Source of the DNA: Anaerolineales bacterium
GTDB taxonomy: Bacteria; Chloroflexota; Anaerolineae; Anaerolineales; E44-bin32
Assembly: GCA_040899905.1 (NCBI GenBank)
Contig: JBBDZX010000005.1
Coordinates: 698,199 to 762,198, forward strand
Reading direction: 5' to 3'
DNA: 64,000 nucleotides
In this document: one piece after another, positions 1 through 64,000 of the stretch
Layout: the number at the start of each line of letters is the position of its first letter
How positions within the stretch are numbered: the first letter of the stretch is position 1
The notes under the pieces: model-generated
What the model saw: the letters and a program-made list of their open reading frames with translations, nothing else
Databases searched by the model: none
What the model was told of the DNA's origin: nothing
Program-made: the position numbers and the translations under genes

Positions 1-1401
1 AAAGATCTCAGGACCACCGCCGCTCGGTTCTGCGGTAGGCTCGGCCTGGTCGGTTGGTGCGGGGGTTGTTTGCGCCTGAGTCTCGACCACCTGGGCCCCT
101 GGAAGCGCACTCGCGACGGTTTCGGGTACCCCGTCGAGGCTTGCCTGCATTGCATACAGAACGGATTGCGGCGAACTTGGCTCCGTAGTGAACGTCATGA
201 CCAGCTGATTGCCATTGTGAACGACCAGGCGGACACGGTGGGCACCAATCCTTCCAGCAGGCTCATCATTCGAATCTTCTCGAATCAGATATACCATGCT
301 GGGTTCGGACCACGAGGCGGATTCCCAGACTGCATGATAAATGGCCATCGGCCATCGGATTTGCCCTACGAAGTGAACCCGGCCCAGGCCGTCAGTTCCC
401 AGCCCGTCCCCGATCGCCTGGCCCTCCAGGCCATCAAAAATGAGCTCGGTTTCGGACCAGGTTAGCCCTCTGTCGAGTGAGACGCGATGTTCGCGTTCAG
501 TGTCAGAGTTCCCCGACCAGACGAGGTGCACTTGTTCACCGCGGACCACAATTCCGGGGTGCGCCAAACGCAGCTCATCGACCTCCTCGTCGGCGTAGTC
601 GACCGAAAAGGGATCCAACCACGTCTCGCCGCCGTCCAGGGAATGAGAGTAACGAACCCATCGACCTTCAGACTGCGAGGCTTCATCGTTATAAGACCAG
701 ACGAGATGGATGCCATCCTGCTCGTCCACGGCCATGTCCAACCAGGACGGAACAGCGGCTGGCGGGATATCGGGGTCCAGCCAGGTTGGGTAGGTCCATG
801 TCTTGCCCTGATTCTCCGAGAAGAAGTAGTAGATCCCCGGCTGGGGGACGGCGGTGGAATGGGCCGCTATCGGCTGGTCACCGAAATCCGCGTACACGAT
901 GTGAATCAGCCCTGCCTCGTCCACTGCCAGCTCAAGGCGCGCGGCCGCAACATCAATCCGGATTGGCTGCTGCCAGCTCCGCGCGGATGACGCCTCGCTA
1001 ATCTCAGCTTTGGAATACATGAGGGGGCCCGTCACCCCTTCCGACCACACCAGATGGAGGTAACCCTCTTTGTCCACAACGCCTGACAGTTCATCGATCC
1101 CGGTCCCGGGCCAGGAGGCGTAGATATCAGCCGGCATGGACCAGGATTCCCCGTCGTAGGTGGCGTAGTAAATGAGCGACCGCTGGTGGTCAAAGCCGCT
1201 TTCGGCCCAGAAGACATGGACGAGGCCAAAGCTGTCCGAAAGCATGACGGCTCCAGTGGCCTCGCCGTACGGGCTGGAAAGCTGGTATGGCTCTGACCAG
1301 TCCTCATCCTGAACCTGCGCGCTGGCACCTGCCCACTCGAAGAGCGAGAGCGCCACAAGAACTAGCGCTGCCGCGGACAACCAATGGTTCGTCCTAGTCA
1401 T
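1..1401 (-). CDS. Secreted BNR/Asp-box repeat (sialidase-like beta-propeller) protein; 3' end runs off the window
   Basis: Absent from the ORF track because it has no in-window stop. My translation from ATG 1401..1399 gives 467 stop-free codons. It begins MTRTNHWLSAAALVLVALSLFEWAGASAQ (signal-peptide-like). Repeated S-x-D-x-G-x-T-W boxes follow (SENQGKTW, SLDGGETW, SLDRGLTW). Plus-strand ORFs 70..465 and 487..990 are its antisense shadows. Confidence 0.75.
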   Translation of the reverse strand, partial: MTRTNHWLSAAALVLVALSLFEWAGASAQVQDEDWSEPYQLSSPYGEATGAVMLSDSFGLVHVFWAESGFDHQRSLIYYATYDGESWSMPADIYASWPGTGIDELSGVVDKEGYLHLVWSEGVTGPLMYSKAEISEASSARSWQQPIRIDVAAARLELAVDEAGLIHIVYADFGDQPIAAHSTAVPQPGIYYFFSENQGKTWTYPTWLDPDIPPAAVPSWLDMAVDEQDGIHLVWSYNDEASQSEGRWVRYSHSLDGGETWLDPFSVDYADEEVDELRLAHPGIVVRGEQVHLVWSGNSDTEREHRVSLDRGLTWSETELIFDGLEGQAIGDGLGTDGLGRVHFVGQIRWPMAIYHAVWESASWSEPSMVYLIREDSNDEPAGRIGAHRVRLVVHNGNQLVMTFTTEPSSPQSVLYAMQASLDGVPETVASALPGAQVVETQAQTTPAPTDQAEPTAEPSGGGPEIF

Positions 1402-1783
1402 GATTACCCCGATCTCGTCCGCGAAACTTGGCAAGACGGCTCGACGCGTAGACCCGGAGATGTCACATTTGGTGCAACAGTCCTGTAAGTGGATTGCATC
1501 TCGACCGTCGTGCGTTCGATGCTGTGACCTTGAACGGCTCGAACGCGGGCCTGCCCGCCTAGCCGCCCGCGCAATACTGGCGTTTCTATCAGCTCGATCA
1601 ACGCTTCGCCGCGAGCCCGAAGGTCTCCCGCCCCCACAACAGCCAACTCCGGGCCCGCTTCGATAATCTCATCAGCTTCTCCCCCCCGGCTGGCCATTTC
1701 CGCCAGGCCGGAGGCCGTGTACTCGAAAGGTCTCAGAGGTGAGAAACACATTAGGTCCGGCAGGCGAGGCGACGCGATGACGG

Positions 1784-2707
1784 TCACATCCGAAACGGAG
1801 AGGTGGGCGCTGACAGTACGCCGATCGACCAGTCCGGCAAAACGGACCCGCAGCCGCAACCCATCCTGACAACTTGCGAGCCGATAGGCCCGGCTCCGCC
1901 GGTGACAATCTCCCATCGGTAGCTGACTGAGCTTGGGATCCCTAGTGTCGCGACCGCTCCAACATAGCCGGCTGCAGGAACGAAGGACTCGGACCACCAG
2001 GCGGGGAAATCAAGCCCATCGCTCCTCAGGAATGGCGACCCTGATCGGTTTCGCCAGAATCCCGTTGTCTCAACCTCTTGAAACGGCATGGCCATCCCTA
2101 CGCCCATCGCCTTTACGAACGCTTCCTTCTTCGACCAGACACTGTGAAGCCAGGATGATCTCTCCCCTGCACTGAGCCGGTCGAACTCCGCCCACTCGCG
2201 ACCGGTGAGGATGCGGCGTGCAACCGCATCCATATCAATGTCCGACCGCGCCTCTTCGACGTCAACGCCAACCATCTCGAGCCTTGTGACGGCGATCACA
2301 CAGATAGTACCAGAATGGCCTAGGTTGAACTGAAGCCGGGAGGGCCCACCCCCATCTGCCAGCCTGGGCTTTCCACCTGGTTCAAGGGAGAACGCGAGCT
2401 CGTTGGCTGGCCGTTCCGCATACCGTGCCAGAATGATCCGCAATAGTCCCCGGCTTACCAGGAACTGATTGCGCCGCTCTTCGAAACGGAGCAGGTTAGC
2501 CCGCTCCAATTCTTCAGCGCTGAGAGTTCCTTTCAATCCCTCAACGGCTGTTCGAGGGAGGTTTGTGCGCGATATCCACACATGGACCTCGCCCGCGTCC
2601 AATGCTGGTGCGGCCGTCGCGTTCACCCGGAGGGTGCGAAGCACATTCTCCTTCCCTTTCAGCATGCCGACCTGTCCATGATTTGGATTGCGGTTTGACA
2701 CCTTCAT
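1784..2707 (-). CDS. Sfp-type 4'-phosphopantetheinyl transferase
   Basis: Internal start MKVSNRN of ORF 1784..3043; its ATG (2707..2705) overlaps the GT4 stop TGA (2706..2704) as ATGA. Motifs FNLGHSG and WSKKEAFVKA (W-x-x-KEA-x-x-K), with a typical tail GYVGAVA. About 40 extra C-terminal residues look non-native. Confidence 0.85.
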   Translation of the reverse strand: MKVSNRNPNHGQVGMLKGKENVLRTLRVNATAAPALDAGEVHVWISRTNLPRTAVEGLKGTLSAEELERANLLRFEERRNQFLVSRGLLRIILARYAERPANELAFSLEPGGKPRLADGGGPSRLQFNLGHSGTICVIAVTRLEMVGVDVEEARSDIDMDAVARRILTGREWAEFDRLSAGERSSWLHSVWSKKEAFVKAMGVGMAMPFQEVETTGFWRNRSGSPFLRSDGLDFPAWWSESFVPAAGYVGAVATLGIPSSVSYRWEIVTGGAGPIGSQVVRMGCGCGSVLPDWSIGVLSAPTSPFRM

Positions 2708-3990
2708 ATACCGGCGGGCAGGTGACGAACAAGGGCTGCGACAGGGGGTCTCGTATGACCAGCTGCTTGATTGAGGGCCACAGTTAGGTGTTCCATCATG
2801 TGGCTGATCGTAAACCGTTCTTCGACGCCTCTCCGACCGGCTGAAGCCAATCTCTGGGACAATCTTGGGCGCCTGCGGGCGGCCTCCAGCGTCTCCGCCA
2901 ATTCGACTGAATCCCCAACGCCCGCCAGCAACCCAGTTCGACCATGGATAACGATCTCTGGCAGCCCTCCGATGCGGCTCGCAACCACTAGACGTCCCGA
3001 TGCCATCGCTTCCAAGGCAGTTCTCGGAAAGGGCTCCTCCCAAAGCGATGGAATCACTACCACGCCATGTTGATGCATGAGGCCGGGAATTTCCTGCGCA
3101 GGCCGTTCGCCCAGGTACGTGACGACGCTGGCCAACTCGAGCCGATCCACCAGCCCAGTCACCTGGGAAATGTAGTCTGGGACACCCCCACCCACGATTG
3201 TGAGCCTCCAGGGACGATCCGGGGCGTTTCTTGCCAGCCTCTCCACCGCCCGCAGCAGGACGAACAGACCTTTTTCCGGTGAGATGCGGCCGACGTACAA
3301 GATGCGGCCTAGGAGATGAGGAGCCAGATCGACTTGGCTTCTGGATCTACTGAACCTCCCCAAGTCGATGCCGTTGTGAATCACGGTGGCGTGGGAAACT
3401 GGAATCCCATCCTCCAGCAACCTAGCTCGGACGCCATGGCTGACACAGTAGGCGTGGGGATACCCGAGCTCGATCTCTTCGGATGCCTCCAGAATCTTGA
3501 TCGCCAGGGGCGCCAGGGCACGGCGCGCGATTCGGGTGGCGAGGGTTCGTCCTTGAGCCCTCCAGTACTGGATATGCTGCGATGAGAGTGTCGGCCAATA
3601 ATCTGCGAACCTGTAGAGCACCCGCCCCTGCATAAGCTGCTCGCCGTCAGCCGCCAACTGCCTGGGGAGATTCCACATCCCCCAGATGAAGAGCACCTCG
3701 GGATCGAATGCCGCGATTGACTGACGGAGTGCCTGCCTGCTCTCGGCCAGGTCGGCTTGACGGTGCAGGAGCATCCGCCAGGCATTGCGTATCGGCGCCA
3801 ACTCCATCTCCAGGTTCAGCACCCTGGAGACGTTTCCATCGACAGTCGCCTCTCGAGCGCCGTGTTTGCCGGTGAGGATCCTGACCGTATGCCCCTGATC
3901 CGTAAGGGCCTTCACGGTCTCCAGGCAGCTCAGCTCCATCCCTCCCAATGAGTAGGGAGGGTAGAAGTTGGTTAGTACGAGAATGCGCAA
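2704..3990 (-). CDS. GT4-family (GT-B fold) glycosyltransferase
   Basis: N-terminus (M)RILVLTNFYPPYSLGGME. C-terminal E-x7-E region EPFPRTALEAMASGRLVVASRIGGLPEIV. Start chosen at TTG 3990..3988, 5 nt after GGAGA; the longest ORF would start at 4032. Confidence 0.9.
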   Translation of the reverse strand: MRILVLTNFYPPYSLGGMELSCLETVKALTDQGHTVRILTGKHGAREATVDGNVSRVLNLEMELAPIRNAWRMLLHRQADLAESRQALRQSIAAFDPEVLFIWGMWNLPRQLAADGEQLMQGRVLYRFADYWPTLSSQHIQYWRAQGRTLATRIARRALAPLAIKILEASEEIELGYPHAYCVSHGVRARLLEDGIPVSHATVIHNGIDLGRFSRSRSQVDLAPHLLGRILYVGRISPEKGLFVLLRAVERLARNAPDRPWRLTIVGGGVPDYISQVTGLVDRLELASVVTYLGERPAQEIPGLMHQHGVVVIPSLWEEPFPRTALEAMASGRLVVASRIGGLPEIVIHGRTGLLAGVGDSVELAETLEAARRRPRLSQRLASAGRRGVEERFTISHMMEHLTVALNQAAGHTRPPVAALVRHLPAGI

Positions 3991-4146
3991 TCTGTCTCCG
4001 TGGGTTTTGCTACTCCTGTTGGGGAGAAACAATCGGCTGCTAGGACTGCATACTTTGGCGGGTCTGACGAGTGGGGGTCCTGCGGCTTCGGACCGTAAGG
4101 ATGGGACTCGTTCAAGTAACGCTTCAGTCGCTAGAGGGAACGGAGT

Positions 4147-4878
4147 TCAAAGGTACTTGCGCCGCACGATAAGATAGCTTGCCGGAAAGCGCACAGGCCC
4201 ATCGCCAGCATCCTCGGCTGTAATGATCGAGCCTCTGCCTTGCTCCAGGATCAACCACTGCTCATCCGGGAAGTGGCGCTTTTGATCGGCCAACTCAAAG
4301 GCATTCAGCCTCACGTTCTCTGGCATTCGCCATGCTTGAAGTCTAGGTACTTCCTGGAAACACCGGGCCGCGGCCCAGCGTAACTCGATCTGGTAGAGCG
4401 TTCCGGTCTTGCCTAGCAGTACTCCTAGACTGGAGACATACTGATGGCGCATGTGGGGCCGGATTACATGGAAGACGCCCCGCACATAGACATTCAGGTC
4501 CCCGAGTTCATCATGCAGCGATTGGATAGCCCCGGAGTCCATTACGTCCACAACGCGAAAGTGTATGCCTGTGCCATCCGGTGAGATTGATCGCGCGAGC
4601 TTCACTGCCGAGGGCGACTTATCGATACCGATGACTGATTCCCAGTGACGCGCCAGTCCAATGGTCTGTCTTCCGGCACCGCACCCAAGGTCGAGCAGAG
4701 GAAGAGCCGGATCGAAATACGGCATGAATCGCGCGATATCCTCCTCTATGGCTCTCGCGGGGTCAGCGTCCCAGAGCGTGCTGTGGCCCTGGTCGGAAGC
4801 CAATACCTCCCCCCAGAAGTCTTCCCAGCCGTCGATCATTCGTGCCTGATTCCTGGAAGTAGATTCATGCCTTCTCAT
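4147..4878 (-). CDS. Class I SAM-dependent methyltransferase
   Basis: SAM motif I LLDLGCGAGRQT followed by VIGIDKS. Internal ATG 4878 (MRRHESTS) chosen; the N-terminal 117 codons of ORF 4147..5229 look non-coding. ATG 4839 is an alternative. Confidence 0.8.
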   Translation of the reverse strand: MRRHESTSRNQARMIDGWEDFWGEVLASDQGHSTLWDADPARAIEEDIARFMPYFDPALPLLDLGCGAGRQTIGLARHWESVIGIDKSPSAVKLARSISPDGTGIHFRVVDVMDSGAIQSLHDELGDLNVYVRGVFHVIRPHMRHQYVSSLGVLLGKTGTLYQIELRWAAARCFQEVPRLQAWRMPENVRLNAFELADQKRHFPDEQWLILEQGRGSIITAEDAGDGPVRFPASYLIVRRKYL

Positions 4879-5240
4879 CACCCTCGGTGATCCGCATCCC
4901 GATTTGCTACTCGATCCCGCGCTAGCAGCTGGCCTACCAACTGAACGCTCGTTCCGGGTCTGAGTGTAGATCGCTTCTAGACGGTCGACGGAGTGCTCCC
5001 AAGAGTGTGGCCGCCGCTCGTGCGGAGGTTGGCAGCCTCCACCACACGTCTGGCTTTCTTGGAAAGAAGGTCGATTCCATGCCAGATCTGGAAGCCCCCA
5101 ACGAAGATGACGATTGGCCCTCCGTCCAGCGCTAGTTTCGGATACAGGAAGGCTCCAGACTGCCCCAAACCGCCGGTACACCTGCGCTTTCAAAGTAGGG
5201 AGGCCTTTGCCTACGGTACCCCGAACCAATCATCACTCAG

Positions 5241-6320
5241 CTAACCAAAGGCGAATCGATAATATCTTCGCACGGGCAGTCGCTTCCACATCCACATCAA
5301 GATCAGTGGGCCCCCGAGACCCGCCAGGATCAATACCGCCAGGTAAACTAGCTGTGAGCCGAGGACCGCAGGTGTAAAGCGGTACATGATCACGGCTATG
5401 GAATAGGCGAAGGGAATATTCGCCAGATAGATTCCGAGTGAGTTTGCCCCGAGATAGGCCAGGTGCTTGGACATCGGAACCCGAGTCGCTGCGAATCCCA
5501 AGAAGCAAGGGGCAACGAGGGTGGCGTAGGTAATCCTGGCTATGCCCGGGTTATTCGGCCCCAGCCACTCCTGACCACTCCACCGCACAAGCAGCTCGTA
5601 TTCCACCAGGCTTAACGACAGCGTCGCGATGACTGCCCCCAGCAACCACCACCTCCTCCGCTGAATCCATTGCGAGGCTGCCTCGACATTCAGCCCTGCC
5701 ACGAGCCCCAGGCTGAAGTGCAGGATGCTCCCTGCGAAGATCCACCGCACGTTGTACTGGAAGATGAAACTCCAAATCGGGCCCTCCGCACCCATGAGAT
5801 AGAAGAACATGATGCTTTCGAAGCTGAGTTGAATGACCGCGGCACCCGCCAGGAAGAGCAAGGGTCTTGACTCCGCAATCCGGGCCAGTATCGGCGCCAA
5901 CAAGTACAGCTGCACAAGCACAACGAGATAGTAATAAGGATCCAGGATATCGTCGATCGATGAAGGGATTTTCCTCAAGAGGATATACCGAATCATGGTC
6001 CACAGAAGGAAGGGTACGAGAAGGACCTTGATCCGAGGCAGGACACTGTTCCAGGTAACACCCCCCGACTCACGCCGCGCCAGAAACGCAATGAAGAAGC
6101 CCGATACAAACAGAAATGCCGGTACCCCGAACGCGTCAAACTGGCGTGCGAGCATTAGGACATAGTACGCCAAACTTCCCAGTTGGTCGAAGTTGGGGAC
6201 GGCGACGTCCCGGTAGCGGTTCGTCCACTCGAACATTGCCTGCAGACCATACGCAGTTGCGTGATGAACCGGGACCATAAGCACTGCGAGTCCATTGAGA
6301 AGAAGAAGCCGTCGGGTCAT
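5241..6320 (-). CDS. Acyltransferase family 3 (OafA/YrhL-like) integral membrane O-acyltransferase
   Basis: About 10 predicted TM segments. N-terminal LNGLAVLMVPVHH-type motif typical of acyltransferase-3 proteins. ATG start. Confidence 0.75.
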   Translation of the reverse strand: MTRRLLLLNGLAVLMVPVHHATAYGLQAMFEWTNRYRDVAVPNFDQLGSLAYYVLMLARQFDAFGVPAFLFVSGFFIAFLARRESGGVTWNSVLPRIKVLLVPFLLWTMIRYILLRKIPSSIDDILDPYYYLVVLVQLYLLAPILARIAESRPLLFLAGAAVIQLSFESIMFFYLMGAEGPIWSFIFQYNVRWIFAGSILHFSLGLVAGLNVEAASQWIQRRRWWLLGAVIATLSLSLVEYELLVRWSGQEWLGPNNPGIARITYATLVAPCFLGFAATRVPMSKHLAYLGANSLGIYLANIPFAYSIAVIMYRFTPAVLGSQLVYLAVLILAGLGGPLILMWMWKRLPVRRYYRFAFG

Positions 6321-6438
6321 TCCACGATCCCCATGCCGGACGTGCCATACGTTGGAACAGGTACACGTTCAGAGGAGTCGGCCAGGGGTGTGGCCGACCG
6401 GCGCCCACCCTGCCTCGTCCCGGAAGGTATTCTGCAGG

Positions 6439-7836
6439 TCAACCTGGAGCTCGCCGTCCGATGTTCGCCGGGAAGATCGCTGCCTGCTCATCTGGAGTCA
6501 GTTCACAGGACGGCGCATTGAATTCCGGGCGGCGGATAACCGTGCTGCGGAGCATTTGGAAGTACCGCGGATTTGCCAGCAGATCCAGAAACCTATGGTA
6601 CTTCCTGTGATTCTCAAAGAAGTCCCCTGACAGGATGAAGTGCCCGGCTGCCATTGCATCCTCGTGTTCCTTGTACTCACCGAAGAACGGGAGCGCCTCC
6701 GCGAACGACACAGAGTGGGGGTTGTAGAACAGCGATATCAGGCGATACACGAAGCCGTAGGCTCCATTGATCTGCTCATAGGCTCTCGCGAGCGAACCAT
6801 TCTGATCCAGACTCCCGTTCGAGATCATTTCGACCAGGGCATCCGCTACCAGCCACGCACTCTTCATCGACAAGAAGATCCCACTCGAAAAGATCGGATC
6901 GATGAATCGGCTCGCGTCGCCAATCAGGGCGAACCGGGGGCCATACTTGACGCTGGACTCGTAGGAGTAATCCCCTTCTACGAAGACCTCCATCGCGATC
7001 TCCGCTCCCGCCAGGATCTCCGACACGGCCGGTGACTCGCCAATTTCGTCGCGATACACCGCTAGCTTCCAATCGCCCTTCCCATTGCCGGCCAGCTCGC
7101 GTTTCCGCTCCCGAAGGTAGCTGCTTTCCACCACGACACCAACCGTCACCTTTTCCGCCGAGAGGGGAAACACCCAAATCCAGCCCCGCTTCTCTCCACC
7201 CAGGTAGAAGATCAGCGAAGCACCCTGCTCAAGGCCAAAGGTCATCCTCTGAACTCCGGTCCAATGCGTCCACAAGGCGGTGCGCTCAAACCCGCGATTG
7301 GTCGTTCTCCACTTGTTCCTTACAGCCATGAACGTATCTCTTCCGCTGGCATCGATCAGAAACCGAGCCCTGATGACGCGCTCGCCCCCGCGAGGTCCGA
7401 CCGTTAATACCCGAACCTCGCCCGCTGATGTCTCAAAGTCAACATCCTTGACTCGAGTTCTCTCCCGAACTTCGGCCCCGCGGTTCCGGGCGTTTTCCAG
7501 TAGGAGCGTGTCGAACTGTTTGCGATCGACCTGGAAGGACAAGAAGGTCTCATCTTCGATGACATGGTTGAAGCACCAACTGGTCGCGCGCTGCCCGTCC
7601 CGGGTGGCGAATCGAACGGCAGGCTTGCGCACGAACGTCCGCTTCATCTCGTCAAGTACTCCCAGCTCATTGAGTATTCCGTAGCAGAATGGGAGAAGCG
7701 ATTCTCCGACATGCTCCCGGGGGAACTTCTCCTTTTCGAGAACTACCACCTTAAGCCCATTCTTCGCCAGGATGGAGGCAGCCGTCGTGCCCGCAGGTCC
7801 GCCGCCGATGATGGCCACATCCACGCTGCCTGTCAT
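6439..7836 (-). CDS. FAD-dependent halogenase-like oxidoreductase (paralog 1)
   Basis: VDVAIIGGGPAGTTAA (GxGxxG), FPREHVGESLLP, GWIWVFPL (WxWxIP variant with F for I), candidate Lys in FVRKPAVRF, and GDASRFIDPIFSSG. Start at ATG 7836 preceded by GGGAGA; the longest ORF starts at GTG 7860. Confidence 0.75.
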   Translation of the reverse strand: MTGSVDVAIIGGGPAGTTAASILAKNGLKVVVLEKEKFPREHVGESLLPFCYGILNELGVLDEMKRTFVRKPAVRFATRDGQRATSWCFNHVIEDETFLSFQVDRKQFDTLLLENARNRGAEVRERTRVKDVDFETSAGEVRVLTVGPRGGERVIRARFLIDASGRDTFMAVRNKWRTTNRGFERTALWTHWTGVQRMTFGLEQGASLIFYLGGEKRGWIWVFPLSAEKVTVGVVVESSYLRERKRELAGNGKGDWKLAVYRDEIGESPAVSEILAGAEIAMEVFVEGDYSYESSVKYGPRFALIGDASRFIDPIFSSGIFLSMKSAWLVADALVEMISNGSLDQNGSLARAYEQINGAYGFVYRLISLFYNPHSVSFAEALPFFGEYKEHEDAMAAGHFILSGDFFENHRKYHRFLDLLANPRYFQMLRSTVIRRPEFNAPSCELTPDEQAAIFPANIGRRAPG

Positions 7837-8032
7837 GTCCGTCTCCCTATCATGCGCCACCTCTTCGGCGACTCGCCGTTCGCCTGACCACTCCGACCAC
7901 AGGTACCATGCACGCGTACACCCTCATTGACCAACCCAACGTGCGGGCAAAGATCCATGACCCAGAGACTGCTCATCGCTGCGTACGAGGGCTCGTCTGT
8001 CAAACTCGGTAGCGAAGCGCCTCGGTAGGGGG

Positions 8033-8284
8033 TTAACTCTTGCTCTGCTTACGCTGTACGAGGGAACTCATTGCATTGATGGTCTCAAAATTCTCCGGCA
8101 CCACCTCGGTATCGTCGACCACCACCGAGAACTTCTCCTCGATGAACGCAACGAGACGCAGAATGCCGAGGGAATCGACAATCCCGCTTGCGATGAGGGA
8201 GTCTTCCCATGAGAGGGAAACATCCCCATCGGCCACCATAATATTCTGAACTATGAACTCTTCCAGAGCTTGGGATACATCCAT
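8033..8284 (-). CDS. DltC-like acyl/peptidyl carrier protein (carrier 1)
   Basis: About 83 aa. Phosphopantetheine site ASGIVDSLGILRLVAFIEEKF (D-S-L). AGGAGG lies 7 nt before the second ATG (8284). Confidence 0.8.
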   Translation of the reverse strand: MDVSQALEEFIVQNIMVADGDVSLSWEDSLIASGIVDSLGILRLVAFIEEKFSVVVDDTEVVPENFETINAMSSLVQRKQSKS

Positions 8285-8417
8285 TTCCATGCCTCCTGAT
8301 TTATGTTATACTAGGACGCACGCTCATTTGCGCGGCGGCTTTCGGTTTGTCCCGAGCGCCAACACGGGCCAAACCTGGACCAACCGATCAAGTGCAGTGC
8401 GGAGGGAGGGTAAGCGG

Positions 8418-9206
8418 TTGTTTCGTAATCAGCGCACGATCTTGATGCTGGCGATTGGGCTGATTCTCACGGTCTCGGTTGTTATCGCAGCCGCTTCAAC
8501 CGGCGCCCAACTGGCACCAGAGGGATCGGCAATGACCGATGAGCCCAACTCCACCGATTTGCCGCACTCCTCCGCCACAGTGCCATTCCCGTCTTCTGCG
8601 ACGTCTGAGGTCAATCCCGGCTCGACGGCGACGGCGGTCTCGAGCCCGACCGAGGACAAAGTGGCCAGCCCAAATCCCACCGTCACGTCAACTTCGGTAC
8701 CCGCAACCTCCGTGCCTCCGACCGGAAACCTGTTGGCAAACCCGTACTTCGAAGGAGATCATAGCTCCACGGTAATCCCCGGATGGGTGAACGACGGTCA
8801 GTGGGATATCTCCGTCAAACCTCACAACCCCAGTCCGAACGATACCTCGGCGCGCATTAACGGCCCAGAGCAGGCTGGCGAGTATCAGCAGGGTGAAACC
8901 GCGGTCATCTATCAGATCGTCGAGGGCGGAGGGTCGAACCTGGCAGCGTCAATCGCCTGTGTCCAGCATCAAGCCGAAGTCATGCAGGTCACGATCTTTG
9001 GATCGCAATCTCCCGACGGACCTTGGACATCCGTCTGGCAACCCTTCGACCTCTCTGCTTGCGGATTCGCCGATTGGGGGCCAACTGTCCACGCCCAGAC
9101 GCAGTTGCCGCAGGCGTGGGCCTACTATCAGTTTCAGATTGTCGGCCGGTATGTGGATTGGAGGGGAGGGGTTAAGGTCACGGATGTATCCTTGAGCCTC
9201 CAGTAG
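8418..9206 (+). CDS. Membrane-anchored/secreted protein with S/T/P-rich linker and C-terminal jelly-roll (carbohydrate-binding-module-like) domain
   Basis: TTG 8418 lies 7 nt after GGAGGGAGGG. N-terminal TM ILMLAIGLILTVSVVIAAAS, a long S/T/P low-complexity linker, then NLLANPYFEGD...IPGW resembling CBM4/9-type modules. It is the only plus-strand gene inside the minus-strand cluster. Confidence 0.6.
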   Translation: MFRNQRTILMLAIGLILTVSVVIAAASTGAQLAPEGSAMTDEPNSTDLPHSSATVPFPSSATSEVNPGSTATAVSSPTEDKVASPNPTVTSTSVPATSVPPTGNLLANPYFEGDHSSTVIPGWVNDGQWDISVKPHNPSPNDTSARINGPEQAGEYQQGETAVIYQIVEGGGSNLAASIACVQHQAEVMQVTIFGSQSPDGPWTSVWQPFDLSACGFADWGPTVHAQTQLPQAWAYYQFQIVGRYVDWRGGVKVTDVSLSLQ

Positions 9207-9232
9207 GTTCTACCGTCATACGGTCCAGAACC
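9206..9232 (+). terminator. Imperfect hairpin directly after the 8418..9206 stop
   Basis: GGTTCTACCGT-CAT-ACGGT(CC)AGAACC, followed by only a weak T stretch (CTCGTTTCC). Confidence 0.3.
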
Positions 9233-9596
9233 ACTCGTTTCCACTCACATTGCGAACACTGAATAGACTGACAAACGAAATTGAGAGGATCGGCTAGGCG
9301 GAGACACCCCCTCCGGAACCCGACAAGCGACCTACCAGGTTGAGTCGGGGGTGCCTCTCGCACGAGGGCCGGTGGACGTTCTGCTTGATGGAGTGCGTTC
9401 ACTCGCCCCGCATCCATGCTTCCGTCAGCTCGACGGCCGCGTCGTCGGCGTCGGTGCTCGTCCCGGATGTAGCCTGAGCCGATCGGAACGGAGTCGTCGC
9501 CCTCCTCCTGCTGCCCCGTTCGCCCTTTGGCATCTTCCTAACGCGCGCACTCCTTCCACGGGCCGATCGTCGTAGATCCCCTGAGGCGGTACGTGT

Positions 9597-10976
9597 CTAC
9601 CGGGGTCCCATCCACGCCTCGGTCGACTCCACGTCGGAATCGGCGTCCCAGATCGCGGCACGTTCCGGGTGGAAGCGCGAGCCGATCGGGATCGAGTATT
9701 CGTCTTCGCTCTCATAGGACCGTTCCCGCACCCCCTCTCGGCCAAGCAGTTTGCGCGCCGCCAGGACCCCCGGCGACGGCTGCCGCTCGAAGATCCTGCC
9801 GGCAAAGAGGTCCGTAATCAGATCGGTGTAACGGCTGTGCACGAACAACGCAAACGCTAGAGGGTGCTCCCAGAAGCAGTCGATCATGTCCTCCAGCACG
9901 TCGATACCGTGCTCCACACGCAACTGGTGGCCGCCGAACGGGTTCCGGCCGTTCCGGCCGACGCCGTTCAGGTAGTCGCGGATGAGCGGCGCGGCCAGCT
10001 GCGCCTCCTGCAGGGCGACCGCCAGGCCGAAGGAGAAGATCGGGTCGATGAAGCGATGCGAGTCGCCCAGGCAGAGGAATCCCTGGCCGGAGAACCGCCG
10101 CACCTGGTACGAGTAGTTGGGGATCACATGGACGTCTTCCGCCAGCTGGGCTGGTCCCGGAATCCGCCGGGACAGTTCGGGGTGCATTTCCCTCAGCTCG
10201 CGCAGGAAGAAGTCGCGCTTGCTCTCCTTCTTCTCCAGGAAGTACGCCGAGGGAACGACGATGCCGACGCTGACGATGTCTTCGTCCAGCGGGATGAACC
10301 AAGCCCAGTGGTATTTTTGCTTGTACAGGATGATCGTGTTGTCCGGGTGGTCCCGGCGTTCGCCGCCGCCGTCCCGCAGGGCTCCGGCTACCTGGGAGAA
10401 GACGGCGATTTGTTTGTCATAGGCGCCCAGGTACTTCGGGCCGGTAACCCCGCGCAAGTTGGCCAGCCAGGTCGCCTGGCCCGAGCAGTCCAGCAGCACC
10501 TCCGACTCGATGGCCTGCACCTTTCCGTCCGGCATCTGGACGGTCACCCCGCGCACCGTTCCCTCGTCGGAGACAATCGGCGCCAGGGCCCGGCCCTGCT
10601 CGAACCGGGCACCGTGGGCCAGCGCCTCGTCCAGCATCATCTTGTCGAAGTCACTGCGCCGAACCTGCCAGGTATCCCACTCAAAGAGATTCCAATTCTC
10701 GTCGCGACCGGTGACCGGGACGAACCATGTGCCGCGCGAGCTGCGACCGTACACCTTGACACCCTGCTTGCACGGGTGGCGGCGCCGGTACATCTCGGCG
10801 TCGAGTTTCAAGTCCCGCAACACCTTGCCCCCCGCCCCGGTCAGCGACTCCCCGATGTGGTACCGGGGGAAGGACTCCTTTTCCACGATCAGAGGGCGGA
10901 TCCCCTCCTGCAGCAGGAACATTGCCGCCGCCGCCCCTGCCGGGCCGCCGCCGACGATCACCACATCCGATTTCAT
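9597..10976 (-). CDS. FAD-dependent halogenase-like oxidoreductase (paralog 2)
   Basis: SDVVIVGGGPAGAAAA, FPRYHIGESL, exact WxWxIP (HWAWFIPL), candidate Lys in PCKQGVKVY, and GDSHRFIDPIFSFG. Its ATG overlaps the stop of the upstream adenylase (ATGA at 10973..10976). Confidence 0.8.
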   Translation of the reverse strand: MKSDVVIVGGGPAGAAAAMFLLQEGIRPLIVEKESFPRYHIGESLTGAGGKVLRDLKLDAEMYRRRHPCKQGVKVYGRSSRGTWFVPVTGRDENWNLFEWDTWQVRRSDFDKMMLDEALAHGARFEQGRALAPIVSDEGTVRGVTVQMPDGKVQAIESEVLLDCSGQATWLANLRGVTGPKYLGAYDKQIAVFSQVAGALRDGGGERRDHPDNTIILYKQKYHWAWFIPLDEDIVSVGIVVPSAYFLEKKESKRDFFLRELREMHPELSRRIPGPAQLAEDVHVIPNYSYQVRRFSGQGFLCLGDSHRFIDPIFSFGLAVALQEAQLAAPLIRDYLNGVGRNGRNPFGGHQLRVEHGIDVLEDMIDCFWEHPLAFALFVHSRYTDLITDLFAGRIFERQPSPGVLAARKLLGREGVRERSYESEDEYSIPIGSRFHPERAAIWDADSDVESTEAWMGPR

Positions 10977-12625
10977 CCAGACCTCCCTAGGGTCGCGCGG
11001 GCGTCACCCAGCCCGCCAAGCTGCCGCTCCGCCAGTTGTGAGCGGTCCACCTTGCCGCTCGATGTCTTGGGCAACTCTTCCAGGAACTCGAGGCTCTCGG
11101 GCACCATGTAGCGCGGCAATCGCTCCCGGCAATGGGAATCGAGATCGGCTGCGCTCACGCCGTTGTCGCCCAATCGCACCACATACGCCTTGATGCGACT
11201 TCCCACGAGTTCGTCCGGCACGGCCACGGCCACGGCCTCGCGAACGCCCGCGTGGCTGTAGAGAGCCGCCTCGATCTCCCCCAGCTCGATACGATAGCCG
11301 CGGCTCTTGACCATGTGGTCGCGCCGACCGAGGTAGCGCCAGGTCACGCCGTCTGCCTCCAGGCACACGACGTCGCCGGTTCGGTACGCCACCTCCTGCA
11401 CGTGGGGCTGCAAGGGGTTCGCCACAAATACCCCGGCGGTCTTGGGGCGGTCACCCCAATACCCCTGCGCCACGGTCGAACCGCGCACCCACAGCTCCCC
11501 CTCGCGGCCCGGCTCGTCGACCCGCTGGCCCGATTCATCTACGGCAAACACTTCCGTGTTCTCGCAGGCCCTGCCGATCGGCACCGGATGCTGGCGCTCA
11601 GGGTCCAGGTCGGCTGGACCCACCTGGTAGTACGTGCACACGTTGGTCTCCGTGGGGCCGTACAGGTTGTACAGCTCAACATGCGGGACCTTCGCCGCCA
11701 GCTTCCGCAGATATTTGATGGGAAAGACCTCGCCGGCGAAGAGGATCGTTCGCAGGGCGGAGAGGTCGTGGGCGTCCAGCCTCCCGTAGGTCACCATCAG
11801 AGTGAGCACGGAAGGCACCAAGTAGGTGAGGGTGATCCGCTCGTCGTGCAGGAGCTTCACCAGCCGCACCGGAAAAGTAGAAAGGCCCTCCGGAACCAGC
11901 ACCACTGTCCCGCCAGCCAGGAGGGTGGCAAAGATGTCGAGGGTCGAGAGGTCAAAATGCAGCGGCGCATGGCTGGTCACGCGATCGTCCGGGCCCATGC
12001 GGAACGTATCCACCGCCCAGCGCAGGAAGGTGAAGATCGTCCGATGGGAGATCATCACGCCCTTGGGTTCGCCGGTCGAACCGGAGGTGTAGAGGATGTA
12101 GGCAAGGTCCGTCTCAATGGTTCCGTCGTCCCCCAGGGGCGAGGCCTCGCCGCGGGCCACCTCGTCCCACGCAACGACTGTGCGCGCCCCCGGCCGAGGT
12201 GCTACCGGCAGAGGCTCTCCCAGCGGGCCGGCCTCGGTGAGGACGACAGCCTGCACCGGTGTTTCCTCGCGCAATAGCGCCTCGACCTCCGCGGCGCACT
12301 CTGCCGACGTCACGATCACTCGGATATCGCAATTGCGGGTGATGTACGCCAGCCGCGCCGCCGGCGCGCGGGCGTCCAGAGGGACGTACACGCCGCCGGC
12401 TTTCAGGATGCCGAACACGCTCAGTACCGAGGCGAGCGACTTGTGCAAGTAGATACCCACGCGATCCCCGCGCCGGACGGAGAGTTCGCGCAGGCTGCGG
12501 GCCAACTGAGAGCTCCGCCGGTCGAGTTCGGCGTAGGTCCACTGCCAGTCGCCGAAGCGCACGGCGATTTGGTCCCCGAAGCGGGAGGCTCCCTCCCGAA
12601 GGATGTGTTGGAGCAGATAGGCCAT
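10973..12625 (-). CDS. Stand-alone DltA-like amino acid adenylation enzyme (adenylase 2)
   Basis: A3 AYILYTSGSTGEPKGV, A4 HFDLSTLDIF (alpha-amino-binding Asp present), NLYGPTETNV, YRTGD, A8 GRRDHMVKSRGYRIELGEIE, LPRYMVP, A10 LPKTSSGKVDR. There is no condensation or carrier domain. Confidence 0.9.
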   Translation of the reverse strand: MAYLLQHILREGASRFGDQIAVRFGDWQWTYAELDRRSSQLARSLRELSVRRGDRVGIYLHKSLASVLSVFGILKAGGVYVPLDARAPAARLAYITRNCDIRVIVTSAECAAEVEALLREETPVQAVVLTEAGPLGEPLPVAPRPGARTVVAWDEVARGEASPLGDDGTIETDLAYILYTSGSTGEPKGVMISHRTIFTFLRWAVDTFRMGPDDRVTSHAPLHFDLSTLDIFATLLAGGTVVLVPEGLSTFPVRLVKLLHDERITLTYLVPSVLTLMVTYGRLDAHDLSALRTILFAGEVFPIKYLRKLAAKVPHVELYNLYGPTETNVCTYYQVGPADLDPERQHPVPIGRACENTEVFAVDESGQRVDEPGREGELWVRGSTVAQGYWGDRPKTAGVFVANPLQPHVQEVAYRTGDVVCLEADGVTWRYLGRRDHMVKSRGYRIELGEIEAALYSHAGVREAVAVAVPDELVGSRIKAYVVRLGDNGVSAADLDSHCRERLPRYMVPESLEFLEELPKTSSGKVDRSQLAERQLGGLGDARATLGRSG

Positions 12626-12642
12626 CGGCGTGCCTCTTGACC

Positions 12643-12849
12643 TCAGGCGCCCGCCCGCTCATGGGCGGCGGAGGACTTGCGGAGCGGTACAGTCATCCGG
12701 TTGGCCACCAGGGCAAAAACCATGATGATGGTGAAAGTCAGACCCGTCATGATGTTCATCGGCAGCCGGATCCATCCGACGCGCCCGAGCCCGGCGATGG
12801 TCTCCAACACGACTTTGTCCAACGGATCCCTATGCCACGGCACGAACAC
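12643..12849 (-). CDS. Possible small membrane protein (38-68 aa) between the dehydrogenase and adenylase 2
   Basis: Tail of ORF 12643..13401: ...DKVVLETIAGLGRVGWIRLPMNIMTGLTFTIIMVFALVANRMTVPLRKSS. It has one clear TM and high third-position GC. Candidate starts are GTG 12849 or ATG 12759. No family recognised. Confidence 0.3.
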   Translation of the reverse strand: MFVPWHRDPLDKVVLETIAGLGRVGWIRLPMNIMTGLTFTIIMVFALVANRMTVPLRKSSAAHERAGA

Positions 12850-12980
12850 TCCGTCGCGAATTGCGCCCCGCCCTTTCCCCCGTCTGCGGCGCGGAACCGA
12901 GGGGAATGATGTGCCAGGGGCCGGCGCCGGTCTGCGCGCTGGGCCTCGCGTCCATCTGGGAACGGTCACGACCTCCGGGT

Positions 12981-14126
12981 TCACAGGCCCAGCATCCGGG
13001 AGATGATCACCCGCTGAATGTCGGAGGTGCCCGAGTACAGGGTCCCACCGATGGCGTCGCGGACCTGTCGCTCGATTTCGAACTCGGTCATGTAGCCGTA
13101 GCCACCGTAGACCCGCAAGGCGTCCAGGCTGGACTGAAGGAAGGATTCGCTCAGATACAGCTTCGCCATAGCAGCTTCGACGACCGCGGACTTCCCGTTC
13201 TGTTTGAGCCACGCCACCTTGTACAGCAGCAGCCGAGCGGTCTCCAAGCGAACCTTCATGTCGGCGATCCGGTTGGACACGGACTGGAATTTGCCGATGG
13301 GCTGGCCGAACTGGCGCCGCTCGCGGGCATAGCGAATGCAGCCCTCCAACTGTCGTTCCATGGCGCCGATGTTGCCAGCCAGGATGCAGCTGCGCTCCCA
13401 CTCCATCGAGCTGTTAAACACCGTCAAGCCGGCGCCCTCGGCGCCCAATCTCGCTGAATCCGGGACGAAGCAGTCCCGCAGGATGATCTCGCTCATCGGC
13501 GAGGTCCGCAGCCCCATCTTGGAGATGTCGTTGCTGACGGAGAAGCCCTGGGCCTCCCGATCGACGAGGAAGGCGGTGATCCCGCCCCGTCCCAGCTCGG
13601 GGTCGAGTGTTGCAAATACAACGGCCAGATGGCAGATCGGTGCGTTGGTCGAGAAGGTCTTTACGCCGGAGAGAACATACCCGCCGTCGACCTTCTTCGC
13701 CCGCGCCCGCAGACTGGCCGTGTCGGATCCCGCGTCGGGCTCCGTCATCCCATGCGCCCCGATCAGGTCCCCGCGGCACAGCCCGGGCAGGTATCGTTCC
13801 TTCTGCTCCTCGGTCCCAAAGGTCTCAATCGGGTGCTGCACGCTCCACATCTGAGCATTGATGGCGAACACAAGCCCGAGGTCGGTACATCCGTAGCCCA
13901 GCCCTTCCATCACCAGCATCGTGGTGAGGATGTCTTCTCCGGCGCCGCCGAAGTCCGGAGACACGGGAAGCCCCAGAATCCCGAACTCGGCGCACTTGCG
14001 CCAGTTGTCCAGCGATAGTTCTCCGCGTCGATCCCGATCGATGACTTCGTCGTTGAGGTTGTCTTTGGCGAAGTCCACGACGGCCCGCTTGTAGGCATCT
14101 TGTTCCGGGCTCCAGGAGAAGTCCAT
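12981..14126 (-). CDS. Acyl-CoA dehydrogenase family flavoprotein (possibly acting on a carrier-bound substrate)
   Basis: MDFSWSPEQD start with GAGG 7 nt upstream. Typical ACAD blocks GAHGMTEPDAGSD and QFGQPIGKFQ. The C-terminal block reads LYSGTSDIQ instead of the usual YEGT. Confidence 0.9.
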   Translation of the reverse strand: MDFSWSPEQDAYKRAVVDFAKDNLNDEVIDRDRRGELSLDNWRKCAEFGILGLPVSPDFGGAGEDILTTMLVMEGLGYGCTDLGLVFAINAQMWSVQHPIETFGTEEQKERYLPGLCRGDLIGAHGMTEPDAGSDTASLRARAKKVDGGYVLSGVKTFSTNAPICHLAVVFATLDPELGRGGITAFLVDREAQGFSVSNDISKMGLRTSPMSEIILRDCFVPDSARLGAEGAGLTVFNSSMEWERSCILAGNIGAMERQLEGCIRYARERRQFGQPIGKFQSVSNRIADMKVRLETARLLLYKVAWLKQNGKSAVVEAAMAKLYLSESFLQSSLDALRVYGGYGYMTEFEIERQVRDAIGGTLYSGTSDIQRVIISRMLGL

Positions 14127-14443
14127 CACCGCACCTCGAGGCGCTTCCACCACCGGCACCCGCTCATCGGGGCGTCCGGGTTGTCCAGCAAAGAGACCGG
14201 TCTTCTCATCTGGCCATCTGGTGGCGGCCGCTCGCCGCCGCAGCGTTCAGATCCGGACGGGTGAACCCCGCAGGACCGCGGCGCCCGGCGTTCACAAGGG
14301 GCGTATCTGCGGCGGGCGCCGGCCCAGTTTCGGGAAGATCCGCAGCACAAGCCCCGCCGGTCCCTGCAGCACCCCAAACCCCAAGAGCAACGAGGAGGAT
14401 TCTGCCCAGGGCAGGGCTTTCGTCCGTGCGGCGCTCGGGACGG

Positions 14444-17389
14444 TTAGCTCGTTGGTTCCTCGCTCGGTCCGAAGAGAGGAATCACGTCCTGCCGTTCGTG
14501 CAAGGCCTGATACAACCTCTCCGCGAGCAGCCGGTGTCCGGCCGCGTTCGGATGCTTATCCCAGTAGGCCACAACCAGCGACTCTACGTCCTGATGATCG
14601 AAGGCGTCGGATAGATCCAGAACAAGGAAACCCGATTCCTCGGCCAGGCGGGCGAGGTGCGTCACGGTCTCTTCCCGCAGCGGATTCTCCAAAGTCGGTA
14701 CGAAGATCCAAATGGGGAGAACACCATTTGCGCGTGAGGTTTCCACGACACGGCGATAGGTCCACGCGAGGATTTCGCTCCCTATTGGCTGGAGGTGTCT
14801 TTCGTTCTCCACCATGGTGGCGCCGGCCTCTCCTCCGGCCTGGTGGGCGAGTTCCATCAAGTCGGCGTAGGGGAGCTCCGCCCCCACGGATATCCGGTCT
14901 GCCAGATACCTCGCGGTGTCCGATTCCTCACGCTGATGGGCGATGAAGAAGAGGGCATCGGGTTGAAAGGAGACCCCCTTTTGTTCCAGGACCATCAGAT
15001 TCTGGATCGCAGAGTAGCCTGGAACGGCGAAGTTCAGGATTTCGTATCTGGCATAGCCACTCCCGCCATTCTCACGATTCAGGCGGTCCTCCAACAGCGA
15101 CTCGAAAACTTCGTCATTGGCGACGCCCGACCCCATCACAAAGGAGGGGCCGGTCAGGGCGACGCGGTAGGTGTCCGCTTGTGGGATCAGCTCGTAATCC
15201 CGATCCCGCATCCCCCAGCGGTTGGTGCTCAACAAGGCTCCCTGGAAGTTGATCGTCGTCGAGGGGACGAGCTCTACCATCAGGTTGTCGCCGGTTTGTC
15301 GCGCCACCTCCGTCTCCATGATGGACGGCCAGTCCGATGGCCGTTTCGTGTAAATCTCCCACAGCTGAGAGTTGAATCGATCTACCCCGACCAGGTCTTC
15401 GTAGTAGCCGCGCTGGAGCAGCACGGCCTCCCGCTCGCTCAGTCGGTTCACCGTCAGATCGCCAAGGAACGCCTGAACTGGGCCACCCAGGCGGCTCTGT
15501 ATTGCCGGATGGCCCAGCAGGAGCAGGAAGATGAGCGGTACCCCCGTGGCCGCAAAGGATCTCACCAGAGGGGCCTGCTTTCGCTTCGCCCCGAGGCCCA
15601 TTTCGCCTCGCGCGCTCGCCCAAATCGCCACCCCCATCACAGCCATGAGGGCCAAGAACGCGAACACCAGTACGGCGATGTCGCCAGGAGTGATCTGAAC
15701 GACGGACAACAAGGAAATCCAATCCTGAATCGAATCGCCGCCCCACAGCGCCCACAAAACCGCCATGATTGTGAAGGTGCTTGCCGTCCGGATCGCCAAC
15801 GCAACCGTTTCGCCAAGCGACCTGGCACGCCGGCCCAGGGCTCGATCTCGGCCGCGCCTGGCCTCATAGAGCATGTTGGCGATGATCAGCAGGGTCAGGA
15901 TCAGCCAGAACAAAACATCCTGGGCGGTCAGGAGAAACGAACCGCGGAGCCAGAACCATTGGTACGCATGCAAAAACCAGGTCAGAAAGAAGACGATCGC
16001 AGTTGCCAGGACCATGCTGGTAGTGGGGCCCCACTGCCGGATTCGAAAGTAGACGGGATAGTAAAACACCTTCAACATAAAGTCTTTCCAATAGATGTTG
16101 ATCCGGCGCCATATGTTAGTGAAGCTACTGGCCAGGAAATATAGGTGATGGGTTTCCGGCAGGTTGAAACCGAATAGGTGTAAGAGCCCAATGATCAAAT
16201 GAAACTGACCGGAAATACGAACATAGAGGCCAAAGTTCGCGACGAGATAGCGCACAAGCTCCGTCGCATTTGTGACTTCCTGGGGGCTGAGCATGACGTA
16301 GTAGTTGAGGTATCGATATAGAAGAAGATGGACGATCCCCCGGAACATCCACCGCAGCCCTTTTTGATAGATCGCATGCTGCTCGTCATCATAGTAGGTT
16401 CGTCGGAATGTGCCGTAGTCGACGATCGGGAAGAAAGGGAAGACGACGTTAGGCAACAGAAAGAAGTACGAAAGCGTGCTAGCCAGCGTCGGTTTCGCCT
16501 TTCCATGCCGGAGATCATACATATAGACGATCAGGCGAAACATGAACATCGAGGCCAGAATCGGCCAGATCACTCCCAGCCCGGATGCCTCGATCCAGCC
16601 GGCTCGTATGACCGCCAGCAGAACCCCAGCGGTAAGGAGGAGAAAAACTCGAAGCCCATAGGCCACCGGAAGATGAGCGAGGCCGACCAGGCCTAGCCCG
16701 ATCGCAAGCAGCCAAACAGAGTTGGCGAGCCCCAGGATCCCCACCAGCGCGGCCAGGGAAAGAAGCAGGAAGTAGGGAAGCCGATAGTGGGCAGGCAGCA
16801 GATAGTGAATCAGAAAGCCATACACTACCAGTGGAATGATATTGAGGTAGACAGCTTGAGTTTCCAGGTGGAATAGGCGGACGACTAGTCCTAGGAGGCT
16901 AAGCTGAAGCAGGATGCTCAGAAACGTGCCCACCTTCAGCCTGTCCAAGCTAACCTGCCCGAGCCAGGTCCGTACCTTCCGCCAATCCCACGGTTCCGCT
17001 GCAACGGCGCTGAGGGACAGCACGGTGACACAGGTCGAGGCCAGAACCGCAAGCTTCGCTGGCCATTCCGGCAGACCATTGATCACCAGCAAGTCGGCGG
17101 CGAATGCGGCTGCGAGAACCGCAACCCCAACCAGCAACCACTCGCCAATCGGGCGCAGGCCAACAGGCGAAACCAGGACGAGGCCTGCTCCCAGAATGGC
17201 GAACCCACTCAGCGCAACGGAGACCTGCTTCGGGCCTATGCCTGACTGCTCGCCAATCCTCAGCAAATCAGCAGCGAACGCCAACGCCATGACGGCGGCG
17301 CCGATCCCTACGAGACTGAAGGGTACAAGTCTCTCCCAGTTAATGATGGTTAGTCTGCGCAGCACCGATCGGCCCTTCTTCCCCGACAA
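14444..17389 (-). CDS. Fusion protein: N-terminal polytopic extension + MBOAT (DltB/AlgI-like) core + C-terminal extracytoplasmic SGNH (DltD/AlgJ-like) domain
   Basis: 981 aa. MBOAT blocks MFMFRLIVYMYDLRHG, GLLHLFGFNLPETHH, FTNIWRRINIYWKDFMLKVFYYPVYF and LTWFLHAYQW. The C-terminal domain has YRVALTGPSFVMGSG (Ser block) and YWDKHPNAAGHRLLAE (Asp/His block). Confidence 0.85.
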   Translation of the reverse strand: MSGKKGRSVLRRLTIINWERLVPFSLVGIGAAVMALAFAADLLRIGEQSGIGPKQVSVALSGFAILGAGLVLVSPVGLRPIGEWLLVGVAVLAAAFAADLLVINGLPEWPAKLAVLASTCVTVLSLSAVAAEPWDWRKVRTWLGQVSLDRLKVGTFLSILLQLSLLGLVVRLFHLETQAVYLNIIPLVVYGFLIHYLLPAHYRLPYFLLLSLAALVGILGLANSVWLLAIGLGLVGLAHLPVAYGLRVFLLLTAGVLLAVIRAGWIEASGLGVIWPILASMFMFRLIVYMYDLRHGKAKPTLASTLSYFFLLPNVVFPFFPIVDYGTFRRTYYDDEQHAIYQKGLRWMFRGIVHLLLYRYLNYYVMLSPQEVTNATELVRYLVANFGLYVRISGQFHLIIGLLHLFGFNLPETHHLYFLASSFTNIWRRINIYWKDFMLKVFYYPVYFRIRQWGPTTSMVLATAIVFFLTWFLHAYQWFWLRGSFLLTAQDVLFWLILTLLIIANMLYEARRGRDRALGRRARSLGETVALAIRTASTFTIMAVLWALWGGDSIQDWISLLSVVQITPGDIAVLVFAFLALMAVMGVAIWASARGEMGLGAKRKQAPLVRSFAATGVPLIFLLLLGHPAIQSRLGGPVQAFLGDLTVNRLSEREAVLLQRGYYEDLVGVDRFNSQLWEIYTKRPSDWPSIMETEVARQTGDNLMVELVPSTTINFQGALLSTNRWGMRDRDYELIPQADTYRVALTGPSFVMGSGVANDEVFESLLEDRLNRENGGSGYARYEILNFAVPGYSAIQNLMVLEQKGVSFQPDALFFIAHQREESDTARYLADRISVGAELPYADLMELAHQAGGEAGATMVENERHLQPIGSEILAWTYRRVVETSRANGVLPIWIFVPTLENPLREETVTHLARLAEESGFLVLDLSDAFDHQDVESLVVAYWDKHPNAAGHRLLAERLYQALHERQDVIPLFGPSEEPTS

Positions 17390-17453
17390 TTGCTCTGGTC
17401 AACTGGCGGCTGTGCAATTGCCCCTTCCGCCGGTCGCATTTGACCCAGTGGCG

Positions 17454-19016
17454 TCAATCCCGGAGCTCCATTAGTTTTTGGTAGTCGATCTTGTCCGTGG
17501 AAGTCTTCGGCAACGCCGGCTCGAAAACAAACAGGTCCGGGACCATGTAGATGGGTAAGTTCTCAGCACAGAAGCGCTTTAGCTCGATGATGGAGGGGCG
17601 CTTCTCTGGCTCCTTACAACTAATGTATGCCTTGACCCGCACCCCGTTCTCGTCGTCGGGCAATGCGATCACCGCCGCCTCTTTCACCGCCGAGTGGCGA
17701 TACAGTCCGGCCTCGATCTCGCCCAACTCAACTCGATACCCCCGCTTCTTGACCATCCGATCCCGCCGTCCGACGTAGAGGTAATCGCCATTCGCATCCT
17801 CGACCACGATATCGCCCGTCTTGTACCAAAGTTGACCCGACGAGTCTGTCAGAAAGGCAGTGGCGGTCCGTTCTGGCAGATTCCAGTAGCCCTGCATGAC
17901 CCCGGGACCGGCGATGCACAATTCGCCCTCCTGTCCGGCCGATACCGCTTGCCCCTGCTCGTTCACCACGATCGCCTGGCAGTGAGAGCACGCCTTCCCG
18001 ATAGGATAGGGCTGGGTTCGCTCTTCAGGGATGTGGCCCGGAATCTCATGGTAGGTGCAGACGTTGGTCTCGGTTGGGCCATACAGGTTGAAGAAACTTG
18101 GTCCAGGCAGGAGATTCGTGAGGGCCCGGAGATGCTTGACGGGAAACACCTCGCCTGCGAAGAGCACCCTTCGCAACGCGGCGTAATCGTGCTGTTGCAT
18201 TCTGCCGTACTGCGCCAGCATGCTCAAGACGGAGGGTGCCGAGTACCAGCTCGTGATTCGTCGCTCCGCGATGGTTGCGGCGAGGCCGATCGGATCCTTC
18301 GCAGTTTCGTCCGCGATTAGGACCAGGGCCGCGCCGTGCTTCATCGGTACGTATAGATCCAGAATGGACAGGTCGAAGTGGAAGGGTGCGTGCGAAGCGA
18401 AGCGCTCTCCGTCGGCCGGCTGGAACACCTCCGAGCACCAATCGACGAAGCTCAGCGCGTTGCGATGCGAGAGCATCACGCCTTTCGGCTTCCCGGTCGA
18501 CCCCGAGGTATACAGGACGTAGGCCAGATCGTCCGGTGACACCTCGGCCGAATCCGACACCGGCGCCGGATCGGTAGCCTGCAGTTCGTCGAGAGCTCGA
18601 CTCAACGGTACTCCGCCGCCAGTCGCCTCGACGACCAACAGCGACGCCGGCGCACCGAGGCTGGCAAGTTCCGTGTGCAGCCTGTCTTCAAAGCGGCTCT
18701 CCACCACCACGATCCGTACCTGGCAATCGTTCAGAATGTACGCGTTTCGGGCAGCCGGCGCGGCAGCATCCACCGGCACATACGCGGCACCGCACTTCAA
18801 AACGCCAAAGATCGCCGCAACCGCATCGATGGATTTGGGCAGATACAGCCCTACCCGGTCGCCTCGACTCACGCCAGCATGTTGAAGCCTGTCTCGCAGG
18901 CGATCCGAAAGGTGCGCAAGTTCGCGAAACGTGATCCGATGGCCCTCGCCGTCTTCGACGGCGAGTTGATCGGGACGGCCCTGCGCGGAGCGCTCCAGAA
19001 AGTGGTGGATGAGCAT
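17454..19016 (-). CDS. Stand-alone DltA-like amino acid adenylation enzyme (adenylase 1)
   Basis: A3 AYVLYTSGSTGKPKGV, A4 HFDLSILDLY, NLYGPTETNV, YKTGD, A8 GRRDRMVKKRGYRVELGEIE, LPIYMVP, A10 LPKTSTDKIDY. The ATG lies 9 nt after the carrier-2 stop. Confidence 0.9.
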   Translation of the reverse strand: MLIHHFLERSAQGRPDQLAVEDGEGHRITFRELAHLSDRLRDRLQHAGVSRGDRVGLYLPKSIDAVAAIFGVLKCGAAYVPVDAAAPAARNAYILNDCQVRIVVVESRFEDRLHTELASLGAPASLLVVEATGGGVPLSRALDELQATDPAPVSDSAEVSPDDLAYVLYTSGSTGKPKGVMLSHRNALSFVDWCSEVFQPADGERFASHAPFHFDLSILDLYVPMKHGAALVLIADETAKDPIGLAATIAERRITSWYSAPSVLSMLAQYGRMQQHDYAALRRVLFAGEVFPVKHLRALTNLLPGPSFFNLYGPTETNVCTYHEIPGHIPEERTQPYPIGKACSHCQAIVVNEQGQAVSAGQEGELCIAGPGVMQGYWNLPERTATAFLTDSSGQLWYKTGDIVVEDANGDYLYVGRRDRMVKKRGYRVELGEIEAGLYRHSAVKEAAVIALPDDENGVRVKAYISCKEPEKRPSIIELKRFCAENLPIYMVPDLFVFEPALPKTSTDKIDYQKLMELRD

Positions 19017-19025
19017 CGTCGCGGG

Positions 19026-19301
19026 TTACAGCTTCGACTGGACCAGCTGTTCCATGTCGGAAATGGTGTTGAAGTAATCGACCGTTGTCTCGTGCGCTTC
19101 AATACCGATTTGAAATCGCTTTTCGAGAAACAGCACCAAGTTGACCGTGGCGAGTGAGTCGAGGATCCCCCCGGTGATGAGGGGAGTTGTGTCGGTCAAT
19201 GCTGACGGGTCTTCCCCCGCAAGGAACTCGTCAAGGATGTACTTCTTGATCGCCTGCCCGATCCCCTCCCTCGTCTGCTTTTCTCCATCCACCTCGCTCA
19301 C
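19026..19301 (-). CDS. DltC-like carrier protein (carrier 2)
   Basis: 91 aa, with ITGGILDSLATVNLVLFLEKRF (D-S-L). GTG start preceded by GGAGAGGAGG. Confidence 0.85.
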   Translation of the reverse strand: MSEVDGEKQTREGIGQAIKKYILDEFLAGEDPSALTDTTPLITGGILDSLATVNLVLFLEKRFQIGIEAHETTVDYFNTISDMEQLVQSKL

Positions 19302-19513
19302 CTTGCCTCCTCTCCTGAATGCGACTGGCGTTTGTCAGAGCTCTTCTAATCGGAAACGACTCGACGATGGGTCTCCTGCACCGTCCGCCGGCGGCCGCGG
19401 TTCCCCTTGCCGGAGCTCCCCCACATTGCCGAGGCCGGTGCGTGGCAGACCCTCGCACGATCCCCTCAAGCGGGCACGCCCCCATAGTCAGCGCGCGCTC
19501 CCCGAGGCGCGTC

Positions 19514-20953
19514 TTACGCGTTCTTCAGCACCCCTTCCCGTGAGTCGTTCAGCCATGAAGCCAAGCCCACCGTCCTCTGCAGGACGAGGTGCAGGCCAGA
19601 TGCTGCAAAGATGACCAGTACGGCATCGACCGGCAATCGATACCGGACTTGGACCCAGGAGAGGATGTGAATCAGGCTGTAGCCAAGGACGAACAGATAG
19701 AGCAGCACAACCGCTGCAGACAGCGTCCCGAATCGGACCACCCAGCCCCGCTCGCGTCCATGGAGAAACGGCCGCGCCAAACCAAGCAGCATGAAGGGAA
19801 GGAAAAGCCCAAACGATACTGTACGTGCGACATTGCTCACGCTGCTAGAGTCCTGACTCGGAAGGAAGTTGAAGTACAGGGGAACACGACTCACGCTGAG
19901 CCGCAGGTAGCGAGCCGGTTCATCGATGACAAAACGCAAGCCCCGTTTCAGCAGTTCCGCGTCCAGGTCGGCCTCGCTGAGGGCCCTTAGTTCGTGCGGG
20001 ATCATTTCGCGATAGCGCCCATCCATTTCCGACGCCGGAACAAAGCGAGTTCCGTAGAACGGGTGATTGCTGAGGAACATCGCAAATCCAGCGTTCGTGT
20101 TGAGCAGCAGGAACCTGTCAAAGCGCGAATAGTTGAAGACCGTCACAGGAAGAATGGCCAAAGCGCATACGCATAAAGAAACCAATGCCGGGCCTACGGC
20201 GGGACGGATCGAACCGCTTGCACGTCGGGCTGCGGCCAACAACCACACCAGGAGCAGAGGGATCATGAGCAGAAACACCTGCCTCAACAGCACCGCTGCC
20301 GCCAGGGATACCCCTAGCCCCACGCTCAGGGCCCTGCGTGCTCGAGAAGTCCTCGCCCTCGCCAAACGCAGGACCAGATAGATTGACAGCAAGACGGCCG
20401 CAATGTAGAAAGGCTCGGTCATCAGCGTTCCGGAGTAGTAAACGAAGTAGGCGTAGACCGCGGTCACCGACGCGGCGAGCAGCGGGACACCGAGTCGGTC
20501 CAGGGCCGGCGCCTCTTGCACAGGGGGGACAGGGACCTGCGTCGCTCCCTCCCGGTCCTTAACTTGTCGAATTCGAGCAGTCGGGGAGCCCCCGAAGATC
20601 AGATCCGCGATCTTGTAGGCCAGAAGGGGATGCGCCACGCCAACAACAACGGCCTGGATCAGGCGGGCGACAAGGGGATGCGGCCCGAATAGTCCATACA
20701 CCGCCGTGAGATAGAGCGTATACAGATAACTCCAGTGTGCGGTCGGCTCGCCCGCGGCCGTCGCCGGCCACCAATCCTCCGAGAAGCTGAACCCATGCCC
20801 CCCAAGGACTCGGAGCGCCAGCGTGTGGTAGGAAACCTGATCTGCGGTGCCCGGAAGTGCTTCCACGTGGTTTCCCAGGTACACGCCGGCACCAATACGC
20901 AGAAGGACCGATAGGCAGATAGCGATCAGGAGATCGAGGCGTGGAGTTCGCAT
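19514..20953 (-). CDS. GT-C fold glycosyltransferase (ArnT/PMT-like, polyprenyl-phosphate-sugar dependent)
   Basis: Polytopic membrane protein. N-terminal loop GTADQVSYHTLALRVLGGHGFSF resembles the acidic first-loop motif of GT39/GT83 enzymes. ATG 20953 lies 2 nt after the sulfotransferase stop. Confidence 0.7.
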   Translation of the reverse strand: MRTPRLDLLIAICLSVLLRIGAGVYLGNHVEALPGTADQVSYHTLALRVLGGHGFSFSEDWWPATAAGEPTAHWSYLYTLYLTAVYGLFGPHPLVARLIQAVVVGVAHPLLAYKIADLIFGGSPTARIRQVKDREGATQVPVPPVQEAPALDRLGVPLLAASVTAVYAYFVYYSGTLMTEPFYIAAVLLSIYLVLRLARARTSRARRALSVGLGVSLAAAVLLRQVFLLMIPLLLVWLLAAARRASGSIRPAVGPALVSLCVCALAILPVTVFNYSRFDRFLLLNTNAGFAMFLSNHPFYGTRFVPASEMDGRYREMIPHELRALSEADLDAELLKRGLRFVIDEPARYLRLSVSRVPLYFNFLPSQDSSSVSNVARTVSFGLFLPFMLLGLARPFLHGRERGWVVRFGTLSAAVVLLYLFVLGYSLIHILSWVQVRYRLPVDAVLVIFAASGLHLVLQRTVGLASWLNDSREGVLKNA

Positions 20954-20955
20954 GA

Positions 20956-21969
20956 TCACCAATCGAGGTTGTCGCCGTAGCCGAGGTCCATGAGCTGGCG
21001 GCCTGCAACGGCCTTAAACATGAGCTTGCGGGTCGATGGCCACTGTTGCCAGTGACCCGTTGGCTGAAAACTCTTGGGCTTCGGCAGCCAGCGCCATTCC
21101 ACTGTCTCACCAGGTTTTGTCAGCTTGGATGAACCGATGACTTTGATACTCTCGATCTGATCGAAGGGGAACTTATCCGCATCCAGGCCAGCATGGCGAC
21201 AGAGCGCCCTTACGAACTTGCTCGGGTCGGAGACAGCTTCCTCAAACCGCGCGAAGAAGTACTGATCCTTTCGAGATCCTTGGAAGGCACCCTTGGCGCT
21301 CAGAACTGCGTCCGCGCTCCGTCTCCACCTGAGGCAGGCTTGCAAGAACGTCAGCTTCGGCCAGGTTCGGAGGGTCGAGTGAACGACGTCACGGCCGTCT
21401 CTCACCAGCAACACGAGGTACTCATGTGGAAACATAGAGTAGAAGTGCGTGATGTATTGAACCGAAGGACTCTTTACCAGCAGTCTGCTGGAGGGAGGGC
21501 TGTCTTCATACAGATAGGCAAGCAGTGAGGCTCCGAACAGCGGCAGGAAGTCTCCCTCCGCCATCTTGCCCAAATTGGGTTTGTACTCAAGCAGGAAACC
21601 CTTTGCCAAACCCATCACTCGCGGCGACTGCATCAGCGCGGGGAGCTCCCACAACTGATGGGGATAGGGATGGATTTCCGGATGCAGTCGTAGAAGCTGA
21701 CCCAAGTAGACGGTTCCGGAGCGCGGCATCATTCCGTGGACCATGATGGCCGGAGGACGGTCCGTGCCGCGTATCGTCTTTGCGGCCCGGATCACGAGGT
21801 CGCTCACTGGGGGGGGCTGCATGGCCGTCGTAAAGCCCCTGCGCTCGAAGAAGTAGTTCACATACCTTCGCAAGTCACGCCACAAGACCGCAGCGCGATT
21901 GAGCGATGACCTGGGGGAGGCAACATCCCGTGGACCCGGGATCGCTTTCAGCAGACTTGCGTCGCTCAA
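20956..21969 (-). CDS. PAPS-dependent sulfotransferase
   Basis: 5'-PSB loop HGMMPRSGTVYLG and 3'-PB motif LLVRDGRDVVHS. The start is uncertain: TTG 21969, or an internal Met (MQPPP). Confidence 0.8.
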   Translation of the reverse strand: MSDASLLKAIPGPRDVASPRSSLNRAAVLWRDLRRYVNYFFERRGFTTAMQPPPVSDLVIRAAKTIRGTDRPPAIMVHGMMPRSGTVYLGQLLRLHPEIHPYPHQLWELPALMQSPRVMGLAKGFLLEYKPNLGKMAEGDFLPLFGASLLAYLYEDSPPSSRLLVKSPSVQYITHFYSMFPHEYLVLLVRDGRDVVHSTLRTWPKLTFLQACLRWRRSADAVLSAKGAFQGSRKDQYFFARFEEAVSDPSKFVRALCRHAGLDADKFPFDQIESIKVIGSSKLTKPGETVEWRWLPKPKSFQPTGHWQQWPSTRKLMFKAVAGRQLMDLGYGDNLDW

Positions 21970-22428
21970 GCTAGACCCTTCTCAGTTGGAGAGAAACCGG
22001 CGCGTAGGGATCCACGTGCTCAGACGATGGAGCCCAGATCTCGAGCCCTTCGCTCCGTCCGCAGGCAGACAACGAGCATCATTCCACTGGTGGCGAGGGT
22101 CGCCAATCCGGCCTGGCAGAAGCCATGGCATGGGGCAGGCTGCTATCGCCGACGGCATGATCGAAGGGCCGCAGAGGAACGACAGAGAGCCGGCCTGCGT
22201 AGAGAGAGTGCCGCAACTCTTGATAGGGCAACCACCCGGTCCGCCGCATGTTGGCGGGTATGTCAATCTCGCCCAAGTGGAACGCACGCCCGCTGACCCG
22301 AACGTCGAACCTCGGTCCCCTCGATCGTCTGGTTTCACCTTCTCCTCCAGCGGTCACAAGATCTTCATTGGGGGCTCGGGCGCGAGCGAATGGGCCCAGG
22401 CGTGCTTGCCTGGGCTACCGACTCGACT

Positions 22429-23667
22429 CTACCCGCTTGGCCTCTCCCCGTCAGTCGCCTGCAGATATCCGGCAATGATCTCCGCTGCCAGATAGTGACC
22501 CTGTTGGTTCCAATGGGTATCGAAGGGGTAGTACAGCTCGACGCCCGTGCCAGCGACCTCTTGGAACGTCGAGGTCAGGTCGAGAAAGGCTACGTCGTGG
22601 GCCGCGGCAAAGCCGGCCAGCAGGTTAGCTTGATCGTCCATGTGTTCAAGGGTGAGTTCCAGTGTCGCCGGTAAGTTCGTGAACTGAAGGAAGCCTGCCT
22701 CGTCTAGAGCTAGAGTCGATACGTTGGCATAGACCCGCCTTGCAGTCTCGGCATCGTCCAAGTATGGCAGGTAGACATGTTCCTTGGACGGAATGTAGAC
22801 CAGCAGAAGCCGAGAGTTCACCTCCTCGCTCAACTCCCCTGCCGCTAGAATCACCTCTCTCACCAGGCGGTAATCTTGTGATGCTTCAATCAACTGACCA
22901 CTCACCGAGAGCCAGCTAATGTGAGGAGAAAAGAAGGCCATCTCCATGCCAGTGCCATCTATGGGCATTGTGATTGGATATCGATATCCCGGCTCGGCCA
23001 CAACCTGAGTGCCCGTCGATGTGGTCTCGGGCCACCCTGCTCCGCCTCGGGTCAACAGGAAACGTCCAAAACGGGGAAGGATGAAAGGGTTCGCCTTCTC
23101 GTAGGCTCCCGCTTCGTACAGATCATTCGCCCCAAAATAGGCCATGATCACCCACTGTGGGTGCTTGTTGATGCCGAACTGCCGCAAGAACTCGAGCTCC
23201 TGTTGCGGTCCGGCACCAACATCTGCGAGGTTGAGCACATACATGCCAGTCGATGCCGCCAACTCTTGTGGCCAAGGTGTTGCGACGCCGCTGGCCCGCG
23301 TGAAGGAATCGCCCAATGCCACGATGTCATACGTCGCTCGCTCCGGTGGAAGATTGCGAAAACCGTTGGCATCGGTCACCAGATGAACCCAGGCCACTAC
23401 CCTATCCTGATCCTGTACCAACGGGGCAATGGCTCCCCGCATCCAATGGAACAGATCACCGTCAGATAGCCGCACAGCGTAGGTTTCGTCAATATAGGCG
23501 TGGACTCGCCGCACGGGCGGGGACACCCGCACCTCGCGTGGGACCCAATTGGGAAAGGTCCGCAGCAGCAACTCCGCCATGCCCAGCGCCACGCCCACTC
23601 CCAAAGTGGCCAGAGCAACCTTGCCCAGGGTGGATACTAGGCGCCGGCCCGCGCCGCGACGGGTCAT
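22429..23667 (-). CDS. AlgX/AlgJ/DltD-like SGNH-fold O-acyltransferase/esterase with N-terminal membrane anchor
   Basis: Anchor LGKVALATLGVGVALGMAELLL, DIVALGDSFTRASG (GDS), and C-terminal PFDTHWNQQGH. Start chosen at ATG 23667; upstream codons lie inside a duplicated gene remnant. Confidence 0.7.
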   Translation of the reverse strand: MTRRGAGRRLVSTLGKVALATLGVGVALGMAELLLRTFPNWVPREVRVSPPVRRVHAYIDETYAVRLSDGDLFHWMRGAIAPLVQDQDRVVAWVHLVTDANGFRNLPPERATYDIVALGDSFTRASGVATPWPQELAASTGMYVLNLADVGAGPQQELEFLRQFGINKHPQWVIMAYFGANDLYEAGAYEKANPFILPRFGRFLLTRGGAGWPETTSTGTQVVAEPGYRYPITMPIDGTGMEMAFFSPHISWLSVSGQLIEASQDYRLVREVILAAGELSEEVNSRLLLVYIPSKEHVYLPYLDDAETARRVYANVSTLALDEAGFLQFTNLPATLELTLEHMDDQANLLAGFAAAHDVAFLDLTSTFQEVAGTGVELYYPFDTHWNQQGHYLAAEIIAGYLQATDGERPSG

Positions 23668-23674
23668 CGTCTGG

Positions 23675-23832
23675 CCATCACTCGCGGCGACTGCATCAGC
23701 TCGGGGAGCTCCCACAACTGACGGGGATTCTCATTTAGGGAGAAATCGGCGCGGAGGGAAATCAACGTGCTCAGACCATGTAGCCCAGATCTCGAGGCCT
23801 TCGCTCCATCCGCAGGCCGACACCGAGCATCA
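23675..23832 (-). pseudogene. Deletion-derivative remnant of the sulfotransferase gene 5' region
   Basis: 23731..23832 aligns by eye at roughly 85 percent identity to 21981..22082 (upstream leader of the sulfotransferase). 23675..23727 aligns to 21612..21664 (codons for QLWELPALMQSPRVM; the remnant reads QLWELPELMQSPRVMA). The two blocks are 316 bp apart in the intact copy and 3 bp apart here. Confidence 0.55.
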
Positions 23833-24018
23833 CACCCGCCGCACGCACCTCGCCTTGCCCAATGGCCACGCATCCGGTCATCAAGCCACCCCTGGTCGCC
23901 TCCAGGGAAGGGGCCCGCTTTGCGTCGGTCGCGGACGCCCTAACGGCAAAGCAGGATCACGCTGGCAGCCAGGATCGCCAGGTGCGCGACCCACACCGAG
24001 GGCAGGCGCGGATTGGCT

Positions 24019-24201
24019 CTAGAAGAGGGTGTAGATGAACGGCCCGACGCCGGAGCTGGAGGCGAAGATGATCAACAGGCCGAATACCATCAGGAGCGCG
24101 ACCATGGGGATCAGCCACCAGAGTCTCTGCTTCCAGAGGTACCCAAACAGTTCGCCAACGACGCTCATGTTGGAAACCATGGAACGAATGAAGGATCGCA
24201 T
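24019..24201 (-). CDS. DUF5989-like small membrane protein
   Basis: 60 aa, ...LWKQRLWWLIPMVALLMVFGLLIIFASSSGVGPFIYTLF. The WWL-P-TM-PFIYTLF ending is what I recall for the minigene that accompanies NodU/CmcH-type carbamoyltransferases. GGGAGGA lies upstream. Confidence 0.75.
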   Translation of the reverse strand: MRSFIRSMVSNMSVVGELFGYLWKQRLWWLIPMVALLMVFGLLIIFASSSGVGPFIYTLF

Positions 24202-24249
24202 GCGATCTGTTCCTCCCTCGGGCGGATCAGGAGTAGGCAGGGACGCTCT

Positions 24250-26073
24250 TCAACTTGCGCGGCTGTGCGACTTGCGGACGACGAAGCCGCCCATGTAGAG
24301 AGTGTCGATGTCGCTCTTGGTGAATGTGTTCAGGGCATTGGCAGGCGTGGTTACAATTGGCTCCCCCCGCAGGTTGAAGCTCGTGTTGAGGAGCACAGGC
24401 ACACCAGTCGCCTGTCCGAAGAGTTCGACCGCCCGGTAGTAGAGCGGGTTCCATTCCTCTCGCACTGTCTGCAGGCGCCCCGTTCCACCCTCGTGGGTGA
24501 CGGCCTGAATTTGCTCCCCCTTGCCATCCAGGGTCCCGCACACCATGAGCATGTAGCGGAGGGGGTAGTTGTTGCGCACATCGCCGAGGCCGGCGTAATA
24601 CTCGCCGGCGCGATCTTCCAAGACGACCGGGGCAAACGGCCGGAACGGTTCACGGAACTTGATGCGTGAGTTAACGACTTCCTTCATCTCCGCCCGCCGC
24701 GGATCGGCCAGGATGGAACGGTTGCCCAGCGCCCGCGGGCCCCACTCAAATCGACCCTGAAACAGCCCAATCACCTTCTCGTCCAACAGGTCGTCTACCA
24801 TGCGCGCCGCCATTTTGTCCGTATCCTCGACCTGTTCGTAGGAGTACCCCGCGGCCTCGGTGGCGGCTCTAACCGCGTCCGGCCCGTAGGCCTCGCCCCA
24901 GTACGAATGCTCCATCACGAAGCGGCGCGGGCGGCCAAGAAGCACATGATAGACGTACAGCGCGGCCCCCAGGGCTCCTCCCGAATCCCCGGCCGCAGGC
25001 TGAATGAAGACTTCCTCAAAGGGCGTCTCGCGCTGTATGCGCCCATTGGCGACCGAGTTCAACGCCACCCCGCCCGCCATGGCCAGCTGCTTCAGGCCCG
25101 TCCTCTCGTGCGCGTATCGGGCCATGCTCAGCATCGTTTCCTCGGTCACTGTCTGGATGCTGGCGGCAATATCGGCGTAGTGCTGGTTCTGGGCGGCGGT
25201 CGCTTCGTCCCACAGAGGGTGGTCCTTGCGTGGGTGCGTCGAGGGAGTGTAGAAGTCCGATTCGTCGACCCGCGGGGGACCAAAGAGCTGCACGAACTTG
25301 TCGCTGAACGTCCTCGAAGTGGAGTGCTGAAAGTCGAAGTAGTCCAGATTGAGGCGGATCCCTCCGCGCCGATCAACATCCACGACCTTGTAGACGTCCT
25401 CCACACGGGTCGGCCGCCCGTACGGCGCCATCCCCATCACCTTGTACTCACCGTCATTCACCCGAAAGCCGAGGAAAGCCGTGAAGGCCGAATACAGCAG
25501 TCCCAGCGAATGCGGGAACTTGATCTCCTCCAGCAGCGTGATCGAGTTTTCCCGAGGGTCAGACCGCTCACTGCCGTCCCAGTTCGCCGTGGCGCGCCCG
25601 ATCGCCGCCGTGGTCCACTCCCCCACGCCGTCCACCGTAAGAATCGCAGCCTCCCGGAAGGGAGAGGCAAACATGGCGCTGGCGGCGTGACTGAGGTGAT
25701 GCTCTACGAAGAGCAGCTTTTCATCCGGAATGCTTAGCTTGGTGAGGATTTGACCCTTGATCCACAATTTCTCGTTAAACCACGCGATCATCGATTCCCG
25801 GAACACGCGCCAAGACCGAGGAAACGTCTCCAGGGTGGTAATCAGGATACGTTCATACTTCAAGAGCGGCTTTTCATAGAAGACGACATAATCCAGCTCC
25901 CGCCCCGAAATCCCCGCCTGGCGCAGGCAGAAATCGATCGCGTGGCTCGGAAATCCAGAATCATGCTTCTTGCGAGTAAACCGCTCCTCCTCCGCAGCCG
26001 CGACGAGCATGCCGTCCTTGATCAGCGCCGCGGCGGCGTCATGGTAGTAGCAAGAAATTCCCAGGATGTGCAT
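24250..26073 (-). CDS. NodU/CmcH-family carbamoyltransferase
   Basis: MHILGISCYYHDAAAALIKDG, EHHLSHAASA, and a full-length ~600-aa architecture. Its ATG overlaps the upstream stop (ATGA at 26071..26075). Confidence 0.92.
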   Translation of the reverse strand: MHILGISCYYHDAAAALIKDGMLVAAAEEERFTRKKHDSGFPSHAIDFCLRQAGISGRELDYVVFYEKPLLKYERILITTLETFPRSWRVFRESMIAWFNEKLWIKGQILTKLSIPDEKLLFVEHHLSHAASAMFASPFREAAILTVDGVGEWTTAAIGRATANWDGSERSDPRENSITLLEEIKFPHSLGLLYSAFTAFLGFRVNDGEYKVMGMAPYGRPTRVEDVYKVVDVDRRGGIRLNLDYFDFQHSTSRTFSDKFVQLFGPPRVDESDFYTPSTHPRKDHPLWDEATAAQNQHYADIAASIQTVTEETMLSMARYAHERTGLKQLAMAGGVALNSVANGRIQRETPFEEVFIQPAAGDSGGALGAALYVYHVLLGRPRRFVMEHSYWGEAYGPDAVRAATEAAGYSYEQVEDTDKMAARMVDDLLDEKVIGLFQGRFEWGPRALGNRSILADPRRAEMKEVVNSRIKFREPFRPFAPVVLEDRAGEYYAGLGDVRNNYPLRYMLMVCGTLDGKGEQIQAVTHEGGTGRLQTVREEWNPLYYRAVELFGQATGVPVLLNTSFNLRGEPIVTTPANALNTFTKSDIDTLYMGGFVVRKSHSRAS

Positions 26074-26312
26074 CAGTAAAGCCTCTTCGCCCTGGTCAAG
26101 TCGTCAAACCCGGCCTCGCGCCGGATCCAGTGGCCAGACCCAGCGCTCGCTTGCGAATCCCCACGTCGCAGCACACGCATCCCCAGGCCGAACGGCGCGA
26201 AAATCGTGAAGTAGAACACCGTAAGCACGAGCCTGCCAATCAGGTCACCGATCGCCCGCCCGATTCGCTTCCAGGCTTGCCAGAGGCCAGCTAGCATCTT
26301 CTTGCCATTCAT
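26073..26312 (-). CDS. SxtJ-like small membrane protein
   Basis: MNGKKMLAGLWQAWKRIGRAIGDLIGRLVLTVFYFTIFAPFGLGMRVL resembles the C-terminal half of SxtJ-family proteins usually found next to this carbamoyltransferase type. Start chosen at ATG 26312. Confidence 0.55.
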   Translation of the reverse strand: MNGKKMLAGLWQAWKRIGRAIGDLIGRLVLTVFYFTIFAPFGLGMRVLRRGDSQASAGSGHWIRREAGFDDLTRAKRLY

Positions 26313-26500
26313 CACCGACCTCCATGCCTCGAATCCGCCGCAAACCCCTTCGGACTCGATCAACTTCTGGAGATGAGCAGCACACTCCAAGATATGAAGA
26401 CTTCCAAGAGCCTGCTTTCCGTCATGTTTCCCAGCTTCCAGGGCAATTCAGCGCGCGTCCGCCCCTAGAGATTCTCCCTAGAGAACCGATCGAACAAGAA

Positions 26501-27583
26501 TCACCTTGTCGAAGACATCACATGATCGATCGCTGAGTACAGAGCCTGGCCGGCCAGTTCATGCCCTCTGGCGCTTGGATGCATCCACACGTCCGCAAAC
26601 AGGTGATTCTCCAAGCCAGTGCACTCATCCGTGCCCACACGGCTGCATTCCTGCTTGTAGATAGGCAGAAGATCGACAACTTGCACTTCCAGCTGTACGC
26701 CGAGGCCTTCCAGCATCTGTTGAGGTAGGTCCGGATGAGCATCCTCATTTATCTGCATCGCAGTCGGAAAGATCACAACCCAAAGGGGGATACCCGCGTT
26801 CTCACAGGCCCGCGCGATGTCAAGAATCGGGTCGAGAAGATTAGCCCATCTCGGGTCATCCTCATCTAGCGGATAGTACGCTTGCGCGGAGCGCGGTGGA
26901 TTGAGGACGGGTAGGAACCTAGGATCTAGAGTACGCGCAAGCAGAAGCCGAGCCTGGGTTGTAAGCACCGGCCAGGCATGTGTGTTATCTCGCAACCAAT
27001 CGGTCACGCTCCCATGCCTGCTCACCTGGGGGCCGCTTCCATAAATGTCATTGACAACCGTGACCGCGAGAACAACTAGGTCAGGATCAAGGGCTAGTCC
27101 TTGATCGACCAGGTAGCTATGTGCCATTGCCGGCGTCCATCCAGGGATGGCAACAGTGATCACCTCGGCGTTGAGTTCGGAGTTTCTCAGCTGGAGCCCT
27201 TGCTGCAAGATGTGTCCATAGGTCTCTTCGAACTCAACCTCCCATCCAAAAGGAACCGAATCGCCTAAGTTGAGGATCCTGAATTGCTCACGTCCCTTGT
27301 CCTCGGAGATTTCCGGCCCACGGATTCCGTATGAATTAATCTCAACATCGATACCTTCCCACCGGTAGGTTGTGTTAGGCTCGAACAGGTAGTAGATCCG
27401 ATCGCCTTCGCCATACTTCACCAGGTCAAGACGCCTTGACGCGACAAGCGTCCAGCCATTTCGCCCGTTCGCCATGATCCCCTCCCATATGGCAGCAACC
27501 GACTCGAGCACGACTGCTGTCACCACAATCGCAAGGAGGGAGATCGAAAGACCCGAGCCCAGGCGCCCCAAATCGGCTCTCAT
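26501..27583 (-). CDS. SGNH/GDSL-family hydrolase or acyltransferase with N-terminal anchor
   Basis: Anchor GLSISLLAIVVTAVVL, ILNLGDSVPFGWE (GDS), and a C-terminal Asp/His block DVWMHPSARGHELA. ATG 27583 lies after GGGAG. Confidence 0.75.
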   Translation of the reverse strand: MRADLGRLGSGLSISLLAIVVTAVVLESVAAIWEGIMANGRNGWTLVASRRLDLVKYGEGDRIYYLFEPNTTYRWEGIDVEINSYGIRGPEISEDKGREQFRILNLGDSVPFGWEVEFEETYGHILQQGLQLRNSELNAEVITVAIPGWTPAMAHSYLVDQGLALDPDLVVLAVTVVNDIYGSGPQVSRHGSVTDWLRDNTHAWPVLTTQARLLLARTLDPRFLPVLNPPRSAQAYYPLDEDDPRWANLLDPILDIARACENAGIPLWVVIFPTAMQINEDAHPDLPQQMLEGLGVQLEVQVVDLLPIYKQECSRVGTDECTGLENHLFADVWMHPSARGHELAGQALYSAIDHVMSSTR

Positions 27584-27611
27584 TTCGAACCACTCCCAGA
27601 TGGACCAGCCA

Positions 27612-27803
27612 TCAGGAAAGCACAAACATCGAACACGGTCGATCCATGAGGACCATGCCTTGAATGCCGGATGCCTTCTCCAGGCCGAAGGCGCTCAGGA
27701 GGGTGGGCGTGACATCCATCAGTTGTGCACCCTCCACCCTGCCGCGGGCTTCCTCCGGATGCCGGAGGATAAAGACGAAGTCTTCAATCCCATCCGCCCC
27801 CAT
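27612..27803 (-). pseudogene. C-terminal fragment of a second alkaline-phosphatase-family gene
   Basis: The 63-aa ORF reads FILRHPEEARGRVEGAQLMDVTPTLLSAFGLEKASGIQGMVL. It parallels the C-terminus of the intact neighbour 28223..29713 (FILHDPAQKGNGARVTGAQLMDVTPTLLELFGIAVPSAVQGVSL). No catalytic N-terminal part is present. Confidence 0.55.
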
Positions 27804-27827
27804 TTGCCCCTTCTCCTACGGACGACC

Positions 27828-28181
27828 CTAGCGCCCAGAATTCCGGCGTATGTCGGAGGGCTTGCCGGCCCTCTCGGCTCGCGGCCACCCGCCTTCCGAC
27901 GTCCTCGCATGGGGAACCGGCCGTTCGCGGTTCCCGGCGTCCGTGGCCGCGGCTATTTCCATCTTCTGCGGCGCCGGCCCGACGGCCGCGGCCCTGGCGG
28001 ATCGAGCGCGCTGCGCGGCCTCCAGGAGACGCCGCACGGTCGCCTGCATGGTCAAAGTCTCGACCGCCAATTTGCGGGCACGTTGCACGATTGCCTCTCT
28101 CCCCGGTTCATCCTCGAGGTATGCCTGGACGGTGTCGGCGAGCCGATCTAGCGGTGCCTCGACCAGGTGGACGCCGGCCAT
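27828..28181 (-). pseudogene. Possible glycosyltransferase C-terminal remnant
   Basis: The tail of ORF 27828..28763 reads MAGVHLVEAPLDRLADTVQAYLEDEPGREAIVQRARKLAVETLTMQATVRRLLEAAQRA, like the last helices of GT-B enzymes. No N-terminal domain is present and the rest of the ORF is Arg-rich nonsense. Confidence 0.3.
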
Positions 28182-28222
28182 GCCGCAGTCGCGTCTCCAT
28201 GGGCCTCGGCTCCTCCGGAACC

Positions 28223-29713
28223 TTAGTGCGACGGACGGATCTCCACAGACGGTTCTCTCTCCCTGACCGCGTCCGCCGCCGCCGTTCGCGGCCGCCGGAA
28301 CAGGCTCACACCCTGCACTGCCGACGGCACGGCGATCCCGAACAGTTCCAGCAAGGTCGGAGTGACATCCATCAGCTGTGCGCCCGTCACTCGAGCGCCG
28401 TTTCCTTTCTGCGCCGGGTCGTGCAGGATGAACATCCCGTTCTGAGCATGATTGCAGTCGTCCGGTCCGGTGTCGTTCTCGTAGGTATAGATGTCTCCGT
28501 ACCCGAGGGAGCCGACCGACCGCCAGAGCAAGTCCCCAAAGTACACCATGAGGTCGGGTGCGGCTCCTTTCACGGATCGATAGACCTCCTGGGGTTTGAA
28601 CACCCTCGTTCCCAGGCTCCGCCCTTCCGGGTCGGGAATGGCGCGCAGCCGGTCGGCCAATTCGTCCCGCACAGCCTCGTACGACTCCGCGGGCACCACA
28701 CCTTCGGGCTCTCGCCCCTGGACGTTGAGGAAGACCCGTCCATAGTAGCCGCCGTCTCCCCATGCTCTCGTCCGCGACCAGTCAATCTCCAGTCGGTCCA
28801 GCGGTTCACGCTCGCCTGGCGCTGGCTCCTGCTTGAAGGCCAGCCAGCCTTCCCTCCACAGCCACTCGTTGAGGCAGATGCCGCCATCCATCCGCTTCGC
28901 TCCGTGATCCGAGACCACGAGCACCACGGTGTCCTCGTCGATCCTAGACAGCCATTCTCCGATTGCGCGGTCGACATAGACATAGTAATCGTGGATGGCG
29001 TGCTCAAATGGGTTGCCGGCCACGTAGCGGCGGTGCTGAGGGTCGTGGTAGCTCCAGAAGCCATGGTGGATGCGGTCCACCCCAATCTCCATCAGCATGA
29101 AGAAGTCCCAGGCCTTGTTCTGAAGTAGGTAGTCCACGACGCGGAAGCGCTTCTCGGTCATCTCCTGAATCTGACGCAGTAGGCCTCCCTTGTCGTCGGT
29201 GCGGAACTGCGGCACATCGACGTCATATTCCGGAGCCACACGCAGGACCTCGTTTTTCAAGCTGCTGGGGTAAGTGAATTCGCTTTGCCGTCCGGGTGCC
29301 AGGAAGCCCGCCACCATCTCCCCCTTCAACGGCTTCACCGGGTAGGTCTGAGGAAGACCAATGACCACCGAACGCTTGTCGGCCGCGGTTAGGTAGTCCC
29401 AAATCAGCGGAACCTCGACGTAGTTGCTGGTGGCGATGAAACGACGATCGTAGCTGTAATCGGCGCGGTTGCGGAAGCCATAGATCCCTAGCTCTCCGGG
29501 ATCGCGACCCGACAGCATGCTGGACCAGGCCGGAACGGTAATGGCCGGGATGCAGGACTCCAGCTCCCCCCATAACCCCTGCCCGGCCAGCCGGCTCAGA
29601 TTGGGAAGGTCCTGCCGCCATCGGTCGAAGACAAGTTCCGGTGCCGCGCAGTCCAGGCCAATCACAAAGACCTTGGTCCGCCTCTTGCCCCGCACGAGCC
29701 GATATAGATTCAT
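28223..29713 (-). CDS. Alkaline phosphatase superfamily protein (nucleotide pyrophosphatase/phosphodiesterase-like)
   Basis: VFVIGLDCAAPEL, nucleophile region PAITVPAWSSMLSG, and metal site VVSDHGAKRM. Start chosen at ATG 29713 (MNLYRLV). Confidence 0.8.
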   Translation of the reverse strand: MNLYRLVRGKRRTKVFVIGLDCAAPELVFDRWRQDLPNLSRLAGQGLWGELESCIPAITVPAWSSMLSGRDPGELGIYGFRNRADYSYDRRFIATSNYVEVPLIWDYLTAADKRSVVIGLPQTYPVKPLKGEMVAGFLAPGRQSEFTYPSSLKNEVLRVAPEYDVDVPQFRTDDKGGLLRQIQEMTEKRFRVVDYLLQNKAWDFFMLMEIGVDRIHHGFWSYHDPQHRRYVAGNPFEHAIHDYYVYVDRAIGEWLSRIDEDTVVLVVSDHGAKRMDGGICLNEWLWREGWLAFKQEPAPGEREPLDRLEIDWSRTRAWGDGGYYGRVFLNVQGREPEGVVPAESYEAVRDELADRLRAIPDPEGRSLGTRVFKPQEVYRSVKGAAPDLMVYFGDLLWRSVGSLGYGDIYTYENDTGPDDCNHAQNGMFILHDPAQKGNGARVTGAQLMDVTPTLLELFGIAVPSAVQGVSLFRRPRTAAADAVREREPSVEIRPSH

Positions 29714-29794
29714 TGTCCTTCCATATTTAGAGGAGCCCAAAGCCGGCCCGGCAGCGATCCCGCCGGCCTGGAATAGGGTTTGGGACCAGCCAGT

Positions 29795-31459
29795 TCAGCG
29801 AGCTCTTTCGAGGAGGGCACTCATTGCCTCCGACCACGCGGCGAGGTCGTTCCGACCACGAGCTCGCCACCATTTGGCGTAGAGGCTTAATTCATGGGCG
29901 GCCTCGGGAATTGGCTCGAGAAACTCTCCCGCCCGGTCGAGCTGCCCGAGCCAGACCAAGTTGTATCCAAGGGCCTTGCCGACTCCACGATGTCCTTGTC
30001 CCCCCTCCCAGGCCGTTTGAAGGTATCGGGCAGCTTCGGTGAAGTCTTGCCTCTTCATGGCAAGGAGACCCATTCGGTAGTTCGCTCCGCGCTGAGTCGG
30101 ATCGAGCGCCAAGGCGGCTTCCAGCCACCATTGTGCGAAGGCCACGTCGGCCTCCGGACTAGGTTCAAGGGCTCTGTTTCCGGGCCAGCCGTCCAGCTCT
30201 TCCTGAGCCATGCGAACCGCACCCACGTTCGCCCACAGGCTGGCTGGAAGATGACTCAAAGGCCAGGCACCCGCCAGCATGACAAGGGCGAAAACCAGAA
30301 AGCCGACCGTTGAAGGAGACGCCAATCGCCCGGGTCCTCGCGGTACATGATTCCTCGCAGGACCTGGTGATAAGTCGGGAGGGCTTGCCTGCGGAGAGCG
30401 GCGCAGAGCGACTGCGAATCCCGGCCCCACGAAGAGGAATAACGCGCCGAGGGGTTCATGGAAGGGATCATGGACCAGGCCCAAGAGGATGACCCCCAGA
30501 AGGCTGGCGATGGCCGCGGTTCGGATAAGGCGGATCCTCCAGCTCTTGGCGTTGCTCAGTTCGCGTGACCCTGCCAGCGACCAAACAGCTCCCACAATGA
30601 TGGCAAGGTAAGTTGCCAAGGCGGGGAGGCCCTGTTCAATCACCAGATCAAGAAACAGGTTGTAGCTGCGCGTGAAGTACAGGAATGGCTGCAGCAAAAT
30701 GTAGCGGGAGTAGAGCCCGGGAAAGGAGCCCAGGCCGCCTCCCGTGATGAGGAAGTCCTGAGCGAGCCACCACCCCTCCTCTGCCAGCCGCGCTCGGTCC
30801 ATCAGGGCTGCCCATGCATTGGCCATCCCGCCGGACATGGCAAGGGCAGCCCCGAGAGCCAAAAGACCGGCGAAAGACACGCTCAAGACGGGGAGTCTTC
30901 GAGGCTGACGAGCCGTCGCCGTATGGGCGAGCCAGAGGACTGCACCGGTTGACAGGATGATCGCTACGACGGCCCCTCGAGAAACCGTCACGAGGAGCAC
31001 AGCCATGACAAGCAGACACGCCCCCAGCCAACCCATCCGGCCCACCAGGTCCCCCCGGTGCCAGGTGTAGACCGTGGCCGCGACTTGAAAGGGAAGCAGG
31101 ACCACAACCAAACCGATTTCCGTGTCCAGGTCCGGCACCGGGAGGCCGCGAACAACGACCCCGAACCGAGCGGCCAGAGGCGCCCCTGCTTGCCCATCTA
31201 AGATGGAAGTAAGGAGAGTGATGCCGGCAAGCGCGGCGCAGGCCTTGCCACAAAGCTTCGCCGCCTTCCAGAGATTTGGACCGGAGGTCCTTGCCAAGAC
31301 GTAGTAGATCGCGGCGGCCGTGACGATCGCCAGGAGTTTGACGACGGCCGTCGGCCGGTCGTACGCGGCCCAGTAGGCGACACAGGCGGTCAGCACGAAA
31401 CCGACAAGGGCCAGATCCTGTGAGCCCGTGCGGTTGGCGGCATGCCGAATCGGATTCAA
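29795..31459 (-). CDS. O-antigen ligase/polymerase-like (Wzy_C-type) membrane protein with C-terminal TPR domain
   Basis: About 10 TM segments, a VSRGAVVAIILS loop typical of O-antigen ligase-like proteins, and a C-terminal TPR-like ANYRMGLLAMKRQDFTEAARYLQTA. TTG start. Confidence 0.65.
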   Translation of the reverse strand: MNPIRHAANRTGSQDLALVGFVLTACVAYWAAYDRPTAVVKLLAIVTAAAIYYVLARTSGPNLWKAAKLCGKACAALAGITLLTSILDGQAGAPLAARFGVVVRGLPVPDLDTEIGLVVVLLPFQVAATVYTWHRGDLVGRMGWLGACLLVMAVLLVTVSRGAVVAIILSTGAVLWLAHTATARQPRRLPVLSVSFAGLLALGAALAMSGGMANAWAALMDRARLAEEGWWLAQDFLITGGGLGSFPGLYSRYILLQPFLYFTRSYNLFLDLVIEQGLPALATYLAIIVGAVWSLAGSRELSNAKSWRIRLIRTAAIASLLGVILLGLVHDPFHEPLGALFLFVGPGFAVALRRSPQASPPDLSPGPARNHVPRGPGRLASPSTVGFLVFALVMLAGAWPLSHLPASLWANVGAVRMAQEELDGWPGNRALEPSPEADVAFAQWWLEAALALDPTQRGANYRMGLLAMKRQDFTEAARYLQTAWEGGQGHRGVGKALGYNLVWLGQLDRAGEFLEPIPEAAHELSLYAKWWRARGRNDLAAWSEAMSALLERAR

Positions 31460-31686
31460 GGAACGAGGGTTGAACTTGGCTCTCGGCTCATCGGGTGGTC
31501 AGGCCACAAGACGAGAAGGCGACGCTCCGGCCGCGCCCCCTTAAGCCTGGAACCAACTCGCGATGACCGCCATTACCGAAGCTGGCCCGAATTCGGATGA
31601 GTGAGGGCCAAGCCTTGCTTACCTCGAAGCGAGCGAACTTGTCAGCGCCGGTCGAATCGGACTTGGGACCGGCGGCGCCTGCCGGC

Positions 31687-33357
31687 CTACGAGGTCGCCA
31701 GGCCACCGACCCCGGTGTCCGTCGACGCCCAGCTCAAGTGCTGCCAACCGACGTCGAGAGCTGTCCGCAGAGTCGACGGGTCGGAAAACAGCATCTTCAG
31801 ATACGTCACCATGGGGCCGGGGCGGAAAGCCCATTCCCGGAAGGCCCGTTTCTGCCAATACAACAGGCGCTCTGCGGACAGTCCCGGATAGTCAAGGACG
31901 GTCCCTTTGTCCATGTCCACCTGCTCCCAGCGGGTCCCTTCGCGGAACCACTTGTTCTCCACGACCTCGAAGTAAAACGGGGTTCCGGGGTAAGGGGCCG
32001 CCACGTGAAACAGGGCGATATCCAGTGGCAGTTTCTTGGCGAAGTCGATGGTCTGCCGGATGGTCGCCTCCGTCTCGCCCGGAAGGCCGATAATAAAGTA
32101 GCCCCAGTTCTTAATCCCCGCCTGGCGAGCCCACTTCAGCCCCCGCACGGCCTTGTCCGGGTAGGCGCCCTTGCGGGCGTGCCGGAGAATCTGCTCGTTG
32201 CCGCTCTCAATCCCCCAGGAGATCAGCCAATTCCCTGCCTCGGCCATGAGATTCAGCATTTCATCGTCGACGTAATCCACCCGGCTGTTGCAGGTCCAGC
32301 GCAGTCCGACCTTCTCGGAAATCATGAGCTTACACAGATTCATGACCTGTTCGCGATTGACCGTAAACAGATCGGCGTACATGTGGATGTTGTTGATCCC
32401 CTGCTTCTTCAAGACCCAGAGTTCTTCCACAATCTTCTCCGGCGACCGCAGGCGGGCGGAGAACTGGTAGCTGACGTGCTTGATGCAATACGTGCAGCCC
32501 GCGGGACACCCCCGGCTGGTGACGATGAAGGTGAAAGGACCTCGAATGAGCGGCATGCGATACTTCTGGAGCGGCAGGAGATCGTGCATCGGAATCGGAA
32601 GGTCATCGAGGTCCTGGATGAAGGGCCTCTGCTCATTGGTAACGATCTCATTGCCGCGGCGCCAGACCAACCCGCGGATCCCTTCCAGGATTGCCGTTCC
32701 GTCCTCGGTGAGAGACGGGCGGTACGCCGGGTCGTGCAGGTCGAAGATCCGTTGGATCTCTGGCGGGCGTTGGTCTGTCTTGCCCTCTAGATGGTCGACA
32801 AGATCCCGCAGGGTGAGATCCGGCTCTCCCAGCAGGACGAAGTCGAGCGCGGGAAATGGTCTCATGGTCTCCCGAGGGATAGCCGTGACATGGGTGCCAA
32901 AAGCGATGGTGAGGGCGCCCCGGGCCTTGGCCAGGAAACAGCCGTACATGTCGTTTTCCAGCGTCGGCGCGGTCACCTGGGTCAGGTAGTACTTGGGCTC
33001 GTACTTCTCCAGAAGACCCGCAAACTCCGGCCACCTCATGCGCTCGGCGTTGGCATCAACCACCGCCACCTTGTACGTCGGGTGTAGCAGGGCGGCCATT
33101 TGGGCAAGCGAGACCTGCGGCCAAACCATGTTTTCCCGCGTCCGCCGTCCGACCCGATGCTGGGTCCGAATCCACAATCCGCCATCGGGGGTCGGGGGGT
33201 TGACCAACAGCACGTCCACCGCGCCCTCCGGCCGGGGGCGATTTAGAAGAACGTGGCGCACGATCTCATCCGCGTTGGGGAAATTCGGCGCGGGCAGTTT
33301 CGGGAGCCTTCGGGCCCCGAGATTGAGACGGCGGACTTCCGCTTCACCGAGTGGCAT
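31687..33357 (-). CDS. B12-binding-domain radical SAM enzyme (class B, methyltransferase-like)
   Basis: N-terminal VDVLLVNPP...VAVVDAN cobalamin-binding-like domain and radical SAM cluster motif SRGCPAGCTYCI (CxxxCxxC). GGAGG lies 6 nt before the ATG. Confidence 0.9.
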   Translation of the reverse strand: MPLGEAEVRRLNLGARRLPKLPAPNFPNADEIVRHVLLNRPRPEGAVDVLLVNPPTPDGGLWIRTQHRVGRRTRENMVWPQVSLAQMAALLHPTYKVAVVDANAERMRWPEFAGLLEKYEPKYYLTQVTAPTLENDMYGCFLAKARGALTIAFGTHVTAIPRETMRPFPALDFVLLGEPDLTLRDLVDHLEGKTDQRPPEIQRIFDLHDPAYRPSLTEDGTAILEGIRGLVWRRGNEIVTNEQRPFIQDLDDLPIPMHDLLPLQKYRMPLIRGPFTFIVTSRGCPAGCTYCIKHVSYQFSARLRSPEKIVEELWVLKKQGINNIHMYADLFTVNREQVMNLCKLMISEKVGLRWTCNSRVDYVDDEMLNLMAEAGNWLISWGIESGNEQILRHARKGAYPDKAVRGLKWARQAGIKNWGYFIIGLPGETEATIRQTIDFAKKLPLDIALFHVAAPYPGTPFYFEVVENKWFREGTRWEQVDMDKGTVLDYPGLSAERLLYWQKRAFREWAFRPGPMVTYLKMLFSDPSTLRTALDVGWQHLSWASTDTGVGGLATS

Positions 33358-33399
33358 GCCTGGCCTCCGGGCCGCCGTCGGCCCCGCTTGCTGGATCGT

Positions 33400-34596
33400 T
33401 CACGCGGCATTCCGATCCCGGGAGATGAGATCCTCCCGCTGACTGAGCTCCGCAAGCACGCGGAGGACGATCCAAGAAATCACGAGCTGGACGCCTACCA
33501 GAAGGAACATTGCGCTTCCCAAAAGGTAGAGCCAGAGCCGCTCCACGCTCCAGCCCTGCACACCAAGGGCCAGGCTGACCGCGGCGATGGTGCCACCTCC
33601 CGCCAGAAGCGCGACCCCCACCCAACCGAACGAATTCTCGAGGGGGTTCTTGAAAATAGGGCGGCCGAACAGACCCTGGCGCATCGGACGCTTGTGGAAT
33701 AGGGACACCAGGTAATTGAAAGTTGCGCCCAAGGAGAAAAGGCTGATCCCGCTAACCCCGCACACCATTCCGGTGTACAGGGCCACTACCCCCCAAGACC
33801 CAAGGATGGTCCGACCTGTCAGCCGGGCCGCCACCAGCCCAATCCCAACCGCGACCGCGATCCCCACCCCGAGGAGCCCGAGCGCTCCCAGGATACGGAC
33901 AGGATTGTAGCTCAGGGCGGTCCAAAGGATCGAATGCAGGAAAATCGAACCGTCCCGCACGACGCTCAATTTCGAGCGGCCCACGCGCTCGGCATATGGA
34001 ATTGGGACTTCGGCCATGCGGATGCCTTCGTGGAGAGCTCTCACACTCATGACCGGGGTCAAGTTTAGACCATCTGGAAGGGGATACAGACGGTCAACGA
34101 TCTCCCGCTTGAAGACCCGCATCCCGCTGGCACTGTCCGTCACCCGATGGTGCCCGAACGCCGTCAGCAATCCGGCAAAGAAGACGTTCCCCAACCGCCG
34201 CGTGATGGGCATCTTGGTGGCGGATCCTGCCATGCGGGATCCGATGACGAGATCCGCCCCATCGATGGCCAGCGCACAAAGCTGGGGGAACCATTCCGGC
34301 GGATAGGTGCCGTCGGCATCCAAAAAGCCAATCAGTTCGCCTCTCGCCCTGGAGAACCCGGTCTTGAGGGCCGCGCCATAACCTCGGTTCTGCGCATGCC
34401 GGACCAACTGGACCGACGGAATCGCTTCGGCCACGGCCGCGGTCTGGTCTCGAGACCCATCGTCGACCACCAAGACCTCGAGGTCATCGACGCCGACGCT
34501 TGCGAGATTCGCGCGGGCCGCAAGCACGCGCTCCGCAATCTCGGCAATTCCCTTCTCCTCATTATATGCGGGGATCACCACGGACAGAGTGGTCAC
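33400..34596 (-). CDS. GT2 polyprenyl-phosphate glycosyltransferase (ArnC/GtrB/DPM1-like) with C-terminal TM segments
   Basis: [32 protein letters not shown] (DxD), and four C-terminal TM helices. The GTG start overlaps the upstream stop (GTGA 34593..34596). Confidence 0.9.
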
Positions 34597-35351
34597 TCGG
34601 ATGGGTCCTTCTGCGCGTGATACACGGTCTCGGCGCGGGGCGGATCCCGGCCGTCAATTGCCTTCAGGACTCGGGCTGGCGCACCGCCCACGAGGCTGTG
34701 GGGGGGCACGTTCTTCGTCACCACCGACCCGGCCGCAACGACGGCGCCGCGCCCGATCGTTACGCCGTCCGTGACAATCGCCCCGGCGCCGAGCCAAACA
34801 TCATCCTCAATCTCGATCCCTTGGGCGGTGATCCCCTGCTCGACAAAGGGACGGTCCGGATCCGAGTACACATGATCCACGGCCAGTATTTGGACCAACG
34901 GCGAGGTATACACGCGATCGCCGACGCGGACCCCGCCTTGACCGCGAATCACCGTGTATTCCCCGATGAGCGAATCCCTGCCGATCCGAATTCCGGAGTG
35001 CGGTAAGTTCCGAAAATTGTAGACGTGGAGAATCGCGCCGTGCATCACGATCGTCCCGGAGCCGATCTCGACCCCTCGGGGACAAGCGTGCACGTACACA
35101 CCTTCGTCCAGATAACAACCGTGACCGAGCGATATATGGTCTGCGAACCGGAGTCGGACGCCTCGCTCAACGGCGGCGTGGCCGTCGATTTTCAGGATGA
35201 TTCGATAGAAGACATCCCGCAGTCCGATCCCGACCAGGGTTGGTATCCATCCCAGGCATCCGGTCAGGAATTGCTCCAGAAGGTAGCGCCCCGGGCTCGA
35301 CGCCTGACGCTGAAGGTAGAGGCCAAGGCCGGTTCGCCGGCAAGGAGTCAT
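34593..35351 (-). CDS. Left-handed beta-helix (hexapeptide repeat) acyl/acetyltransferase
   Basis: Hexapeptide repeats [44 protein letters not shown], similar to WcaF/LacA-like sugar O-acetyltransferases. Confidence 0.8.
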
Positions 35352-35481
35352 CTCGTTTCAGGCACGATGAGCAAGCGATCACACCCCCGGGCAGCCTGGT
35401 GCCAGGCGAGCTCCGCCCTTCCGACTGGTGTCGGATCGGCCCCCGCTCTAATCGCGCGGCCCGGACTACGCCTTGCCGGGC

Positions 35482-36036
35482 CTAGGCCCGGGCCCGCGTT
35501 GTAGGATCGATTGAGCCGGCGTCCAGCTCAACCGCAATGGGGCGGTTCCGAAGGAGCGCCAGCAGCACCAGGACGCGCTCCCTTCCCGAAATATACGTGT
35601 CGAAAATCCCCTGATACCCTTCGAATGGCCCTTGGCGGATCCAAACGGTGTCACCTCGCCGCAGCCGGAACAGGAAAGATTCCTGGGCTTCATTGGCGAC
35701 ATCCAAACGCTTCTGCAGAGAGTGCATCAGGGACTCAGGCACCGGGGCAGGCTCCTCCCCGAACGTGACCAGCCCGATGGCATAGGGCATCCAGCGAAAG
35801 GTTTGCGGGCTGAGAGCACCCAGGTCCACCTGGACAAAGAGGTAGCCGGGGAAGTAAGGCAAGATACGGCGCGCCCGGGGATTCACTGGCCGGACGCGCA
35901 GGCGCGGATAGAAGACTTCCAGCCCCAGACGCTGCGCCTGGCGCGCGACTACTTCTTCCTTCCGCGGTTTGCTTCTCAGGGCGTACCAGAGGAGCCCAGC
36001 CGTCTCGGTCGGGTGACCTTGCCCTAGCGATCCCAC
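35482..36036 (-). CDS. Specialised NusG paralog (RfaH/LoaP/UpxY-like antiterminator)
   Basis: NGN motif LLWYALRSKPRKEE...FPGYLFV and KOW motif GDTVWIRQGPFEGYQGIF. It is the first gene of the long minus-strand run. The start is uncertain: GTG 36036 chosen; the longest ORF reaches 36132. Confidence 0.75.
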   Translation of the reverse strand: MGSLGQGHPTETAGLLWYALRSKPRKEEVVARQAQRLGLEVFYPRLRVRPVNPRARRILPYFPGYLFVQVDLGALSPQTFRWMPYAIGLVTFGEEPAPVPESLMHSLQKRLDVANEAQESFLFRLRRGDTVWIRQGPFEGYQGIFDTYISGRERVLVLLALLRNRPIAVELDAGSIDPTTRARA

Positions 36037-36390
36037 CAGCAACCCTGCTCCCTCCGACCGCCGCCCATGGCGGTGGTCTGGCTCCCTCGGCTCCGAAATC
36101 CAGGTCCAGGCCGCGCGCGTTCCACCGTGCAACGCACCAGTCTGATCCCGGCTCGCCGCCCACCGGATGAGCCGGTTCGGCCCCTCGGGGTCTGCATCGC
36201 ACGCCCTGGAGGCTGAAGACCGAGAACTATTCGGTTGTTGTCAAACTCTGGAGTAGCGCCTGAGGGGCCGGTCTGGCTGGCAGTTGGCGCTTCCTCCGCT
36301 CCCACTTGTAACGGAGAGAACTACATAATTGCGGCCGGCCCTTGGGAAAAAATCCTAATCTCTTCGGCCCTAATTGTGCGGATTCTTCTT

Positions 36391-36436
36391 CCCAAATCAA
36401 ACCCCCGGGGGGATGATTGTATCTCATTCCCCGGGG
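36391..36436 (-). terminator. Rho-independent-type terminator after the orphan response regulator
   Basis: On the minus strand, CCCCGGGG - 16-nt loop - CCCCCCGGGGG is followed by TTTGATTTGGG, 25 nt after the regulator stop at 36461. Confidence 0.55.
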
Positions 36437-36460
36437 TGAATTCGTTGTCGAACGACGCGT

Positions 36461-37174
36461 TCAGCTGGCGATGCCGAGTCGCAAGGCGCGGATCGCGGCC
36501 TGGGTGCGGTCGGAAACTCCGAGTTTGAGGAAGATTTCACGAACATGCGTCTTGACGGTGTTGCGACTGACGGAAAGGGCGGTGGCGATGGCGGCATTGT
36601 CCATCCCTTCCGCGATCAAGGACAGGACTTTCAACTGCTGCGGGGTCAGCGAGGGTCGATCGAGGACGTCCGTCCTAGGCCTAGACCGTGGGCCGTCAGC
36701 AATCTCTCGCAACGCCATCTGGAGGATCTCACGGCTGACGATCGCTTCCCCATCGGCTACGGCCCGGATGGCCTTGGGAATGCTGGAGGGCTCGTCGTCC
36801 TTGGTGATGTAGCCGCCCGCGCCTAGAGCAATTGCCCGGGCCATGAAGTCGGGCCGATTGTGGGCAGTCGTCATAATGACATTCGCCTCAGGAAGCGCGG
36901 CGCGGATCGCCGCCAGGGCCTGCAGACCGTCCAGATCCGGCATGACGATGTCAACCACGACGACGTCCGGCGACAGCTCCTTGGCCATTTCTACGGCCTC
37001 CCGGCCCGTGGCGGCCTCCCCCACGACATCCAGGCCGTCGCGCTCAAGGACCATCCGCAGTCCCAGGCGGATGAGCTTGTGGTCGTCCGCGATCAGAACT
37101 CGCAGGGACCTGCGGGAGGCGCCTTGTGCATCGGACTCAGCGATGACGGGCAAAGGAGCTGTGTCGGTTTTCAT
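36461..37174 (-). CDS. NarL/FixJ-family response regulator (receiver + LuxR HTH), no adjacent kinase
   Basis: RVLIADDHKLIRLGL, VVVDIVMPDLDG, and HTH LTPQQLKVLSLIAEGMDNAAIATALSVSRNTVKTHV. Start chosen at ATG 37174 (MKTDTAP). Confidence 0.9.
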   Translation of the reverse strand: MKTDTAPLPVIAESDAQGASRRSLRVLIADDHKLIRLGLRMVLERDGLDVVGEAATGREAVEMAKELSPDVVVVDIVMPDLDGLQALAAIRAALPEANVIMTTAHNRPDFMARAIALGAGGYITKDDEPSSIPKAIRAVADGEAIVSREILQMALREIADGPRSRPRTDVLDRPSLTPQQLKVLSLIAEGMDNAAIATALSVSRNTVKTHVREIFLKLGVSDRTQAAIRALRLGIAS

Positions 37175-37840
37175 GGGTCGCGACGGGGTTAACCCTCGAG
37201 ATAATTTAGGGTAGCCCCCAAGGCATTTCCCGTCAAGGTCACTATCGTCCCGTATGTACCGGGACAACGAGTCAGGGGACCCGGATGTTACTCGGGTTGT
37301 CCCTCTGCGGGACACAGGATCAAGCTCAAAAATCCAAAGGTCCAGCCTGGACAAGGCCGGGCTAGACCTCTCGGAACTCCTCTCGACTTCCTCGTCCTCA
37401 CCAGACTCCTGCTGGTAGCCTTCCGCGCCCCCGGCCGACGCCGGTCGGATCCGGGGTTTGCGAAACGGCGACGCACTCGTAGAAAGGTCCGATCGGGTAA
37501 TTGGGCAGGGCGAATTGGGTCAGCACCCATCGGTCCGCCAGGTGGTCGTAGAACACGATGGGATCACCGTCATTGGTCGATTGGCACGGCCCCCGGACTG
37601 CCCGTGCGGAATCTCTGGGGTATGCCATGCGCGAGCAAGGCGAAGGCGGGGCCACGGATACCGGGAAGCAAGGACGGCCGGCTTCCCTTGGGAGGTCGCC
37701 GAGGCGCGCCAGACCGCGACCGCAGAAGGATGGCGGGCCCACCGGTATGGGGCGGAGCCCCAGACGCTAGGGTCGTCCGGAGGACGTAAGCTGGGGGCCC
37801 ATTTCACCCTCGCCTCCCTCAAGACCAACAGTCAGTCGCG

Positions 37841-37890
37841 AGCAATCAGCCGCCACCTTGGAACTTCCTCCAAGCTGGCGGCTGATTGCT
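37841..37890 (+). terminator. Very strong hairpin followed by TCTTCTT, immediately upstream of the exonuclease gene
   Basis: AGCAATCAGCCGCCA-CCTTGGA-ACTTCC-TCCAAG-C-TGGCGGCTGATTGCT forms a ~21-bp stem with a 6-nt loop. It could be a plus-strand terminator/insulator or an operator. A TATACT -10-like box (37906..37911) sits 6 nt before GTG 37918. Confidence 0.5.
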
Positions 37891-37917
37891 TCTTCTTAGC
37901 GCAGGTATACTCACCCC

Positions 37918-38520
37918 GTGACTCAGGTCCCGATCGCTTCACGACGCCAGGATTCCGGCGGTTACATCTCCGTCGACATCGAGGCCTCGGGTCCGACCCC
38001 GGGCCTATACTCGATGCTGGCACTCGGGGCCTGCCGGGTGGACGATCCGGCCCGAAACTTCTATGCCGAGCTTCAACCGACCTCGATGCAATCCGATCCT
38101 GAGGCGATGGCTGTACACGGCCTGTCCTTGCAGATGCTGCAGCAATCCGGGCGGCCTCCGGCGGAGGTCATGGGTGCGTTCGATCGATGGTTGAGCGAGG
38201 TCTGCCCGCCGCCGGCTCGCCCCGTTTTCGTCGCCTACAACGCACCGTTTGATTGGATGTTCGTGCATGATGCGTTCCTGACCGCATTAGGACGGGACCC
38301 ATTTGGCCATACCGCTCTCGACATCCGGGCCCTGTACGTCGGCTGGTCGGGACGCCCGTGGCCCGAGATCCGTTTCGACGAGCTGGCCGAACGCTACCTC
38401 GGCTCGCGCCGCCTCACCCATAACGCCCTCGAGGACGCCCTCGCCCAGGCGGAGATCCTGCAAGGGTTGATGGACGAGATGCGATCTCGGACCGCCGTCT
38501 CGACGACAGATGACGAATGA
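37918..38520 (+). CDS. DEDDh-family 3'-5' exonuclease (DnaQ/RNase T-like), single domain
   Basis: Exo I ISVDIEASGP, Exo II VAYNAPFDWMF, Exo III THNALEDALAQAE (H-x4-D). Confidence 0.8.
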   Translation: MTQVPIASRRQDSGGYISVDIEASGPTPGLYSMLALGACRVDDPARNFYAELQPTSMQSDPEAMAVHGLSLQMLQQSGRPPAEVMGAFDRWLSEVCPPPARPVFVAYNAPFDWMFVHDAFLTALGRDPFGHTALDIRALYVGWSGRPWPEIRFDELAERYLGSRRLTHNALEDALAQAEILQGLMDEMRSRTAVSTTDDE

Positions 38521-38554
38521 CGGATGGCTGGAGCCTACTGGGCAGGAGAATCGC

Positions 38555-39868
38555 ATGACCTCTGAATCTACGTCACGGGAAGAACTGAGCCGGATCCTCG
38601 AGTCCGCCCGCCGGCTGGGGGTGGAGATGGACGAGGGAGCCGCCCTGCAATGGCTGGCGGCCATGAGCGCCGGCGATGGGGGCGGCGACGTGGTCGTCGA
38701 CTCCCGGACGGGTGTATTCGGGCACCGTATCAGCATGCTCGATTTCACACCGGGCGATCTGGAACGCTTCCGGGCTGTGGGCCGGCTGGTCGAGTTCGCC
38801 GACGAGCCCGGCGTCGTCGAGACCGCGCTGGCGCTCTCCGGCTCGGCGGCCCAGTCGAAGATCCAGTCCTTCCCGGGGGACTGCGACTTCTTCGAGCGCG
38901 TCAACATCAAGGCGCCGACTCGCGACGAAGCCTGCACCACTCTGGCGCGGTTGATGCGCGACAAGGCCCTCGCCACGGCCCGCGGCGATACGTACCAGTT
39001 GATCGAAGTCAAGATGGGGTCCTACCCCGAGGACATGCTTCACGACGGACAGCCGGTCAAGGCCGGCGCGCCGACAGGCTGGCGAGTCGACGAGATCCGT
39101 GCCGGCCGCATCGATGGCTTCCGTCCCGACGGATCGCCGGTTTCGGTCCTTTGGGAGTCCGCCGCCCTCGATCCCGGTTGGTGCAAACTCGACTGGGTCG
39201 TCGCGGACTCGCTGCGGGGCCAGTTGGCGAACGCGAGCAATATGCTCGACGTCACGTGGGAGGCACCCGATGGGACCATCACGCCCCTCGACGGGTACCT
39301 CGACCCCTATTTCCAGGAGGTGTACCTGGAGGCCGAATCCGTCCCGATCTTCTCGAAACTCGCCAAGCATGTCTCGGCCGACGCTCTTGACGAGTATGTG
39401 CAGCAGCTCGAGAAGGAGGTCAACAAGTACCTGAATAAGGACGTCAACTACGGCAAGGCCGCCAAACGCATGTACAACATCTTCCGGCTGACCGGCCGCT
39501 ACGGGGAGGCCGCCTTCATCCGCGAGCTGTTCGATGAGCCCGCCACCGTCCTGTATCAAGTCTGGTCGCTCATCCGCACCCTCGACGACGCCACCCGCGG
39601 CGGAGCCTCGATACCGATGCCCACGATCATCGGCCACGCCGACCGCCTGATCCAGGCCGTGATCGACTCCCTGGAAGGCGATCAGGAGGCCGAGATCGTC
39701 CGACAGTTGAGGCTGTTGCGCGAGAGCCTGCGCGCGACCGGGTCGGTGGAAAGCCAGCCGGTCGATGCCGCCCGCGCCCAGGTCGTTAACATTGTCAACA
39801 ACTTCTTCTACGAGCGACTCACCGCCGTGCCGTCGATCAAGAGCTACATTGAGGGGACACACGAGTAG
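38555..39868 (+). CDS. Uncharacterised protein with a Pol-beta-superfamily nucleotidyltransferase-like motif
   Basis: ALALSGSAAQSKIQSFPGDCDFFERV fits hG[GS]-x9-13-Dh[DE]h (nt 38840..38887). A possible third acidic strand is CKLDWVVAD. The C-terminal half is long and helical. AGGAG lies 6 nt before ATG 38555; ATG 38510 would overlap the exonuclease by 11 nt. The CDS call is solid; the function is tentative. Confidence 0.5.
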   Translation: MTSESTSREELSRILESARRLGVEMDEGAALQWLAAMSAGDGGGDVVVDSRTGVFGHRISMLDFTPGDLERFRAVGRLVEFADEPGVVETALALSGSAAQSKIQSFPGDCDFFERVNIKAPTRDEACTTLARLMRDKALATARGDTYQLIEVKMGSYPEDMLHDGQPVKAGAPTGWRVDEIRAGRIDGFRPDGSPVSVLWESAALDPGWCKLDWVVADSLRGQLANASNMLDVTWEAPDGTITPLDGYLDPYFQEVYLEAESVPIFSKLAKHVSADALDEYVQQLEKEVNKYLNKDVNYGKAAKRMYNIFRLTGRYGEAAFIRELFDEPATVLYQVWSLIRTLDDATRGGASIPMPTIIGHADRLIQAVIDSLEGDQEAEIVRQLRLLRESLRATGSVESQPVDAARAQVVNIVNNFFYERLTAVPSIKSYIEGTHE

Positions 39869-39883
39869 GTAGGAATCGGCTGC

Positions 39884-39918
39884 CAGCACTCAGGACTCAG
39901 CACCCAGCGTCCAGTTGG
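39884..39918. repeat. Heptanucleotide tandem repeat (5 degenerate units, CAGCACC family)
   Basis: cagcact caggact cagcacc cagcgtc cagttgg, in the spacer between 38555..39868 and 39944..40432. Confidence 0.7.
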
Positions 39919-39943
39919 TGGCAGACCTTGGACGGGGCGCCGT

Positions 39944-40432
39944 GTGATCACCGACGACTCCTCTGTGGCCACAGGCACGGTTGCCAGGCGAAGGCAGGGT
40001 CAGTTGACCAAGGGCACCCCGCTTGAGCCCGTTCTCCTCTTCGACGACGCGTGCGGCTTCTGCAACTCGGCGGTACAGACCGTCCTGCGCCGAGAGAGGA
40101 TGCACACGCTCCGTTTCGCGTCCCTGCATGGAAAGTTCGGGCTCGATTTCCGTGCGCGCCACCCCGAACTCCAGGCGGTTGACTCCATGATTTGGTTCCG
40201 CCCCGAGAACAGTGACTCCGGCGAGATCATCGCACTTCGATCCGATGCCGCCCTCCTCATCGCGGACTACCTCGGTGGCCCCTTCCGGCTCGCCGCCCTT
40301 GGCCGCCTCGTGCCCAAGGTGATCCGCGATGCCGCCTATGACTTTGTGGCCCGCCACCGCCACAAGCTCTCCCCTGCGCCCTCAGACTGCCTCATCCCCT
40401 CGGCGGAGCAGCGCAGTCGCTTTCTTCCTTAG
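39944..40432 (+). CDS. DCC-family thiol-disulfide oxidoreductase (DUF393)
   Basis: LLFDDACGFCNSAVQ (D-x-x-C-x-x-C) near the N-terminus, and size typical of the DCC family. Confidence 0.8.
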   Translation: MITDDSSVATGTVARRRQGQLTKGTPLEPVLLFDDACGFCNSAVQTVLRRERMHTLRFASLHGKFGLDFRARHPELQAVDSMIWFRPENSDSGEIIALRSDAALLIADYLGGPFRLAALGRLVPKVIRDAAYDFVARHRHKLSPAPSDCLIPSAEQRSRFLP

Positions 40433-40444
40433 AGACGCCACTCA

Positions 40445-40512
40445 CAGCACCCAGCACCCAACTCCTAGCGTCCAGCGACCAGCAGCCAGCACCCAGCCCC
40501 AGCACCAAGCAT
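40445..40512. repeat. Heptanucleotide tandem repeat (~10 degenerate units, CAGCACC family)
   Basis: cagcacc cagcacc caactcc tagcgtc cagcgac cagcagc cagcacc cagcccc agcacca..., filling the gap between convergent stops at 40432 and 40515. Confidence 0.75.
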
Positions 40513-40514
40513 CC

Positions 40515-41774
40515 TCACTCTCCGAACCGGCTCGGAAGGAGAGGTTCAATCGCTCCCGGAACCGCGCCCCGCTGGACCATCTCGGCGACTACCTTGCCGG
40601 TCACCGCGGCCAACACCACGCCCAACGTGCCGTGACCAGAGGCCAGATGTAAATTCGGGAGCCGCCGCAAAGGGCCGATGATCGGCAGGCCATCCGGCGT
40701 CATTGGGCGCAGCCCGGCCCACGCGTCGCGGCCTCCCCACGCGGAGGATGACGGCAGACCCTCGCTTGCGGCGCGTCGAATCACCTTTAGGAAGCGGTCG
40801 GATGGAGAGGGGGGAAACCCGCCCAATTCCAATCCGGTGGTCATTCGCAGGCGTGTGTCCATTGGCGTCGCGACCACATGCTGCTCTGCGAAGAGGAGCG
40901 GCAGCCTCGGAACCACAGGCGCATCGTCGAAGGTCAAACTGTTCCCACGTCCAGGCTCGATCGGGATCCAGCCTGCGGCCCGTCGAAGGACTCGGGCGCT
41001 CCACGCTCCGGCGCAGACCACGTAGTGGTCGGCCGAGTACTCGCCGCGCTGCGTGCGCAGCGCGGCCACACGGTCGCCGTGGACTCGCAGCCCGGTTACT
41101 TCCACGCCGCTCTCCAACCGTGCCCCGGCCTCCGTGGCCCAACGGGCCAGGACGCGGGTGAAGACGAAGGGGTCGAGGTGCGCATCCTCGGGGAAATAGA
41201 TGGCCCCGCAGATGTGCGGCGTGACGTTCGGCTCGAGGTGCCGGGCTTCCTGCGTCTCGAGGCGGACCGGTTGGACGCCTGCCAACCGCAAGCGGTCGGC
41301 CTGACGAAGCCCGGCCTCGAGGCCGTCCTTCGTCCGGTAAACGTGGAGCCAGCCATCGCGCCGGAGCCAAAACGAATCCGGCCTCTCGGCCCACTTCGCG
41401 CACATGGCGAGGCTTTCGGCGCAAAGCTCCGACAAGAGCCGGGTCGAGGCTTGCGCGATGGGCCAGCGGCAGGCCCCAACGAATCGAAGGATCCACCGCA
41501 GCCAGCTCCGGTCCGCCCGCACTCTCAGGCGGAACGGGTGATCCGGAACGAACAGCCCCTGCAGGCCATCCAACAGCGCGGCCGGTGTCGCGTAAGGCTC
41601 GCAGAAAGAGGGCGGGATCAGGCCCGCGTTCCCGAACGAACAGCCATGGCCCATCTCGCCGCGGTCGAGGACGGTGACTTTCGCGCCCCCTTCCGAAAGC
41701 TGGAGCGCGACCGACAGACCGATGACGCCGCCACCAATGACGATCACGTCGGGTCTACGCATTCGTCCCACCAT
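40515..41774 (-). CDS. FAD-dependent oxidoreductase (D-amino-acid dehydrogenase / glycine oxidase-like, DAO family)
   Basis: PDVIVIGGGVIGLSVALQLSEGGAKVTVLDR and a C-terminal GHGTLG-type motif. Confidence 0.85.
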   Translation of the reverse strand: MVGRMRRPDVIVIGGGVIGLSVALQLSEGGAKVTVLDRGEMGHGCSFGNAGLIPPSFCEPYATPAALLDGLQGLFVPDHPFRLRVRADRSWLRWILRFVGACRWPIAQASTRLLSELCAESLAMCAKWAERPDSFWLRRDGWLHVYRTKDGLEAGLRQADRLRLAGVQPVRLETQEARHLEPNVTPHICGAIYFPEDAHLDPFVFTRVLARWATEAGARLESGVEVTGLRVHGDRVAALRTQRGEYSADHYVVCAGAWSARVLRRAAGWIPIEPGRGNSLTFDDAPVVPRLPLLFAEQHVVATPMDTRLRMTTGLELGGFPPSPSDRFLKVIRRAASEGLPSSSAWGGRDAWAGLRPMTPDGLPIIGPLRRLPNLHLASGHGTLGVVLAAVTGKVVAEMVQRGAVPGAIEPLLPSRFGE

Positions 41775-42082
41775 TGATCACAAGATCATGGGTCCGTGCG
41801 CCGTAAGGCGGACGAGACGTCCCTGCTCCCAGAACCTGTCGGGCCGCTACGCGCAGCCGGGCTTCCCGGGAAGGCATGGAGCGTGCGCGGGATGAAGTTC
41901 GGGGCCGCGGGATGGCACGGTGTGGGCGGTCCCTGAGTCGGCGGCAGCGGCGGGGACGGGTCTTGGTGCGGGTCGGGTGGGTGCGGCCCTGTGGTTCGGG
42001 GTCGGCGCCGGCGTTCCAGGGAAGGCAACCTGCCAGCGCCCCGAACACAACACCTAGTTGTCTCTGCTCATCGAGGGAGGGA

Positions 42083-42931
42083 TCAGCCCTTCACCGCCCC
42101 CATGGTGAAGCCCTCCACAAGGCGATCGAGGAAGAGGTTGTAGACGAGGCCGACGGGGATGGCCACGATGACAGCCGCCGCCATCAGCGACTGCCAATAG
42201 AAGACGTCGCCGCGGATGAGCTCGATCGGCACGCCCACGCTCAACGGCCGGTTCGCCGAACTGGAAATGAACGTCAAGGCGTAGATGAACTCGTGCAGGG
42301 TGAGGGTGAACGTGAAGACGATGACGGCGATCACCCCCGACCCCGACAAAGGCAACACCACTTTGAGGAAGGACTTCAGCCGGCTGTAGCCATCCACCAT
42401 CGCCGCCTCTTCCAAGTCCCGTGGAATCGACCTGAAGAATCCCATGAGGATCCATGTGCTAAAGGGGATCGTCATGGTGGGATAGACGACCACCAGCGAC
42501 CAGATTGTGTTGTTCAATCCGAGAGCCACCACGACCCGAAACATAGGGATAAAGAGGAGGGTCGGCGGGATCAAGTACACCAGGAACATCGCGATCCCGG
42601 CCCGCTCGCCCCACTCCCCCGCCAGCCGCGCCAGACTGTAGGCGGCCGGGACGGAGAAGACCAGGGTGATGATCACCACCAGCACGCCGACAGTGAGGGA
42701 ATTTCGCAGGAACGTCGTATACGCGGTCTCAAAAAACAAGAGCCGCAGGTGCTCGAGGGTGGGCGGCACATTGAAAAGGAAGGGGTTGTTCTCCGGACGG
42801 TAGAGGTCGATGTCCGCCTTGAAGGTGGTGATCACCATCCACGCAAAAGGCGCCGCGAGGAAGAAGACAAATGCCGCCACCAGAGCGTACGTCAGCGCCC
42901 TCCGAGAGCTCCGCCGCCGCATGGTCCTCAT
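42083..42931 (-). CDS. Carbohydrate ABC transporter permease (MalG-like)
   Basis: Internal start MRTMRRRSS of ORF 42083..43531. EAA-loop region RDLEEAAMVDGYSRLKSF. 4-nt overlap with the upstream permease. Confidence 0.9.
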   Translation of the reverse strand: MRTMRRRSSRRALTYALVAAFVFFLAAPFAWMVITTFKADIDLYRPENNPFLFNVPPTLEHLRLLFFETAYTTFLRNSLTVGVLVVIITLVFSVPAAYSLARLAGEWGERAGIAMFLVYLIPPTLLFIPMFRVVVALGLNNTIWSLVVVYPTMTIPFSTWILMGFFRSIPRDLEEAAMVDGYSRLKSFLKVVLPLSGSGVIAVIVFTFTLTLHEFIYALTFISSSANRPLSVGVPIELIRGDVFYWQSLMAAAVIVAIPVGLVYNLFLDRLVEGFTMGAVKG

Positions 42932-43893
42932 GAGATTTCCGTCCGCCGGGCGACTCGCAGGAGAACAATGGCCACGGCCAACAGGACCGGGAAGAGGAAG
43001 AGGGCGATCGCGGCGCCCTCGCCAAGGGCGCCGCCCTGGATGCCTTTGAAGTAGGCCCATGTGGGGAGGACCTGGGTGTAGTACACCGGCCCACCCCGGG
43101 TGAGCACAAAGACGATGGCCACGTCGGTGAACGTGAAAATGATTCCGAACAGCAAGGAGATCAAGACGATCGGGTAGATCAGCGGCATCTTCACTTTGAA
43201 GTGGGTGCGGAGGTAACTGGCTCCGTCGACCGCCGCCTGATCGATGATGTCCTGGGGAATCGACGTCAGGCCGGCCATGAGGATGACGGTGGAGAGCGGC
43301 AGGGTCCTCCACACGTGCACGACGATGACCGAGGCCACGGCCAAGGTCTCGCGCCCCAGGAAATTCAAGTGGGGACGTGTGGTCAAGATTCCCGCGGCGC
43401 CGATCAGGTGAAAGGTCTGGAGCACCCAGTCGATCGGACTGAACTTCGAGTCCAGGAGCCACAACCACCCCAACGTCCCCAGGGCGATCGGCGTCGCCCA
43501 GGGGAGCATGATCAGCATTCGGGCCAGCCACTTGCCGCGAAAGTTTTCGGCCATGACCACGGCCAGAATGTTGGCGAGAAGGATGATAAGCAATTGCGAA
43601 ACCAGCGTAATGAGGAATGAATTGAGGAGGGCTCGCTGGAATTGGGGGCTGCGGAGCGCGCTACGGAAGTTGTCCAGCCCAACGAAATTGAGATCCGTGT
43701 TTCCCACCGACACGTCGGCCAGGCTGAAGGCAATCGCCAGGAGGAATGGGATCCCGACCAGCGCAAGAATGTAGACGACGGCCGGCGAGAGGAAGAGGAA
43801 GGCAAGAAAGTCTTCCCGATCCGCCAGCTTGCGACGCCTGGACAGAGGCCGCAGGGCCCCTGGCTCAGGCGGCGAGGGGTGGGCGGCGGTCAA
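42928..43893 (-). CDS. Carbohydrate ABC transporter permease (MalF-like)
   Basis: Six TM segments and EAA-loop DIIDQAAVDGASYLRTHF. 4-nt overlap with the ATPase gene (43890..43893). Confidence 0.9.
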   Translation of the reverse strand: MTAAHPSPPEPGALRPLSRRRKLADREDFLAFLFLSPAVVYILALVGIPFLLAIAFSLADVSVGNTDLNFVGLDNFRSALRSPQFQRALLNSFLITLVSQLLIILLANILAVVMAENFRGKWLARMLIMLPWATPIALGTLGWLWLLDSKFSPIDWVLQTFHLIGAAGILTTRPHLNFLGRETLAVASVIVVHVWRTLPLSTVILMAGLTSIPQDIIDQAAVDGASYLRTHFKVKMPLIYPIVLISLLFGIIFTFTDVAIVFVLTRGGPVYYTQVLPTWAYFKGIQGGALGEGAAIALFLFPVLLAVAIVLLRVARRTEIS

Positions 43894-44927
43894 CGGTCCC
43901 GCTCTGCTCGAATTCGCTGTCCGGTCACTTTGTCGAAGTAGCGAAGGTACTCCGCGGCCACGGCAAAGTCATAGACCTGGCCGGCCTCGATCTGGGCGGG
44001 AACCGTGGATGGGAGTTTGGCCACCACCTGCGTCTGGCGCGCGGCGTGGTCGACCGACCCATACACCAGCCGGTCGGCGCCGAGGTACTCCACCCGCGTC
44101 GCATGGAACGCGAAGGACTGTCCGGCCGTCGACCTGTCGCCGCTCGCCTTCGGATGGAAGTGCTCGGGGCGAAAGCCGATCAGGTGGCGGTCACCCTCGA
44201 CCAGGTTCATCCCCGGCGAACCCAGGAACGTGGCGACGAAGGTGTCCATCGAGTCGTGATAGATGTCAAGCGGACTGCCGATTTGCCGGACCTTGCCGGC
44301 GAACATCACGGCGATCCGGTCGCCCATGCCCATGGCTTCGATCTGATCATGGGTTACGAATACGGTCGTGATCCCCAGCCTCCGTTGAAATCGCTGCAGC
44401 TCATCCCTGGCGGAGGCTCGCAACTTGGCGTCCAGATTGGAGAGCGGCTCATCCAGGAGCAGGACGCGGGGCTCCTTGACCAATGCCCTGGACAGCGCCA
44501 CCCGCTGCCTCTCCCCTCCCGAAAGCTGCCTCGGTTTGCGGCCCAGCAGCCGCTCGATGCCGAGAATCGACGCCGCCCACTCCACCTTGGCTACAATCTC
44601 TTCTTTCGACCAGGTCGCTTGGGCCCGCAAGGGGAAGGCGATGTTTTCGAAGACCGTCATATGAGGATAGAGAGCGTAGCTCTGGAACACCATTCCAATC
44701 CGCCGCTCGCGCGGCGGGTACTCCGTCACCCGTTCGCCGCCGATGAAGACATCGCCTTCGGTCGGGATCTCCAGGCCGGCGATCATGCGCATCAGGGTGG
44801 TCTTGCCGCATCCGGAGGGCCCCAGGATGACAAGTAATTCTCCCTCGCGGATCGCCAGATCGACGCCGTCCACAGCCAGCACGTCGTGAAACCGCTTGCG
44901 CAGGCCTTTGACTTCAACAACCGCCAT
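43890..44927 (-). CDS. ABC transporter ATP-binding protein (MalK/UgpC-like)
   Basis: Walker A GPSGCGKTT, signature LSGGERQR, Walker B LLLDEPLS, and a C-terminal regulatory domain. Start at ATG 44927. Confidence 0.9.
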   Translation of the reverse strand: MAVVEVKGLRKRFHDVLAVDGVDLAIREGELLVILGPSGCGKTTLMRMIAGLEIPTEGDVFIGGERVTEYPPRERRIGMVFQSYALYPHMTVFENIAFPLRAQATWSKEEIVAKVEWAASILGIERLLGRKPRQLSGGERQRVALSRALVKEPRVLLLDEPLSNLDAKLRASARDELQRFQRRLGITTVFVTHDQIEAMGMGDRIAVMFAGKVRQIGSPLDIYHDSMDTFVATFLGSPGMNLVEGDRHLIGFRPEHFHPKASGDRSTAGQSFAFHATRVEYLGADRLVYGSVDHAARQTQVVAKLPSTVPAQIEAGQVYDFAVAAEYLRYFDKVTGQRIRAERDR

Positions 44928-45062
44928 GCCGCTCCCCCGCCCTTTCGCACGCACCGGGTCTGAAAAGAGAATCACACACGCCAGGCAGGTAAGCCCCGCC
45001 GGCCCGAGAGCCGGCGGGGCCTTCTTGAAACGTGCGGTACCTCCCGCTGGCCGCGGAGAGGA

Positions 45063-46472
45063 CTATCCGCCGCCGACGAAGCCGGCGTCGCGCCACTTCT
45101 CGAAGATCGGAACGATCTGTTCCTCGGCCCAGGCGACGGCTTCCTCGGGCGTCATCTCACCCAGAGCCGCCTTCCCCATCATGCTGCTGATGATGAAGGT
45201 GTTGTACACCTCCGCCTCCGCAGGGTTCGATGGCCCCGGCCAGCCCAGGTAGGTCACCCAATCCGACGCGGTGGCCAGCACCGCCAGTTTGTCTGCCGGC
45301 CGGGAGCCGAACGGATCGGTCGCCAGCCAGTCGGGCAGTTGAGGGACGGTACTCGGGAAGGCGGGGAAGTTGTAGAGCTGGCTGTTGAACACCGCCTGGT
45401 TGTAGTTGGCCACCAGGTGAAGCATGAAGGCCTTAGCCGCCTCGGCCTCGGCCTCGGTGGCGTACTCCGGAATGACATAGATCGTCCACACGTGAGCCGC
45501 CGCGTGCTGGTCGCCCCGCGGCCCCGCCAGTGCCGGAACGAAGCCGATGTTGTCCGCCGCCTCCGGATCGATCTTCTGCAGGCTTCGGTAGGCCGAGATC
45601 GAGTTCAGGATGTAGGACAGCTCGCCGGCCACCAAGCCCTGGTTGTTCGAAGCCGCGTTCCAAGCGAAGACTTCGTCGGTCATCGTCTGCGCATACAGAT
45701 CCGCCATGAAGGCGACCGCCTCGATCACCTCGGGCGAGTTGATGACCACGTTTTCGTTTTCATCCTGGATCGAGCCGCCAAACGACCAGATGATGGCTCG
45801 AGCGGCAAACTCGGAGTCGATCTCCGGGGACAGCCCCAGGCCAACCGGAACGCCTGCATCGGCCCGGATGGCGGCGCCGCCTTCCAGCAGTTCCTGCCAG
45901 GTGGACGGACCGTTCGGGAAGCCTGCCGCCGTCCACAGCGCGCGATCGAAGTCGCCGGGGTCGGGTACCCAACCGTGGCAGAAGCCGTACCACGAGCCGG
46001 TGGCGGGCAGGTACGAGTTGGCGGTGCAGGTCTCCGCCTGATCGCCAAACCGCTCCTGGGCAGCCAGATTAACGTCCGTCAGGTCTTGGAGACCCTCGAT
46101 GAACAGTGAGGCGCCAACGTTGAGTTCGACCAGGCTCGGTCCCTCGCCGGCATCGATGGCGGCCGACAAGGTCGGGGCCAGTTCGGCCAGATTGACATGA
46201 TCGACGGTCACGCCGACACCGTTGGCCGCTCCCCAGTCCTGGGCAAACGGATCGAACCACACGTCGTACTGCGGGACGAAGTGGCTCCATTGCAGGATCC
46301 TCAGCTCGGTGCCCTCCTCAAATTCGGCCACCTCGATCGGCACGACCCGAGTCACCTCAACTTCCTGGGATACGATTTGGGTGACCACCACCTCCTGGGG
46401 CTGACAGGCGGCCAAGATCAGCCCTCCCAACGCCATGACCTCCAAGGCTACGCGGATCCGCTTCGTGTGCAT
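45063..46472 (-). CDS. ABC transporter extracellular solute-binding lipoprotein (family 1, sugar-type)
   Basis: Start MHTKRIRVALEVMALGGLILAAC (lipobox) preceded by GGAGGAGG, and size typical of sugar-binding proteins. Confidence 0.85.
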   Translation of the reverse strand: MHTKRIRVALEVMALGGLILAACQPQEVVVTQIVSQEVEVTRVVPIEVAEFEEGTELRILQWSHFVPQYDVWFDPFAQDWGAANGVGVTVDHVNLAELAPTLSAAIDAGEGPSLVELNVGASLFIEGLQDLTDVNLAAQERFGDQAETCTANSYLPATGSWYGFCHGWVPDPGDFDRALWTAAGFPNGPSTWQELLEGGAAIRADAGVPVGLGLSPEIDSEFAARAIIWSFGGSIQDENENVVINSPEVIEAVAFMADLYAQTMTDEVFAWNAASNNQGLVAGELSYILNSISAYRSLQKIDPEAADNIGFVPALAGPRGDQHAAAHVWTIYVIPEYATEAEAEAAKAFMLHLVANYNQAVFNSQLYNFPAFPSTVPQLPDWLATDPFGSRPADKLAVLATASDWVTYLGWPGPSNPAEAEVYNTFIISSMMGKAALGEMTPEEAVAWAEEQIVPIFEKWRDAGFVGGG

Positions 46473-46810
46473 TCTTCCTCCTCCGAAAGTTATGGGATGG
46501 ACCGGACGGAAACGATGCCCAGAGTGTCCCGAGGCTTCGTGGGGCTTATCGAATGGAGCCGGTGACGGCGGTCGCTCAATCAGGACGTGGCTCCCTTCGG
46601 AGGGTGTGGACAACCGGAAGGGGCTCGTGAACGAACTGGTCCTAGCATACACCAGGATAAGGAAACTTCAACCTGTCGAGATGCGAGGATGGGGAGGGCC
46701 CCGCACGCGGGCTCCCGTGGGGATCCCTCCCCGCCCTGTATCTCCACCCTTCAGCCGCGAGGATTCGTGAACTCCGCTGACGGCTGAAGGGTGACGACCC
46801 GTTCCGGCTC

Positions 46811-47182
46811 TTAGCGCCCCAGCACCAAGATCTCGATCACATGCCCTCCCACCCGCAAGAGCCCACTGTAAAAGTGCGTGAAGATGGTCGTGGCGTTGGC
46901 CGGGATCAGCCGGTAAGCGCAGTTATGGTGACGCTGCAAGAGGCCGTAGGCTTTCCAAGCCATCGGGATGGTGAGGAGGCCAAGCAAGGTAGGTAGCGGG
47001 GCCCTCCCCCGCACGACCGGGACCAAGATCGCCAGGTTACGCGGCCGCCACGAGCACCCCGTAGCCCGTCACAGCGGTCTGCGGGTGTGGCGTTCACGGC
47101 GCCGAGCTTGGGCCGGTAGTTCCCGCACAGAAGCTGGCACGAAAACGCCTTGACGGTCTGCTGCTCGATCGGTTTCAGCCAT
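46811..47182 (-). pseudogene. Internally deleted, frameshifted copy of the UbiA-fusion gene at 55855..57321
   Basis: The 5' piece encodes KPIEQQTVKAFSCQLLCGNYRPKLGA (parent MKPIEQQTVKALSWQLLYGNYRPVLGA). It then jumps to the parent C-terminus: HPQTAVTGYGVLVAAA-stop, then in another frame LPTLLGLLTIPMAWKAYGLLQRHHNCAYRLIPANATTIFTHFY. About 1.1 kb is missing. Its ATG shares 1 nt with the YibE/F stop. Confidence 0.65.
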
Positions 47183-48504
47183 CAGCCGTCCGCAGAGTCA
47201 GGATCCTGACCGGACGGCAGAAGGCTGAAGGCGGACAGGCCCCCCTCGTGCACATCACTCAGAGTGAACGGTCCGAGAAACCGTCGCAACCGTCCGAGGC
47301 GGCCATGGTGAAGCGCCACGAGGCAGGACAGAGCGGTGGTGATCGGAACCGCGGCCATCAAACCCAGGGAACCTACGAGCGTGCGCACGACCTCCTCCGC
47401 GACGAATTCGCGGCTGAGGAAACTCAGCCACTGCTCGCCGGAAAGGGACACCAGCAGGAGCAGCGGTAACGACGCTCCCGCATAGGCCAGGACGAGCGTG
47501 TTCACCGTAGCCGCGACGTGGTCCCGCCCAATGCGCATGCCACGGGCGAGTAATTCTCGATATCGCATCCCCGGTGTGGCCAGGTGAAGCTCGAAGACGG
47601 CGGCGGCCTGCGTGATGACGAGATCGTCCAACACGCCGAGTGCACCCACCAGCACACCCCCCAAAACCAGGCCCTGCAAGTTGATCGGCGTCGCAGACGC
47701 CTGGCTGAGGAAGAGGGCCTGTTCACTGCCGAACCCGGTCAGCCGGGTCAGACTGACGAACACGGTGGCGAGGAAACCGGTGAGCACGAGGGCGAGAAAC
47801 GTTCCCAGCACGGCGGCGTGGGTCTTGAGAGTCCACCCGTAGACGAGATAAAGCGTGCAGGCCAGGATCACAAACGCGCTGGTTAGGGTCGCACTCAGCG
47901 GATCATCGCCTCGAAGGACGCGGGGGATCAAGTACCAGAGGATGACGGCCAGACTGAGCGCCATAGCCAACAGGCTGCGCAATCCCTTCCAGCCGCTCAC
48001 GAGGATGCTGAACACGACGAACGCACCAAGCAACCACGCCAGGGCAGGCGTGCGGACGAAATCGACAAAGTACGCCTGGAGAAACCCTCCCGGATCTTCG
48101 GACACGGCAACTAGAATCTTCTCGCCAGGCCGAACGGTGATCCCGGACGGGCGGATCTGGCGCCGCCCGTAGTCGACTTCGAAGAACACACCACGCCAGG
48201 GACCTTCCAGCATCTCAACCCGAAGAATCTGGTAGGTTTGAGATACGTCCCCGAGGTCGATCATGCCCTCTTCGAGGATTTCCATCACCCGCGCCGGAAA
48301 CGTCTCGGCGCTTCCCGCGGGGCCGAATCCCGACGAACTGCCGGGGAGCGGCTTGGGTCCTGTAAGGACGAGCCCGACCAGCAATCCGCTCGCCACGACG
48401 AACGGGATCACTTGAATAGGCCGAAGTTTGGGCACAGGGCGGCGATTATAGCAGTCAGGTATCCGGGGTCTTGCGCGGTACCGCGGCCAGGGCCCGGAAC
48501 GCAA
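47182..48504 (-). CDS. YibE/F-family integral membrane protein
   Basis: An N-terminal extracytoplasmic domain is followed by ~7 TM helices, with GVLDDLVITQAAAVFEL, characteristic of YibE/F proteins. Start uncertain. Confidence 0.7.
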   Translation of the reverse strand: MRSGPWPRYRARPRIPDCYNRRPVPKLRPIQVIPFVVASGLLVGLVLTGPKPLPGSSSGFGPAGSAETFPARVMEILEEGMIDLGDVSQTYQILRVEMLEGPWRGVFFEVDYGRRQIRPSGITVRPGEKILVAVSEDPGGFLQAYFVDFVRTPALAWLLGAFVVFSILVSGWKGLRSLLAMALSLAVILWYLIPRVLRGDDPLSATLTSAFVILACTLYLVYGWTLKTHAAVLGTFLALVLTGFLATVFVSLTRLTGFGSEQALFLSQASATPINLQGLVLGGVLVGALGVLDDLVITQAAAVFELHLATPGMRYRELLARGMRIGRDHVAATVNTLVLAYAGASLPLLLLVSLSGEQWLSFLSREFVAEEVVRTLVGSLGLMAAVPITTALSCLVALHHGRLGRLRRFLGPFTLSDVHEGGLSAFSLLPSGQDPDSADG

Positions 48505-48554
48505 TTCTGCGATGGACGAGGCAATACAATTGGACGACCACGGAGCCTGACCTC

Positions 48555-49424
48555 GTGACTCGACGGCCCTTCACCGGATTGTTTCTTATCGCCATGGCTA
48601 TGTGCCTAGCCTCTTGCACACCGGCTCAGCCTGGTGTTCTGCGTCTGGCGACCACCACGAGCACCGCAGACTCCGGCCTTCTGGAAGCCATCCTTCCCGC
48701 ATTCGAGCGAGAGTTCAACGCCCAGGTGGATGTGGTCGCGGTGGGGACGGGCCAGGCGATCGCGATCGGCCAGAACGGCGATGCGGATGTGATCCTGGTC
48801 CACGCCCGAGCGCGCGAGGACGCTTTCATTGCGGACGGTTACGGATTGGATCGCCGCGACGTAATGTTCAACGACTTCGTTGTGGTCGGCCCACCCGGCG
48901 ACCCGGCCGGGATCCAGGGCATGGGCACAGCGGCAGAGGCGTTCACCGCCATCGCCCAGGCCGGGGCCGCGTTCGCCTCGCGCGGAGACGACTCGGGAAC
49001 GGCTACCAAGGAGAAGGCAATCTGGAAAGCCGCCGGCCTCGAGCCAACAGCCGACGACGCGTGGTACGCGTCGCTCGGCCAGGGCATGGGGGAGACTTTG
49101 CAATACGCCAGTGAAGCCGGAGCCTACACCCTCACCGACCGGGGCACCTACCTATCCCAGCGTGAGAACCTGCCCGGGCTGGTGATTTTGTTCGGAGGGG
49201 ACTCGATCGCCGAGAACCCGGACTCGATCCTCCTGAATCCCTACGGGGTGATCGCCGTGAACCCAGAGCTCCACGAGGGAATCCAGGCCGATCTCGCACA
49301 GCAGTTCGTCCATTGGCTGACGGCGTTGGAAACGCAAGAGGTGATCGCGTCCTATGGCGTGGATCCATTCGGTCAGCCTCTCTTCTATCCAGATTCCGAG
49401 GCCTATCACCGGGCGCACCCCTAG
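48555..49424 (+). CDS. TupA/WtpA-like tungstate/molybdate-type periplasmic binding lipoprotein (orphan)
   Basis: GTG 48555, lipobox AMCLASC, anion-binding motif LATTTSTADSGLLEAILP, and GTGQAIAIGQNGDADVILVHA. No cognate permease or ATPase is adjacent. Confidence 0.75.
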   Translation: MTRRPFTGLFLIAMAMCLASCTPAQPGVLRLATTTSTADSGLLEAILPAFEREFNAQVDVVAVGTGQAIAIGQNGDADVILVHARAREDAFIADGYGLDRRDVMFNDFVVVGPPGDPAGIQGMGTAAEAFTAIAQAGAAFASRGDDSGTATKEKAIWKAAGLEPTADDAWYASLGQGMGETLQYASEAGAYTLTDRGTYLSQRENLPGLVILFGGDSIAENPDSILLNPYGVIAVNPELHEGIQADLAQQFVHWLTALETQEVIASYGVDPFGQPLFYPDSEAYHRAHP

Positions 49425-49510
49425 TTCGGCAGCCGGCTCCCAGCTCCCGGCCACCTGTGGGACGCTAGGCTGCCCCCGTTGTCAATCCTTCGCCACGGAT
49501 CCTTGCCGAT

Positions 49511-49545
49511 GCCTGATGACTGAGTACTGAGGACTGAAGGCTCAT
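49511..49545. repeat. Heptanucleotide tandem repeat (5 units, GACTGAG/TGATGAC family)
   Basis: gcctgat gactgag tactgag gactgaa ggctcat, directly abutting the TGTGA-N6-TCACA palindrome. Confidence 0.7.
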
Positions 49546-49546
49546 T

Positions 49547-49562
49547 TGTGATGGGCTTCACA
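49547..49562. promoter_or_regulatory. CRP/FNR-type palindrome TGTGA-TGGGCT-TCACA upstream of the histidine kinase operon
   Basis: Perfect TGTGA-N6-TCACA. It is centred about 60 nt upstream of the transcription start predicted from a TACAAT box (49602..49607) with a weak -35 TTAGCC at 17-nt spacing. It lies inside a 23-mer identical to 54196..54218. Confidence 0.4.
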
Positions 49563-49667
49563 ATCCGGGTGGCCGCGGTTAGCCATGGCGCTCCCTCCGC
49601 ATACAATCTAGCCCCGGCCAGGATGTAAATCCCTTCCCCATGCGATCGCGACTCGAGACAAGGTAGG

Positions 49668-51248
49668 ATGGGCACGGCGAGCAGCCACGTCGACGCGGGC
49701 CCAGCGCGTTCACCTCGTCAGAAGGATGAGCCGTTTGCGGCCATCTTCGATGCCGCTCCGGACGGGTTGATTCTCACCGATGTGGAGACAGGGCTGGTCC
49801 TCCTGGCCAACCCTGCCGCATGCGCGATGCACCTCGCCAGCCCCGACGAGTTCGTAGGGAGTCTCCCCGTCACATTCCTGCACCCCGACGGTCAGGCCAC
49901 CCTCAAGACCTATTTCCAATCTCTTCGCTCCGCCCACGTATCCGAGGCGCGCCTGCTCCACATCCGGCGGGACGGGTCGACGTTTTTCAGCGAGTGGCGC
50001 GGGACGTCCCTCTCCTATGGGGGCCGTCCCTGCGCATTGAGCGTCGTCCGCGATGTCAGCCAGCGCATCGAAGCGGACCTGAGCCTGCAGCAGCGAGTCG
50101 AAGCCCGGACGCGCGAACAAGCTGCGCTGCTGTCGATTTCTCACACCCTGGCCTCCACCCTGGAGCTCCAACCGGGCCTGATCCTGGAGCAACTGCAAGG
50201 GATGATCGAATTTGGGCACGCTGCGCTTTTCGGGTTGACGGACTCGACTCTGAGCTCGCTGGCCGTGCGCGGGCCGCAGCGGCTGGAACAGGCAGAGCCG
50301 TTCCACATCCGTGTGGCAGAACCGGAGACTCTGGCCCTCCTCTATAACGGTCACCAGCCGATCCGCATTGACGACCTGGCTGGCGAGGACCCAGCGGCGG
50401 TGCTCCTTCGCTCGATCTTGGAGCGGGATGCGCCCGAGCTCTTGGACGGGGCGCGCGCGTGGATGTGGGTGCCGCTGGCCGTCAAGGGGCGGATGATCGG
50501 CGGCCTGGGCATCGCCCATCCTCTTCGGGGGTATTTCACAACCCAGCATGCCGACCTGGCCCTATCGATGGCCGACCAGGTCGCGATCACCATGGTCAGC
50601 TCCGAGGAGTTCGAACTTGCGCAGCGGCTGGCCGCGCTTCAAGAACGCGAGCGCCTAGCGCGAAACCTCCACGACGCCGTCAACCAGTCTCTCTTTTCCG
50701 CCGGGTTGATCGCCGAAGTCCTTCCGCGCTTGTGGGAGCGGGAACCGGACGAGGCCCGCCGTTCGTTGGAGGACCTCCGCCGGCTGACCCGCGGCGCGCT
50801 GGCGGAAATGCGCGCCCTGCTGGCGGAGCTGCGGCCCGCCTCCTTGACCGATGCCGAACTGGGCGACTTACTCCGCTTGCTGGGCAACGCCTTCACCGGA
50901 CGGACCAACGTCCCGGTGAACGTGGCCGTCCACGGCGCGGGCAGCCTGCCCGCCGAGACGCAGGTGGCTGTCTATCGTATCTGCCAGGAAGCGCTGAACA
51001 ACATCGCCAAACATGCCCAAGCCAGTCGGGTGGAGGTCACCGTGCGCTATTCGCCCCATGACATGGAGCTGCTCCTTCGCGACAATGGCTCAGGGTTTGT
51101 CACCACGGACGCGACTCCTACCGGTCACTACGGGTTGGGGATCATGCAGGAACGCGCCGAAGCGGTGGGAGCCGTCCTGACGGTATCCAGCCAGCCGGGT
51201 CAGGGGACGGAAGTCGCGCTACGCTGGCGAGCGCAGGAGGGTTCATGA
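49668..51248 (+). CDS. PAS-GAF sensor histidine kinase (HisKA_3/NarX-type)
   Basis: PAS-like FAAIFDAAPDGLILTD, a central GAF-like region, H-box RLARNLHDAVNQSLFSA, and an HATPase_c domain with GLGIMQERAEAVG. Confidence 0.9.
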   Translation: MGTASSHVDAGPARSPRQKDEPFAAIFDAAPDGLILTDVETGLVLLANPAACAMHLASPDEFVGSLPVTFLHPDGQATLKTYFQSLRSAHVSEARLLHIRRDGSTFFSEWRGTSLSYGGRPCALSVVRDVSQRIEADLSLQQRVEARTREQAALLSISHTLASTLELQPGLILEQLQGMIEFGHAALFGLTDSTLSSLAVRGPQRLEQAEPFHIRVAEPETLALLYNGHQPIRIDDLAGEDPAAVLLRSILERDAPELLDGARAWMWVPLAVKGRMIGGLGIAHPLRGYFTTQHADLALSMADQVAITMVSSEEFELAQRLAALQERERLARNLHDAVNQSLFSAGLIAEVLPRLWEREPDEARRSLEDLRRLTRGALAEMRALLAELRPASLTDAELGDLLRLLGNAFTGRTNVPVNVAVHGAGSLPAETQVAVYRICQEALNNIAKHAQASRVEVTVRYSPHDMELLLRDNGSGFVTTDATPTGHYGLGIMQERAEAVGAVLTVSSQPGQGTEVALRWRAQEGS

Positions 51249-51892
51249 CCGGTCCACCATCTCCACCCATTCGCGTCATGCTGGTGGACGACCACGCCAT
51301 GGTGCGGCGCGGCCTGGCCACTTTCTTGCGGGTGTTCGATGACCTGTTGCTCGCGGGCGAAGCCGAAAGCGGCGAAGCCGCGATCCGGCTCTGTGCCGAG
51401 GTCACGCCTGACGTCATCCTCATGGATATGGTTCTGCCGGGCATGGACGGCGCGGCCACGACCCGCGTGATCCGACAGGAATTTCCTCACACCCAGGTCC
51501 TTGCGCTGACCAGCTTCAAAGAGAAGGAACTTGTCAAGAATGCCCTGGACGCCGGAGCCATCGGCTACCTCCTCAAAGATGTCTCCGCCGATGAGCTTGC
51601 CCGGGCCATTCGGGCCGCCCATGCCGGACGCTCCACCCTTTCGCCGGACGTCGCCGAGGTCATGGTTCAAGCCGCGGGCCAACCGCCCAAGCCCGGCCTC
51701 GACCTGACGGACCGAGAGCGCACCGTGCTCGCCCTCATGGTGGAAGGACTCAGCAACACCCAGATTGCCGGAAGGCTGACGGTCAGTCCTTCCACCATCA
51801 AGTCGCACGTGAGCAACATCCTCAGCAAGCTGGGAGTGTCCAGTCGCACCGAAGCCGTGGCCCTGGCGCTGCGTCACGGACTCGTCCCCTGA
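51245..51892 (+). CDS. NarL/FixJ-family response regulator
   Basis: IRVMLVDDHAMVRRGL, VILMDMVLPGMDG, and LuxR HTH LTDRERTVLALMVEGLSNTQIAGRLTVSPSTIKSHV. ATGA overlap with the kinase stop. Confidence 0.92.
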   Translation: MTGPPSPPIRVMLVDDHAMVRRGLATFLRVFDDLLLAGEAESGEAAIRLCAEVTPDVILMDMVLPGMDGAATTRVIRQEFPHTQVLALTSFKEKELVKNALDAGAIGYLLKDVSADELARAIRAAHAGRSTLSPDVAEVMVQAAGQPPKPGLDLTDRERTVLALMVEGLSNTQIAGRLTVSPSTIKSHVSNILSKLGVSSRTEAVALALRHGLVP

Positions 51893-51924
51893 CCTGATTC
51901 CGCCTCCCCCAAGTGGCGGAGGCG

Positions 51925-51961
51925 AACCCTCCCCGGCCGACGGATGTGTCCGGGGAGGGTT
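51925..51961 (+). terminator. 12-bp perfect hairpin between the response regulator and the single-domain receiver gene
   Basis: AACCCTCCCCGG - 13 nt - CCGGGGAGGGTT. There is no clear U-tract, so it could be a terminator, an attenuator or an RNA-stability element. Confidence 0.45.
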
Positions 51962-51978
51962 GCTTGTACGATGAATTC

Positions 51979-52365
51979 ATGACCCGAGTCTTTTTGGCCA
52001 CCGCCGAACGCGGTGAACGGTCCGCCCTCCGACTTCTCCTGCAGGATCTGGGCATGGAAGTCATCGGCGAAGCGGCCGATTGGCCCACCACTGTCGCGCA
52101 TGTACCCATGAGTCGCAGCGATATGTTGTTGGTGGACTGGGATGTGCTCCCCCGCGCGCCAAGTGTGGCTCTCGATGCCCTTCGAAAGGCCTGCCACGTC
52201 GCGCTGGTCATTGTCCTCATCAGTCATCTGGACGCCCGTCAGCAAGCCGCTCTTTCCGCCGGCGCCGACGCATTCATCAGCAAGGGGGAGACGCCGGAGC
52301 GTGTGGCCGAACACCTGCAAACCGTCGCCGCGCGCGTTTCCGTTCCGCTGACGCCAGCTGCCTGA
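51979..52365 (+). CDS. Single-domain receiver (CheY-like) protein with atypical acidic pocket
   Basis: MTRVFLATAERGE (TAE replaces the usual DD), phospho-acceptor-like MLLVDWDV, VLISH (Ser/Thr position) and AFISKG (Lys position). ATG 51979 was chosen because the hairpin occupies the upstream part of ORF 51913..52365. Confidence 0.55.
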   Translation: MTRVFLATAERGERSALRLLLQDLGMEVIGEAADWPTTVAHVPMSRSDMLLVDWDVLPRAPSVALDALRKACHVALVIVLISHLDARQQAALSAGADAFISKGETPERVAEHLQTVAARVSVPLTPAA

Positions 52366-52456
52366 GAGGTTGGATTTGGGGTAAACCGGCGCGCCACGCT
52401 GTCCCGAGCGCCGGCGCAAACTGGGACAGCTCAGTTTTCAAGGAGCAGGAGGAACG

Positions 52457-52696
52457 ATGAACCAAGACATATTTGCAGGCAAGTGGAAGCAAGTCCGAGG
52501 CGAGGCCAGGGCTTGGTGGGGCAAGCTCACCGATGACGATCTCGATCGAGCCGCCGGCAAACTCGACGTTCTCGCCGGTATTCTTCAGGAAAAGTACGGC
52601 TACACCCGAGAGCGCGCGGCCGAGGAAATCGATAAGCGTGTGACGGCGTTTGAAGCCACTCTGAAAACCGAGGTTGTACCCACGCCGGGCAAGTGA
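52457..52696 (+). CDS. CsbD-family general stress protein
   Basis: AGKWKQVRGEARAWWGKLTDDDLDRAAGKLDVLAGILQEKYGYTRE is a textbook CsbD fold sequence. Strong SD AGGAGCAGGAGGAA. Confidence 0.85.
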   Translation: MNQDIFAGKWKQVRGEARAWWGKLTDDDLDRAAGKLDVLAGILQEKYGYTRERAAEEIDKRVTAFEATLKTEVVPTPGK

Positions 52697-52755
52697 TCGG
52701 TCGGGCGTGAGACCTGCTCCCTATCTTCAGGGATCTGTGTTCTAAGGAGGACCAC

Positions 52756-53163
52756 ATGGACAACAAAGTATCGCAAGTTCGGACGACCCAAAGGGAACCG
52801 GAACGCGAACGACGGATCTTCACGTTCAAGGCTACCCAGTTGGTCTGGCTGGTGTTCGGGGTTCTGGAAGGCATGATCGCACTGCGCATTGGGCTGAAAC
52901 TGATCGGAGCCAACGCGGCCAGCCCGATTGCTGTGTTCATCTATGGCTTCACGGACCTCTTCCTGTGGCCCTTCGCCGGGTTGACGGGAACGCCCGCCGC
53001 AGGCAGCATGGTACTGGAGATCACATCCGTGATCGCCATGCTCGTATACGCCTTGATCGCCTGGGCCCTGGAACGAGTCATCTGGGTGATCTTCTACCGC
53101 CCGCGTGGCCCCGTGGTCGCGACGACGGAAACTTCGACCCGCGAGCACCACACCAACCCATAA
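52756..53163 (+). CDS. YggT-like small membrane protein
   Basis: KATQLVWLVFGVLEGMIALRIGLKLIGANAASPIAVFIYGFTDLFLWPF resembles YggT-family proteins. SD AAGGAGG lies 5 nt upstream. Confidence 0.6.
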   Translation: MDNKVSQVRTTQREPERERRIFTFKATQLVWLVFGVLEGMIALRIGLKLIGANAASPIAVFIYGFTDLFLWPFAGLTGTPAAGSMVLEITSVIAMLVYALIAWALERVIWVIFYRPRGPVVATTETSTREHHTNP

Positions 53164-53198
53164 CGCAAGCCCGACTCAGACTCTAAGGAGAAAACACA

Positions 53199-53555
53199 AT
53201 GGCAAACCAAGAAAGACGAAATTCCGAAACGGGTGATCGCAGCATGTTCGGGCTCCTGGCCGGATTGCTGATCGGCGGCCTGGCCGGCGCCGTCACCATG
53301 CTCTTGCTGGCGCCCCAATCCGGTAAGGATACCCGCTCGCAGATTCGTGACACGGGCATCGACCTTCGCGACCGCACGACCGAAATGGTCGAGGACACGA
53401 TGGCTCAGGTCCGTTCCGGGGCCGACAGGCTCACGAACGGCGGCCGGGCCAAGATCAAGGAACTCACCCTGCAAGGTCAGGAAATGGTTGCCGAGCAACT
53501 GGAGCGCGTGTCCGTGGCCGCTCAGGCCGGCAAGAAGGCACTCCAAAGCTCGTAG
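53199..53555 (+). CDS. YtxH-domain protein
   Basis: FGLLAGLLIGGLAGAVTMLLLAPQSGKDTRSQIRD is the characteristic YtxH N-terminus. SD AAGGAG. Confidence 0.8.
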   Translation: MANQERRNSETGDRSMFGLLAGLLIGGLAGAVTMLLLAPQSGKDTRSQIRDTGIDLRDRTTEMVEDTMAQVRSGADRLTNGGRAKIKELTLQGQEMVAEQLERVSVAAQAGKKALQSS

Positions 53556-53608
53556 GGGTTTCGATTCACGGAGCTGGCAGAACGAAATAGCTCAAGAGGA
53601 GAGGGCGT

Positions 53609-53767
53609 ATGTTGAGCACGATCATCATCATCCTGTTCGTCCTATGGCTGCTCGGGTTTCTTGGCCCGCGCGTGATCCCGAGCATCCCCAGGACCGGTAA
53701 CCTGGTCCACGTGTTAATCGTGATCGTGGTGATCCTGGTGATCTTGAGGCTGCTGAACTTAGCTTAG
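53609..53767 (+). CDS. lmo0937-like small hydrophobic protein (52 aa, below the ORF-track cutoff)
   Basis: My translation: MLSTIIIILFVLWLLGFLGPRVIPSIPRTGNLVHVLIVIVVILVILRLLNLA. SD AGAGGAGAGGG lies upstream. The pattern MLxxIIxILxVLWLLGF...HxLLVIAxxxxIxxL matches the small stress-associated membrane peptide family. Confidence 0.6.
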   Translation: MLSTIIIILFVLWLLGFLGPRVIPSIPRTGNLVHVLIVIVVILVILRLLNLA

Positions 53768-53794
53768 CAGGACCGTCTTCGCACTCTCGTTGTA

Positions 53795-53830
53795 GCCGCC
53801 AGCCCCTTGGGCTGGCGGCACCGCGTTTGG
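53795..53830 (+). terminator. Rho-independent-type terminator after the stress-gene run
   Basis: GCCGCCAGCCC-CTT-GGGCTGGCGGC (11-bp perfect stem) followed by ACCGCGTTTGG. Confidence 0.55.
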
Positions 53831-54199
53831 GGGAGCGATGCCACGGTTCCCATGCATCCGGCGCCGATGTCGGGCGCGCTGGAGAGGATCCTTCTGCCGG
53901 ATGGTGAAGGATTGGAGCTGTCAGGGCCGAACCGCCTCGGCTCGACCGTTCCATACCACCATTGGGCAGGTGCCGATGAGCCACGGAAGCGACGACACCT
54001 GGACCGCGAACCTCGGCCCGTTCACGGGCGGTGGCGACGGGACGGCGGACTATCAGATTCATGCGACCGACGAGCTGGGGAATGTGTCGGATAGCGCCTT
54101 CGGTCAGGTGACCGTCCTGGCGTGTATCCCCGTGGGGGATCTGAGTCTTCAGTTATCAGTCAACCAAGGTTAAACGGCCTCTGAAGATGGAAAGCCATT

Positions 54200-54215
54200 T
54201 GTGATGGGCTTCACA
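54200..54215. promoter_or_regulatory. Second TGTGA-TGGGCT-TCACA palindrome
   Basis: It lies inside the 23-mer CATTTGTGATGGGCTTCACAATC, which is identical to 49543..49565. It sits in a convergent gap, so it is not in an obvious promoter position. Confidence 0.35.
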
Positions 54216-54282
54216 ATCTGAGCTCACGGATCTCGAGGCAGATCTAGACGAGGGTTGCGCGCGCAGATTTCGACTGGTGCTC

Positions 54283-54317
54283 GATGACTGATTCCTGATG
54301 GCTGATGCCTGATGGCT
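54283..54317. repeat. Heptanucleotide tandem repeat (5 units, GATGNCT family)
   Basis: gatgact gattcct gatggct gatgcct gatggct, ending 4 nt before the VOC gene stop. Confidence 0.7.
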
Positions 54318-54321
54318 TCTC

Positions 54322-54719
54322 TCAGCCTCCGGTGATCTGATAGATCTGGATCAGGTTGCCGCACGTATCGTCGAGCACGGCCATCGTCTCCATCCCCGCA
54401 TCGGTAGGCTCTATCGTGAACTTGACCCCCGCTTCCGCAGCCGCTCGTACTCGGCTTGAATATCTTCGACCTGAAAGGCTGTGTATGGGATTCCATCCTT
54501 GACCAGCGATTCCTTCAGGGCCTTCATGGCGGGATAGGTGGCGTTGGGCTCCAGAAGTAGTTCTGTGCCGTCCGGCTCGTCCGCGGAAACCACGGTCAAC
54601 CAACGGACGCCGTGGCCCATCGGAATGTCCCTCTTCTTCACAAAGCCCAACACCTGCGTGTAGAACTTCAACGCCTTGTCGTAATTCGCAATGGGAATGC
54701 TGGCCAGTTTGATTTTCAT
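54322..54719 (-). pseudogene. Glyoxalase/bleomycin-resistance/dioxygenase (VOC) family gene interrupted by a 1-nt frameshift
   Basis: Frame A (54411..54719) reads MKIKLASIPIANYDKALKFYTQVLGF...AEYERLRKRG and then hits a stop. Frame B continues VKFTIEPTDAGMETMAVLDDTCGNLIQIYQITGG to 54322. The junction is a C5 run at 54426..54430; one extra C/G would restore LRKRGVKFTIEP. Confidence 0.7.
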
Positions 54720-54770
54720 CCTCGCCTCTCCACGGGAGATCCGTGGCCACACGACAGCCGAGTTGGCGTC

Positions 54771-55826
54771 CTAGGGAAGGAAATTCAGGGGGTTGAGGAA
54801 TGACCCGCTGTCGAGCCGGATGCCAAAGTGGAGGTGGTATCCGGTCGAGTTGCCTGTGCTCCCGGACTCCGCGATCTGCTGCCCCTGGCTAACCCCCTGC
54901 CCGACGGAAATCAGGTTGGCCTCGTTGTGGGCATAGTAAGTCCAGAAGCCATTGGCGTGGTCCAGGATCACGAGATTCCCATACCCGGTGCTGCTCCATC
55001 CGGAAAAAATGGCCGTCCCACTATCGGAGGCGAACACCGGCTGGCGGAAATACGTGTCAATGTCGATCGCCGGATGGCCATCCCAGTAGCCCTGGGTAAT
55101 GTTGCGCGTGTTGACCGGCCAGAGGAAGTATCCGTTCCCGGTCTCGACCAGCGGGCCGGAGTAGAGCCCCGGGGAACGCCGGCCCAACCCGGCCACGATT
55201 GCGGGACCCGGCTCGGACCAGGCCAGAGTCCGGATGCCGCCTGGGACGATGAGTTCCTGACCCACCTCGGGCGCACTGCCCTCGGCGGCGATCCCGTTCC
55301 CGGGAAATTCGCGAATGTCCTCTGGCGTCACCCCGTAGATGCTCGCAATCGACTCGACCGTGTCGCCTTCGCGAACTTCGTGCAGCACTCCGTCCACGGG
55401 CGCAATCTTCAGCCCGATCCCGATGGAGAGGTTGCCGGCTTCGACGCTAAGCCATGGGTTCCCCCACAGGATCGTCTCCGGCCGCAGGCCGAACTGTTCG
55501 CCGATCGACCACGCCGTGTCGCCCAGCTGCACCGTGTACTCGATCACTTGAAAGCGGGGCCGTTGAGGAATCACCGTCCGCAAGAGGGCGAGGCGGCGCA
55601 CATCCCCACTCTCCACCTCGAAAGTGTAGGGTCCAAGATCGGCTGTGGTCAGGGCCGCCGAGGCCGTCGTGGTGGCGGAGGGCTCGTCCGAGCCCGAGGT
55701 CACGGACAAGGGAGGGCTCGGCGTACAAGCGGCCAGGATCGCCAGGGTAAGTCCCGCCGCGAACCAGCCGAACCCGCTGCCCCTTCCCCGTTGGCGGCCC
55801 ATGGGCCGCGACCTTTCCGAATTCAC
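54771..55826 (-). CDS. LysM-domain M23-family metallopeptidase lipoprotein
   Basis: Lipobox LAILAAC. Two LysM repeats (YTVQLGDTAWSIGEQFG, HEVREGDTVESIASIYG). M23 motifs HPAIDID and GNSTGYHLHFGI. Confidence 0.9.
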   Translation of the reverse strand: MNSERSRPMGRQRGRGSGFGWFAAGLTLAILAACTPSPPLSVTSGSDEPSATTTASAALTTADLGPYTFEVESGDVRRLALLRTVIPQRPRFQVIEYTVQLGDTAWSIGEQFGLRPETILWGNPWLSVEAGNLSIGIGLKIAPVDGVLHEVREGDTVESIASIYGVTPEDIREFPGNGIAAEGSAPEVGQELIVPGGIRTLAWSEPGPAIVAGLGRRSPGLYSGPLVETGNGYFLWPVNTRNITQGYWDGHPAIDIDTYFRQPVFASDSGTAIFSGWSSTGYGNLVILDHANGFWTYYAHNEANLISVGQGVSQGQQIAESGSTGNSTGYHLHFGIRLDSGSFLNPLNFLP

Positions 55827-55854
55827 TGCGCGTTCGTCTTGGAGGACATCCTCC

Positions 55855-57321
55855 TTACGTGAGCCTGGGGACCAAAATGGCGACCACGTACCCGCCCACC
55901 AGCAGCAGGCCCGTGTAGAAATGCGTGAAGACCGTTGTGGCGTTGGCTGGGATTAGCCGGTAAGCATAGTTGTGGTGCCGCCGCAGGAGCCCATACGCCT
56001 TCCACGCCATGGGAATGGTGAGAAGGCCAAGCAGAGTGGGCATGGGCAGTCTGCTCAGAGCCACCGGGATGACGATGGCCAGGTACGCGGCCGCCATCAG
56101 GAGCCCGTAGCCCTTGATCGCGGTCTGCGGGTCGAGGCGAGTGATCAGCGTGCGCTTGCCCGCTTTCGCGTCCCACATTCGGTCGGGGATCTCGTTAATG
56201 TAGAGAACTGCCGCAATCATGAGACCGATCGGAATGGACGCGAGCCAGGCCTCGTTGCTCCAGCGCTGCTGTTGCACCCAGTACGCGCCCACCACCATCA
56301 CGGGCCCAAAGCCGAGCCCCACGGCCAACTCCCCCAGGCCACGATGGACCAGCCGCACAGGCGGCGCGGTGTACAGGTAACCCAGGAGAAATCCGGCCAC
56401 GCCAAACCACGCCAGCCCCCAACCACGGAGCGCCGCCAGCACCAGCCCGATGACCGTCCCTCCCGCGTACATCGCCAGGGCCAGCGTCCGCAGGCGGCCG
56501 GGGTCGATCAGCCCGCGCTGGATCAAACGGGAGCCTCCGGCGAACGGCGTGGGAGTCAGATTGGCTTCGTCGGCGCCGCTGCGGTGATCGAAGTTATCGT
56601 TGATCACATTCGTCCCCAGGTGGAACAAGGATGCTCCCACGAGCGTCAGCAGGAAGAGACCGAGGTTGAACGCCCCTTCCCTCGCTGCGACGGCGGTCCC
56701 CAGCAGGATGGGGACAAACGTGGCCGTCAGAAACGGCAGACGGGTGGCGTTGACGAACAGCGCCCACCCCGACGGTCGGGGCGTCTCCCGCCTCACCGTC
56801 CAGCGGACGTGATACTCGCCGTCGCGCTTCTCGACCTTGGTGTCGGCGCCCACAATGTCGCAAAAGCCTTCGACCAGTCCAATCTTGAATCCTTCCAGCA
56901 GGCCGTTGTCCATCCGCAAAACGAAGTGATCGGGGGCCGACTGGACGATCTGGCTGGCGCTGCCGTCGTTCAGAAAATAGGGATGGACCTCTGTGCAGAA
57001 TATTTCCATCATCTTGTTCGGTCTGCCTTGCAGTTGCTGGACCAGGTTGCGGAAGATGCTGGCCCACCTTTCGACCGAGGCAATCGTGATCTCCTCGATC
57101 TTCGATCCGTCCCCACTGCCGACCTCGCGGTCGATGAAGAGCACCGCCTCGTTGAACGGCGCCATCGGGCAGTCTTCGTCGGAATCCATCTTGCGGAACG
57201 CCGGTGCGCCGACGGCCTGTTCGAGCTTCTGCCACCCCTCCGCGCCGAGCACGGGCCGATAATTGCCGTACAGCAGCTGCCAGGACAGTGCCTTGACGGT
57301 TTGTTGTTCGATTGGCTTCAT
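55855..57321 (-). CDS. Fusion of a ~190-aa soluble N-terminal domain to a UbiA/MenA-type prenyltransferase
   Basis: UbiA motif NVINDNFDHRSGADE, 8-9 TM helices, and a second Asp-rich region YINEIPDRMWD. The N-terminal domain (MKPIEQQTVKAL...GEYHVRWTV) was not recognised. ATG 57321 lies 5 nt after GGAGA. Confidence 0.8.
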   Translation of the reverse strand: MKPIEQQTVKALSWQLLYGNYRPVLGAEGWQKLEQAVGAPAFRKMDSDEDCPMAPFNEAVLFIDREVGSGDGSKIEEITIASVERWASIFRNLVQQLQGRPNKMMEIFCTEVHPYFLNDGSASQIVQSAPDHFVLRMDNGLLEGFKIGLVEGFCDIVGADTKVEKRDGEYHVRWTVRRETPRPSGWALFVNATRLPFLTATFVPILLGTAVAAREGAFNLGLFLLTLVGASLFHLGTNVINDNFDHRSGADEANLTPTPFAGGSRLIQRGLIDPGRLRTLALAMYAGGTVIGLVLAALRGWGLAWFGVAGFLLGYLYTAPPVRLVHRGLGELAVGLGFGPVMVVGAYWVQQQRWSNEAWLASIPIGLMIAAVLYINEIPDRMWDAKAGKRTLITRLDPQTAIKGYGLLMAAAYLAIVIPVALSRLPMPTLLGLLTIPMAWKAYGLLRRHHNYAYRLIPANATTVFTHFYTGLLLVGGYVVAILVPRLT

Positions 57322-57431
57322 CGTCGTCTCCATCCTCTCATTTCATGATCATCCGAAACGGGTTCCGCGTTCGCCCGGCGGGTTGACTCAAGATTCAATG
57401 GCTCCGGCCCGAAGCGCGGCCGGGCTCGCGT

Positions 57432-57728
57432 TCATCCGCCTGCGATGGCCCCCACAATTCGAAACACCTCATCCCCGGAAGCGACGGCATCGGGAAGCGC
57501 GGCCCCCGGCGGTTCGTGAGAGAAATCCAGCCCGCAGGCGAAGAACCTGACGAACGCACGGCGCTCCCGGGTGACGTGATCGCGAATCGTCCCCTGCAGC
57601 ATCGGATAGCCGGCCTCGAGCGCATCCAGAATCGAAGTTTGCGTCACCGGTCCGTCGACGGGAAGGCGGACCTCGGCCCCGGTCTTGGCCAGATGCCGAA
57701 GGTGGGCCGGAAGGACCACGCGGATCAT
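57432..57728 (-). CDS. MoaD/ThiS-family ubiquitin-like beta-grasp protein ending in Gly-Gly
   Basis: 98 aa: [24 protein letters not shown]...[14 protein letters not shown]-stop. It is the tail of the otherwise spurious ORF 57432..58367. Its ATG overlaps the BNR gene stop (ATGA 57725..57728). Confidence 0.7.
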
Positions 57729-58840
57729 GGGACGGTCTGGACCTCTACGGAAAACACGGGCGGGAGATCGCGCACGATCGGCTGCCAATGGTCTCCGGCG
57801 TCGGCCGAGGCGTAGACCTGTCCGCCCGTCGTGCCGAAGTACACGCCACACGGGTCCAACGAGTCGACCGCCATCGCGTCCCGCAGCACGTTCACGTAGC
57901 AATCCTTCTGGGGCAGGCCCTTGGTGAGCGCCTGCCACTCTTCTCCGCCGGTGCGGCTTCGGTACACCCGCAGTTTCCCCTCCGGGGGATAGTGCTCCGA
58001 GTCGCTCTTGATCGGGACGACATAGATTGTCTCCGGCTCGTGCGCGTGGACATCGATCGGGAAGCCGAAGTCGCTGGGCAAGTTCCCGCTGATCTCCCGC
58101 CACGACTCGCCGCCGTTGTCGCTGCGCATGACGTCCCAGTGTTTCTGCATGAACAGCACCTGCGGGCGCGACGGATGCATGGCGATTCGGTGGACGCAGT
58201 ATCCGACCTCTGCCACCGGGTCCGGGAGCTCGTCCGCCACTTTCAAGCCGGAGTTCACCGGCCGCCAGGTCTCCCCTGAATCCTCCGACCGGAAAGCGCC
58301 GGCGGCGGAGATTGCAACAAAGATGCGGGTGGGGTCGCCCGGGTCCTGGACGATCGTGTGCAGGCACATGCCGCCGGCCCCCGGCTGCCAGAGGTTACCT
58401 TTTGCGCCGCGCAGCGCGGGCAGTTCTTCCCAGGTACCCCCGCCGTCCGCCGAACGAAACAAAGCCGCGTCTTCCACGCCCGCATAGACCAGATCCGGAT
58501 CGGTCAGGGACGGCTCGAGATGCCAGACGCGCTTGAACTCCCAGGGGTGTTGCGTCCCGTCATACCACTGGTGAGTGCCGGGGACGCCCTCGTACACGAA
58601 CTTGTTGCCGACCGGCTCCCAGGTCGCGCCGCCGTCGTTGGAACGCTGGATCACCTGGCCAAACCAGCCGCTGGATTGAGAGGCGTAAATTCGATTCGGG
58701 TCGGCAGGCGACCCTTTGGCGTGGTAGATCTCCCAACCCGCGAAGTGGGGTCCGCTGACCGCCCATCGGTCCCGCTTGGCGTCCGCAGAAAGGACGAACG
58801 CACCCTTATGTGTGCCCACGAGGACCCGAATTCCCGTCAT
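57725..58840 (-). CDS. Cytoplasmic BNR/Asp-box repeat beta-propeller protein
   Basis: Five Asp boxes ([40 protein letters not shown]) and no signal peptide. GGGAGG lies 5 nt before the ATG. Confidence 0.8.
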
Positions 58841-58927
58841 ACCCGCCTCCCTTCCCCAGGGTTCAAGTTTACTGTTGCCGGTTGCTAGTTACCAGCGTCC
58901 CGCTTCCCGCTTCCCGCTTCCACAAGC

Positions 58928-60325
58928 TCAATTCCGATCGCTGGATGCTGAGTGCTGGATGCTGGGTGCGGCCACTTGAGTGCTGACCTCTGCAATTTCC
59001 GGGACTCCCTCAAGATACCTCTGCGACAGCAGGCGGTAGTACTTCGACCGTAGCGCCACCAGGGTCAAGACCACACCCAGAATGCCGGTCAGCGTGAATA
59101 CCAGGGCGATGCCGCGGTCGGGGCCGGTCCCGAACCAGCCTCCGATCATCTGAACCCCCGAGCCGGTGGTCATAAACGGGATGAAGACGAACTGGGCAAT
59201 CGGTCCGATCAGGAACGCGGTCAGGGGCGAGGCGGCCATCTCGACGCTTTGGGCGAACCCGAATACCCTGCCCTGCCGCTCGGGCGGGACCAGCTTCTGG
59301 ATGATGGTGTGCTCGGAAGCTTCAATATAGGGGACGGCACAAATGTAGATGAACATCCCCACCGCCAGAGGCACGATCGACGCCTGAAGGGAGAACACGC
59401 TGCAGACCGCCCAGATGAGCAGGTTGGCGCCCATCATCACCCGCAGAGGGTTTCGGCCCAGGCCCCATTTGGCGATGGCGAGCCCGCCGACAATGAACCC
59501 CACACTCAGCACTCCCCAAAGCAAGCCCCACGCTTCCACCGAGACGAGCGAGAGCCCGTAGGCGTCCATCAGCGCCATGAACACGCCGCCCAGGAAATTG
59601 TTGAAGGACGTGAACAAGATCAGGGCGAACATGCCTGAAATGGCGCCGATGGCGGCCCACGTCCCGCGGATGTCGAGCTTGGGCGGCGCCTGACCGGTGT
59701 GGAGCGTCACCGCTTCGGGAATCGGCACCGTCCCCAGGTGGAGCATGCACGCGATCGTCATGATGACGGCCAGGATCAAGACCCAGTACATCCCCGCCAG
59801 GCCGACCAGGTACCCGCTGATGACCGAGGTGATCAGGAAGGAGATTCCAAAGGCGGTCCCCGACAATCCGTTCGCCTTATCCCGCCGGTCCTCCGGGATG
59901 AGCAAAGTGATGACGGTCGGCAAGGCGATGCCGCGAATGTTGCCGAGGATGACACCGAAGAGAAGCAGGGGCACGAAGATCCAGAGCGACAGGCTGGCCG
60001 TGTCTTTGAAGTCTCCGGCGGGTGCGGTGATGTACATGCCGAAGCCCACGGCGTAAATCAGGAGGGAGCCGGCACTGGACCACAGCATGACTTGCTTCTT
60101 CTTGTAGCGATCGACCAGACTTCCGAACCAGAATCCGGACACCGCCACCGTCACCAGGTAGATGCCGGCGACGACCCCCGTGGCGAGTACGGAGCGGGTC
60201 TCCAGGAACACAAAGAAAGTGATCGCGAACCAGACCGTGAAGTTCGTGACCGATGCGACCAGGGTGTTGGCAAGGATCTGGTAGAAGGTCCGCATCGGCG
60301 GCGGGTTCGAGCTGCCTGTCGTCAT
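58928..60325 (-). CDS. MFS transporter
   Basis: 12 TM segments, with the N-terminus FYQILANTLVASVTNFTVWFAITFFVF. Start chosen at ATG 60325. The last ~15 codons are encoded by a heptamer repeat tract. Confidence 0.8.
   Translation of the reverse strand: MTTGSSNPPPMRTFYQILANTLVASVTNFTVWFAITFFVFLETRSVLATGVVAGIYLVTVAVSGFWFGSLVDRYKKKQVMLWSSAGSLLIYAVGFGMYITAPAGDFKDTASLSLWIFVPLLLFGVILGNIRGIALPTVITLLIPEDRRDKANGLSGTAFGISFLITSVISGYLVGLAGMYWVLILAVIMTIACMLHLGTVPIPEAVTLHTGQAPPKLDIRGTWAAIGAISGMFALILFTSFNNFLGGVFMALMDAYGLSLVSVEAWGLLWGVLSVGFIVGGLAIAKWGLGRNPLRVMMGANLLIWAVCSVFSLQASIVPLAVGMFIYICAVPYIEASEHTIIQKLVPPERQGRVFGFAQSVEMAASPLTAFLIGPIAQFVFIPFMTTGSGVQMIGGWFGTGPDRGIALVFTLTGILGVVLTLVALRSKYYRLLSQRYLEGVPEIAEVSTQVAAPSIQHSASSDRN
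58940..58988. repeat. Heptanucleotide tandem repeat (7 units, GCTGGNT family) overlapping the 3' end of the MFS ORF
   Basis: gctggat gctgagt gctggat gctgggt gcggcca cttgagt gctgacc; this is the complement of the CAGCACC family. Confidence 0.7.
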
Positions 60326-60493
60326 TCTGTGATCCCTCGAGGGCTCAGCCGGCGGGGTCGGGGCCTCCCCCAAGTGGTGGAGACCAACACCACCTGTCTG
60401 GTGGATGTGGACCTGGAGCCCGTCTCGTACAATAAAATCATGCCCAGAGTGTCAGTCCCGCACTACCGAAGCGGCGGGCGTCCAGGAGGACAC

Positions 60494-60802
60494 ATGTCGA
60501 GTAAGCGAATGACCCAGTCCCAATTCGTGACCGCCGTCGCCAAGAATAGCGGATTGACGGGCAAGCAAGCCAAGGGGGCGTTGGCGGCGATCCAAACCGT
60601 TGTAGCGCACGAACTGAGCAGCAAAGGACCTGGAGAAGTCATTCTGCCCGGACTCTTCAAGTTGAGCGTGTCCCACAAGCCCGCCACGCGCCAGCACGAA
60701 GGCATCAATCCTTTCACCAAGGAGCCGATGCAATACAAGGCGCGACCGGCCCGCAAGGTCGTGAAGGTACGCCCCCTCAAGGCGCTCAAGGACGCGGTCT
60801 AA
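60494..60802 (+). CDS. hup: HU/IHF-family nucleoid-associated DNA-binding protein
   Basis: MSSKRMTQSQFVTAVAKNSGLTGKQAKGALAAIQ...RQHEGINPFTKEPMQYKARPARKVVKVRPLKALKDAV. SD AGGAGGA. It is the tail of the spurious long ORF 59699..60802. Confidence 0.9.
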   Translation: MSSKRMTQSQFVTAVAKNSGLTGKQAKGALAAIQTVVAHELSSKGPGEVILPGLFKLSVSHKPATRQHEGINPFTKEPMQYKARPARKVVKVRPLKALKDAV

Positions 60803-60954
60803 GCACCCGGAACCGGCAAGCCCGCACCGTCGAGGCTTCCGGGTCTCCCGTACGACGTTCCATGAAGCCACAACCATCATGCGCTCGGCCCCTGGGCCGG
60901 GCGCATGTTCATCCGGCCAGATCAGCGACCCGTTCCCGACTCCCCCACATTGGA

Positions 60955-61083
60955 TGTCATTCCGAGGCCGCGTTTCTGGCGGCCGAGGAATCTCCAAGGC
61001 GCGTCCCTGAAGGGCACGATCTTATGGCACCGAAAGCCGGTCTCACCTTGACGCTCGCGTCGCGCGTGTTGGTACGGGCAGGG
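60955..61083. repeat. Copy 1 of a ~130-bp direct repeat
   Basis: TGTCATTCCGAGGCCGCGTTTCTGGCGGCCGAGGAATCTCCAAGGCGCGTCCCTGAAGGGCACGAT...GTGTTGGTACGGGCAGGG. It differs from copy 2 at only a few positions and begins with an imperfect hairpin (CATTCCGAGGCCGC / GCGGCCGAGGAATC). Confidence 0.8.
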
Positions 61084-61150
61084 ACTCTTCGCCCCGCATG
61101 CGTGCCGCGGAGCTCAGAGTGACACCTTTGGACTGTGGCTTCGCGTTGGG

Positions 61151-61280
61151 TGTCATTCCGAGGCCGCGTTCCTGGCGGCCGAGGAATCTCCAAGGCGCGT
61201 CCCTGAAGGGCACGATTCTATGGCACCGAAAGCCGGTCTCCACCTTGACGCTCGCGTCGCGCGTGTTGGTACGGGCAGGG
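61151..61280. repeat. Copy 2 of the ~130-bp direct repeat
   Basis: Same sequence as 60955..61083, with roughly 4 substitutions and one 1-nt indel. The copy-to-copy period is 196 bp. Confidence 0.8.
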
Positions 61281-61303
61281 TGAGAAAGCTTCCCCGATCT
61301 GTG

Positions 61304-61729
61304 TCACTTCCGCTTCGCTTTTTTGGCGCCCCTCACGGTCTTGGCATTCGACCCCGCCGCCGCCTTCTTCCCCCCGCCCGCATTCAGCGCCACCGCGGCG
61401 CGGATGACCTCGAGCAGGGCCGCCTCGTCGATCGAGTCGCCCTCCTTGAAATTCACGGACCGCGAGGTCTTGGCTTCCAGGCCCCCGTTGAAAATCCTGC
61501 GCGGATCCTTCAGGGACGCGCCCTTGAAGACGTTCATCCCCACATGGTCGCTGAAGGAGCCGATGGCGCACACCAGCCCGTTGTGCGAGAACACGGGCGT
61601 GTCCCACTTCCACTCCTCCGTGATATCGGGGTCGACTTTATGGACAAGATTCCGCATACGGGCCATGAGCTTGCCCTGCCATGCGGGAAGTTCCGAGATG
61701 CGCTTGGTGATCTGCTCGGAAGGTTTCAT
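61304..61729 (-). CDS. DUF1801 (YdhG-like) domain protein with Lys/Ala-rich tail
   Basis: MKPSEQITKRISELPAWQGKLMARMRNLVHKVDPDITEEWKWDTPVFSHNGLV is typical of DUF1801. ATG 61729 lies after GGTGGAGA. Confidence 0.8.
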   Translation of the reverse strand: MKPSEQITKRISELPAWQGKLMARMRNLVHKVDPDITEEWKWDTPVFSHNGLVCAIGSFSDHVGMNVFKGASLKDPRRIFNGGLEAKTSRSVNFKEGDSIDEAALLEVIRAAVALNAGGGKKAAAGSNAKTVRGAKKAKRK

Positions 61730-61838
61730 CGGAGGGTCTCCACCTACGGAAGGGATTCTAACCAAGTGGGATGGTGATTGGATAAAGTGAGTAGTTGATG
61801 GCGGCCAGACCGGGGGCGCCCTTCGACAGGCTCAGGGC

Positions 61839-61922
61839 GCTGTGTGCTGGCAGCTGGGTGCTGGGTGCTGGCAGCTGGGTGCTGGGTGCTGGGTGCTGGG
61901 TGCTGGGTGCTGGCAGCTACTT
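61839..61922. repeat. Longest heptanucleotide tandem repeat (12 units, GCTGGGT with GCTGGCA variants)
   Basis: gctgtgt gctggca gctgggt x2 gctggca gctgggt x5 gctggca gctactt, between the DUF1801 start and the phenylalanine hydroxylase stop. Confidence 0.9.
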
Positions 61923-62024
61923 CCTCCGTCCCCTGCGCTCAAGCTTCTCGGCCTTGCCTTCCACCTGTTGCAGATACGCGTCCAGCCGCTCGTAGCGCCC
62001 CCGATCGACGACTTGACCCGTTGG

Positions 62025-62831
62025 CTACCCGGGCCCTCGGCCCTCCTCCGTCCTCCCCCTAGCCCTCGCCAGGTCGGCCAGCTCCCAATCCTCCAGCACC
62101 TCGTCCCCGACGTCCGGCAGCTCATCCTCGTTGATCGCGTTCACGGCCGGGATCGAGTCGAAATACGCTTGGAGCTCAGCCCGCAACGCCTCGAGCGAGT
62201 CCACCGCAAACAGCACCTCGTTGTAGCTGTAGATGGCCTTGGTGAAGGTGATCACGTTCTCGATGCTGAACGGCAGGATCGGCGTGTTGCCGGCCATGAC
62301 GTGCTGGATCTCGCCTACCGACGACAGGATGCCCGCGCCCAGGATCTTCAGCTCGCCATTTTCCCGGATCAGCCCGAACTCGGTGCTGAACCAGGCCACG
62401 CGCTTGATTTCCTCGCGCCTCTCGGGGCTGGCTCGCAGGAAGGGGATGGCGAACATGTCCTGCAGGGAGGTGTAGCGCGGCAGGACCATGAAGGGCAGAT
62501 GGCCGAAGATGTCGTGGAACATGTCCGGCTCGGGGGTGAAGTCCAGCACTTCCCACGCGCGCATGTACCCGGTGATGAGGAAGATGCGCCGGGCGAAATG
62601 ACGGTACCAGGGCACGGCGTCCGAGTAGCGCACCGAGGTGCGCCGCAGGCGCCAGCCGGTGCGGGGTGTGATGGCGGCGTTCAATTCCTCCAGCGACGGC
62701 AGCCGGTCGCCGGGTAGGCGCAGGATGTCGAAGCCCTCCAGGTACTCGCGGCAGGCGAACTTGCGGATGTTCGGCACCTGTCGCTCGAACAGTGTCCGCC
62801 ACACCCTGTGCTGGTCCTCCGTGAACTCCAT
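62025..62831 (-). CDS. phhA: Phenylalanine-4-hydroxylase (bacterial aromatic amino acid hydroxylase)
   Basis: Iron-binding motifs PEPDMFHDIFGHLPF and AWFSTEFGL, and size typical of bacterial PhhA. GGAGG lies 6 nt before the ATG. Confidence 0.92.
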   Translation of the reverse strand: MEFTEDQHRVWRTLFERQVPNIRKFACREYLEGFDILRLPGDRLPSLEELNAAITPRTGWRLRRTSVRYSDAVPWYRHFARRIFLITGYMRAWEVLDFTPEPDMFHDIFGHLPFMVLPRYTSLQDMFAIPFLRASPERREEIKRVAWFSTEFGLIRENGELKILGAGILSSVGEIQHVMAGNTPILPFSIENVITFTKAIYSYNEVLFAVDSLEALRAELQAYFDSIPAVNAINEDELPDVGDEVLEDWELADLARARGRTEEGRGPG

Positions 62832-62920
62832 GGTTGGCCTCCATTAGCATCCACCGACTGCGGGCTTCGACTTCGCCGTCCACCCGATGAACCCAGGACG
62901 GCTCCGCTCAGAATGCAGGC

Positions 62921-62959
62921 AACAAAAAGAGCCACGGGCTGGATCGCGCCCGTGGCTCT
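62921..62959 (-). terminator. Canonical Rho-independent terminator 90 nt upstream of the phhA start codon
   Basis: Minus strand: AGAGCCACGGG - 10-nt loop - CCCGTGGCTCT followed by TTTTTGTTG. Confidence 0.65.
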
Positions 62960-62987
62960 GCAGGATCTGGGTTGAGATTGCTCTAGC

Positions 62988-63119
62988 TCACCTTATCCCC
63001 ACCGACCCTCGGCCCGCCGCCTCCAGCCCAGCGCCCATGCTGGCATAGATGTAGTAGTAGGCGTACAGGCGGGGGGCGGAGTGGGTCATTCGGCTTAGGG
63101 CTTGGTCCTGGCGATTCAT
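62988..63119 (-). CDS. Possible 43-aa leader-type ORF with a Tyr-codon cluster
   Basis: My translation: MNRQDQALSRMTHSAPRLYAYYYIYASMGAGLEAAGRGSVGIR-stop. Five of seven consecutive codons are Tyr (TAC x4, TAT). The stop lies 28 nt before the terminator stem. The SD is weak; third-position GC is high. Confidence 0.3.
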   Translation of the reverse strand: MNRQDQALSRMTHSAPRLYAYYYIYASMGAGLEAAGRGSVGIR

Positions 63120-63201
63120 CTTACCGGCAGTCGAGGGCGCAGTCAAGATGGAAGAGAAGCTGTCAGCTGACGGCTGTGAGCGGTCATCCCCGTTGGACGC
63201 T

Positions 63202-63217
63202 TGTGATGGCTTTCACA
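63202..63217. promoter_or_regulatory. Third TGTGA-N6-TCACA palindrome (TGTGA-TGGCTT-TCACA)
   Basis: A variant of the 49547 and 54200 sites, lying upstream of a decayed MFS fragment and of the leader-ORF/phhA region. Confidence 0.3.
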
Positions 63218-63276
63218 TTTCGGGCAGGCAATCTAGCCCTAATGCTCCCACCGCCCGGCCCCACCTCGCGCAAAAT

Positions 63277-63408
63277 TCCCTCCTCATCGGGTTCGGCGAG
63301 ACGATCTCACAAACCGGCTCTGGATTGACCGGCTTCGCCCTGGGCGTGCGTGAATCCCAGACCAACGGGTCGACCACGCTCTTCGCCCTGATCGCCCTTT
63401 CGACGAGT
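63277..63408 (+). pseudogene. Probable N-terminal fragment of a decayed MFS transporter gene
   Basis: SLLIGFGETISQTGSGLTGFALGVRESQTNGSTTLFALIAL resembles the first two helices of EntS-like MFS proteins (W-x-G-Q-x-x-S-x-x-G...FAL.VW....TGS). No continuation is present. Confidence 0.3.
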
Positions 63409-63881
63409 CTACGCATACGGGCCCGTTCGCCAGGGGCTGGTCAGTGAGATTTCGCCCGCCACCTCCTCATCCAACGAGACCTGTATTTTCCCAGACCCAT
63501 ACGACGTAGGCCGCCCGACCACTGCTGCAGCCGCACACGGCCCCCTGGCACCAGACCATCGAAGGAAAGTTTCCAAATTCGACCGGAATCCCACCGAAGT
63601 CATTCGCGCTACGCCAATTCGCCAGGGCGAAGTTCGGTGCGCTGCACGCGACTTGGCCGCGCGCCCAGCTATTTCACCGAGTATCTCCGAGTCCGAGAGG
63701 GTCCCCCGCCGTTGTACCCGTCACTTGCTACGGCAATCCAGGCGATGGCAACAGCCTGGTAAGGATTGTCAGCAGCAAAGTAACTAATCCTCAGTTGACC
63801 TGGGTCTGCCGGTCAGTGTATGATTGCTCCAATTGGTGCAAGCGCATAGATTTCCATAGCTTTTTGGGGTGAACCCACGCC

Positions 63882-64000
63882 TTGCAGAAGCAAGATGACC
63901 GCCTTTCGCTAGCGCGAGCCGCCTCGCGCCTTGGTGTCCATCCTACAACTCTGCGGAGGTGGGCCGACGCCGGTCATCTGCCCGTCTCTGTCACCCCCGG
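63882..64000 (+). CDS. Partial gene: MerR/excisionase-type HTH DNA-binding protein (5' end only)
   Basis: My translation from TTG 63882: (M)QKQDDRLSLARAASRLGVHPTTLRRWADAGHLPVSVTP... The LSxxxAAxxLGVxxxTLxRW pattern is typical of excisionase/MerR-like HTH domains. It runs off the window. Confidence 0.45.
   Translation, partial: MQKQDDRLSLARAASRLGVHPTTLRRWADAGHLPVSVTP

Follow-up and report, generated by a model that had tools for sequence, protein, structure and literature searches.

The presence of a NusG paralog at the head of a long run of cell-envelope genes raises two questions: how far its influence on transcription would extend, and what the genes behind it make. One such run, comprising about 35–37 kb of one-directional sugar-modifying genes, occurs in an Anaerolineales genome (Chloroflexota), within a window (the whole stretch of DNA analysed) of 64,000 nt. 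The reading we favour, with slightly better than even confidence, is an envelope-glycan modification locus with a conserved head, recombined cargo and a Dlt-like machinery for (halo)pyrrole decoration. The cluster encodes a relative of the D-alanylation machine that appears not to have been described before; this cassette probably attaches proline-derived groups to a surface polymer and here likely a halogenated pyrrole.

Gene run and regulatory head

Between the NusG paralog and position 1, we counted 27 intact minus-strand genes and one plus-strand gene in the window, in agreement with the first-pass annotation, which had reported at least 27 consecutive minus-strand genes with a single plus-strand interruption. 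The order is NusG paralog, LbH, GT2, B12-rSAM, Wzy_C/TPR, Phosphodiest, SGNH3, small TM protein, carbamoyltransferase, DUF5989, SGNH/AlgX, sulfotransferase and GT-C-like, followed by CP1, Aden1, MBOAT-SGNH, ACAD, Aden2, Hal1, CP2, Hal2, AT3, MT, GT4, PPTase, a GT1_2 fragment and BNR. Given that about 70% of the genes elsewhere in the window share this minus-strand orientation, the chance of finding 27 of 28 genes on one strand is roughly estimated at 6e-4. Many junctions are tight. The reported ATGA overlaps at 2704 and 10973, the GTGA at 34593 and the 2-nt gap at 20954 (TGA-tc-ATG) are present, but the junction at 26073, also listed as ATGA, is TGATG with a 1-nt overlap; further tight junctions lie at 1784 (GTGA) and 1404 (TAA-tc-ATG). 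The run also contains large gaps of 459, 534, 597, 284, 227 and 212 nt, unmentioned previously, two of which hold gene remnants, and a strong hairpin follows SGNH_AlgX (z -5.75). The plus-strand gene (8442..9206, start approximate), convergent between Hal1 and CP2, has a product that is secreted or anchored, contains an S/T/P-rich linker and matched no family. Promoter-like and terminator-like sites showed no enrichment across the cluster. Strong internal promoters and terminators had been named as the sign of independent regulation; no terminator-like site was found in the intergenic gaps of the cluster, but a promoter-like site with a TG-extended -10 (8284–8312) lies at the plus-strand gene.

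The head itself, all on the minus strand, begins with a NarL/LuxR-type response regulator (36461..37354; REC and GerE domains, Pfam Response_reg 3.5e-28, GerE 5e-17), which occupies the same position in loci L081–L083 (77–82% amino acid identity) and is also present in L167; the nucleotide identity is 86–89%. Just 3′ of this gene, a GC-rich 13-bp hairpin followed by UUUGAUUU (36395..36436; -24.7 kcal/mol, z -2.1) is terminator- or attenuator-like, with 10 of its 13 pairs invariant across five lineages. It had been read as a terminator (36391..36436) separating the regulator from the cluster. The hairpin and U-tract are indeed present and conserved, but the regulator is more than a terminator-separated neighbour: five lineages that carry different cargo keep regulator, hairpin, leader and paralog in synteny.

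The leader, a ~420-nt interval between regulator and paralog (36043..36460) defined from alignments of relatives, could act as a promoter, as a recruitment region or as a structured leader RNA. It matched (nhmmer) solely upstream of regulator-linked paralogs, with E values of 1e-111 to 1e-144, and its identity to relatives is 83–92% where that of the paralog coding sequence is about 61% (92% against 61% for L171). Nine compensatory pairs were found, against 3.4 in shuffles, and the Rfam search of the leader returned no match. The alignment of relatives that had been proposed for finding a recruitment element revealed strong conservation of the whole leader, but neither an ops-like element, in agreement with the earlier outcome, nor a YGCGNAGCR element was found in it. 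Because the window's paralog is a divergent allele adjoining a conserved leader, its cognate site is uncertain.

The paralog (35482..36042; NGN domain and KOW-like C-terminus, Pfam NusG 3.9e-15) likely starts at the TTG at 36042 rather than at the GTG at 36036 used previously. It is, as first proposed, a true NusG-NGN protein, and belongs to a large clade (2215 matches, mostly Anaerolineae) in which many members lie directly upstream of polysaccharide genes. Its scores against NCBIfam profiles are all beneath the cut-offs, with RfaH the best (80.7 against 144.5), followed by UpxY (64.8 against 100), NusG (37.6 against 135.7) and LoaP (33.8 against 125). The RfaH/ops system (JUMPStart) of LPS, capsule and O-antigen operons in Proteobacteria likewise ties a NusG paralog to long polysaccharide operons and places a conserved non-coding leader before variable polysaccharide genes; unlike it, the paralog described here heads its own locus, beside a response regulator and in the Chloroflexota, and scores well below the RfaH cut-off without an ops motif in the leader. 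The UpxY/UpxZ system of Bacteroides capsular polysaccharide loci also has a locus-encoded paralog, UpxY, as the first gene, behind a required leader, with alleles diverging between loci (PMC11685472). In contrast to this arrangement, the second gene here is LbH rather than a UpxZ-like gene, the UpxY score and the YGCGNAGCR search set the paralog and leader apart, and it is the leader that is conserved and the paralog that varies, the reverse of Bacteroides.

Mosaic structure of the cargo

Sequence comparison shows that the cluster did not evolve as a single operon but is a mosaic produced by recombination. A relative keeps NarL-NusGp-LbH-GT2-rSAM-...-MBOAT_SGNH and continues with Wzm/Wzt, a pyruvyl transferase and GT4s, all co-directional over ~29.5 kb behind the paralog. 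The proximal part of the cluster is 70–78% identical to this relative, identity jumps at 27775 from 72% to 91% (blastn), the segment 14323–27775 is 90–92% identical, and left of 14323 the two have nothing in common, the remaining DNA being lineage-specific and compositionally distinct.

The proximal conserved module (28223..35351) encodes an LbH acyltransferase (34593–35351), a GT2 resembling polyprenyl-phosphate-sugar synthases (33400–34596), an HpnJ-like B12-binding radical SAM protein (31687–33357), a Wzy_C/TPR membrane protein (29795–31459) and a Phosphodiest/alkaline-phosphatase family protein (28223–29740). Its order behind the paralog is the same in L081–L083 (51–83% amino acid identity), and in L020, L032, L036, L038, L053 and L061 the paralog is followed after ~5 kb by LbH-GT2-rSAM. 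A recombination scar (27626..28222), recognized from the blastn step, the remnant translations and repeat D3, follows, and contains a GT1_2 C-terminal remnant (27903–28178, matching L081 6437–6711) together with what is left of another phosphodiesterase gene, of the L081 type, namely its 3′ end (27626–27775). The next module (14323..27775) holds SGNH3 (26501–27625), an SxtJ-like small TM protein (26073–26390), a carbamoyltransferase (24250–26073), DUF5989 (24019–24201), a sulfotransferase (20956–21969), the GT-C-like protein (19514–20953) and the three genes CP1, Aden1 and MBOAT-SGNH treated below, besides a window-specific insertion (22082..23727) carrying the SGNH/AlgX-like gene (22429–23715). 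This insertion is flanked by a ~72–100-nt direct repeat (22010–22081 and 23761–23832) and by a duplicated 5′ piece of the sulfotransferase gene (21612–21665 and 23675–23728); in nine other loci an SGNH/AlgX gene directly follows MBOAT_SGNH. At the far end (1..6320) are AT3 acyltransferase (5241–6320), SAM methyltransferase (4147–5229), GT4 (2704–4032), Sfp/HetI-type PPTase (1784–2707), a GT1_2 fragment (1404–1787) and a secreted BNR-repeat protein whose gene runs off the edge of the window (1–1401). Elsewhere, genes for BNR-repeat proteins border the cassette at 12 further loci, and in L167 they come after the paralog. All these features are on the minus strand.

The diverse chemistry ascribed to the cluster holds at family level (LbH, AT3, three SGNH domains, carbamoyltransferase, sulfotransferase, SAM methyltransferase, B12-binding radical SAM and Phosphodiest), and two adenylating enzymes, two carrier proteins, two flavin halogenases, a prolyl-carrier dehydrogenase and a PPTase can be added. 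The ArnC/GtrB-like description of the GT2 agrees with its best curated matches, the polyprenyl-phosphate sugar synthases AglJ, ArnC and PpgS. Other assignments are more tentative: the O-antigen-ligase-like/TPR protein matches Wzy_C at 30.0 bits, slightly beneath the 31.7 cut-off, and the proposed GT-C has a single weak match, to PMT_2 (E = 0.019). The radical SAM protein does belong to the B12-binding family, but the methyl chemistry assigned to it is not established, its nearest curated family being HpnJ. These membrane and extracytoplasmic enzyme types are compatible with the original surface-polymer reading; an initiating phosphoglycosyltransferase, a flippase and an exporter were not found in the window.

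Dlt-like core and pyrrole add-on

The Dlt-like core (14444..19301, minus strand), recognized from folds, specificity code and synteny, comprises the carrier CP1 (19026–19301; GILDSL motif, matched by ACP models), the adenylating enzyme Aden1 (17454–19016) and a 981-aa MBOAT-SGNH fusion (14444–17389). The MBOAT domain, without an HMM match, is supported as first annotated by its predicted fold (AF2 pLDDT 82.7; top Foldseek matches HHAT, 2.5e-6, and DltB, 4.2e-6), and an SGNH fold is supported for the fused domain. Upstream of the distal genes on the same strand lies a pyrrole/halogenase add-on (6439..14159), not in the close relative, that consists of the prolyl-carrier dehydrogenase ACAD (12981–14159; AnaB 4IRN 2e-134, PigA model 428.7 bits), Aden2 (10973–12625), the halogenase Hal1 (9597–10976; Bmp2 5BVA 8e-72, with GGGPAG, WAWFIP and FIDPIFSFG motifs), the carrier CP2 (8033–8290) and the halogenase Hal2 (6439–7860; WIWVFP motif). 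ACAD is nearest to prolyl-ACP dehydrogenases and Hal1 to Bmp2, Mpy16 and PltA; with such halogenases added to the cassette, the predicted decoration is a (halo)pyrrole-2-carbonyl group. A flavin reductase was not found. The reading favoured here does not account for there being two adenylating enzymes and two carriers.

Of the stand-alone enzymes, PltF is the nearest to both Aden1 (1e-99, its best stand-alone PDB match) and Aden2 (7e-96). The two share the specificity code DLLYLALVCK, present in 30 of 37 homologues, which we take to be a proline-type code, although it did not turn up in the searchable literature; their predicted specificity for proline follows from these two likenesses. The cassette occurs in Chloroflexota, Acidobacteriota, Binatia and Proteobacteria and recurs in ~80 metagenome loci, where the neighbours of MBOAT_SGNH include a carrier in 62 of 80 loci, an adenylating enzyme in 42, ACAD in 34 and a halogenase in three (L111, L106 and L090, one just 40 nt away).

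As in the Dlt system of teichoic acid D-alanylation (DltA, DltC, DltB and DltD), an adenylating enzyme, a carrier, an MBOAT protein and an SGNH-like extracytoplasmic transferase are co-encoded; unlike Dlt, the code is of proline/pyrrole rather than D-Ala type, MBOAT and SGNH are fused, and a prolyl-carrier dehydrogenase frequently, and halogenases sometimes, accompany them. The PatA/PatB, AlgI/AlgJ/AlgX and OatA O-acetylation systems similarly combine a membrane component (MBOAT or AT3) with a periplasmic transferase of SGNH type for glycan acylation, AlgX having a counterpart here, but they are not known to draw on carrier-protein donors, whereas this locus has its own dedicated carrier and adenylating enzyme. 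Proline adenylation, carrier, oxidase and halogenase are shared with the pyoluteorin (PltF/L/E/A), tetrabromopyrrole (Bmp1-4) and clorobiocin/coumermycin (CloN3-5) cassettes (E ~1e-33 to 1e-134). In the last of these the pyrrolyl group is transferred to a sugar hydroxyl, and clorobiocin is an earlier example of a sugar bearing pyrrole-2-carbonyl esters. In the locus described here no PKS, NRPS or TE serves as downstream partner; the partner is a membrane MBOAT-SGNH protein, which implies an extracytoplasmic polymer as acceptor.

Transcript extent and the acyl product

By analogy with known systems, the paralog would be recruited in or just after the leader and keep RNA polymerase elongating at least to the MBOAT-SGNH/Hal1 region (~26 kb), whereas the genes from CP2 to BNR, beyond the convergent gene, would probably be transcribed at least partly on their own. 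The first-pass annotation had proposed that one antitermination-dependent transcription unit of ~35 kb spans everything between the paralog and the window edge. Co-directionality, the overlapping junctions and the terminator-free intergenic gaps suit this stricter version, as does the relative's co-directional cluster. We nevertheless regard it as unlikely, since the convergent gene with its promoter-like site (8284–9206), the six 200–600-nt gaps with their remnants and the SGNH_AlgX hairpin could break transcription, and the DNA left of 14323 has a history of its own. In the mosaic reading that we prefer, the cargo, built by recombination from modules of different histories, supplies decoration chemistry rather than backbone synthesis: the polyprenyl-P-sugar synthase with a putative GT-C, the Wzy_C/TPR protein, the alkaline-phosphatase-family enzyme and acyl, carbamoyl, sulfate and methyl transferases.

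Concerning the product, Aden1 and Aden2 would load L-proline onto the small carriers, the acyl-CoA-dehydrogenase homologue would convert prolyl-S-carrier to a dehydroprolyl or pyrrole-2-carbonyl thioester and Hal1 and Hal2 would halogenate the pyrrole; the MBOAT domain may then move the acyl group across the membrane, and its fused SGNH domain, aided by the SGNH/AlgX protein, may esterify it onto an extracytoplasmic glycan. We infer both acyl group and acceptor from these enzyme types. Transfer of unmodified L-proline, with ACAD, Aden2, CP2 and the halogenases forming an unrelated pathway that landed alongside, is doubtful. In its favour, the closest relative carries CP1-Aden1-MBOAT_SGNH but neither ACAD nor a halogenase within 10 kb, so that the add-on, with its distinct GC3 (0.82–0.87 for ACAD, Aden2 and Hal1) and its own adenylating enzyme and carrier, might feed a different product, and the cassette of an Acidobacteria MAG, inside a polysaccharide cluster, also lacks ACAD. 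Against this, the ACAD-containing loci include an isolated, tight four-gene operon in a Burkholderiales MAG, and halogenases abut MBOAT_SGNH in the three loci named above. Improbable, in our view, is a secondary-metabolite cluster making a diffusible halogenated pyrrole glycoside or glycolipid, with the paralog acting like LoaP or TaA. NusG paralogs are known as controllers of antibiotic clusters, according to literature cited in PMC11685472, and proline adenylation, carrier, prolyl-carrier dehydrogenase and Bmp2/PltA-like halogenase, here with a PPTase, form the classical halopyrrole natural-product cassette. However, the cluster yielded no PKS, no NRPS condensation domain and no thioesterase, LoaP gives the paralog its lowest profile score, the MBOAT-SGNH partner is of the type that acylates extracytoplasmic polymers, the cassette elsewhere sits in polysaccharide clusters, and most of the genes are common to relatives without halogenases.

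Gene content and limits of the cluster

The gene map, built from an ORF listing together with Pfam, NCBIfam and PDB-sequence searches, agrees with the count in the first-pass annotation, namely 27 intact minus-strand genes past a NarL-type regulator (36461–37354, minus strand) and one plus-strand gene, and all five of the tight junctions named there are present. Further tight junctions occur at 1784 and 1404, and six intergenic gaps of 200–600 nt, absent from that annotation, lie within the cluster. The right flank (37.4–64 kb) has unrelated content (ABC transporter, DAO, histidine kinase, M23/LysM and UbiA), and the regulator is therefore considered the upstream boundary of the locus. No tRNAs were found in the window.

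Behind the regulator, the minus strand encodes the NusG paralog (35482–36042), an LbH acyltransferase (34593–35351), a GT2 (33400–34596), a B12-binding radical SAM protein (31687–33357), a Wzy_C/TPR protein (29795–31459), a member of the Phosphodiest family (28223–29740) and an SGNH3 protein (26501–27625). The GT2 matches PF00535 (1.2e-35), and its best NCBIfam matches, to AglJ, dolichyl-P-hexose transferase, ArnC, PgfS and PpgS, are each under the cut-off. The next three minus-strand genes (24019–26390) form a conserved trio, comprising a small transmembrane protein (26073–26390), which we take to be SxtJ-like, a NodU/CmcH-type carbamoyltransferase (24250–26073), for which an exact-sequence look-up gave no match, and a 60-aa DUF5989 protein (24019–24201; PF19451, 1.4e-17). 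They are followed by genes for an SGNH/AlgX protein (22429–23715), a sulfotransferase (20956–21969) and a GT-C-like protein (19514–20953), the latter with a weak PMT_2 match in Pfam (E = 0.019, 15.6 bits against a cut-off of 26.1) and no match in NCBIfam.

Next on the minus strand come genes for the carrier protein CP1 (19026–19301), the adenylating enzyme Aden1 (17454–19016), a 981-aa MBOAT–SGNH fusion (14444–17389), an acyl-CoA-dehydrogenase homologue (ACAD; 12981–14159), a second adenylating enzyme, Aden2 (10973–12625), and the halogenase Hal1 (9597–10976), then a second carrier, CP2 (8033–8290), and a second halogenase, Hal2 (6439–7860). Between Hal1 and CP2 lies the lone plus-strand gene (about 8442–9206). 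Its product has a signal or anchor and an S/T/P-rich linker; the C-terminal domain of about 170 aa, without a Pfam family match, resembles a carbohydrate-binding jelly-roll by eye. The far end of the run encodes AT3 (5241–6320), a SAM methyltransferase (4147–5229), a GT4 (2704–4032), a PPTase (1784–2707), a GT1_2 fragment (1404–1787) and a BNR-repeat protein truncated by the window edge (1–1401). Besides the one at the window edge, secreted BNR-repeat proteins (sialidase-like propellers) adjoin the carrier/MBOAT–SGNH cassette in six compared loci (L088, L095, L098, L099, L103 and L110), and in another (L167), one is encoded directly behind the NusG paralog.

A NusG-paralog clade and a conserved leader

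The NusG paralog carries an NGN domain above the Pfam gathering score (PF02357, 56.6 bits against 22.2) and falls under the curated cut-offs for RfaH (TIGR01955, 80.7 against 144.5; NF006534, 62.8 against 124), UpxY (NF033644, 64.8 against 100), LoaP (NF033641, 33.8 against 125) and NusG itself. No UpxZ-type gene lies directly downstream, the LbH acyltransferase gene being found there instead. Homologues of the paralog at E <= 1e-5 number 2215, with more than 550 genome loci; they are essentially all from Anaerolineae/Anaerolineales, including the cultured Bellilinea caldifistulae. In most of these loci, the paralog gene stands behind gap-pgk-tpi-(M50-like) and is followed by an NAD-epimerase/dehydratase gene and then by more polysaccharide genes; those behind the clade's paralogs include Wzz, TPR, Epimerase_2, and CMP-sugar and PAPS synthesis. 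As a general rule, the clade is indeed associated with polysaccharide loci. A NusG paralog heading polysaccharide genes is a known principle, while the phylum and the clade are new, and the searchable open-access literature on NusG paralogs makes no mention of Chloroflexi. A motif shared upstream of 84 paralog loci ('GATTTTTGGTTGTGGTTTTACC...'), retrieved by k-mer search, was rejected as a leader element, as it belongs to the coding sequence of the upstream M50-like membrane protein.

In the window, the paralog belongs to a different arrangement, in which the NarL-type regulator is followed by a non-coding leader of about 420 nt (36043–36460) and then by the paralog. This head is common to a subclade comprising the compared loci L081-083, L167/168, L169/170 and L171, and the leader can be aligned end to end in five lineages. 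Searches with nhmmer matched the leader only to regulator-linked loci (E 1e-111 to 1e-144), with no match in the other 80 genome loci or in the rest of the window. At its beginning, a 13-bp GC hairpin with UUUGAUUU (36395–36436) corresponds to what had been annotated as a terminator, and its invariant blocks include GGAGGAAGCGCC...GGCGCTACTCC and CCGGCTC...GAGCCGG. Compensatory pairs, counted over five sequences only, number 9, against 3.4+-1.4 in shuffles and 2–6 in slid controls, and point weakly to an RNA structure. Rfam gave no match, either for the whole window at the gathering threshold or for the leader at E <= 1. No sense-strand match to the ops element (GGCGGTAGnnTG) was found in 36043–36460 with up to one mismatch allowed, the sole ops-like match nearby lying on the other strand and being no better than expected by chance, and the core patterns of Bacteroides opsX are absent from the sense strand of the leader.

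The nucleotide identity between the window and L171, one of the regulator-linked loci, is 92–99% across the 3' end of the regulator and the leader and drops sharply, to about 55–60%, at the start of the paralog (about 35975–36050), which marks a recombination breakpoint at the start codon. The window paralog is also equidistant (54–58% aa identity) from the regulator-linked and tpi-linked clades. The head is thus conserved, whereas loci differ in their paralog allele and in the cargo behind it; in L167, the cargo consists of BNR_2, Wzz/BY-kinase and SGNH-AlgX genes instead. A leader that stays conserved next to changing paralog alleles is one of the two unusual parts of the locus. If this reading is correct, the locus-linked control of long polysaccharide clusters by NusG paralogs would reach Chloroflexota, and the head, in which the regulator and the leader are constant and the paralog allele varies, offers a testable unit.

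Two further features were observed around the head. A GC-rich minus-strand hairpin (35452–35501, -35 kcal/mol) spans the stop codon of the paralog, with a z of only -1.7 in its GC-rich context and no conservation with L081. No kinase gene adjoins the NarL-type regulator in the window, L081 or L167; the nearest annotated kinase of the type usually paired with NarL regulators is a PAS-GAF-HisKA_3 histidine kinase 12 kb away (49668–51248, plus strand).

Mosaic structure and transcription of the cluster

The window was compared with its relative, contig Ga0209108_10000008 (L081 + L084), and with the twin of that contig (L082 + L102). Nucleotide identity to the relative is 78% over the regulator, the leader and the 5' half of the paralog, 72% over the LbH, GT2 and radical SAM genes, about 69% and patchy over the Wzy/TPR gene, and 72% over the phosphodiesterase gene, then 90–92% from 27775 down to 14323, and to the left of 14323 nothing is shared. 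Within the junction (27626–28222) lie a GT1_2 remnant and the 3'-terminal part of a phosphodiesterase gene of the L081 type. The relative lacks the SGNH/AlgX segment (22082–23727); in the window, this segment is bordered by a direct repeat of about 72–100 nt and by a second copy of part of the sulfotransferase 5' region. GC3 is 0.82–0.87 in ACAD, Aden2 and Hal1 against 0.60–0.79 in the other cluster genes, which suggests that this block (9597–14159) was acquired separately, from a higher-GC donor. Between the radical SAM and Wzy_C/TPR genes, a 227-nt gap (31460–31686) stands where L081 (14513–15628) has a UDP-GlcNAc 2-epimerase-like gene, and may be a deletion scar. The comparison illustrates how such superclusters are assembled, with modules swapped at conserved anchors and scars left behind.

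Past the MBOAT–SGNH gene of the relative, the same strand goes on to encode a Wzm/Wzt ABC exporter, a pyruvyl transferase, GT4s, a sulfotransferase and an epimerase, so that about 29.5 kb are co-directional from the paralog of the relative. This supports both a long cluster behind the paralog and an envelope polysaccharide as its product, and it shows that the distal content is interchangeable. The proposal of a glycan locus headed by a NusG paralog was right in kind and has comparative data behind it; the single transcription unit, evolved as one, that went with it is unproven, with both the mosaic make-up of the cluster and its convergent gene speaking against it.

Scans for sigma-70 promoters and intrinsic terminators gave no excess over shuffles, and no terminator-like site was found within the intergenic gaps of the cluster, a result that fits read-through but carries little weight in a phylum whose signals are uncharacterised. 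The convergent plus-strand gene has a TG-extended promoter-like site (8284–8312). Directly 3' of the SGNH/AlgX stop codon, a minus-strand hairpin (22375–22435) reaches -37.4 kcal/mol (z -5.75, with 0/200 shuffles as stable); it lacks a U-tract and lies within the window-specific insertion, and it may have arrived with the inserted gene, as a terminator or as an element that stabilises the mRNA. Because of the convergent gene, the large gaps and this strong hairpin, a single unit is disfavoured. The paralog-dependent unit plausibly spans the genes down to about Hal1, and we read the block from CP2 to the BNR gene, tightly coupled at its GT4-to-BNR end, as at least partly separate.

A Dlt-like cassette with proline-type enzymes

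The other unusual part of the locus is a proline/pyrrole Dlt-like cassette with halogenases. Its central protein, the MBOAT–SGNH fusion, was recognised by fold. An initial full-length AF2 model from a shallow alignment (pLDDT 53) allowed Foldseek to recover the SGNH domain alone, confirming that domain at the C terminus. With a diverse alignment, the transmembrane core was modelled at pLDDT 82.7, and its top 17 Foldseek matches in the PDB are all MBOATs, including HHAT (2.5e-6), DltB (4.2e-6), PORCN, LPCAT3, DGAT1, MBOAT7 and ACAT1. N431 and H474 are invariant in the MBOAT–SGNH alignment. By sequence, Pfam, NCBIfam and a profile run against PDB sequences yielded no match to MBOAT models or to DltB, even at E <= 10 with five diverse transmembrane cores, and the DltB/AlgI naming of homologues comes from JGI's own annotation only.

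CP1 has a GILDSL motif and matches ACP and DltC models under the cut-off, and no carrier-protein gene was found in the interval between ACAD and Aden2 (12626–12980). A further match of CP1, to 'ACP_for_OlsHI', was rejected, as that pathway, consisting of the GH3-like OlsH and the alpha/beta-hydrolase OlsI, is unrelated to the cassette (PMC12493201). Aden1 (1e-99) and Aden2 (7e-96) both have PltF, which ligates L-proline to its carrier, as their best stand-alone PDB match. The specificity code reads DLLYLALVCK in both enzymes, and GrsA, taken as a control, gave the canonical DAWTIAAICK; DLLYLALVCK or a one-residue variant of it occurs in 36 of 37 homologues. We take DLLYLALVCK to be the PltF-type proline code; the searchable literature did not yield it as such.

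ACAD is closest to AnaB (4IRN, 2e-134) and to the L-prolyl-carrier dehydrogenase 5ZW0 (2e-94), far above generic ACADs, and is under the NCBIfam cut-offs for PigA (428.7 against 500) and RedW (389 against 650); its predicted reaction could be either a two-electron or a four-electron oxidation. Hal1 contains GGGPAG, WAWFIP and FIDPIFSFG, which correspond to the halogenase motifs GxGxxG, WxWxIP and FxxPxxSxG, and is nearest to Bmp2 (8e-72), followed by Mpy16 and PltA (about 1e-33). In Hal2, the same positions read GGGPAG, WIWVFP (a WxWxFP variant) and FIDPIFSSG.

The synteny of 80 metagenome loci found with the MBOAT–SGNH protein as query showed an adjoining carrier protein in 62 of them, a proline-type adenylating enzyme in 42, ACAD in 34, SGNH/AlgX in 9 and halogenases in 3; in L111, only 40 nt separate the halogenase and MBOAT–SGNH genes. 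More distant homologues (41–50% identity) form a clade found in MAGs of Binatia, Deltaproteobacteria, Acidobacteria and Burkholderiales, with an isolated MBOAT–SGNH/carrier/AMP-binding/ACAD operon in one Burkholderiales MAG and an MBOAT–SGNH/carrier/AMP-binding set within a polysaccharide cluster in one Acidobacteria MAG.

The cassette resembles the Dlt system in co-encoding a small carrier with a phosphopantetheine Ser, an MBOAT and an SGNH-like extracytoplasmic partner, but differs in its adenylating enzyme, which the models of the D-alanine-specific DltA match at 308–311 bits, under their cut-offs of 476–560. The simplest mechanism, by comparison with DltA/C/B/D and PatA/B, would be that the adenylating enzyme loads proline onto the carrier, where it may be oxidised and then halogenated while still bound; the acyl group would pass through the MBOAT, and the SGNH domain would esterify it to an extracytoplasmic acceptor. 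Beyond the family assignments, we infer all of these steps. We tentatively propose, as a possibility to which we give somewhat less than even credence, a widespread and undescribed Dlt-like system, composed of a carrier, a proline adenylating enzyme and MBOAT–SGNH, with or without dehydrogenase and halogenases, that puts proline-derived acyl groups on extracytoplasmic glycans; here, the product would be a pyrrole-2-carbonyl ester bearing chlorine or bromine, with the genes expressed behind the new Chloroflexota NusG-paralog clade with its leader of about 420 nt. Literature searches combining MBOAT with pyrrole, or MBOAT with SGNH, carrier and adenylation, retrieved no description of such a cassette.

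To our knowledge, D-alanine, through Dlt, is the only group known to reach envelope polymers by way of a carrier protein and an MBOAT. A version specific for proline or pyrrole, if confirmed, would represent a new class of modification of the envelope, carried by Chloroflexota, Acidobacteriota, Binatia and Proteobacteria from soil and sediment. Halopyrrole-type natural-product chemistry would then serve as cell-surface decoration, a new biological role for organohalogen biosynthesis, and this would bear on surface charge or hydrophobicity, on resistance to phages and antimicrobials and on where halogenated organic matter comes from.

Some contigs (L145, L156, L157 and L115) carry two to three tandem MBOAT–SGNH paralogs, which suggests that acceptor or donor specificity has diversified.

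Follow-up and report, generated by a model that had tools for sequence, protein, structure and literature searches.

The window, a 64 000-nucleotide stretch of DNA from an Anaerolineales bacterium, appears on balance to contain a carrier-dependent pathway that would put a proline-derived heterocyclic acyl group on an extracytoplasmic glycan; we hold this reading of the sequence with moderate confidence. At its core is a cassette encoding a small carrier, a proline adenylase, a prolyl-carrier dehydrogenase and an MBOAT-SGNH fusion protein, which is conserved across phyla. The genes, their predicted products and the supporting matches are as follows.

1784–2707 (open reading frame 1784–3043), minus: Sfp/HetI-type PPTase (ACPS 55, AASDHPPT_N 31, HetI model 130 bits)
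2704–4032, minus: GT4 glycosyltransferase (Glyco_trans_1_4 107 bits, Glycos_transf_1 106 bits)
4147–5229, minus: class I SAM methyltransferase whose domain spans residues 159–285 (Methyltransf_25/31/11, weak TPMT)
5241–6320, minus: AT3 family membrane acyltransferase, 10 predicted TM segments, without fused SGNH domain (Acyl_transf_3 77 bits)
6439–7860, minus: Hal1, PltA/CndH/Mpy16-type flavin-dependent halogenase (Trp_halogenase 94 bits)
8033–8290, minus: C1, 85 aa carrier of the halogenation sub-module, GIVDSL (PP-binding 24 bits)
8253–9206, plus: product with a single hydrophobic segment and a linker rich in Ser/Thr/Pro (translation)
9597–10976, minus: Hal2, Bmp2-like flavin-dependent halogenase (Bmp2 5bva)
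10973–12625, minus: A1, second stand-alone L-proline adenylase, of the halogenation sub-module, 550 aa (specificity code, PltF match)
12981–14159, minus: prolyl-S-carrier dehydrogenase, ACAD fold (PigA model, AnaB match)
14444–17389, minus: MBOAT-SGNH fusion, 981 aa (hhalign; Lipase_GDSL_2 32 bits)
17454–19016, minus: A2, L-proline adenylase of the core cassette, likewise stand-alone, 520 aa (AMP-binding 321 bits)
19026–19301, minus: C2, 91 aa carrier of the core cassette, GILDSL phosphopantetheine site (PP-binding)
19514–36132, minus: upstream part of the glycan cluster (Pfam scans), including a hexapeptide acyltransferase, GT2, radical SAM, Wzy_C/O-antigen-ligase-like + TPR and type I phosphodiesterase proteins, and the six that follow (Pfam)
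19514–20962, minus: polytopic membrane protein, weakly PMT_2-like
20956–21969, minus: sulfotransferase
22429–23715, minus: stand-alone AlgX-like SGNH protein
24250–26073, minus: carbamoyltransferase
26501–27625, minus: stand-alone SGNH protein
35482–36132, minus: NusG paralogue

Open reading frame and profile scans (Pfam, NCBIfam) recovered all the genes that the initial annotation had named in 1784–19301, correctly placed and on the minus strand, and its quoted motifs (HFDLS, GRRDxMVKxRGYRxELGEIE, PKTSxxK, WxWx[FI]P and FIDPIFSxG) were all located. For the locus proteins the scores against all equivalog (NCBIfam) models lie under the curated cutoffs. The description of the module as lying on one strand is right for the genes listed, but the run is broken by the plus-strand gene at 8253–9206; this has no Pfam match, and an orthologue in locus L001 (58% identity) occupies the same relative position and orientation. 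The boundaries were drawn too narrowly. The glycan cluster is one minus-strand unit extending from ~36132 down to 1784, and its genes, identified by Pfam scans, fit the proposal that the surroundings of the module make a glycan. Both stand-alone SGNH proteins have a single N-terminal TM anchor. Scans of the window genes revealed neither an exporter (Wzx or Wzm/Wzt) nor a flavin reductase among those covered. Hal2 and A1 overlap by 4 nt (ATGA), and the PPTase probably starts at M113 (2707), so that its start and the stop codon of the GT4 gene share an ATGA. The ACAD probably starts at M12 (14126), while the methyltransferase probably starts downstream of its ORF start. An 83-aa ORF at 14126–14377 was rejected as a gene.

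The two adenylases share 43% identity, and extraction of their specificity codes gave DLLYLALVCK for both. [quoted passage not shown] PltF is the top single-domain PDB match of both proteins, with 337 bits for A2 (6o6e; DltA 191–236 bits) and 325 bits for A1 (DltA 185–205 bits), and A2 scores 308–311 bits with the DltA NCBIfam models, under their cutoffs of 476 and 560. Given the L-proline code and the closer relationship to PltF, the earlier view of A1 and A2 as DltA-like is rejected; the motifs quoted for it are generic to adenylation domains. The code of A2 is identical in the cassette adenylase orthologues of 43 loci from many phyla. A1-type orthologues, with the code DLFYLALVCK, are limited to Chloroflexota loci (L001, L012, L013, L015 and L016).

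Two small carriers are present as had been reported, with 32% identity to each other, but calling them DltC-like is only partly apt, their likeness to PltL, PigG and Bmp1-CP being at least as great. The best PDB match of C2 is PltL (30 bits; DltC 28 bits), and it scores 29 bits with the DltC NCBIfam model (cutoff 68); its top NCBIfam match is ACP_for_OlsHI (107 bits, under the cutoff of 130). C1 matches the type II PCP 2my5 (47 bits), Bmp1-CP (32), PigG (28), PltL (26) and DltC (22).

The protein originally described as an acyl-CoA-dehydrogenase homologue can be defined more sharply. It scores 429 bits with the PigA model and 389 with that of RedW, compared with 302 for the next family, and in the PDB it matches AnaB (4irn, 452 bits), a PigA-type enzyme (5zw0, 321 bits) and Bmp3 (314 bits). 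The sequence comparisons thus support a predicted AnaB/PigA-type flavoprotein, homologous to enzymes that oxidise prolyl-S-carriers. The cassette ACADs of Mesorhizobium, Accumulibacter, Methylomonas and Calditrichaceae score 440–460 bits with the PigA model (next family 300–336). The ACAD has 51% identity with AnaB and 42.5% with PigA and so lies a little nearer to the former. As AnaB stops at (S)-pyrroline-5-carboxyl-carrier (PMC3252866), formation of a pyrrole is not assured.

Hal1 and Hal2 are halogenase-like, as proposed: both match characterised carrier-dependent flavin halogenases best, and reductases and hydroxylases score ≤46 bits. Hal1 matches ChlB4 and CndH (171 bits each), Mpy16 and CmlS (164 each) and PltA (155), and contains GGGPAG, WIWVFP and FIDPIFSSG. 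Hal2 matches Bmp2 (5bva) with 246 bits over residues 4–396 and the CmlS model with 141 bits, and contains GGGPAG, WAWFIP and FIDPIFSFG. The lysine of the F-x-x-K-x-G/A motif is kept in both, as K79 in FVRKPA of Hal1 and K70 in HPCKQG of Hal2. The comparisons support putative enzymes with intact catalytic signatures whose closest relatives halogenate pyrrolyl-S-carriers.

The 981-aa protein is an MBOAT-SGNH fusion, as first described. The MBOAT part (~residues 150–640) is divergent and gave no match in Pfam, NCBIfam or PDB sequence or profile searches; its assignment comes exclusively from an hhalign profile–profile alignment to annotated MBOAT/DltB proteins (98.6% probability, E 5.9e-16, 275 columns). 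It has an N431...H474 dyad, in which H474, aligned to the histidine of the DltB ‘GIWHG’ motif, is invariant and the second conserved site is Asn. In the C-terminal SGNH domain (~740–975; S749, N786, D944 and H946) the triad S749, D944 and H946 is invariant in a family alignment (n = 20 sequences). The AF2 model of this part (pLDDT 75–90) gives Foldseek matches to Axe2, PatB, DltD and OatA-C; the modelled membrane part is unreliable (pLDDT <50). Positive-inside topology analysis puts the fused SGNH domain outside, and it is predicted to be extracytoplasmic. At 50% identity there are at least 1090 clusters of homologues (E ≤ 1e-30).

The four core genes occur together in 31 of 38 well-flanked loci (≥6 kb on either side), from Chloroflexota, Proteobacteria (including several Mesorhizobium species), Gemmatimonadota, Acidobacteriota and others. 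A C2-like carrier ORF adjoins the MBOAT-SGNH gene in 35 of the 38, the adenylase is present in 32, the ACAD in 33, both of these in 31 and a halogenase in 11; seven loci have no adenylase and/or ACAD nearby. The neighbourhood is therefore conserved across phyla, and the merger is widespread rather than confined to this locus. Of the conditions named at the outset as fatal to the proposal, the two open to sequence analysis, halogenase-like proteins that group with non-halogenating enzymes and lack the lysine, and a neighbourhood conserved nowhere else, did not overturn it. In L074 the MBOAT-SGNH, carrier, adenylase and ACAD genes are contiguous or overlapping and accompanied by a Hal1-like gene; L002 and L033 have the same set in changed order, and all three have a single carrier. 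In Mesorhizobium temperatum the cassette lies inside a Wzx-type EPS cluster. The Accumulibacter copy consists of the four genes by themselves, flanked by housekeeping genes, so that MBOAT-SGNH is the sole possible consumer of the acyl-carrier there. The core cassette is old and widespread, and the halogenases, second adenylase/carrier pair, AT3 and methyltransferase are additions in Chloroflexota. Halogenation is a lineage-specific elaboration of the core. A full-text literature search found no description of this gene combination.

In the proposed pathway the PPTase would prime both carriers, A1 and A2, of PltF/AnaC type, would load proline on them, and the ACAD would oxidise the prolyl-S-carrier, presumably to pyrrolyl-2-carboxyl-S-carrier rather than pyrroline. 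The tethered pyrrolyl group may then be halogenated by Hal1/Hal2. At the cytoplasmic face it would pass to the MBOAT domain and across the membrane, where the SGNH domain would set it on a hydroxyl of the cluster's glycan. Activation and oxidation or halogenation on the carrier followed by export through MBOAT/SGNH is the simplest reading, and is supported. The window genes that were scanned yielded no thioesterase, ketosynthase or condensation domain, which leaves MBOAT-SGNH as the only plausible off-loading route; export is favoured because nothing else encoded in the conserved cassette could off-load the carrier. Synteny and analogy with Dlt suggest the carrier-to-MBOAT transfer: the route resembles DltC to DltB to DltD, and the MBOAT to SGNH hand-over resembles AlgI to AlgJ/X. 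Of the hybrid of Dlt and Plt logic first suggested, the D-alanine/Dlt half is missing, and the adenylases are proline-type.

The second adenylase/carrier pair probably works with the AT3, methyltransferase and stand-alone SGNH proteins to attach a further pyrrolyl group with different tailoring; alternatively, by analogy with CloN5 and CloN1, this set would probably relay pyrrolyl groups between carriers. An orthologue of the methyltransferase adjoins A1 in L013, and both L013 and L014 have an AT3 gene together with the halogenase sub-module. A carrier-protein role for AT3 is speculative, since known AT3 enzymes draw on acyl-CoA.

If the proposed pathway is correct, proline would be converted into a (halogenated) pyrrole-carboxyl group and delivered by a Dlt-like membrane acyltransferase to a cell-surface sugar polymer, and the non-halogenating core of this chemistry would be common to many bacterial phyla.

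Nearly all of the genes from ~36132 down to 1784 lie on the minus strand of the window, which has a G+C content of ~62% and nearest relatives among Anaerolineales/Chloroflexota MAGs. The genes identified by Pfam and NCBIfam scans are listed below.

Gene order in the cluster, in the direction of transcription.
35482-36132, minus strand: NusG paralogue, first in transcription order
Downstream of the NusG paralogue, minus strand: hexapeptide acyltransferase, then a GT2
31687-33357, minus strand: radical SAM protein of 556 aa, downstream of the GT2
Downstream of the radical SAM protein, minus strand: Wzy_C/O-antigen-ligase-like protein with TPR
Then, minus strand and in this order: type I phosphodiesterase, SGNH protein, carbamoyltransferase (24250-26073), AlgX-like SGNH protein
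20956-21969, minus strand: sulfotransferase, after the AlgX-like SGNH protein
Between the sulfotransferase and C2, minus strand: polytopic membrane protein with a weak PMT_2 match (E 0.019, under the gathering score)
19026-19301, minus strand: small carrier C2
17454-19016, minus strand: stand-alone adenylase A2
14444-17389, minus strand: 981-aa membrane protein
12981-14159, minus strand: acyl-CoA-dehydrogenase homologue (ACAD)
10973-12625, minus strand: stand-alone adenylase A1
9597-10976, minus strand: halogenase homologue Hal2, with an ATGA overlap at the A1/Hal2 junction
8253-9206, plus strand: opposite-strand gene
8033-8290, minus strand: small carrier C1
6439-7860, minus strand: halogenase homologue Hal1
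5241-6320, minus strand: acyltransferase-3 membrane protein (AT3)
4147-5229, minus strand: SAM methyltransferase
2704-4032, minus strand: GT4
1784-3043, minus strand: ORF of an Sfp/HetI-type PPTase; the probable start at 2707 gives an ATGA overlap with the GT4 stop

The initial annotation described this region as Dlt-like machinery merged with halogenase and dehydrogenase tailoring enzymes, and its gene inventory and motifs are borne out by the scans. An 83-aa ORF (14126-14377) was considered as a third carrier but dismissed, since its composition is Arg/Cys/Gly-rich nonsense and it has neither a family match nor an orthologue. Scanning the window genes revealed neither an exporter nor a flavin reductase, and no thioesterase, ketosynthase or condensation domain was found in these or in the called genes of two homologous loci (L001 and L002).

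The gene at 8253-9206 is the only one on the plus strand inside the module. In its 317-aa product a single hydrophobic segment, a long linker rich in Ser, Thr and Pro and a C-terminal domain starting NLLANPYFEGD can be recognised; Pfam gives no match. An orthologue (58% identity) occupies the same relative place in L001, in opposite orientation, from which we take the gene to be real and to travel with the module. At the head of the ~34-kb minus-strand cluster a LuxR-type response regulator (36461-37354, minus strand) precedes the NusG paralogue, and these two genes suggest dedicated antitermination control of a long operon. The SAM methyltransferase gives a weak match to the TPMT family (E 6.6e-6), a family that includes halide and thiol methyltransferases, and its orthologue adjoins an A1-type adenylase in L013. 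Two gaps are unusually long for an otherwise tightly packed operon. The gap between ACAD and A1 (12626-12980) is 355 nt, and that from the 981-aa protein gene to ACAD (14160-14443) is 284 nt, or ~317 nt if ACAD starts at M12; neither contains an ORF matching a family.

The adenylases had been labelled DltA-like and the carriers DltC-like, and neither label survives closer comparison. The specificity code was read by aligning A1 and A2 to a fragment of GrsA-PheA, which we regard as validated since it yields the canonical code DAWTIAAICK. Both adenylases have the code DLLYLALVCK. [quoted passage not shown] The best single-domain match in the PDB is PltF (6o6e), with 325 bits for A1 and 337 bits for A2, compared with 185-236 bits for DltA structures. 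The NCBIfam models of DltA score 278 and 308 bits on A1 and A2 (TIGR01734, cutoff 560) and 285 and 311 bits (PRK04813, cutoff 476). By predicted specificity A1 and A2 are therefore proline adenylases, not DltA. The two share only 43% identity, which makes them separate lineages predicted to use one and the same substrate. Both carriers, C1 and C2, have a DSL phosphopantetheine site. They match PltL, PigG, the Bmp1 carrier domain and another type II PCP in the PDB at least as well as DltC, and the DltC models of NCBIfam reach 22-29 bits, with cutoffs of 52-68. A match of C2 to 'ACP_for_OlsHI' was discarded as a clue, the OlsH/OlsI paper describing an unrelated GH3-like lipid pathway.

The ACAD is, from its homology, a prolyl-carrier dehydrogenase. 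In NCBIfam its top matches are the PigA model (429 bits) and RedW, an L-prolyl-PCP dehydrogenase (389 bits), both below the equivalog cutoffs of 500 and 650, followed by acryloyl-CoA reductase at 302 bits. The cassette ACADs of Mesorhizobium, Accumulibacter, Methylomonas and Calditrichaceae score 440-460 bits with the PigA model and 300-336 bits with the next family. Against the PDB the window ACAD gives 452 bits with the prolyl-ACP dehydrogenase AnaB, 321 with the PigA-type 5zw0, 314 with Bmp3 and at most 266 with generic ACADs. Its identity is 51% to AnaB and 42.5% to 5zw0, using reference sequences transcribed from gap-free alignments. A slightly greater closeness to AnaB than to PigA is found for 48 of 50 cassette ACADs, the difference being small in the proteobacterial members (median 45% versus 42%). 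The Pig, Red, Plt and Bmp enzymes continue to pyrrole. The product of AnaB is (S)-pyrroline-5-carboxyl-AnaD (PMC3252866). The homology is clear, and it would fit either a two- or a four-electron oxidation. The window ACAD is nearer to the cyanobacterial anatoxin enzyme than to any pyrrole-pathway enzyme of known structure, and for this reason the anatoxin starter module AnaC/AnaD/AnaB may share recent ancestry with a widespread envelope cassette.

Both flavin-dependent proteins have halogenases as their nearest relatives. Hal2 aligns with Bmp2, a pyrrolyl-S-carrier brominase, over residues 4-396 with 246 bits, and Hal1 scores 155-171 bits with ChlB4, CndH, Mpy16, CmlS and PltA. All of the top PDB matches are halogenases, and geranylgeranyl reductases and monooxygenases reach at most 46 bits on either protein. 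Each has GGGPAG at the GxGxxG site, a WxWxIP-type motif (WIWVFP in Hal1, WAWFIP in Hal2) and FIDPIFSxG. The lysine motif F/H-x-x-K-x-G/A is also present, as FVRK79PA in Hal1 and as HPCK70QG in Hal2, where it aligns with FPDKPG of Bmp2. The proposal that these are halogenases thus withstood comparison with reductases and hydroxylases, the catalytic lysine (K79, K70) being kept. By signature Hal1 and Hal2 belong to the carrier-dependent 'variant B' flavin halogenases, with halogenation as their predicted activity. Related Anaerolineales loci commonly encode a halogenase of a third type (WVWQIP, FPKKYG).

In the 981-aa protein Pfam detects only the C-terminal SGNH part, as Lipase_GDSL_2 with 32.0 bits, just under the cutoff of 32.9. 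The N-terminal two thirds gave no match in Pfam (E ≤ 10) or NCBIfam, by phmmer against the PDB, or with a 25-sequence cross-phylum profile against the PDB. An AlgI core motif was used in a tblastn search of a plasmid collection and returned 184 records; the annotated genes among the matches listed were MBOAT or DltB, which we take as validating the motif. Eight of the MBOAT/DltB genes were aligned and compared by hhalign with the profile of the 981-aa family, giving a probability of 98.6% and an E value of 5.9e-16 over 275 columns. In this alignment DFAGYSxxAIG...GFxFPENFxxPY is paired with RVSGQFHLIVG...GFxLPETHxxY, FWRRWHISLS with FWRRINIYWK, and GLWHGANW with TWFLH474AYQW. DltB homologues have two conserved histidines 47 residues apart, which we take to be H289 and the catalytic H336 of the DltB structure. 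The GxWHG histidine of this pair aligns with H474, invariant in 20 + 25 family sequences, so that the catalytic histidine appears to be retained. The site of the first histidine is occupied by asparagine (N431), as it is in many eukaryotic MBOATs. Replacement of the catalytic histidine by asparagine, as WRRIN could be read, was ruled out, since the lost histidine is the first one.

The SGNH part has the invariant residues S749 (in GPSF), N786 and D944-x-H946. In an AlphaFold2 model of the whole protein built from 20 homologues this part has a pLDDT of 75-90, and in Foldseek it matches Axe2 and PatB (E ~1e-4), OatA-C and, weakly, DltD (E 0.03). The membrane part of the model was set aside as unusable (pLDDT < 50, with DltB only at rank 44, E 0.17). 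Hydropathy and the positive-inside rule place the loop 504-528 inside (7 K/R), 548-570 outside (0 K/R), 590-607 inside (4 K/R) and the acidic SGNH domain outside. This homology identifies the 981-aa protein as a divergent MBOAT to which an SGNH domain is fused at the C-terminal end. The MBOAT and SGNH conduit proposed initially stands at superfamily level only, given the hhalign match and the weak resemblance to DltD, and its two parts are fused. Chloroflexota fusions have an extra N-terminal extension of ~150 aa (residues 1-150) with about four predicted TM helices; it is absent from proteobacterial, Gemmatimonadota and Acidobacteriota homologues, whose matches start near residue 150. More than 2991 homologues are found in a 90%-clustered collection. 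In a 50%-clustered library there are at least 1090 representative clusters at E ≤ 1e-30, and nearly all of 150 listed representatives share the two-domain span. Database names are 'hypothetical', 'SGNH/GDSL hydrolase', 'DltB' or 'AlgI', and NCBIfam has no model for the fusion.

The fusion gene belongs to a cassette with a carrier, a Pro-adenylase and an ACAD. GTDB species genomes were scanned, and the best 80 of 223 matching loci were surveyed using our own ORF calling and BLAST thresholds. These 80 include Chloroflexota (Anaerolineales, Promineifilaceae, Ardenticatenaceae), Gemmatimonadota, Acidobacteriota, Methylomirabilota, Planctomycetota, Calditrichota and Verrucomicrobiota, together with many Proteobacteria (about ten Mesorhizobium species, Methylomonas subterranea, Accumulibacter, Pelomicrobium, Woeseia and Nitrosospira). 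A plasmid collection gave one homologous locus, unannotated, in Microvirga sp. VF16. Co-occurrence was counted by ORF-level BLAST with the window proteins in the 38 loci having at least 6 kb on both sides. Beside MBOAT-SGNH there is a C2-like carrier in 35/38, an A-type adenylase in 32/38, an ACAD in 33/38 and a halogenase in 11/38. Adenylase and ACAD occur together in 31/38, while part of the cassette is missing nearby in the other seven. Conservation of the neighbourhood, on which the initial reading depended, thus extends across phyla. Of the cassette adenylase codes 43 are exactly DLLYLALVCK, and five, of A1 type, are DLFYLALVCK.

Gene ends within the cassette often overlap. Proteobacterial cassettes run MBOAT-SGNH, carrier, adenylase, ACAD. 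In Mesorhizobium temperatum (L047) there is a one-base overlap between the last two of these ORFs, and the cassette lies within an EPS cluster of the Wzx type that also encodes Wzx, three GT4s, a pyruvyl transferase, a methyltransferase and a priming transferase. In Accumulibacter only the four cassette genes occur between gyrA/pheA and msrA, with no adjoining glycan genes, so nothing but MBOAT-SGNH could consume the acyl-carrier at that locus. A Calditrichaceae locus (L074) has the same four genes in the proteobacterial order followed by a Hal1-like gene (53% identity). L033 and L002 are further single-carrier cassettes with a halogenase, L002 being adjoined by Wzm/Wzt. The A1/C1/Hal/AT3/methyltransferase set recurs in L013 and partly in L001, L012, L014 and L016; L012 and L013 have two carriers and a single adenylase. 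Glycosyltransferases and other glycan-decorating enzymes surround the cassette in the window, L001, L002 and M. temperatum, with polysaccharide exporters in two of these. Orthologues of the carbamoyltransferase (68-78% identity) accompany the cassette in L001, L002, L011, L017 and L018. In a Chthoniobacterales genome and an unclassified bacterium, paralogous MBOAT-SGNH genes are paired side by side (L067, 4278-7406 and 7605-10505; L075, 536-3355 and 5215-7806), which hints at two acceptors or two acyl groups.

All functional statements made here rest on homology and synteny. Sequence comparison supports a pathway in which proline would be activated and loaded onto the carrier and a homologue of prolyl-carrier dehydrogenases would oxidise it; it also supports the intact signatures of the two halogenases, the fusion of an SGNH domain to an MBOAT with its catalytic histidine, and the genetic linkage of these components. 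In the window locus oxidation would proceed to pyrrolyl-2-carboxyl-S-carrier, a step we infer because the halogenase relatives act on pyrrolyl-S-carrier, and halogenation would probably occur on the carrier. From the carrier the acyl group would then move through the MBOAT domain and on to the external SGNH domain, which would place it on a hydroxyl of the surrounding cluster's glycan. With sulfotransferase, carbamoyltransferase and radical SAM genes in that cluster, this glycan is predicted to bear several unusual decorations besides the pyrrolyl group. More speculatively, the second adenylase/carrier pair, AT3 and two anchored SGNH proteins might serve a second, differently tailored group, or the second pair might act in a carrier-to-carrier relay such as that of CloN5 and CloN1. 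A bolder reading, somewhat less likely than not to be correct, is that bacteria of at least eight phyla, with cultivated species of Mesorhizobium and Methylomonas among them, esterify extracytoplasmic glycans with proline-derived, carrier-made pyrrole-2-carboxylate by MBOAT-SGNH export, and that Anaerolineae and other Chloroflexota also chlorinate or brominate it.

The exported acyl group could instead be the two-electron product, (S)-pyrroline-5-carboxyl (dehydroprolyl), made by an AnaB-like ACAD, above all in the halogenase-free cassettes of other phyla. The closeness of the window ACAD and of nearly all cassette ACADs to AnaB, the pyrroline product of AnaB (PMC3252866), and the place of AnaC in the same stand-alone Pro-adenylase group as A1 and A2 all fit this reading. 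It is nonetheless unlikely, as the window module has two halogenases whose nearest characterised relatives (Bmp2, PltA and Mpy16) act on the aromatic pyrrolyl-S-carrier, the PigA and RedW models are the top NCBIfam matches of ACAD, and the AnaB/PigA identity gap is small in proteobacteria. The anatoxin starter module differs from the window in that AnaB stops at pyrroline-5-carboxyl and feeds a PKS, while the window has halogenases and no PKS. Ordinary Dlt-type D-alanylation, or another plain aminoacylation, is barely credible given the sequence tests. Some homologues of the 981-aa protein are annotated DltB or AlgI by JGI, and the DltA and DltC models do give sub-threshold matches. DltABCD has the same architecture of a stand-alone adenylase loading an ~80-90-aa carrier, an MBOAT with a catalytic histidine and an SGNH-like extracytoplasmic partner leading to a surface polymer. 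However, the window code is predicted to specify L-proline rather than D-alanine, the acyl group is predicted to be oxidised and halogenated on the carrier, and the conserved cassette includes a prolyl-carrier dehydrogenase, an enzyme that Dlt operons, such as the example examined, do not have. The MBOAT and SGNH parts are fused (~850-980 aa), the MBOAT is too divergent for Pfam and has asparagine at the first conserved histidine of DltB, and adenylases and carriers miss the Dlt cutoffs. As substrate specificity and both equivalog tests fail, the system is not a member of Dlt, while by analogy it would work like Dlt, from carrier to MBOAT to SGNH.

There is a slim chance that the genes make a free halopyrrole, comparable to tetrabromopyrrole or the pyoluteorin precursor, beside an unrelated O-acetylation from acetyl-CoA by an MBOAT-SGNH resembling AlgI/AlgJ or PatA/PatB. 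The characterised relatives of Hal1, Hal2, ACAD and the adenylases all belong to secondary-metabolite pathways. To our knowledge, the characterised bacterial MBOAT and SGNH pairs other than Dlt transfer acetyl groups. The type II pyrrole pathways Plt (PltF/PltL/PltE/PltA, pyoluteorin), Bmp (Bmp4/Bmp1/Bmp3/Bmp2, bromopyrroles), PigI/PigG/PigA and RedM/RedO/RedW share with the window a stand-alone Pro adenylase and a type II carrier, along with a prolyl-carrier dehydrogenase of ACAD fold and flavin halogenases that depend on a carrier; Hal2 resembles Bmp2 and Hal1 resembles PltA/Mpy16/CndH. In contrast to these pathways, the scanned window genes include no downstream PKS, NRPS or thioesterase, and no ketosynthase or condensation domain by which the acyl group could be released or extended. 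This leaves the membrane protein MBOAT-SGNH (or AT3), encoded within a glycan cluster, as the one candidate for off-loading. Outside secondary-metabolite producers, too, the cassette is widespread, the linkage of carrier, adenylase and ACAD to MBOAT-SGNH holds in 31 of 38 loci, often with overlapping ends, and the Accumulibacter set stands alone. It is improbable, if a little less so, that the carrier chemistry is as proposed and the acceptor is a membrane lipid, peptidoglycan, a teichoic-acid-like polymer or a secreted protein instead of the cluster glycan. The MBOAT superfamily acylates lipids, proteins and polysaccharides, the Foldseek relatives of the SGNH part include the peptidoglycan O-acetyltransferases PatB and OatA, and the Accumulibacter cassette has no neighbouring glycan genes; on the other hand, glycan genes surround the cassettes of the window, L001, L002 and M. 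temperatum, with exporters in two.

The proposed transfer of a pyrrolyl group to a glycan has its nearest precedent in CloN1-N7/CouN1-N7 (clorobiocin and coumermycin A1), where carrier-bound pyrrolyl-2-carboxyl is esterified to a hydroxyl of noviose using two carriers. That transfer is cytoplasmic, by soluble acyltransferases with a small-molecule antibiotic as target, and involves neither a membrane MBOAT nor a surface polymer. AlgI/AlgJ/AlgX (alginate) and PatA/PatB (peptidoglycan) resemble the fusion in combining an MBOAT with an extracytoplasmic SGNH transferase acting on a polysaccharide; the SGNH part matches PatB, and the cluster also encodes an AlgX-like SGNH protein. They differ in transferring acetyl and in having no dedicated adenylase, carrier or dehydrogenase. 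Full-text literature searches returned no description of an MBOAT with pyrrole and a carrier, of pyrrole-2-carboxyl with polysaccharide, of an MBOAT, SGNH and adenylation system, or of the system under halogenases in Anaerolineae. The combination predicts pyrrole-carboxyl esters of surface polymers, halogenated in Chloroflexota, of which we found no report.

Cultivable rhizobia and methanotrophs carry the core cassette, which opens the hypothesis to immediate genetic testing. The core is large and diverse, and would give a functional context to thousands of proteins annotated as 'hypothetical', 'SGNH hydrolase', 'DltB' or 'AlgI'. If the proposed pathway is correct, secondary-metabolite chemistry would be joined to cell-envelope biogenesis, and the Dlt/AlgI principle would be extended from a plain amino acid or acetate to a carrier-tailored aromatic, halogenated acyl donor. 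The surface would change in hydrophobicity, in UV absorbance and in phage or host recognition. The cells would have covalently organohalogenated surface polymers, possibly forming an unrecognised polymer-bound organohalogen pool in sediments and sludge, and halopyrroles bound to such polymers could be of consequence for halogen cycling in the environment.

Follow-up and report, generated by a model that had tools for sequence, protein, structure and literature searches.

Background

In the biosynthesis of chlorinated or brominated pyrrole antibiotics from proline, the ACAD homologs PltE, RedW and Bmp3 work with PltF-type adenylases, PltL-type carriers and PltA/Bmp2-type halogenases. The halogenase of the pyoluteorin pathway acts on the tethered pyrrole, and the pathway of Bmp2 yields free tetrabromopyrrole. 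To our knowledge, the sole precedent for the placement of a carrier-bound pyrrolyl-2-carboxyl group on a sugar hydroxyl is the noviose ester of clorobiocin and coumermycin (CloN1-N7). There, the same trio of adenylase, carrier and ACAD makes the pyrrolyl group, which soluble enzymes (a KAS-III-like acyltransferase together with a second carrier and an alpha/beta-hydrolase) then pass to a small aminocoumarin glycoside. Two further systems act on surface polymers. In teichoic acid D-alanylation (DltA-D), the adenylase loads the carrier, the acyl group crosses the membrane by way of an MBOAT protein and its transfer to the polymer is completed by an SGNH-type protein; the known AT3 members OafA, OatA, Oac and WecH use acetyl-CoA, and we know of no AT3 enzyme with a carrier-protein donor.

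Here we analyze a 64,000-nucleotide stretch of DNA (hereinafter, the window) from a bacterium of the phylum Chloroflexota in which, judging by gene content, a halopyrrole-type gene set is embedded in a locus for a surface sugar polymer. The interpretation that we favor, with somewhat better than even confidence, is that a type II cassette with two halogenases and membrane O-acyltransferases would convert proline, via a (halo)pyrrolyl-S-carrier, to an ester on an envelope glycan. This suggests that surface glycans of these bacteria carry halogenated pyrrole groups, a glycan-linked system of which we found no description in the searchable literature.

Results and discussion

The minus-strand genes follow in the order ACAD, adenylase 2, FAD2, a plus-strand gene, carrier 1 and FAD1, as in the preliminary description. 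The ACAD gene is separated from that of adenylase 2 by 355 bp (12626-12980), where a possible small membrane ORF had been marked. This ORF is not supported: no gene was called in the gap, and the syntenic relative L086 shows no conservation there. The stop codon of adenylase 2 overlaps the start codon of FAD2 in the ATGA arrangement reported earlier, which reads in the sequence as ...ctggATGAaatcg. The plus-strand gene (8253..9206), previously taken for an interruption, is a real gene, being present in the same position in L086 with 58% identity. The encoded protein, which is anchored in the membrane, combines a linker rich in S/T/P with a conserved C-terminal domain of about 150 aa, and the ORF matched no Pfam or NCBIfam family; the alignment with L086 starts at ORF residue 55, and the true start is probably near 8415-8445. 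A promoter-like site is located on the plus strand at 8284-8312, near the opposite-strand gene.

The cassette belongs to a single co-directional operon that also includes glycosyltransferases and a phosphopantetheinyl transferase and is headed by an RfaH/UpxY-like antiterminator. The surrounding glycan genes encode GT2 and GT4 enzymes, a weakly PMT_2-like membrane protein and a Wzy-like protein, along with sulfo- and carbamoyltransferases and SGNH/AlgX proteins, and the neighbors of the cassette are membrane acyltransferases, not an antibiotic assembly line. Among the window ORFs scanned, Pfam searches detected no domain of the KS, C, thioesterase or flavin reductase type, and no Wzm/Wzt was found. 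At least 80 genomes, most of them from Anaerolineae, contain the cassette, in loci of varying type, many of them glycan loci (glycosyltransferases, Wzm/Wzt) and others NRPS or PKS loci.

The ACAD-family protein (12981..14159, minus strand), a predicted prolyl-S-carrier dehydrogenase, comprises 381 aa from the likely start, the ATG at 14126, which we prefer because alignment with the relatives begins at residue 12. It has the full set of three Acyl-CoA_dh Pfam domains. Among NCBIfam models, PigA (428.7 bits) and RedW, the L-prolyl-PCP dehydrogenase (389.1 bits), outscore the best primary-metabolism model (302 bits), with all these scores below the curated equivalog cut-offs; among solved structures, the prolyl-ACP dehydrogenase AnaB (4irn, 452 bits) and PigA (5zw0, 320 bits) precede ordinary ACADs (at most 265 bits). 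By these comparisons, the protein is closest to the prolyl-carrier dehydrogenases, not to the fatty-acid ACADs. The C-terminal end ...GGTLYSGTSDIQ and the internal segment SSMEWERSCILAG align with AnaB and PigA as the conserved FYSGTS and SMEWER segments, respectively. Across 86 aligned family members, the MCAD-type base column is Ser and the AnaB/IVD-type column Glu without exception, which bears out the earlier reading of YSGT in place of the MCAD YEGT together with an acidic base of the IVD type.

Adenylase 2 (10973..12625, minus strand), a free-standing enzyme with AMP-binding and AMP-binding_C domains and predicted L-Pro specificity, matches TIGR01733 (amino acid adenylation domain) at 401 bits, above the cut-off. 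Its best single-domain PDB match is PltF (6o6e), and in the specificity region PltF reaches 134 bits, DltA no more than 56. Adenylase 1 (17454..19016, minus strand), 43% identical to adenylase 2, appears to be a second Pro-type adenylating enzyme, with 337 bits to PltF versus 236 to DltA. Each of the two carries the 10-residue code DLLYLALVCK, in which nine residues are identical to the PltF code DLLYLALVC (PigI, for comparison, has DLFYIAWVC); as a control, the same extraction returned the textbook DAWTIAAICK for GrsA. DLLYLALVCK is also found in the adenylase 1 orthologs of L002, L015, L085 and L086, and either this code or DLFYLALVCK is present in 62 of the 82 adenylase ORFs from related loci. 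The D-L-x-x-L positions were correctly noted before in both adenylases, as compatible with either DltA-like or Pro-activating enzymes; this ambiguity is resolved because both codes are that of PltF, so that the proline side of the statement holds and the DltA-like side, with its much weaker matches, is abandoned. The code argues against D-Ala or Gly.

Carrier 1 (CP1; 8033..8290, minus strand) is a type II peptidyl/acyl carrier protein of the PP-binding family, with Ser40 in a DSL motif, and among its PDB matches PigG (28 bits) and PltL (26 bits), both carriers of pyrrole pathways, rank above DltC (22 bits). In most related loci, CP1 adjoins the ACAD-adjacent adenylase. At the operon end, there is an Sfp/HetI-type 4'-phosphopantetheinyl transferase (PPTase; 1784..2698, minus strand; ACPS and AASDHPPT_N domains; NCBIfam HetI at 131 bits, below the cut-off); in L088, a PPTase is found within the cassette as well. 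Another recurrent neighbor is a SAM-dependent methyltransferase (4147..4878, minus strand; Methyltransf_25/31/11), weakly TPMT-like (26.4 bits) and with an uncertain start at ATG 4878 or 4839; homologs adjoin AT3 in L088 and lie within the cassette in L002 and L006.

FAD2 (9597..10976, minus strand; Trp_halogenase and FAD_binding_3) is, by similarity, a Bmp2-like flavin-dependent halogenase, with 246 bits and 35% identity to Bmp2 (5bva) and 133 bits to the next halogenase structure. It keeps GGGPAG, Lys70 and W224-x-W226-x-I-P, as does its entire clade. The three Bmp2 residues that are changed in the triple mutant 5bul (Y302, F306 and A345) correspond, as read by eye, to F, V and L in FAD2, and therefore the number of halogens is not predictable. 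FAD1 (6439..7860, minus strand; Trp_halogenase, 94 bits) is a putative flavin-dependent halogenase; its clade, a rarer one, is nearest to PltA, Mpy16, ChlB4 and CndH and has members in L006, L027, L071 and, probably, L086. Its PDB matches are ChlB4 and CndH (171 bits each), Mpy16 and CmlS (164 bits each) and PltA (155 bits), and its NCBIfam match to CmlS, at 203 bits, is far below the 900-bit cut-off; it has Lys79 and W227-x-W229-x-F-P, with Phe replacing the Ile of WxWxIP. The two proteins had been described as paralogs but are only 31% identical and belong to different halogenase clades, with no recent paralogy. Both match carrier-substrate halogenases (155-246 bits) far better than geranylgeranyl reductase structures, which score about 40 bits.

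It is quite unlikely, in our estimate, that oxidation stops after two electrons, such that the carrier holds a 1-pyrroline-5-carboxyl (dehydroprolyl) or prolyl group and the FAD enzymes are oxidases or hydroxylases, or else halogenate another substrate, such as a glycan or a lipid. The counterpoint to the pyrrole route is that the ACAD is nearer to AnaB, its closest characterized relative, for which this stop is the end point, than to PigA (global identity 50.5% versus 42.5%, in keeping with the bit scores above). Furthermore, about half of the related loci lack a halogenase, so the base modification is independent of one, and in NCBIfam the FAD enzymes also match, with lower scores, the monooxygenase QhpG and the LodB/GoxB maturases. 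Against these points stand the halogenase-specific Lys and WxWxIP-type motif kept in both FAD enzymes, the best matches to the pyrrolyl-S-carrier halogenases Bmp2, Mpy16 and PltA, and the recruitment, in related loci, of four halogenase clades beside this ACAD family, which is hard to explain unless the ACAD product is a halogenase substrate.

Directly after FAD1 is encoded a polytopic membrane acyltransferase of the AT3 (Acyl_transf_3) family (5241..6320, minus strand; PF01757, E = 2e-21), the candidate acyl-to-glycan enzyme, which has no fused SGNH domain; His20 is invariant in 52 cassette-linked homologs. An AT3 gene lies downstream in 31 of the 55 ACAD loci with enough downstream sequence and follows the CP1 gene directly in 25 of 52 cases, with a median gap of 82 bp. 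When the search was reversed to start from AT3 homologs, four of the six had a halogenase and a carrier directly upstream, with Wzm/Wzt and glycosyltransferases downstream, and two had no cassette within 8 kb; among the 120 homologs listed, there was no CP-AT3 fusion. That the AT3 gene comes immediately behind those of a carrier protein and an adenylase suggests a donor that is carrier-bound and non-acetyl. The earlier expectation that the product is transferred, not released or extended, is consistent with this conserved placement of AT3 after the carrier and FAD1 and with the lack of thioesterase, KS, C and flavin reductase domains. The ACAD-A-CP core also precedes PKS/NRPS megasynthases (e.g., L076 and L060); AT3 is present in those NRPS loci too, so its acceptor is not necessarily a glycan. 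In loci of the L018 type, CP2, MBOAT, ACAD and a PltA-like halogenase are followed by Wzm/Wzt, and AT3 is missing.

We regard as unlikely a scenario in which the cassette merely resides in a glycan locus and makes a diffusible small molecule, that is, a free halopyrrole-2-carboxylate or a Bmp-like polyhalopyrrole, with AT3 and MBOAT performing ordinary acetylation from acetyl-CoA and release occurring spontaneously or through an SGNH hydrolase. The proximity of FAD2 to Bmp2 is in its favor, and so are the presence of SGNH proteins, a fold family that includes the thioesterase TesA, the use of the core by PKS/NRPS lines in other genomes, and the higher GC3 of the ACAD, adenylase 2 and FAD2 genes which, with the mosaic identity to L086, suggests a mobile module. 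However, the window has neither a thioesterase domain nor a Bmp1-type ACP-thioesterase, and the AlgX-like SGNH protein would be sited outside the cytoplasm because its translation, read by eye, has an N-terminal membrane anchor. Moreover, the CP-AT3 adjacency is too frequent and tight for coincidence and persists under the AT3-started sampling, and the cassette shares one operon with glycosyltransferases and the PPTase.

Adenylase 1, carrier 2 (CP2) and an MBOAT-SGNH fusion are, by sequence and predicted fold, a separate Dlt-like module, and the order CP2, adenylase 1, MBOAT is kept in L001, L002, L085 and L086. Adenylase 1 and carrier 2 received only brief mention in the preliminary description. 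CP2 (19026..19301, minus strand), with Ser49 in a DSL motif, matches PP-binding weakly (17 bits) and the NCBIfam models ACP_for_OlsHI and DltC at 107 and 29 bits. The putative membrane acyltransferase of the module (14444..17389, minus strand), a 981-aa protein, is reached by sequence searches in its C-terminal SGNH part only, the MBOAT part being missed by the Pfam MBOAT model, and its relatives are named DltB or AlgI by JGI. The top PDB folds for its AlphaFold model, a poor one (pLDDT 59.7), are DltB (6bug_C and 8jem) and PORCN (TM 0.52-0.56, prob 1.00), with SGNH esterases and PatB next in rank; N431, H474, S749, D944 and H946 are invariant. An ordinary Dlt/Alm-type system, adding D-Ala or Gly to a teichoic-acid-like polymer while the ACAD and FAD enzymes serve lipid or beta-oxidation and isoprenoid metabolism, would account for this DltB fold, for the weak match of CP2 to DltC and for the DltA model scores of both adenylases (278-311 bits, below the cut-offs). 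Nevertheless, it appears highly improbable given the PltF code and specificity region, the grouping of the ACAD with prolyl-carrier dehydrogenases and the low geranylgeranyl reductase scores.

In the favored pathway to a glycan ester, the HetI-type PPTase would convert CP1 and CP2 to the holo forms, adenylase 2 would activate L-proline and load it on CP1, and the ACAD would oxidize prolyl-S-CP1 to pyrrolyl-2-carboxyl-S-CP1 or, alternatively, halt at the two-electron dehydroprolyl stage like AnaB. FAD2 (Bmp2-like) and FAD1 (PltA/Mpy16-like) would then chlorinate or brominate the tethered pyrrole with reduced flavin from a housekeeping reductase, and a methyl group is possibly added by the methyltransferase. 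AT3 would take the acyl group off the carrier at the cytoplasmic face and form the ester on the glycan made by the surrounding genes. The second module would work in the Dlt manner but with proline, through adenylase 1, CP2 and the MBOAT-SGNH fusion, and could supply prolyl groups or, if the ACAD takes part, pyrrolyl groups. The family placements, the Pro code and the catalytic motifs, as established by the sequence comparisons along with the conserved gene linkage, favor the originally proposed gene set for a halogenated, oxidised aminoacyl (e.g., pyrrolyl) thioester, and all sequence-based checks suggested in the preliminary description agree with this reading; the oxidation depth, the halide, the regiochemistry, the donors of AT3 and MBOAT, the transfer step and the acceptor are inferred.

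Comparison with known systems

The pyoluteorin cassette PltF/PltL/PltE/PltA of Pseudomonas protegens has the same types of enzyme as the window: a free-standing Pro adenylase with an identical 9-residue code and an ACAD-type dehydrogenase, along with a flavin-dependent halogenase and a small carrier of type II. However, the PKS PltB/C extends the dichloropyrrolyl starter, whereas in the window, which has no PKS, the carrier is followed by AT3 in a glycan operon; furthermore, the window ACAD resembles AnaB more than it does the PigA type, and the two halogenases represent different clades. The tetrabromopyrrole system Bmp1-4 of Pseudoalteromonas follows the same logic from proline to pyrrolyl-S-carrier, and Bmp2 is the best solved relative of FAD2, with the Lys and WxWxIP aligned, but its product is released by the Bmp1-type ACP-thioesterase, which has no counterpart in the window. 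In the anatoxin-a pathway of Oscillatoria (AnaC/AnaD/AnaB), the substrate is likewise prolyl on a carrier, and AnaB, the closest solved ACAD homolog, has SMEWER and YSGTS in common with the window protein; by contrast, AnaB ends at dehydroprolyl and feeds a PKS, and this pathway has no halogenase.

The Dlt system resembles the window in the DltB fold and SGNH domain of the 981-aa protein but differs in that the window code is for proline, MBOAT and SGNH are fused, the ACAD and halogenases are attached, and the main cassette uses AT3, not MBOAT. Unlike CloN1-N7, the window offers the polytopic AT3 and MBOAT as candidates for the transfer, and the acceptor would be a polymer. With OafA, OatA, Oac and WecH, the window AT3 shares the Acyl_transf_3 fold, the invariant N-terminal His and the surface-glycan context, but, in contrast to these known enzymes, the genes of its subfamily stand immediately behind those for a carrier protein and an adenylase, and it has no fused SGNH domain.

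Organization of the locus

The cassette lies in a single co-directional minus-strand block that spans from ~36.1 kb down to ~1.4 kb of the window. In the order of transcription, the block begins with an RfaH/UpxY-like NusG paralog (35482-36132, -), followed by a hexapeptide acetyltransferase, a GT2, a B12-type radical SAM protein, a Wzy_C-TPR protein, a type I phosphodiesterase-family protein, an SGNH protein, a carbamoyltransferase, an AlgX-like SGNH protein, a sulfotransferase and a weakly PMT_2-like membrane protein. Next come a carrier protein (CP2, 19026-19301, -), an adenylase (A1, 17454-19016, -) and a 981-aa membrane protein (14444-17389, -), and then an acyl-CoA dehydrogenase homolog (ACAD, 12981-14159, -), the second adenylase (A2, 10973-12625, -) and one of two putative FAD-dependent halogenases (FAD2, 9597-10976, -). 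Beyond the only opposite-strand gene (8253-9206, +), the block continues with the other carrier (CP1, 8033-8290, -), the other putative halogenase (FAD1, 6439-7860, -), a membrane acyltransferase of the Acyl_transf_3 family (AT3, 5241-6320, -), a methyltransferase (4147-4878, -), a GT4, a Sfp/HetI-type PPTase (1784-2698, -) and, as the last gene, a BNR protein. The region from 38 to 63 kb encodes transport, signalling and housekeeping functions unrelated to the block, and an Rfam scan of the entire window yielded no match.

The gene order and coordinates agree with the preliminary description, as does the ATGA overlap shared by the stop of A2 and the start of FAD2, which was found in the sequence. 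The small membrane ORF that had been considered possible between ACAD and A2 had to be abandoned, given that the 355-bp gap is not conserved in L086, a syntenic relative of the window from another genome, and that no gene is called there. The reported lack of KS, condensation, thioesterase and flavin-reductase domains is borne out by Pfam for the window ORFs scanned.

The sole reverse-oriented gene of the block is a real gene, with a 58% identical counterpart in the same place and orientation in L086. Its product is membrane-anchored and combines an S/T/P-rich linker with a strongly conserved C-terminal domain of ~150 aa that matched no known family in Pfam or NCBIfam. A scan for promoters and terminators around this gene gave weak consensus matches only.

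At the other end of the block, the B12-binding radical SAM protein (HpnJ-like, 218 bits, below the cut-off; this gene and its neighbours occupy 31687-33357 and 33400-35351, -) is 76-77% identical to the products of genes that adjoin the ACAD cassette in two related loci, L004 and L010. The GT2 and the hexapeptide acetyltransferase beside it are kept in these loci as well (65-73% identity), a level of conservation that is unusually high for glycan-locus genes.

Predicted proline activation and oxidation on a carrier

Both adenylases are amino-acid adenylation enzymes that match TIGR01733 above the cut-off. The ten specificity residues, taken via alignment to the GrsA-PheA fragment (the control gave the textbook code DAWTIAAICK), read DLLYLALVCK in A1 and A2 alike, and the nine residues read for PltF from the 6o6e alignment, D-L-L-Y-L-A-L-V-C, are the same; the code of PigI from the Pseudoalteromonas prodigiosin cluster is DLFYIAWVC. 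PltF is also the best single-domain PDB match for each of the two enzymes. The D-L-x-x-L beginning of the code, from which the preliminary description could not tell a DltA-like from a proline-activating enzyme, is thus resolved by the full codes, and both proteins are predicted to be free-standing L-proline-specific adenylating enzymes of a type II proline-to-pyrrole cassette. A plain Dlt-type system that loads D-Ala or Gly, the reading for which that beginning left room, is very unlikely because the code is that of PltF and because PltF outscores DltA: when the specificity region of A2 alone was compared with the PDB, the proline ligase PltF came first with 134 bits, against 56 bits for the best DltA, and the NCBIfam scores for DltA fall below the cut-offs. 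A full-text literature search for DLLYLALVCK and DLFYLALVCK found no mention of either code.

The two carriers each contain the DSL serine (Ser40 in CP1), and CP1 matches PP-binding, with PigG and PltL scoring slightly better than DltC among its PDB matches; behind the best NCBIfam model for CP2 stands work on the ornithine-lipid proteins OlsH/OlsI. The locus accordingly encodes discrete carriers with the phosphopantetheine serine along with a HetI-type PPTase.

The ACAD was placed by NCBIfam and PDB scores with PigA, RedW and AnaB, not with the dehydrogenases of primary metabolism, in agreement with the initial proposal. Among NCBIfam models, it scores 429 bits with PigA and 389 bits with RedW (L-prolyl-PCP dehydrogenase), neither of which reaches the equivalog cut-off of its model (500 and 650 bits, respectively), compared with at most 302 bits for models of primary metabolism; among solved structures, AnaB (452 bits) and PigA (320 bits) exceed ordinary ACADs (at most 265 bits), at global identities of 50.5% and 42.5%, respectively. 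The YSGT and SSMEWERSCILAG segments, present as originally reported, align with FYSGTS and SMEWERGFILA of AnaB, a prolyl-ACP dehydrogenase, and with FSGTN and SMIWEKGCLSA of PigA. The residues of interest for the catalytic base, namely, the glutamate of the IVD type and the serine in the MCAD position, are both invariant among 86 aligned sequences of the family. These features mark the protein as a predicted ACAD-family prolyl-S-carrier dehydrogenase of a type II proline-to-pyrrole cassette. No sequence marker known to us tells the four-electron (pyrrolyl) outcome from the two-electron outcome of AnaB. The enzyme probably catalyzes the four-electron oxidation, even though AnaB, its nearer relative, is a two-electron enzyme; a pyrrole product is argued for indirectly, because pyrrole-type halogenases are encoded in the same locus.

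The putative halogenases

Both FAD enzymes match Pfam Trp_halogenase. The best structural match of FAD2 is Bmp2, the pyrrolyl-S-ACP brominase (246 bits and 35% identity by BLAST, the next halogenase structure reaching 133 bits), and FAD1 is most similar to ChlB4, CndH, Mpy16, CmlS and PltA (155-171 bits). Geranylgeranyl reductases, against which these enzymes had been proposed to be weighed, score ~40 bits with either protein, compared with 155-246 bits for the halogenase structures; this reading, like that of QhpG/LodB, was discounted on account of the lower scores and the halogenase motifs. The GxGxxG FAD site, the catalytic lysine, the WxWxIP motif and the GD...DPIFS signature are recognizable in both, in the form of GGGPAG, Lys70, HWAWFIP and GDSHRFIDPIFS in FAD2 and of GGGPAG, Lys79, GWIWVFP, in which Phe replaces Ile, and GDASRFIDPIFS in FAD1; the lysines align with those of Bmp2, ChlB4 and Mpy16. 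FAD1 and FAD2 are only 31% identical and belong to separate clades. Altogether, four halogenase clades accompany this ACAD family, with the lysine kept in all four and WxWx(I/F)P in three, the motif proline being absent from the fourth (GWAWHIQL) and from one outlier. By these sequence features, FAD1 and FAD2 are predicted halogenases of a carrier-tethered substrate, which they would chlorinate or brominate. Transfer of a dehydroprolyl or prolyl group, with FAD enzymes that are not pyrrole halogenases, would fit the two-electron chemistry of AnaB, and would have to accommodate the match of FAD2 to Bmp2; we regard it as improbable.

In several related loci, the genes for halogenase and ACAD have a gene for a Na+/H+ exchanger-family membrane protein as a neighbour (L018:11148-12629, L087:1-1693, L088:1-596, L090:1-363 and 1655-3754). 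This protein is absent from the window; where present, it might provide halide or other ions for halogenation or keep them in balance. The methyltransferase next to the AT3 gene is of the SAM type and weakly TPMT-like. A homolog also adjoins AT3 in L088 (6283-6999), and the cassettes of L002 and L006 contain homologs as well. For the enzyme of the window, the pyrrole or its halogenated derivative may be the substrate.

The membrane acyltransferase and its linkage to the carrier

The AT3 protein contains the AT3 domain (PF01757, 76.7 bits, cut-off 31) with the conserved N-terminal histidine, His20, which is invariant among 52 homologs. When residues 8-20 were compared by eye with canonical AT3 proteins, Ala12 was found where these proteins, such as OafA, have the arginine of the GLRG motif; this replacement may be related to a non-CoA donor. 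We know of no precedent for an AT3 enzyme that uses a carrier-bound donor, and the linkage of its gene to those for a carrier and an adenylase hints at such a donor, which this enzyme would then have to be able to accept. No fusion of AT3 with a carrier or an adenylase was detected in a Rosetta-stone search among the 120 AT3 homologs listed, all of which are AT3-only proteins of ~270-385 aa.

The linkage itself was seen from either end. Among carrier genes of the CP1 type with at least 1.5 kb of downstream sequence, 25 of 52 are directly followed by a same-strand AT3 gene, at a median gap of 82 bp. In an independent test that started from AT3, genes for a halogenase and a carrier lie directly upstream of four of six homologs (40-50% identity), together with ACAD, adenylase, PPTase or methyltransferase genes where the locus extends far enough, and Wzm/Wzt and glycosyltransferases downstream; in the other two, the cassette is lacking within 8 kb.

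A second, Dlt-like module

CP2, A1 and the 981-aa protein (14444-19301, -) form a Dlt-like module. In the 981-aa protein, sequence searches recognize only a weak SGNH domain at the C-terminus (Lipase_GDSL_2, 32 bits, just under the cut-off), and the N-terminal 700 aa have no match in Pfam, including Pfam MBOAT, or in PDB sequence searches; some relatives have been named DltB or AlgI by JGI. With an AlphaFold model of low confidence (pLDDT 59.7), for which 34 homologs were used, a fold search placed DltB (6bug_C, 8jem) and the MBOAT protein PORCN at the top (probability 1.00, TM 0.52-0.56) and SGNH esterases and PatB next. N431 and H474, spaced like the Asn/His pair of MBOAT proteins (an assignment made by eye), are invariant, and so are S749, D944 and H946 of the SGNH part. 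The family of this protein has at least 2991 homologs. The protein thus appears to combine a modelled DltB-like MBOAT fold with a DltD-like SGNH partner, here fused to the MBOAT. Because A1 has the proline code of PltF, the module would place a prolyl-derived group, not a D-alanyl group, on a polymer. It is also separable from the halopyrrole cassette, since in L085, which encodes the closest relative of the 981-aa protein (91% identity), CP2, A1 and MBOAT adjoin Wzm/Wzt without ACAD and halogenases.

Related loci in other genomes

A scan for the ACAD in one genome per species found 241 relatives. The best 80 of these, at 63-74% identity, come mostly from Anaerolineae (Anaerolineales, Ardenticatenaceae, Promineifilaceae and Caldilineaceae), with some from Acidobacteriota and from Proteobacteria such as Desulfonema magnum. 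When the proteins of the window were mapped to these loci, a recurrent core emerged that consists of ACAD, a proline-type adenylase, zero to three halogenases, CP1 and AT3, in this order. Among 82 adenylase ORFs drawn from the loci, 54 have the code DLFYLALVCK and eight have DLLYLALVCK, the remainder being mostly NRPS genes in the flanks. Where at least 6 kb is available downstream of ACAD, AT3 is found in 31 of 55 loci, a halogenase in 26 and an ORF of at least 800 aa in 23.

The loci are of four types. A glycan-type locus, such as L046, runs from GT4 through ACAD, adenylase, carrier and two AT3 genes to an epimerase, GT2 and GT4. An MBOAT-type locus, such as L018, contains CP2, MBOAT-SGNH, AlgX, a PMT_2-like protein, SGNH, ACAD, the Na+/H+ exchanger, a PltA-like halogenase, HAD, Wzm and Wzt, and a PKS-type locus is represented by L076 from Desulfonema. 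Loci like L018 and L091 lack the adenylase. In the NRPS type, such as L060, the pair of carrier and AT3 is retained together with two C-PCP-TE proteins. This version (L060:103-21070; similar in L047, L051, L053, L056, L058 and L080) was observed in Promineifilaceae and Leptofilum in the order of two NRPS genes, ACAD, adenylase, Bmp2-like halogenase, carrier, AT3 and the two C-PCP-TE proteins.

The linkage of the cassette to an acyltransferase is widespread, being found in many uncultured Chloroflexota and in some Acidobacteriota and Proteobacteria, and the window and many relatives have a glycan setting, with glycosyltransferases, Wzm/Wzt and sulfo- or carbamoyltransferases. In the NRPS version, AT3 keeps to the carrier even without an obvious glycan context. 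A free small-molecule product with coincidental glycan neighbours is an alternative that we consider unlikely, if worth bearing in mind. A glycan is the probable acceptor of the acyl group, the presence of AT3 in NRPS-type loci notwithstanding.

On a conjugative plasmid from Rhodobacterales (L082; pRR4-35_2, NZ_CP049039.1), positions 7564-11741 encode a PCP, an ACAD (50% identical), a methyltransferase and an adenylase with the non-proline code DIFFIGSMCK, in the neighbourhood of YjbH/YjbF and genes for polysaccharide export. Possibly, this is an analogous glycan acylation system that employs another amino acid.

Comparison with L086 shows uneven divergence: ACAD is 95% identical, A1 85%, CP2 81%, MBOAT 78% and CP1 74%, down to 59% for A2 and 57% for FAD2. 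The stretch from ACAD to FAD2 corresponds to 9597-14159 in the window and to 17087-21341 in L086. The GC3 of ACAD, A2 and FAD2 is 0.82-0.87, compared with 0.64-0.74 for neighbouring genes. This mosaic pattern, together with GC3, suggests that modules have been exchanged, recombination or transfer having replaced part of the cassette.

A putative pathway and its relation to known systems

In the pathway with the most support, the PPTase would prime the carriers, A2 would charge CP1 with L-proline, ACAD would oxidize the CP1-bound prolyl group, and FAD2 and FAD1 would halogenate the carrier-tethered pyrrole, which may also be methylated by the methyltransferase. AT3 would then pass the acyl group to the glycan made by the surrounding genes, and A1, CP2 and MBOAT-SGNH would perform an equivalent transfer with a prolyl or pyrrolyl group. 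The support for this scheme is at the sequence level, that is, family placement, the proline code, catalytic motifs and gene linkage. Conceivably, then, Anaerolineae and other bacteria decorate a surface glycan with Cl/Br-pyrrole-2-carboxylate esters that are built from proline on a carrier and handed directly to AT3, the recipient in sister loci being a DltB-like MBOAT-SGNH protein, a proposal that we put forward tentatively and with somewhat less than even confidence.

Should it hold, bacteria would be seen for the first time to make a halogenated envelope polymer, and aromatic, possibly halogenated esters would be added to glycan modifications as a new class. Anaerolineae being abundant in soils, sediments and wastewater, there would also be an unrecognized biological halide sink in these environments. 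Full-text searches of the literature turned up no account of polysaccharides acylated with pyrrolyl groups, of the pairing of AT3 with a carrier or of the cassette in Chloroflexi. To our knowledge, proline-to-pyrrole cassettes have been described only as the sources of starters for polyketide and peptide antibiotics or of free halopyrroles. All the parts encountered here belong to known families, and what is new is a halopyrrole cassette wired to polytopic acyltransferases. If the proposal is correct, tailoring chemistry of natural products has been put to use in the modification of the cell envelope, the AT3 enzyme of the window is the first of its kind to take its acyl group from a carrier protein, and the principle of the Dlt system, in which a carrier-bound donor is delivered to a polytopic membrane acyltransferase, covers the AT3 superfamily and proline as well.
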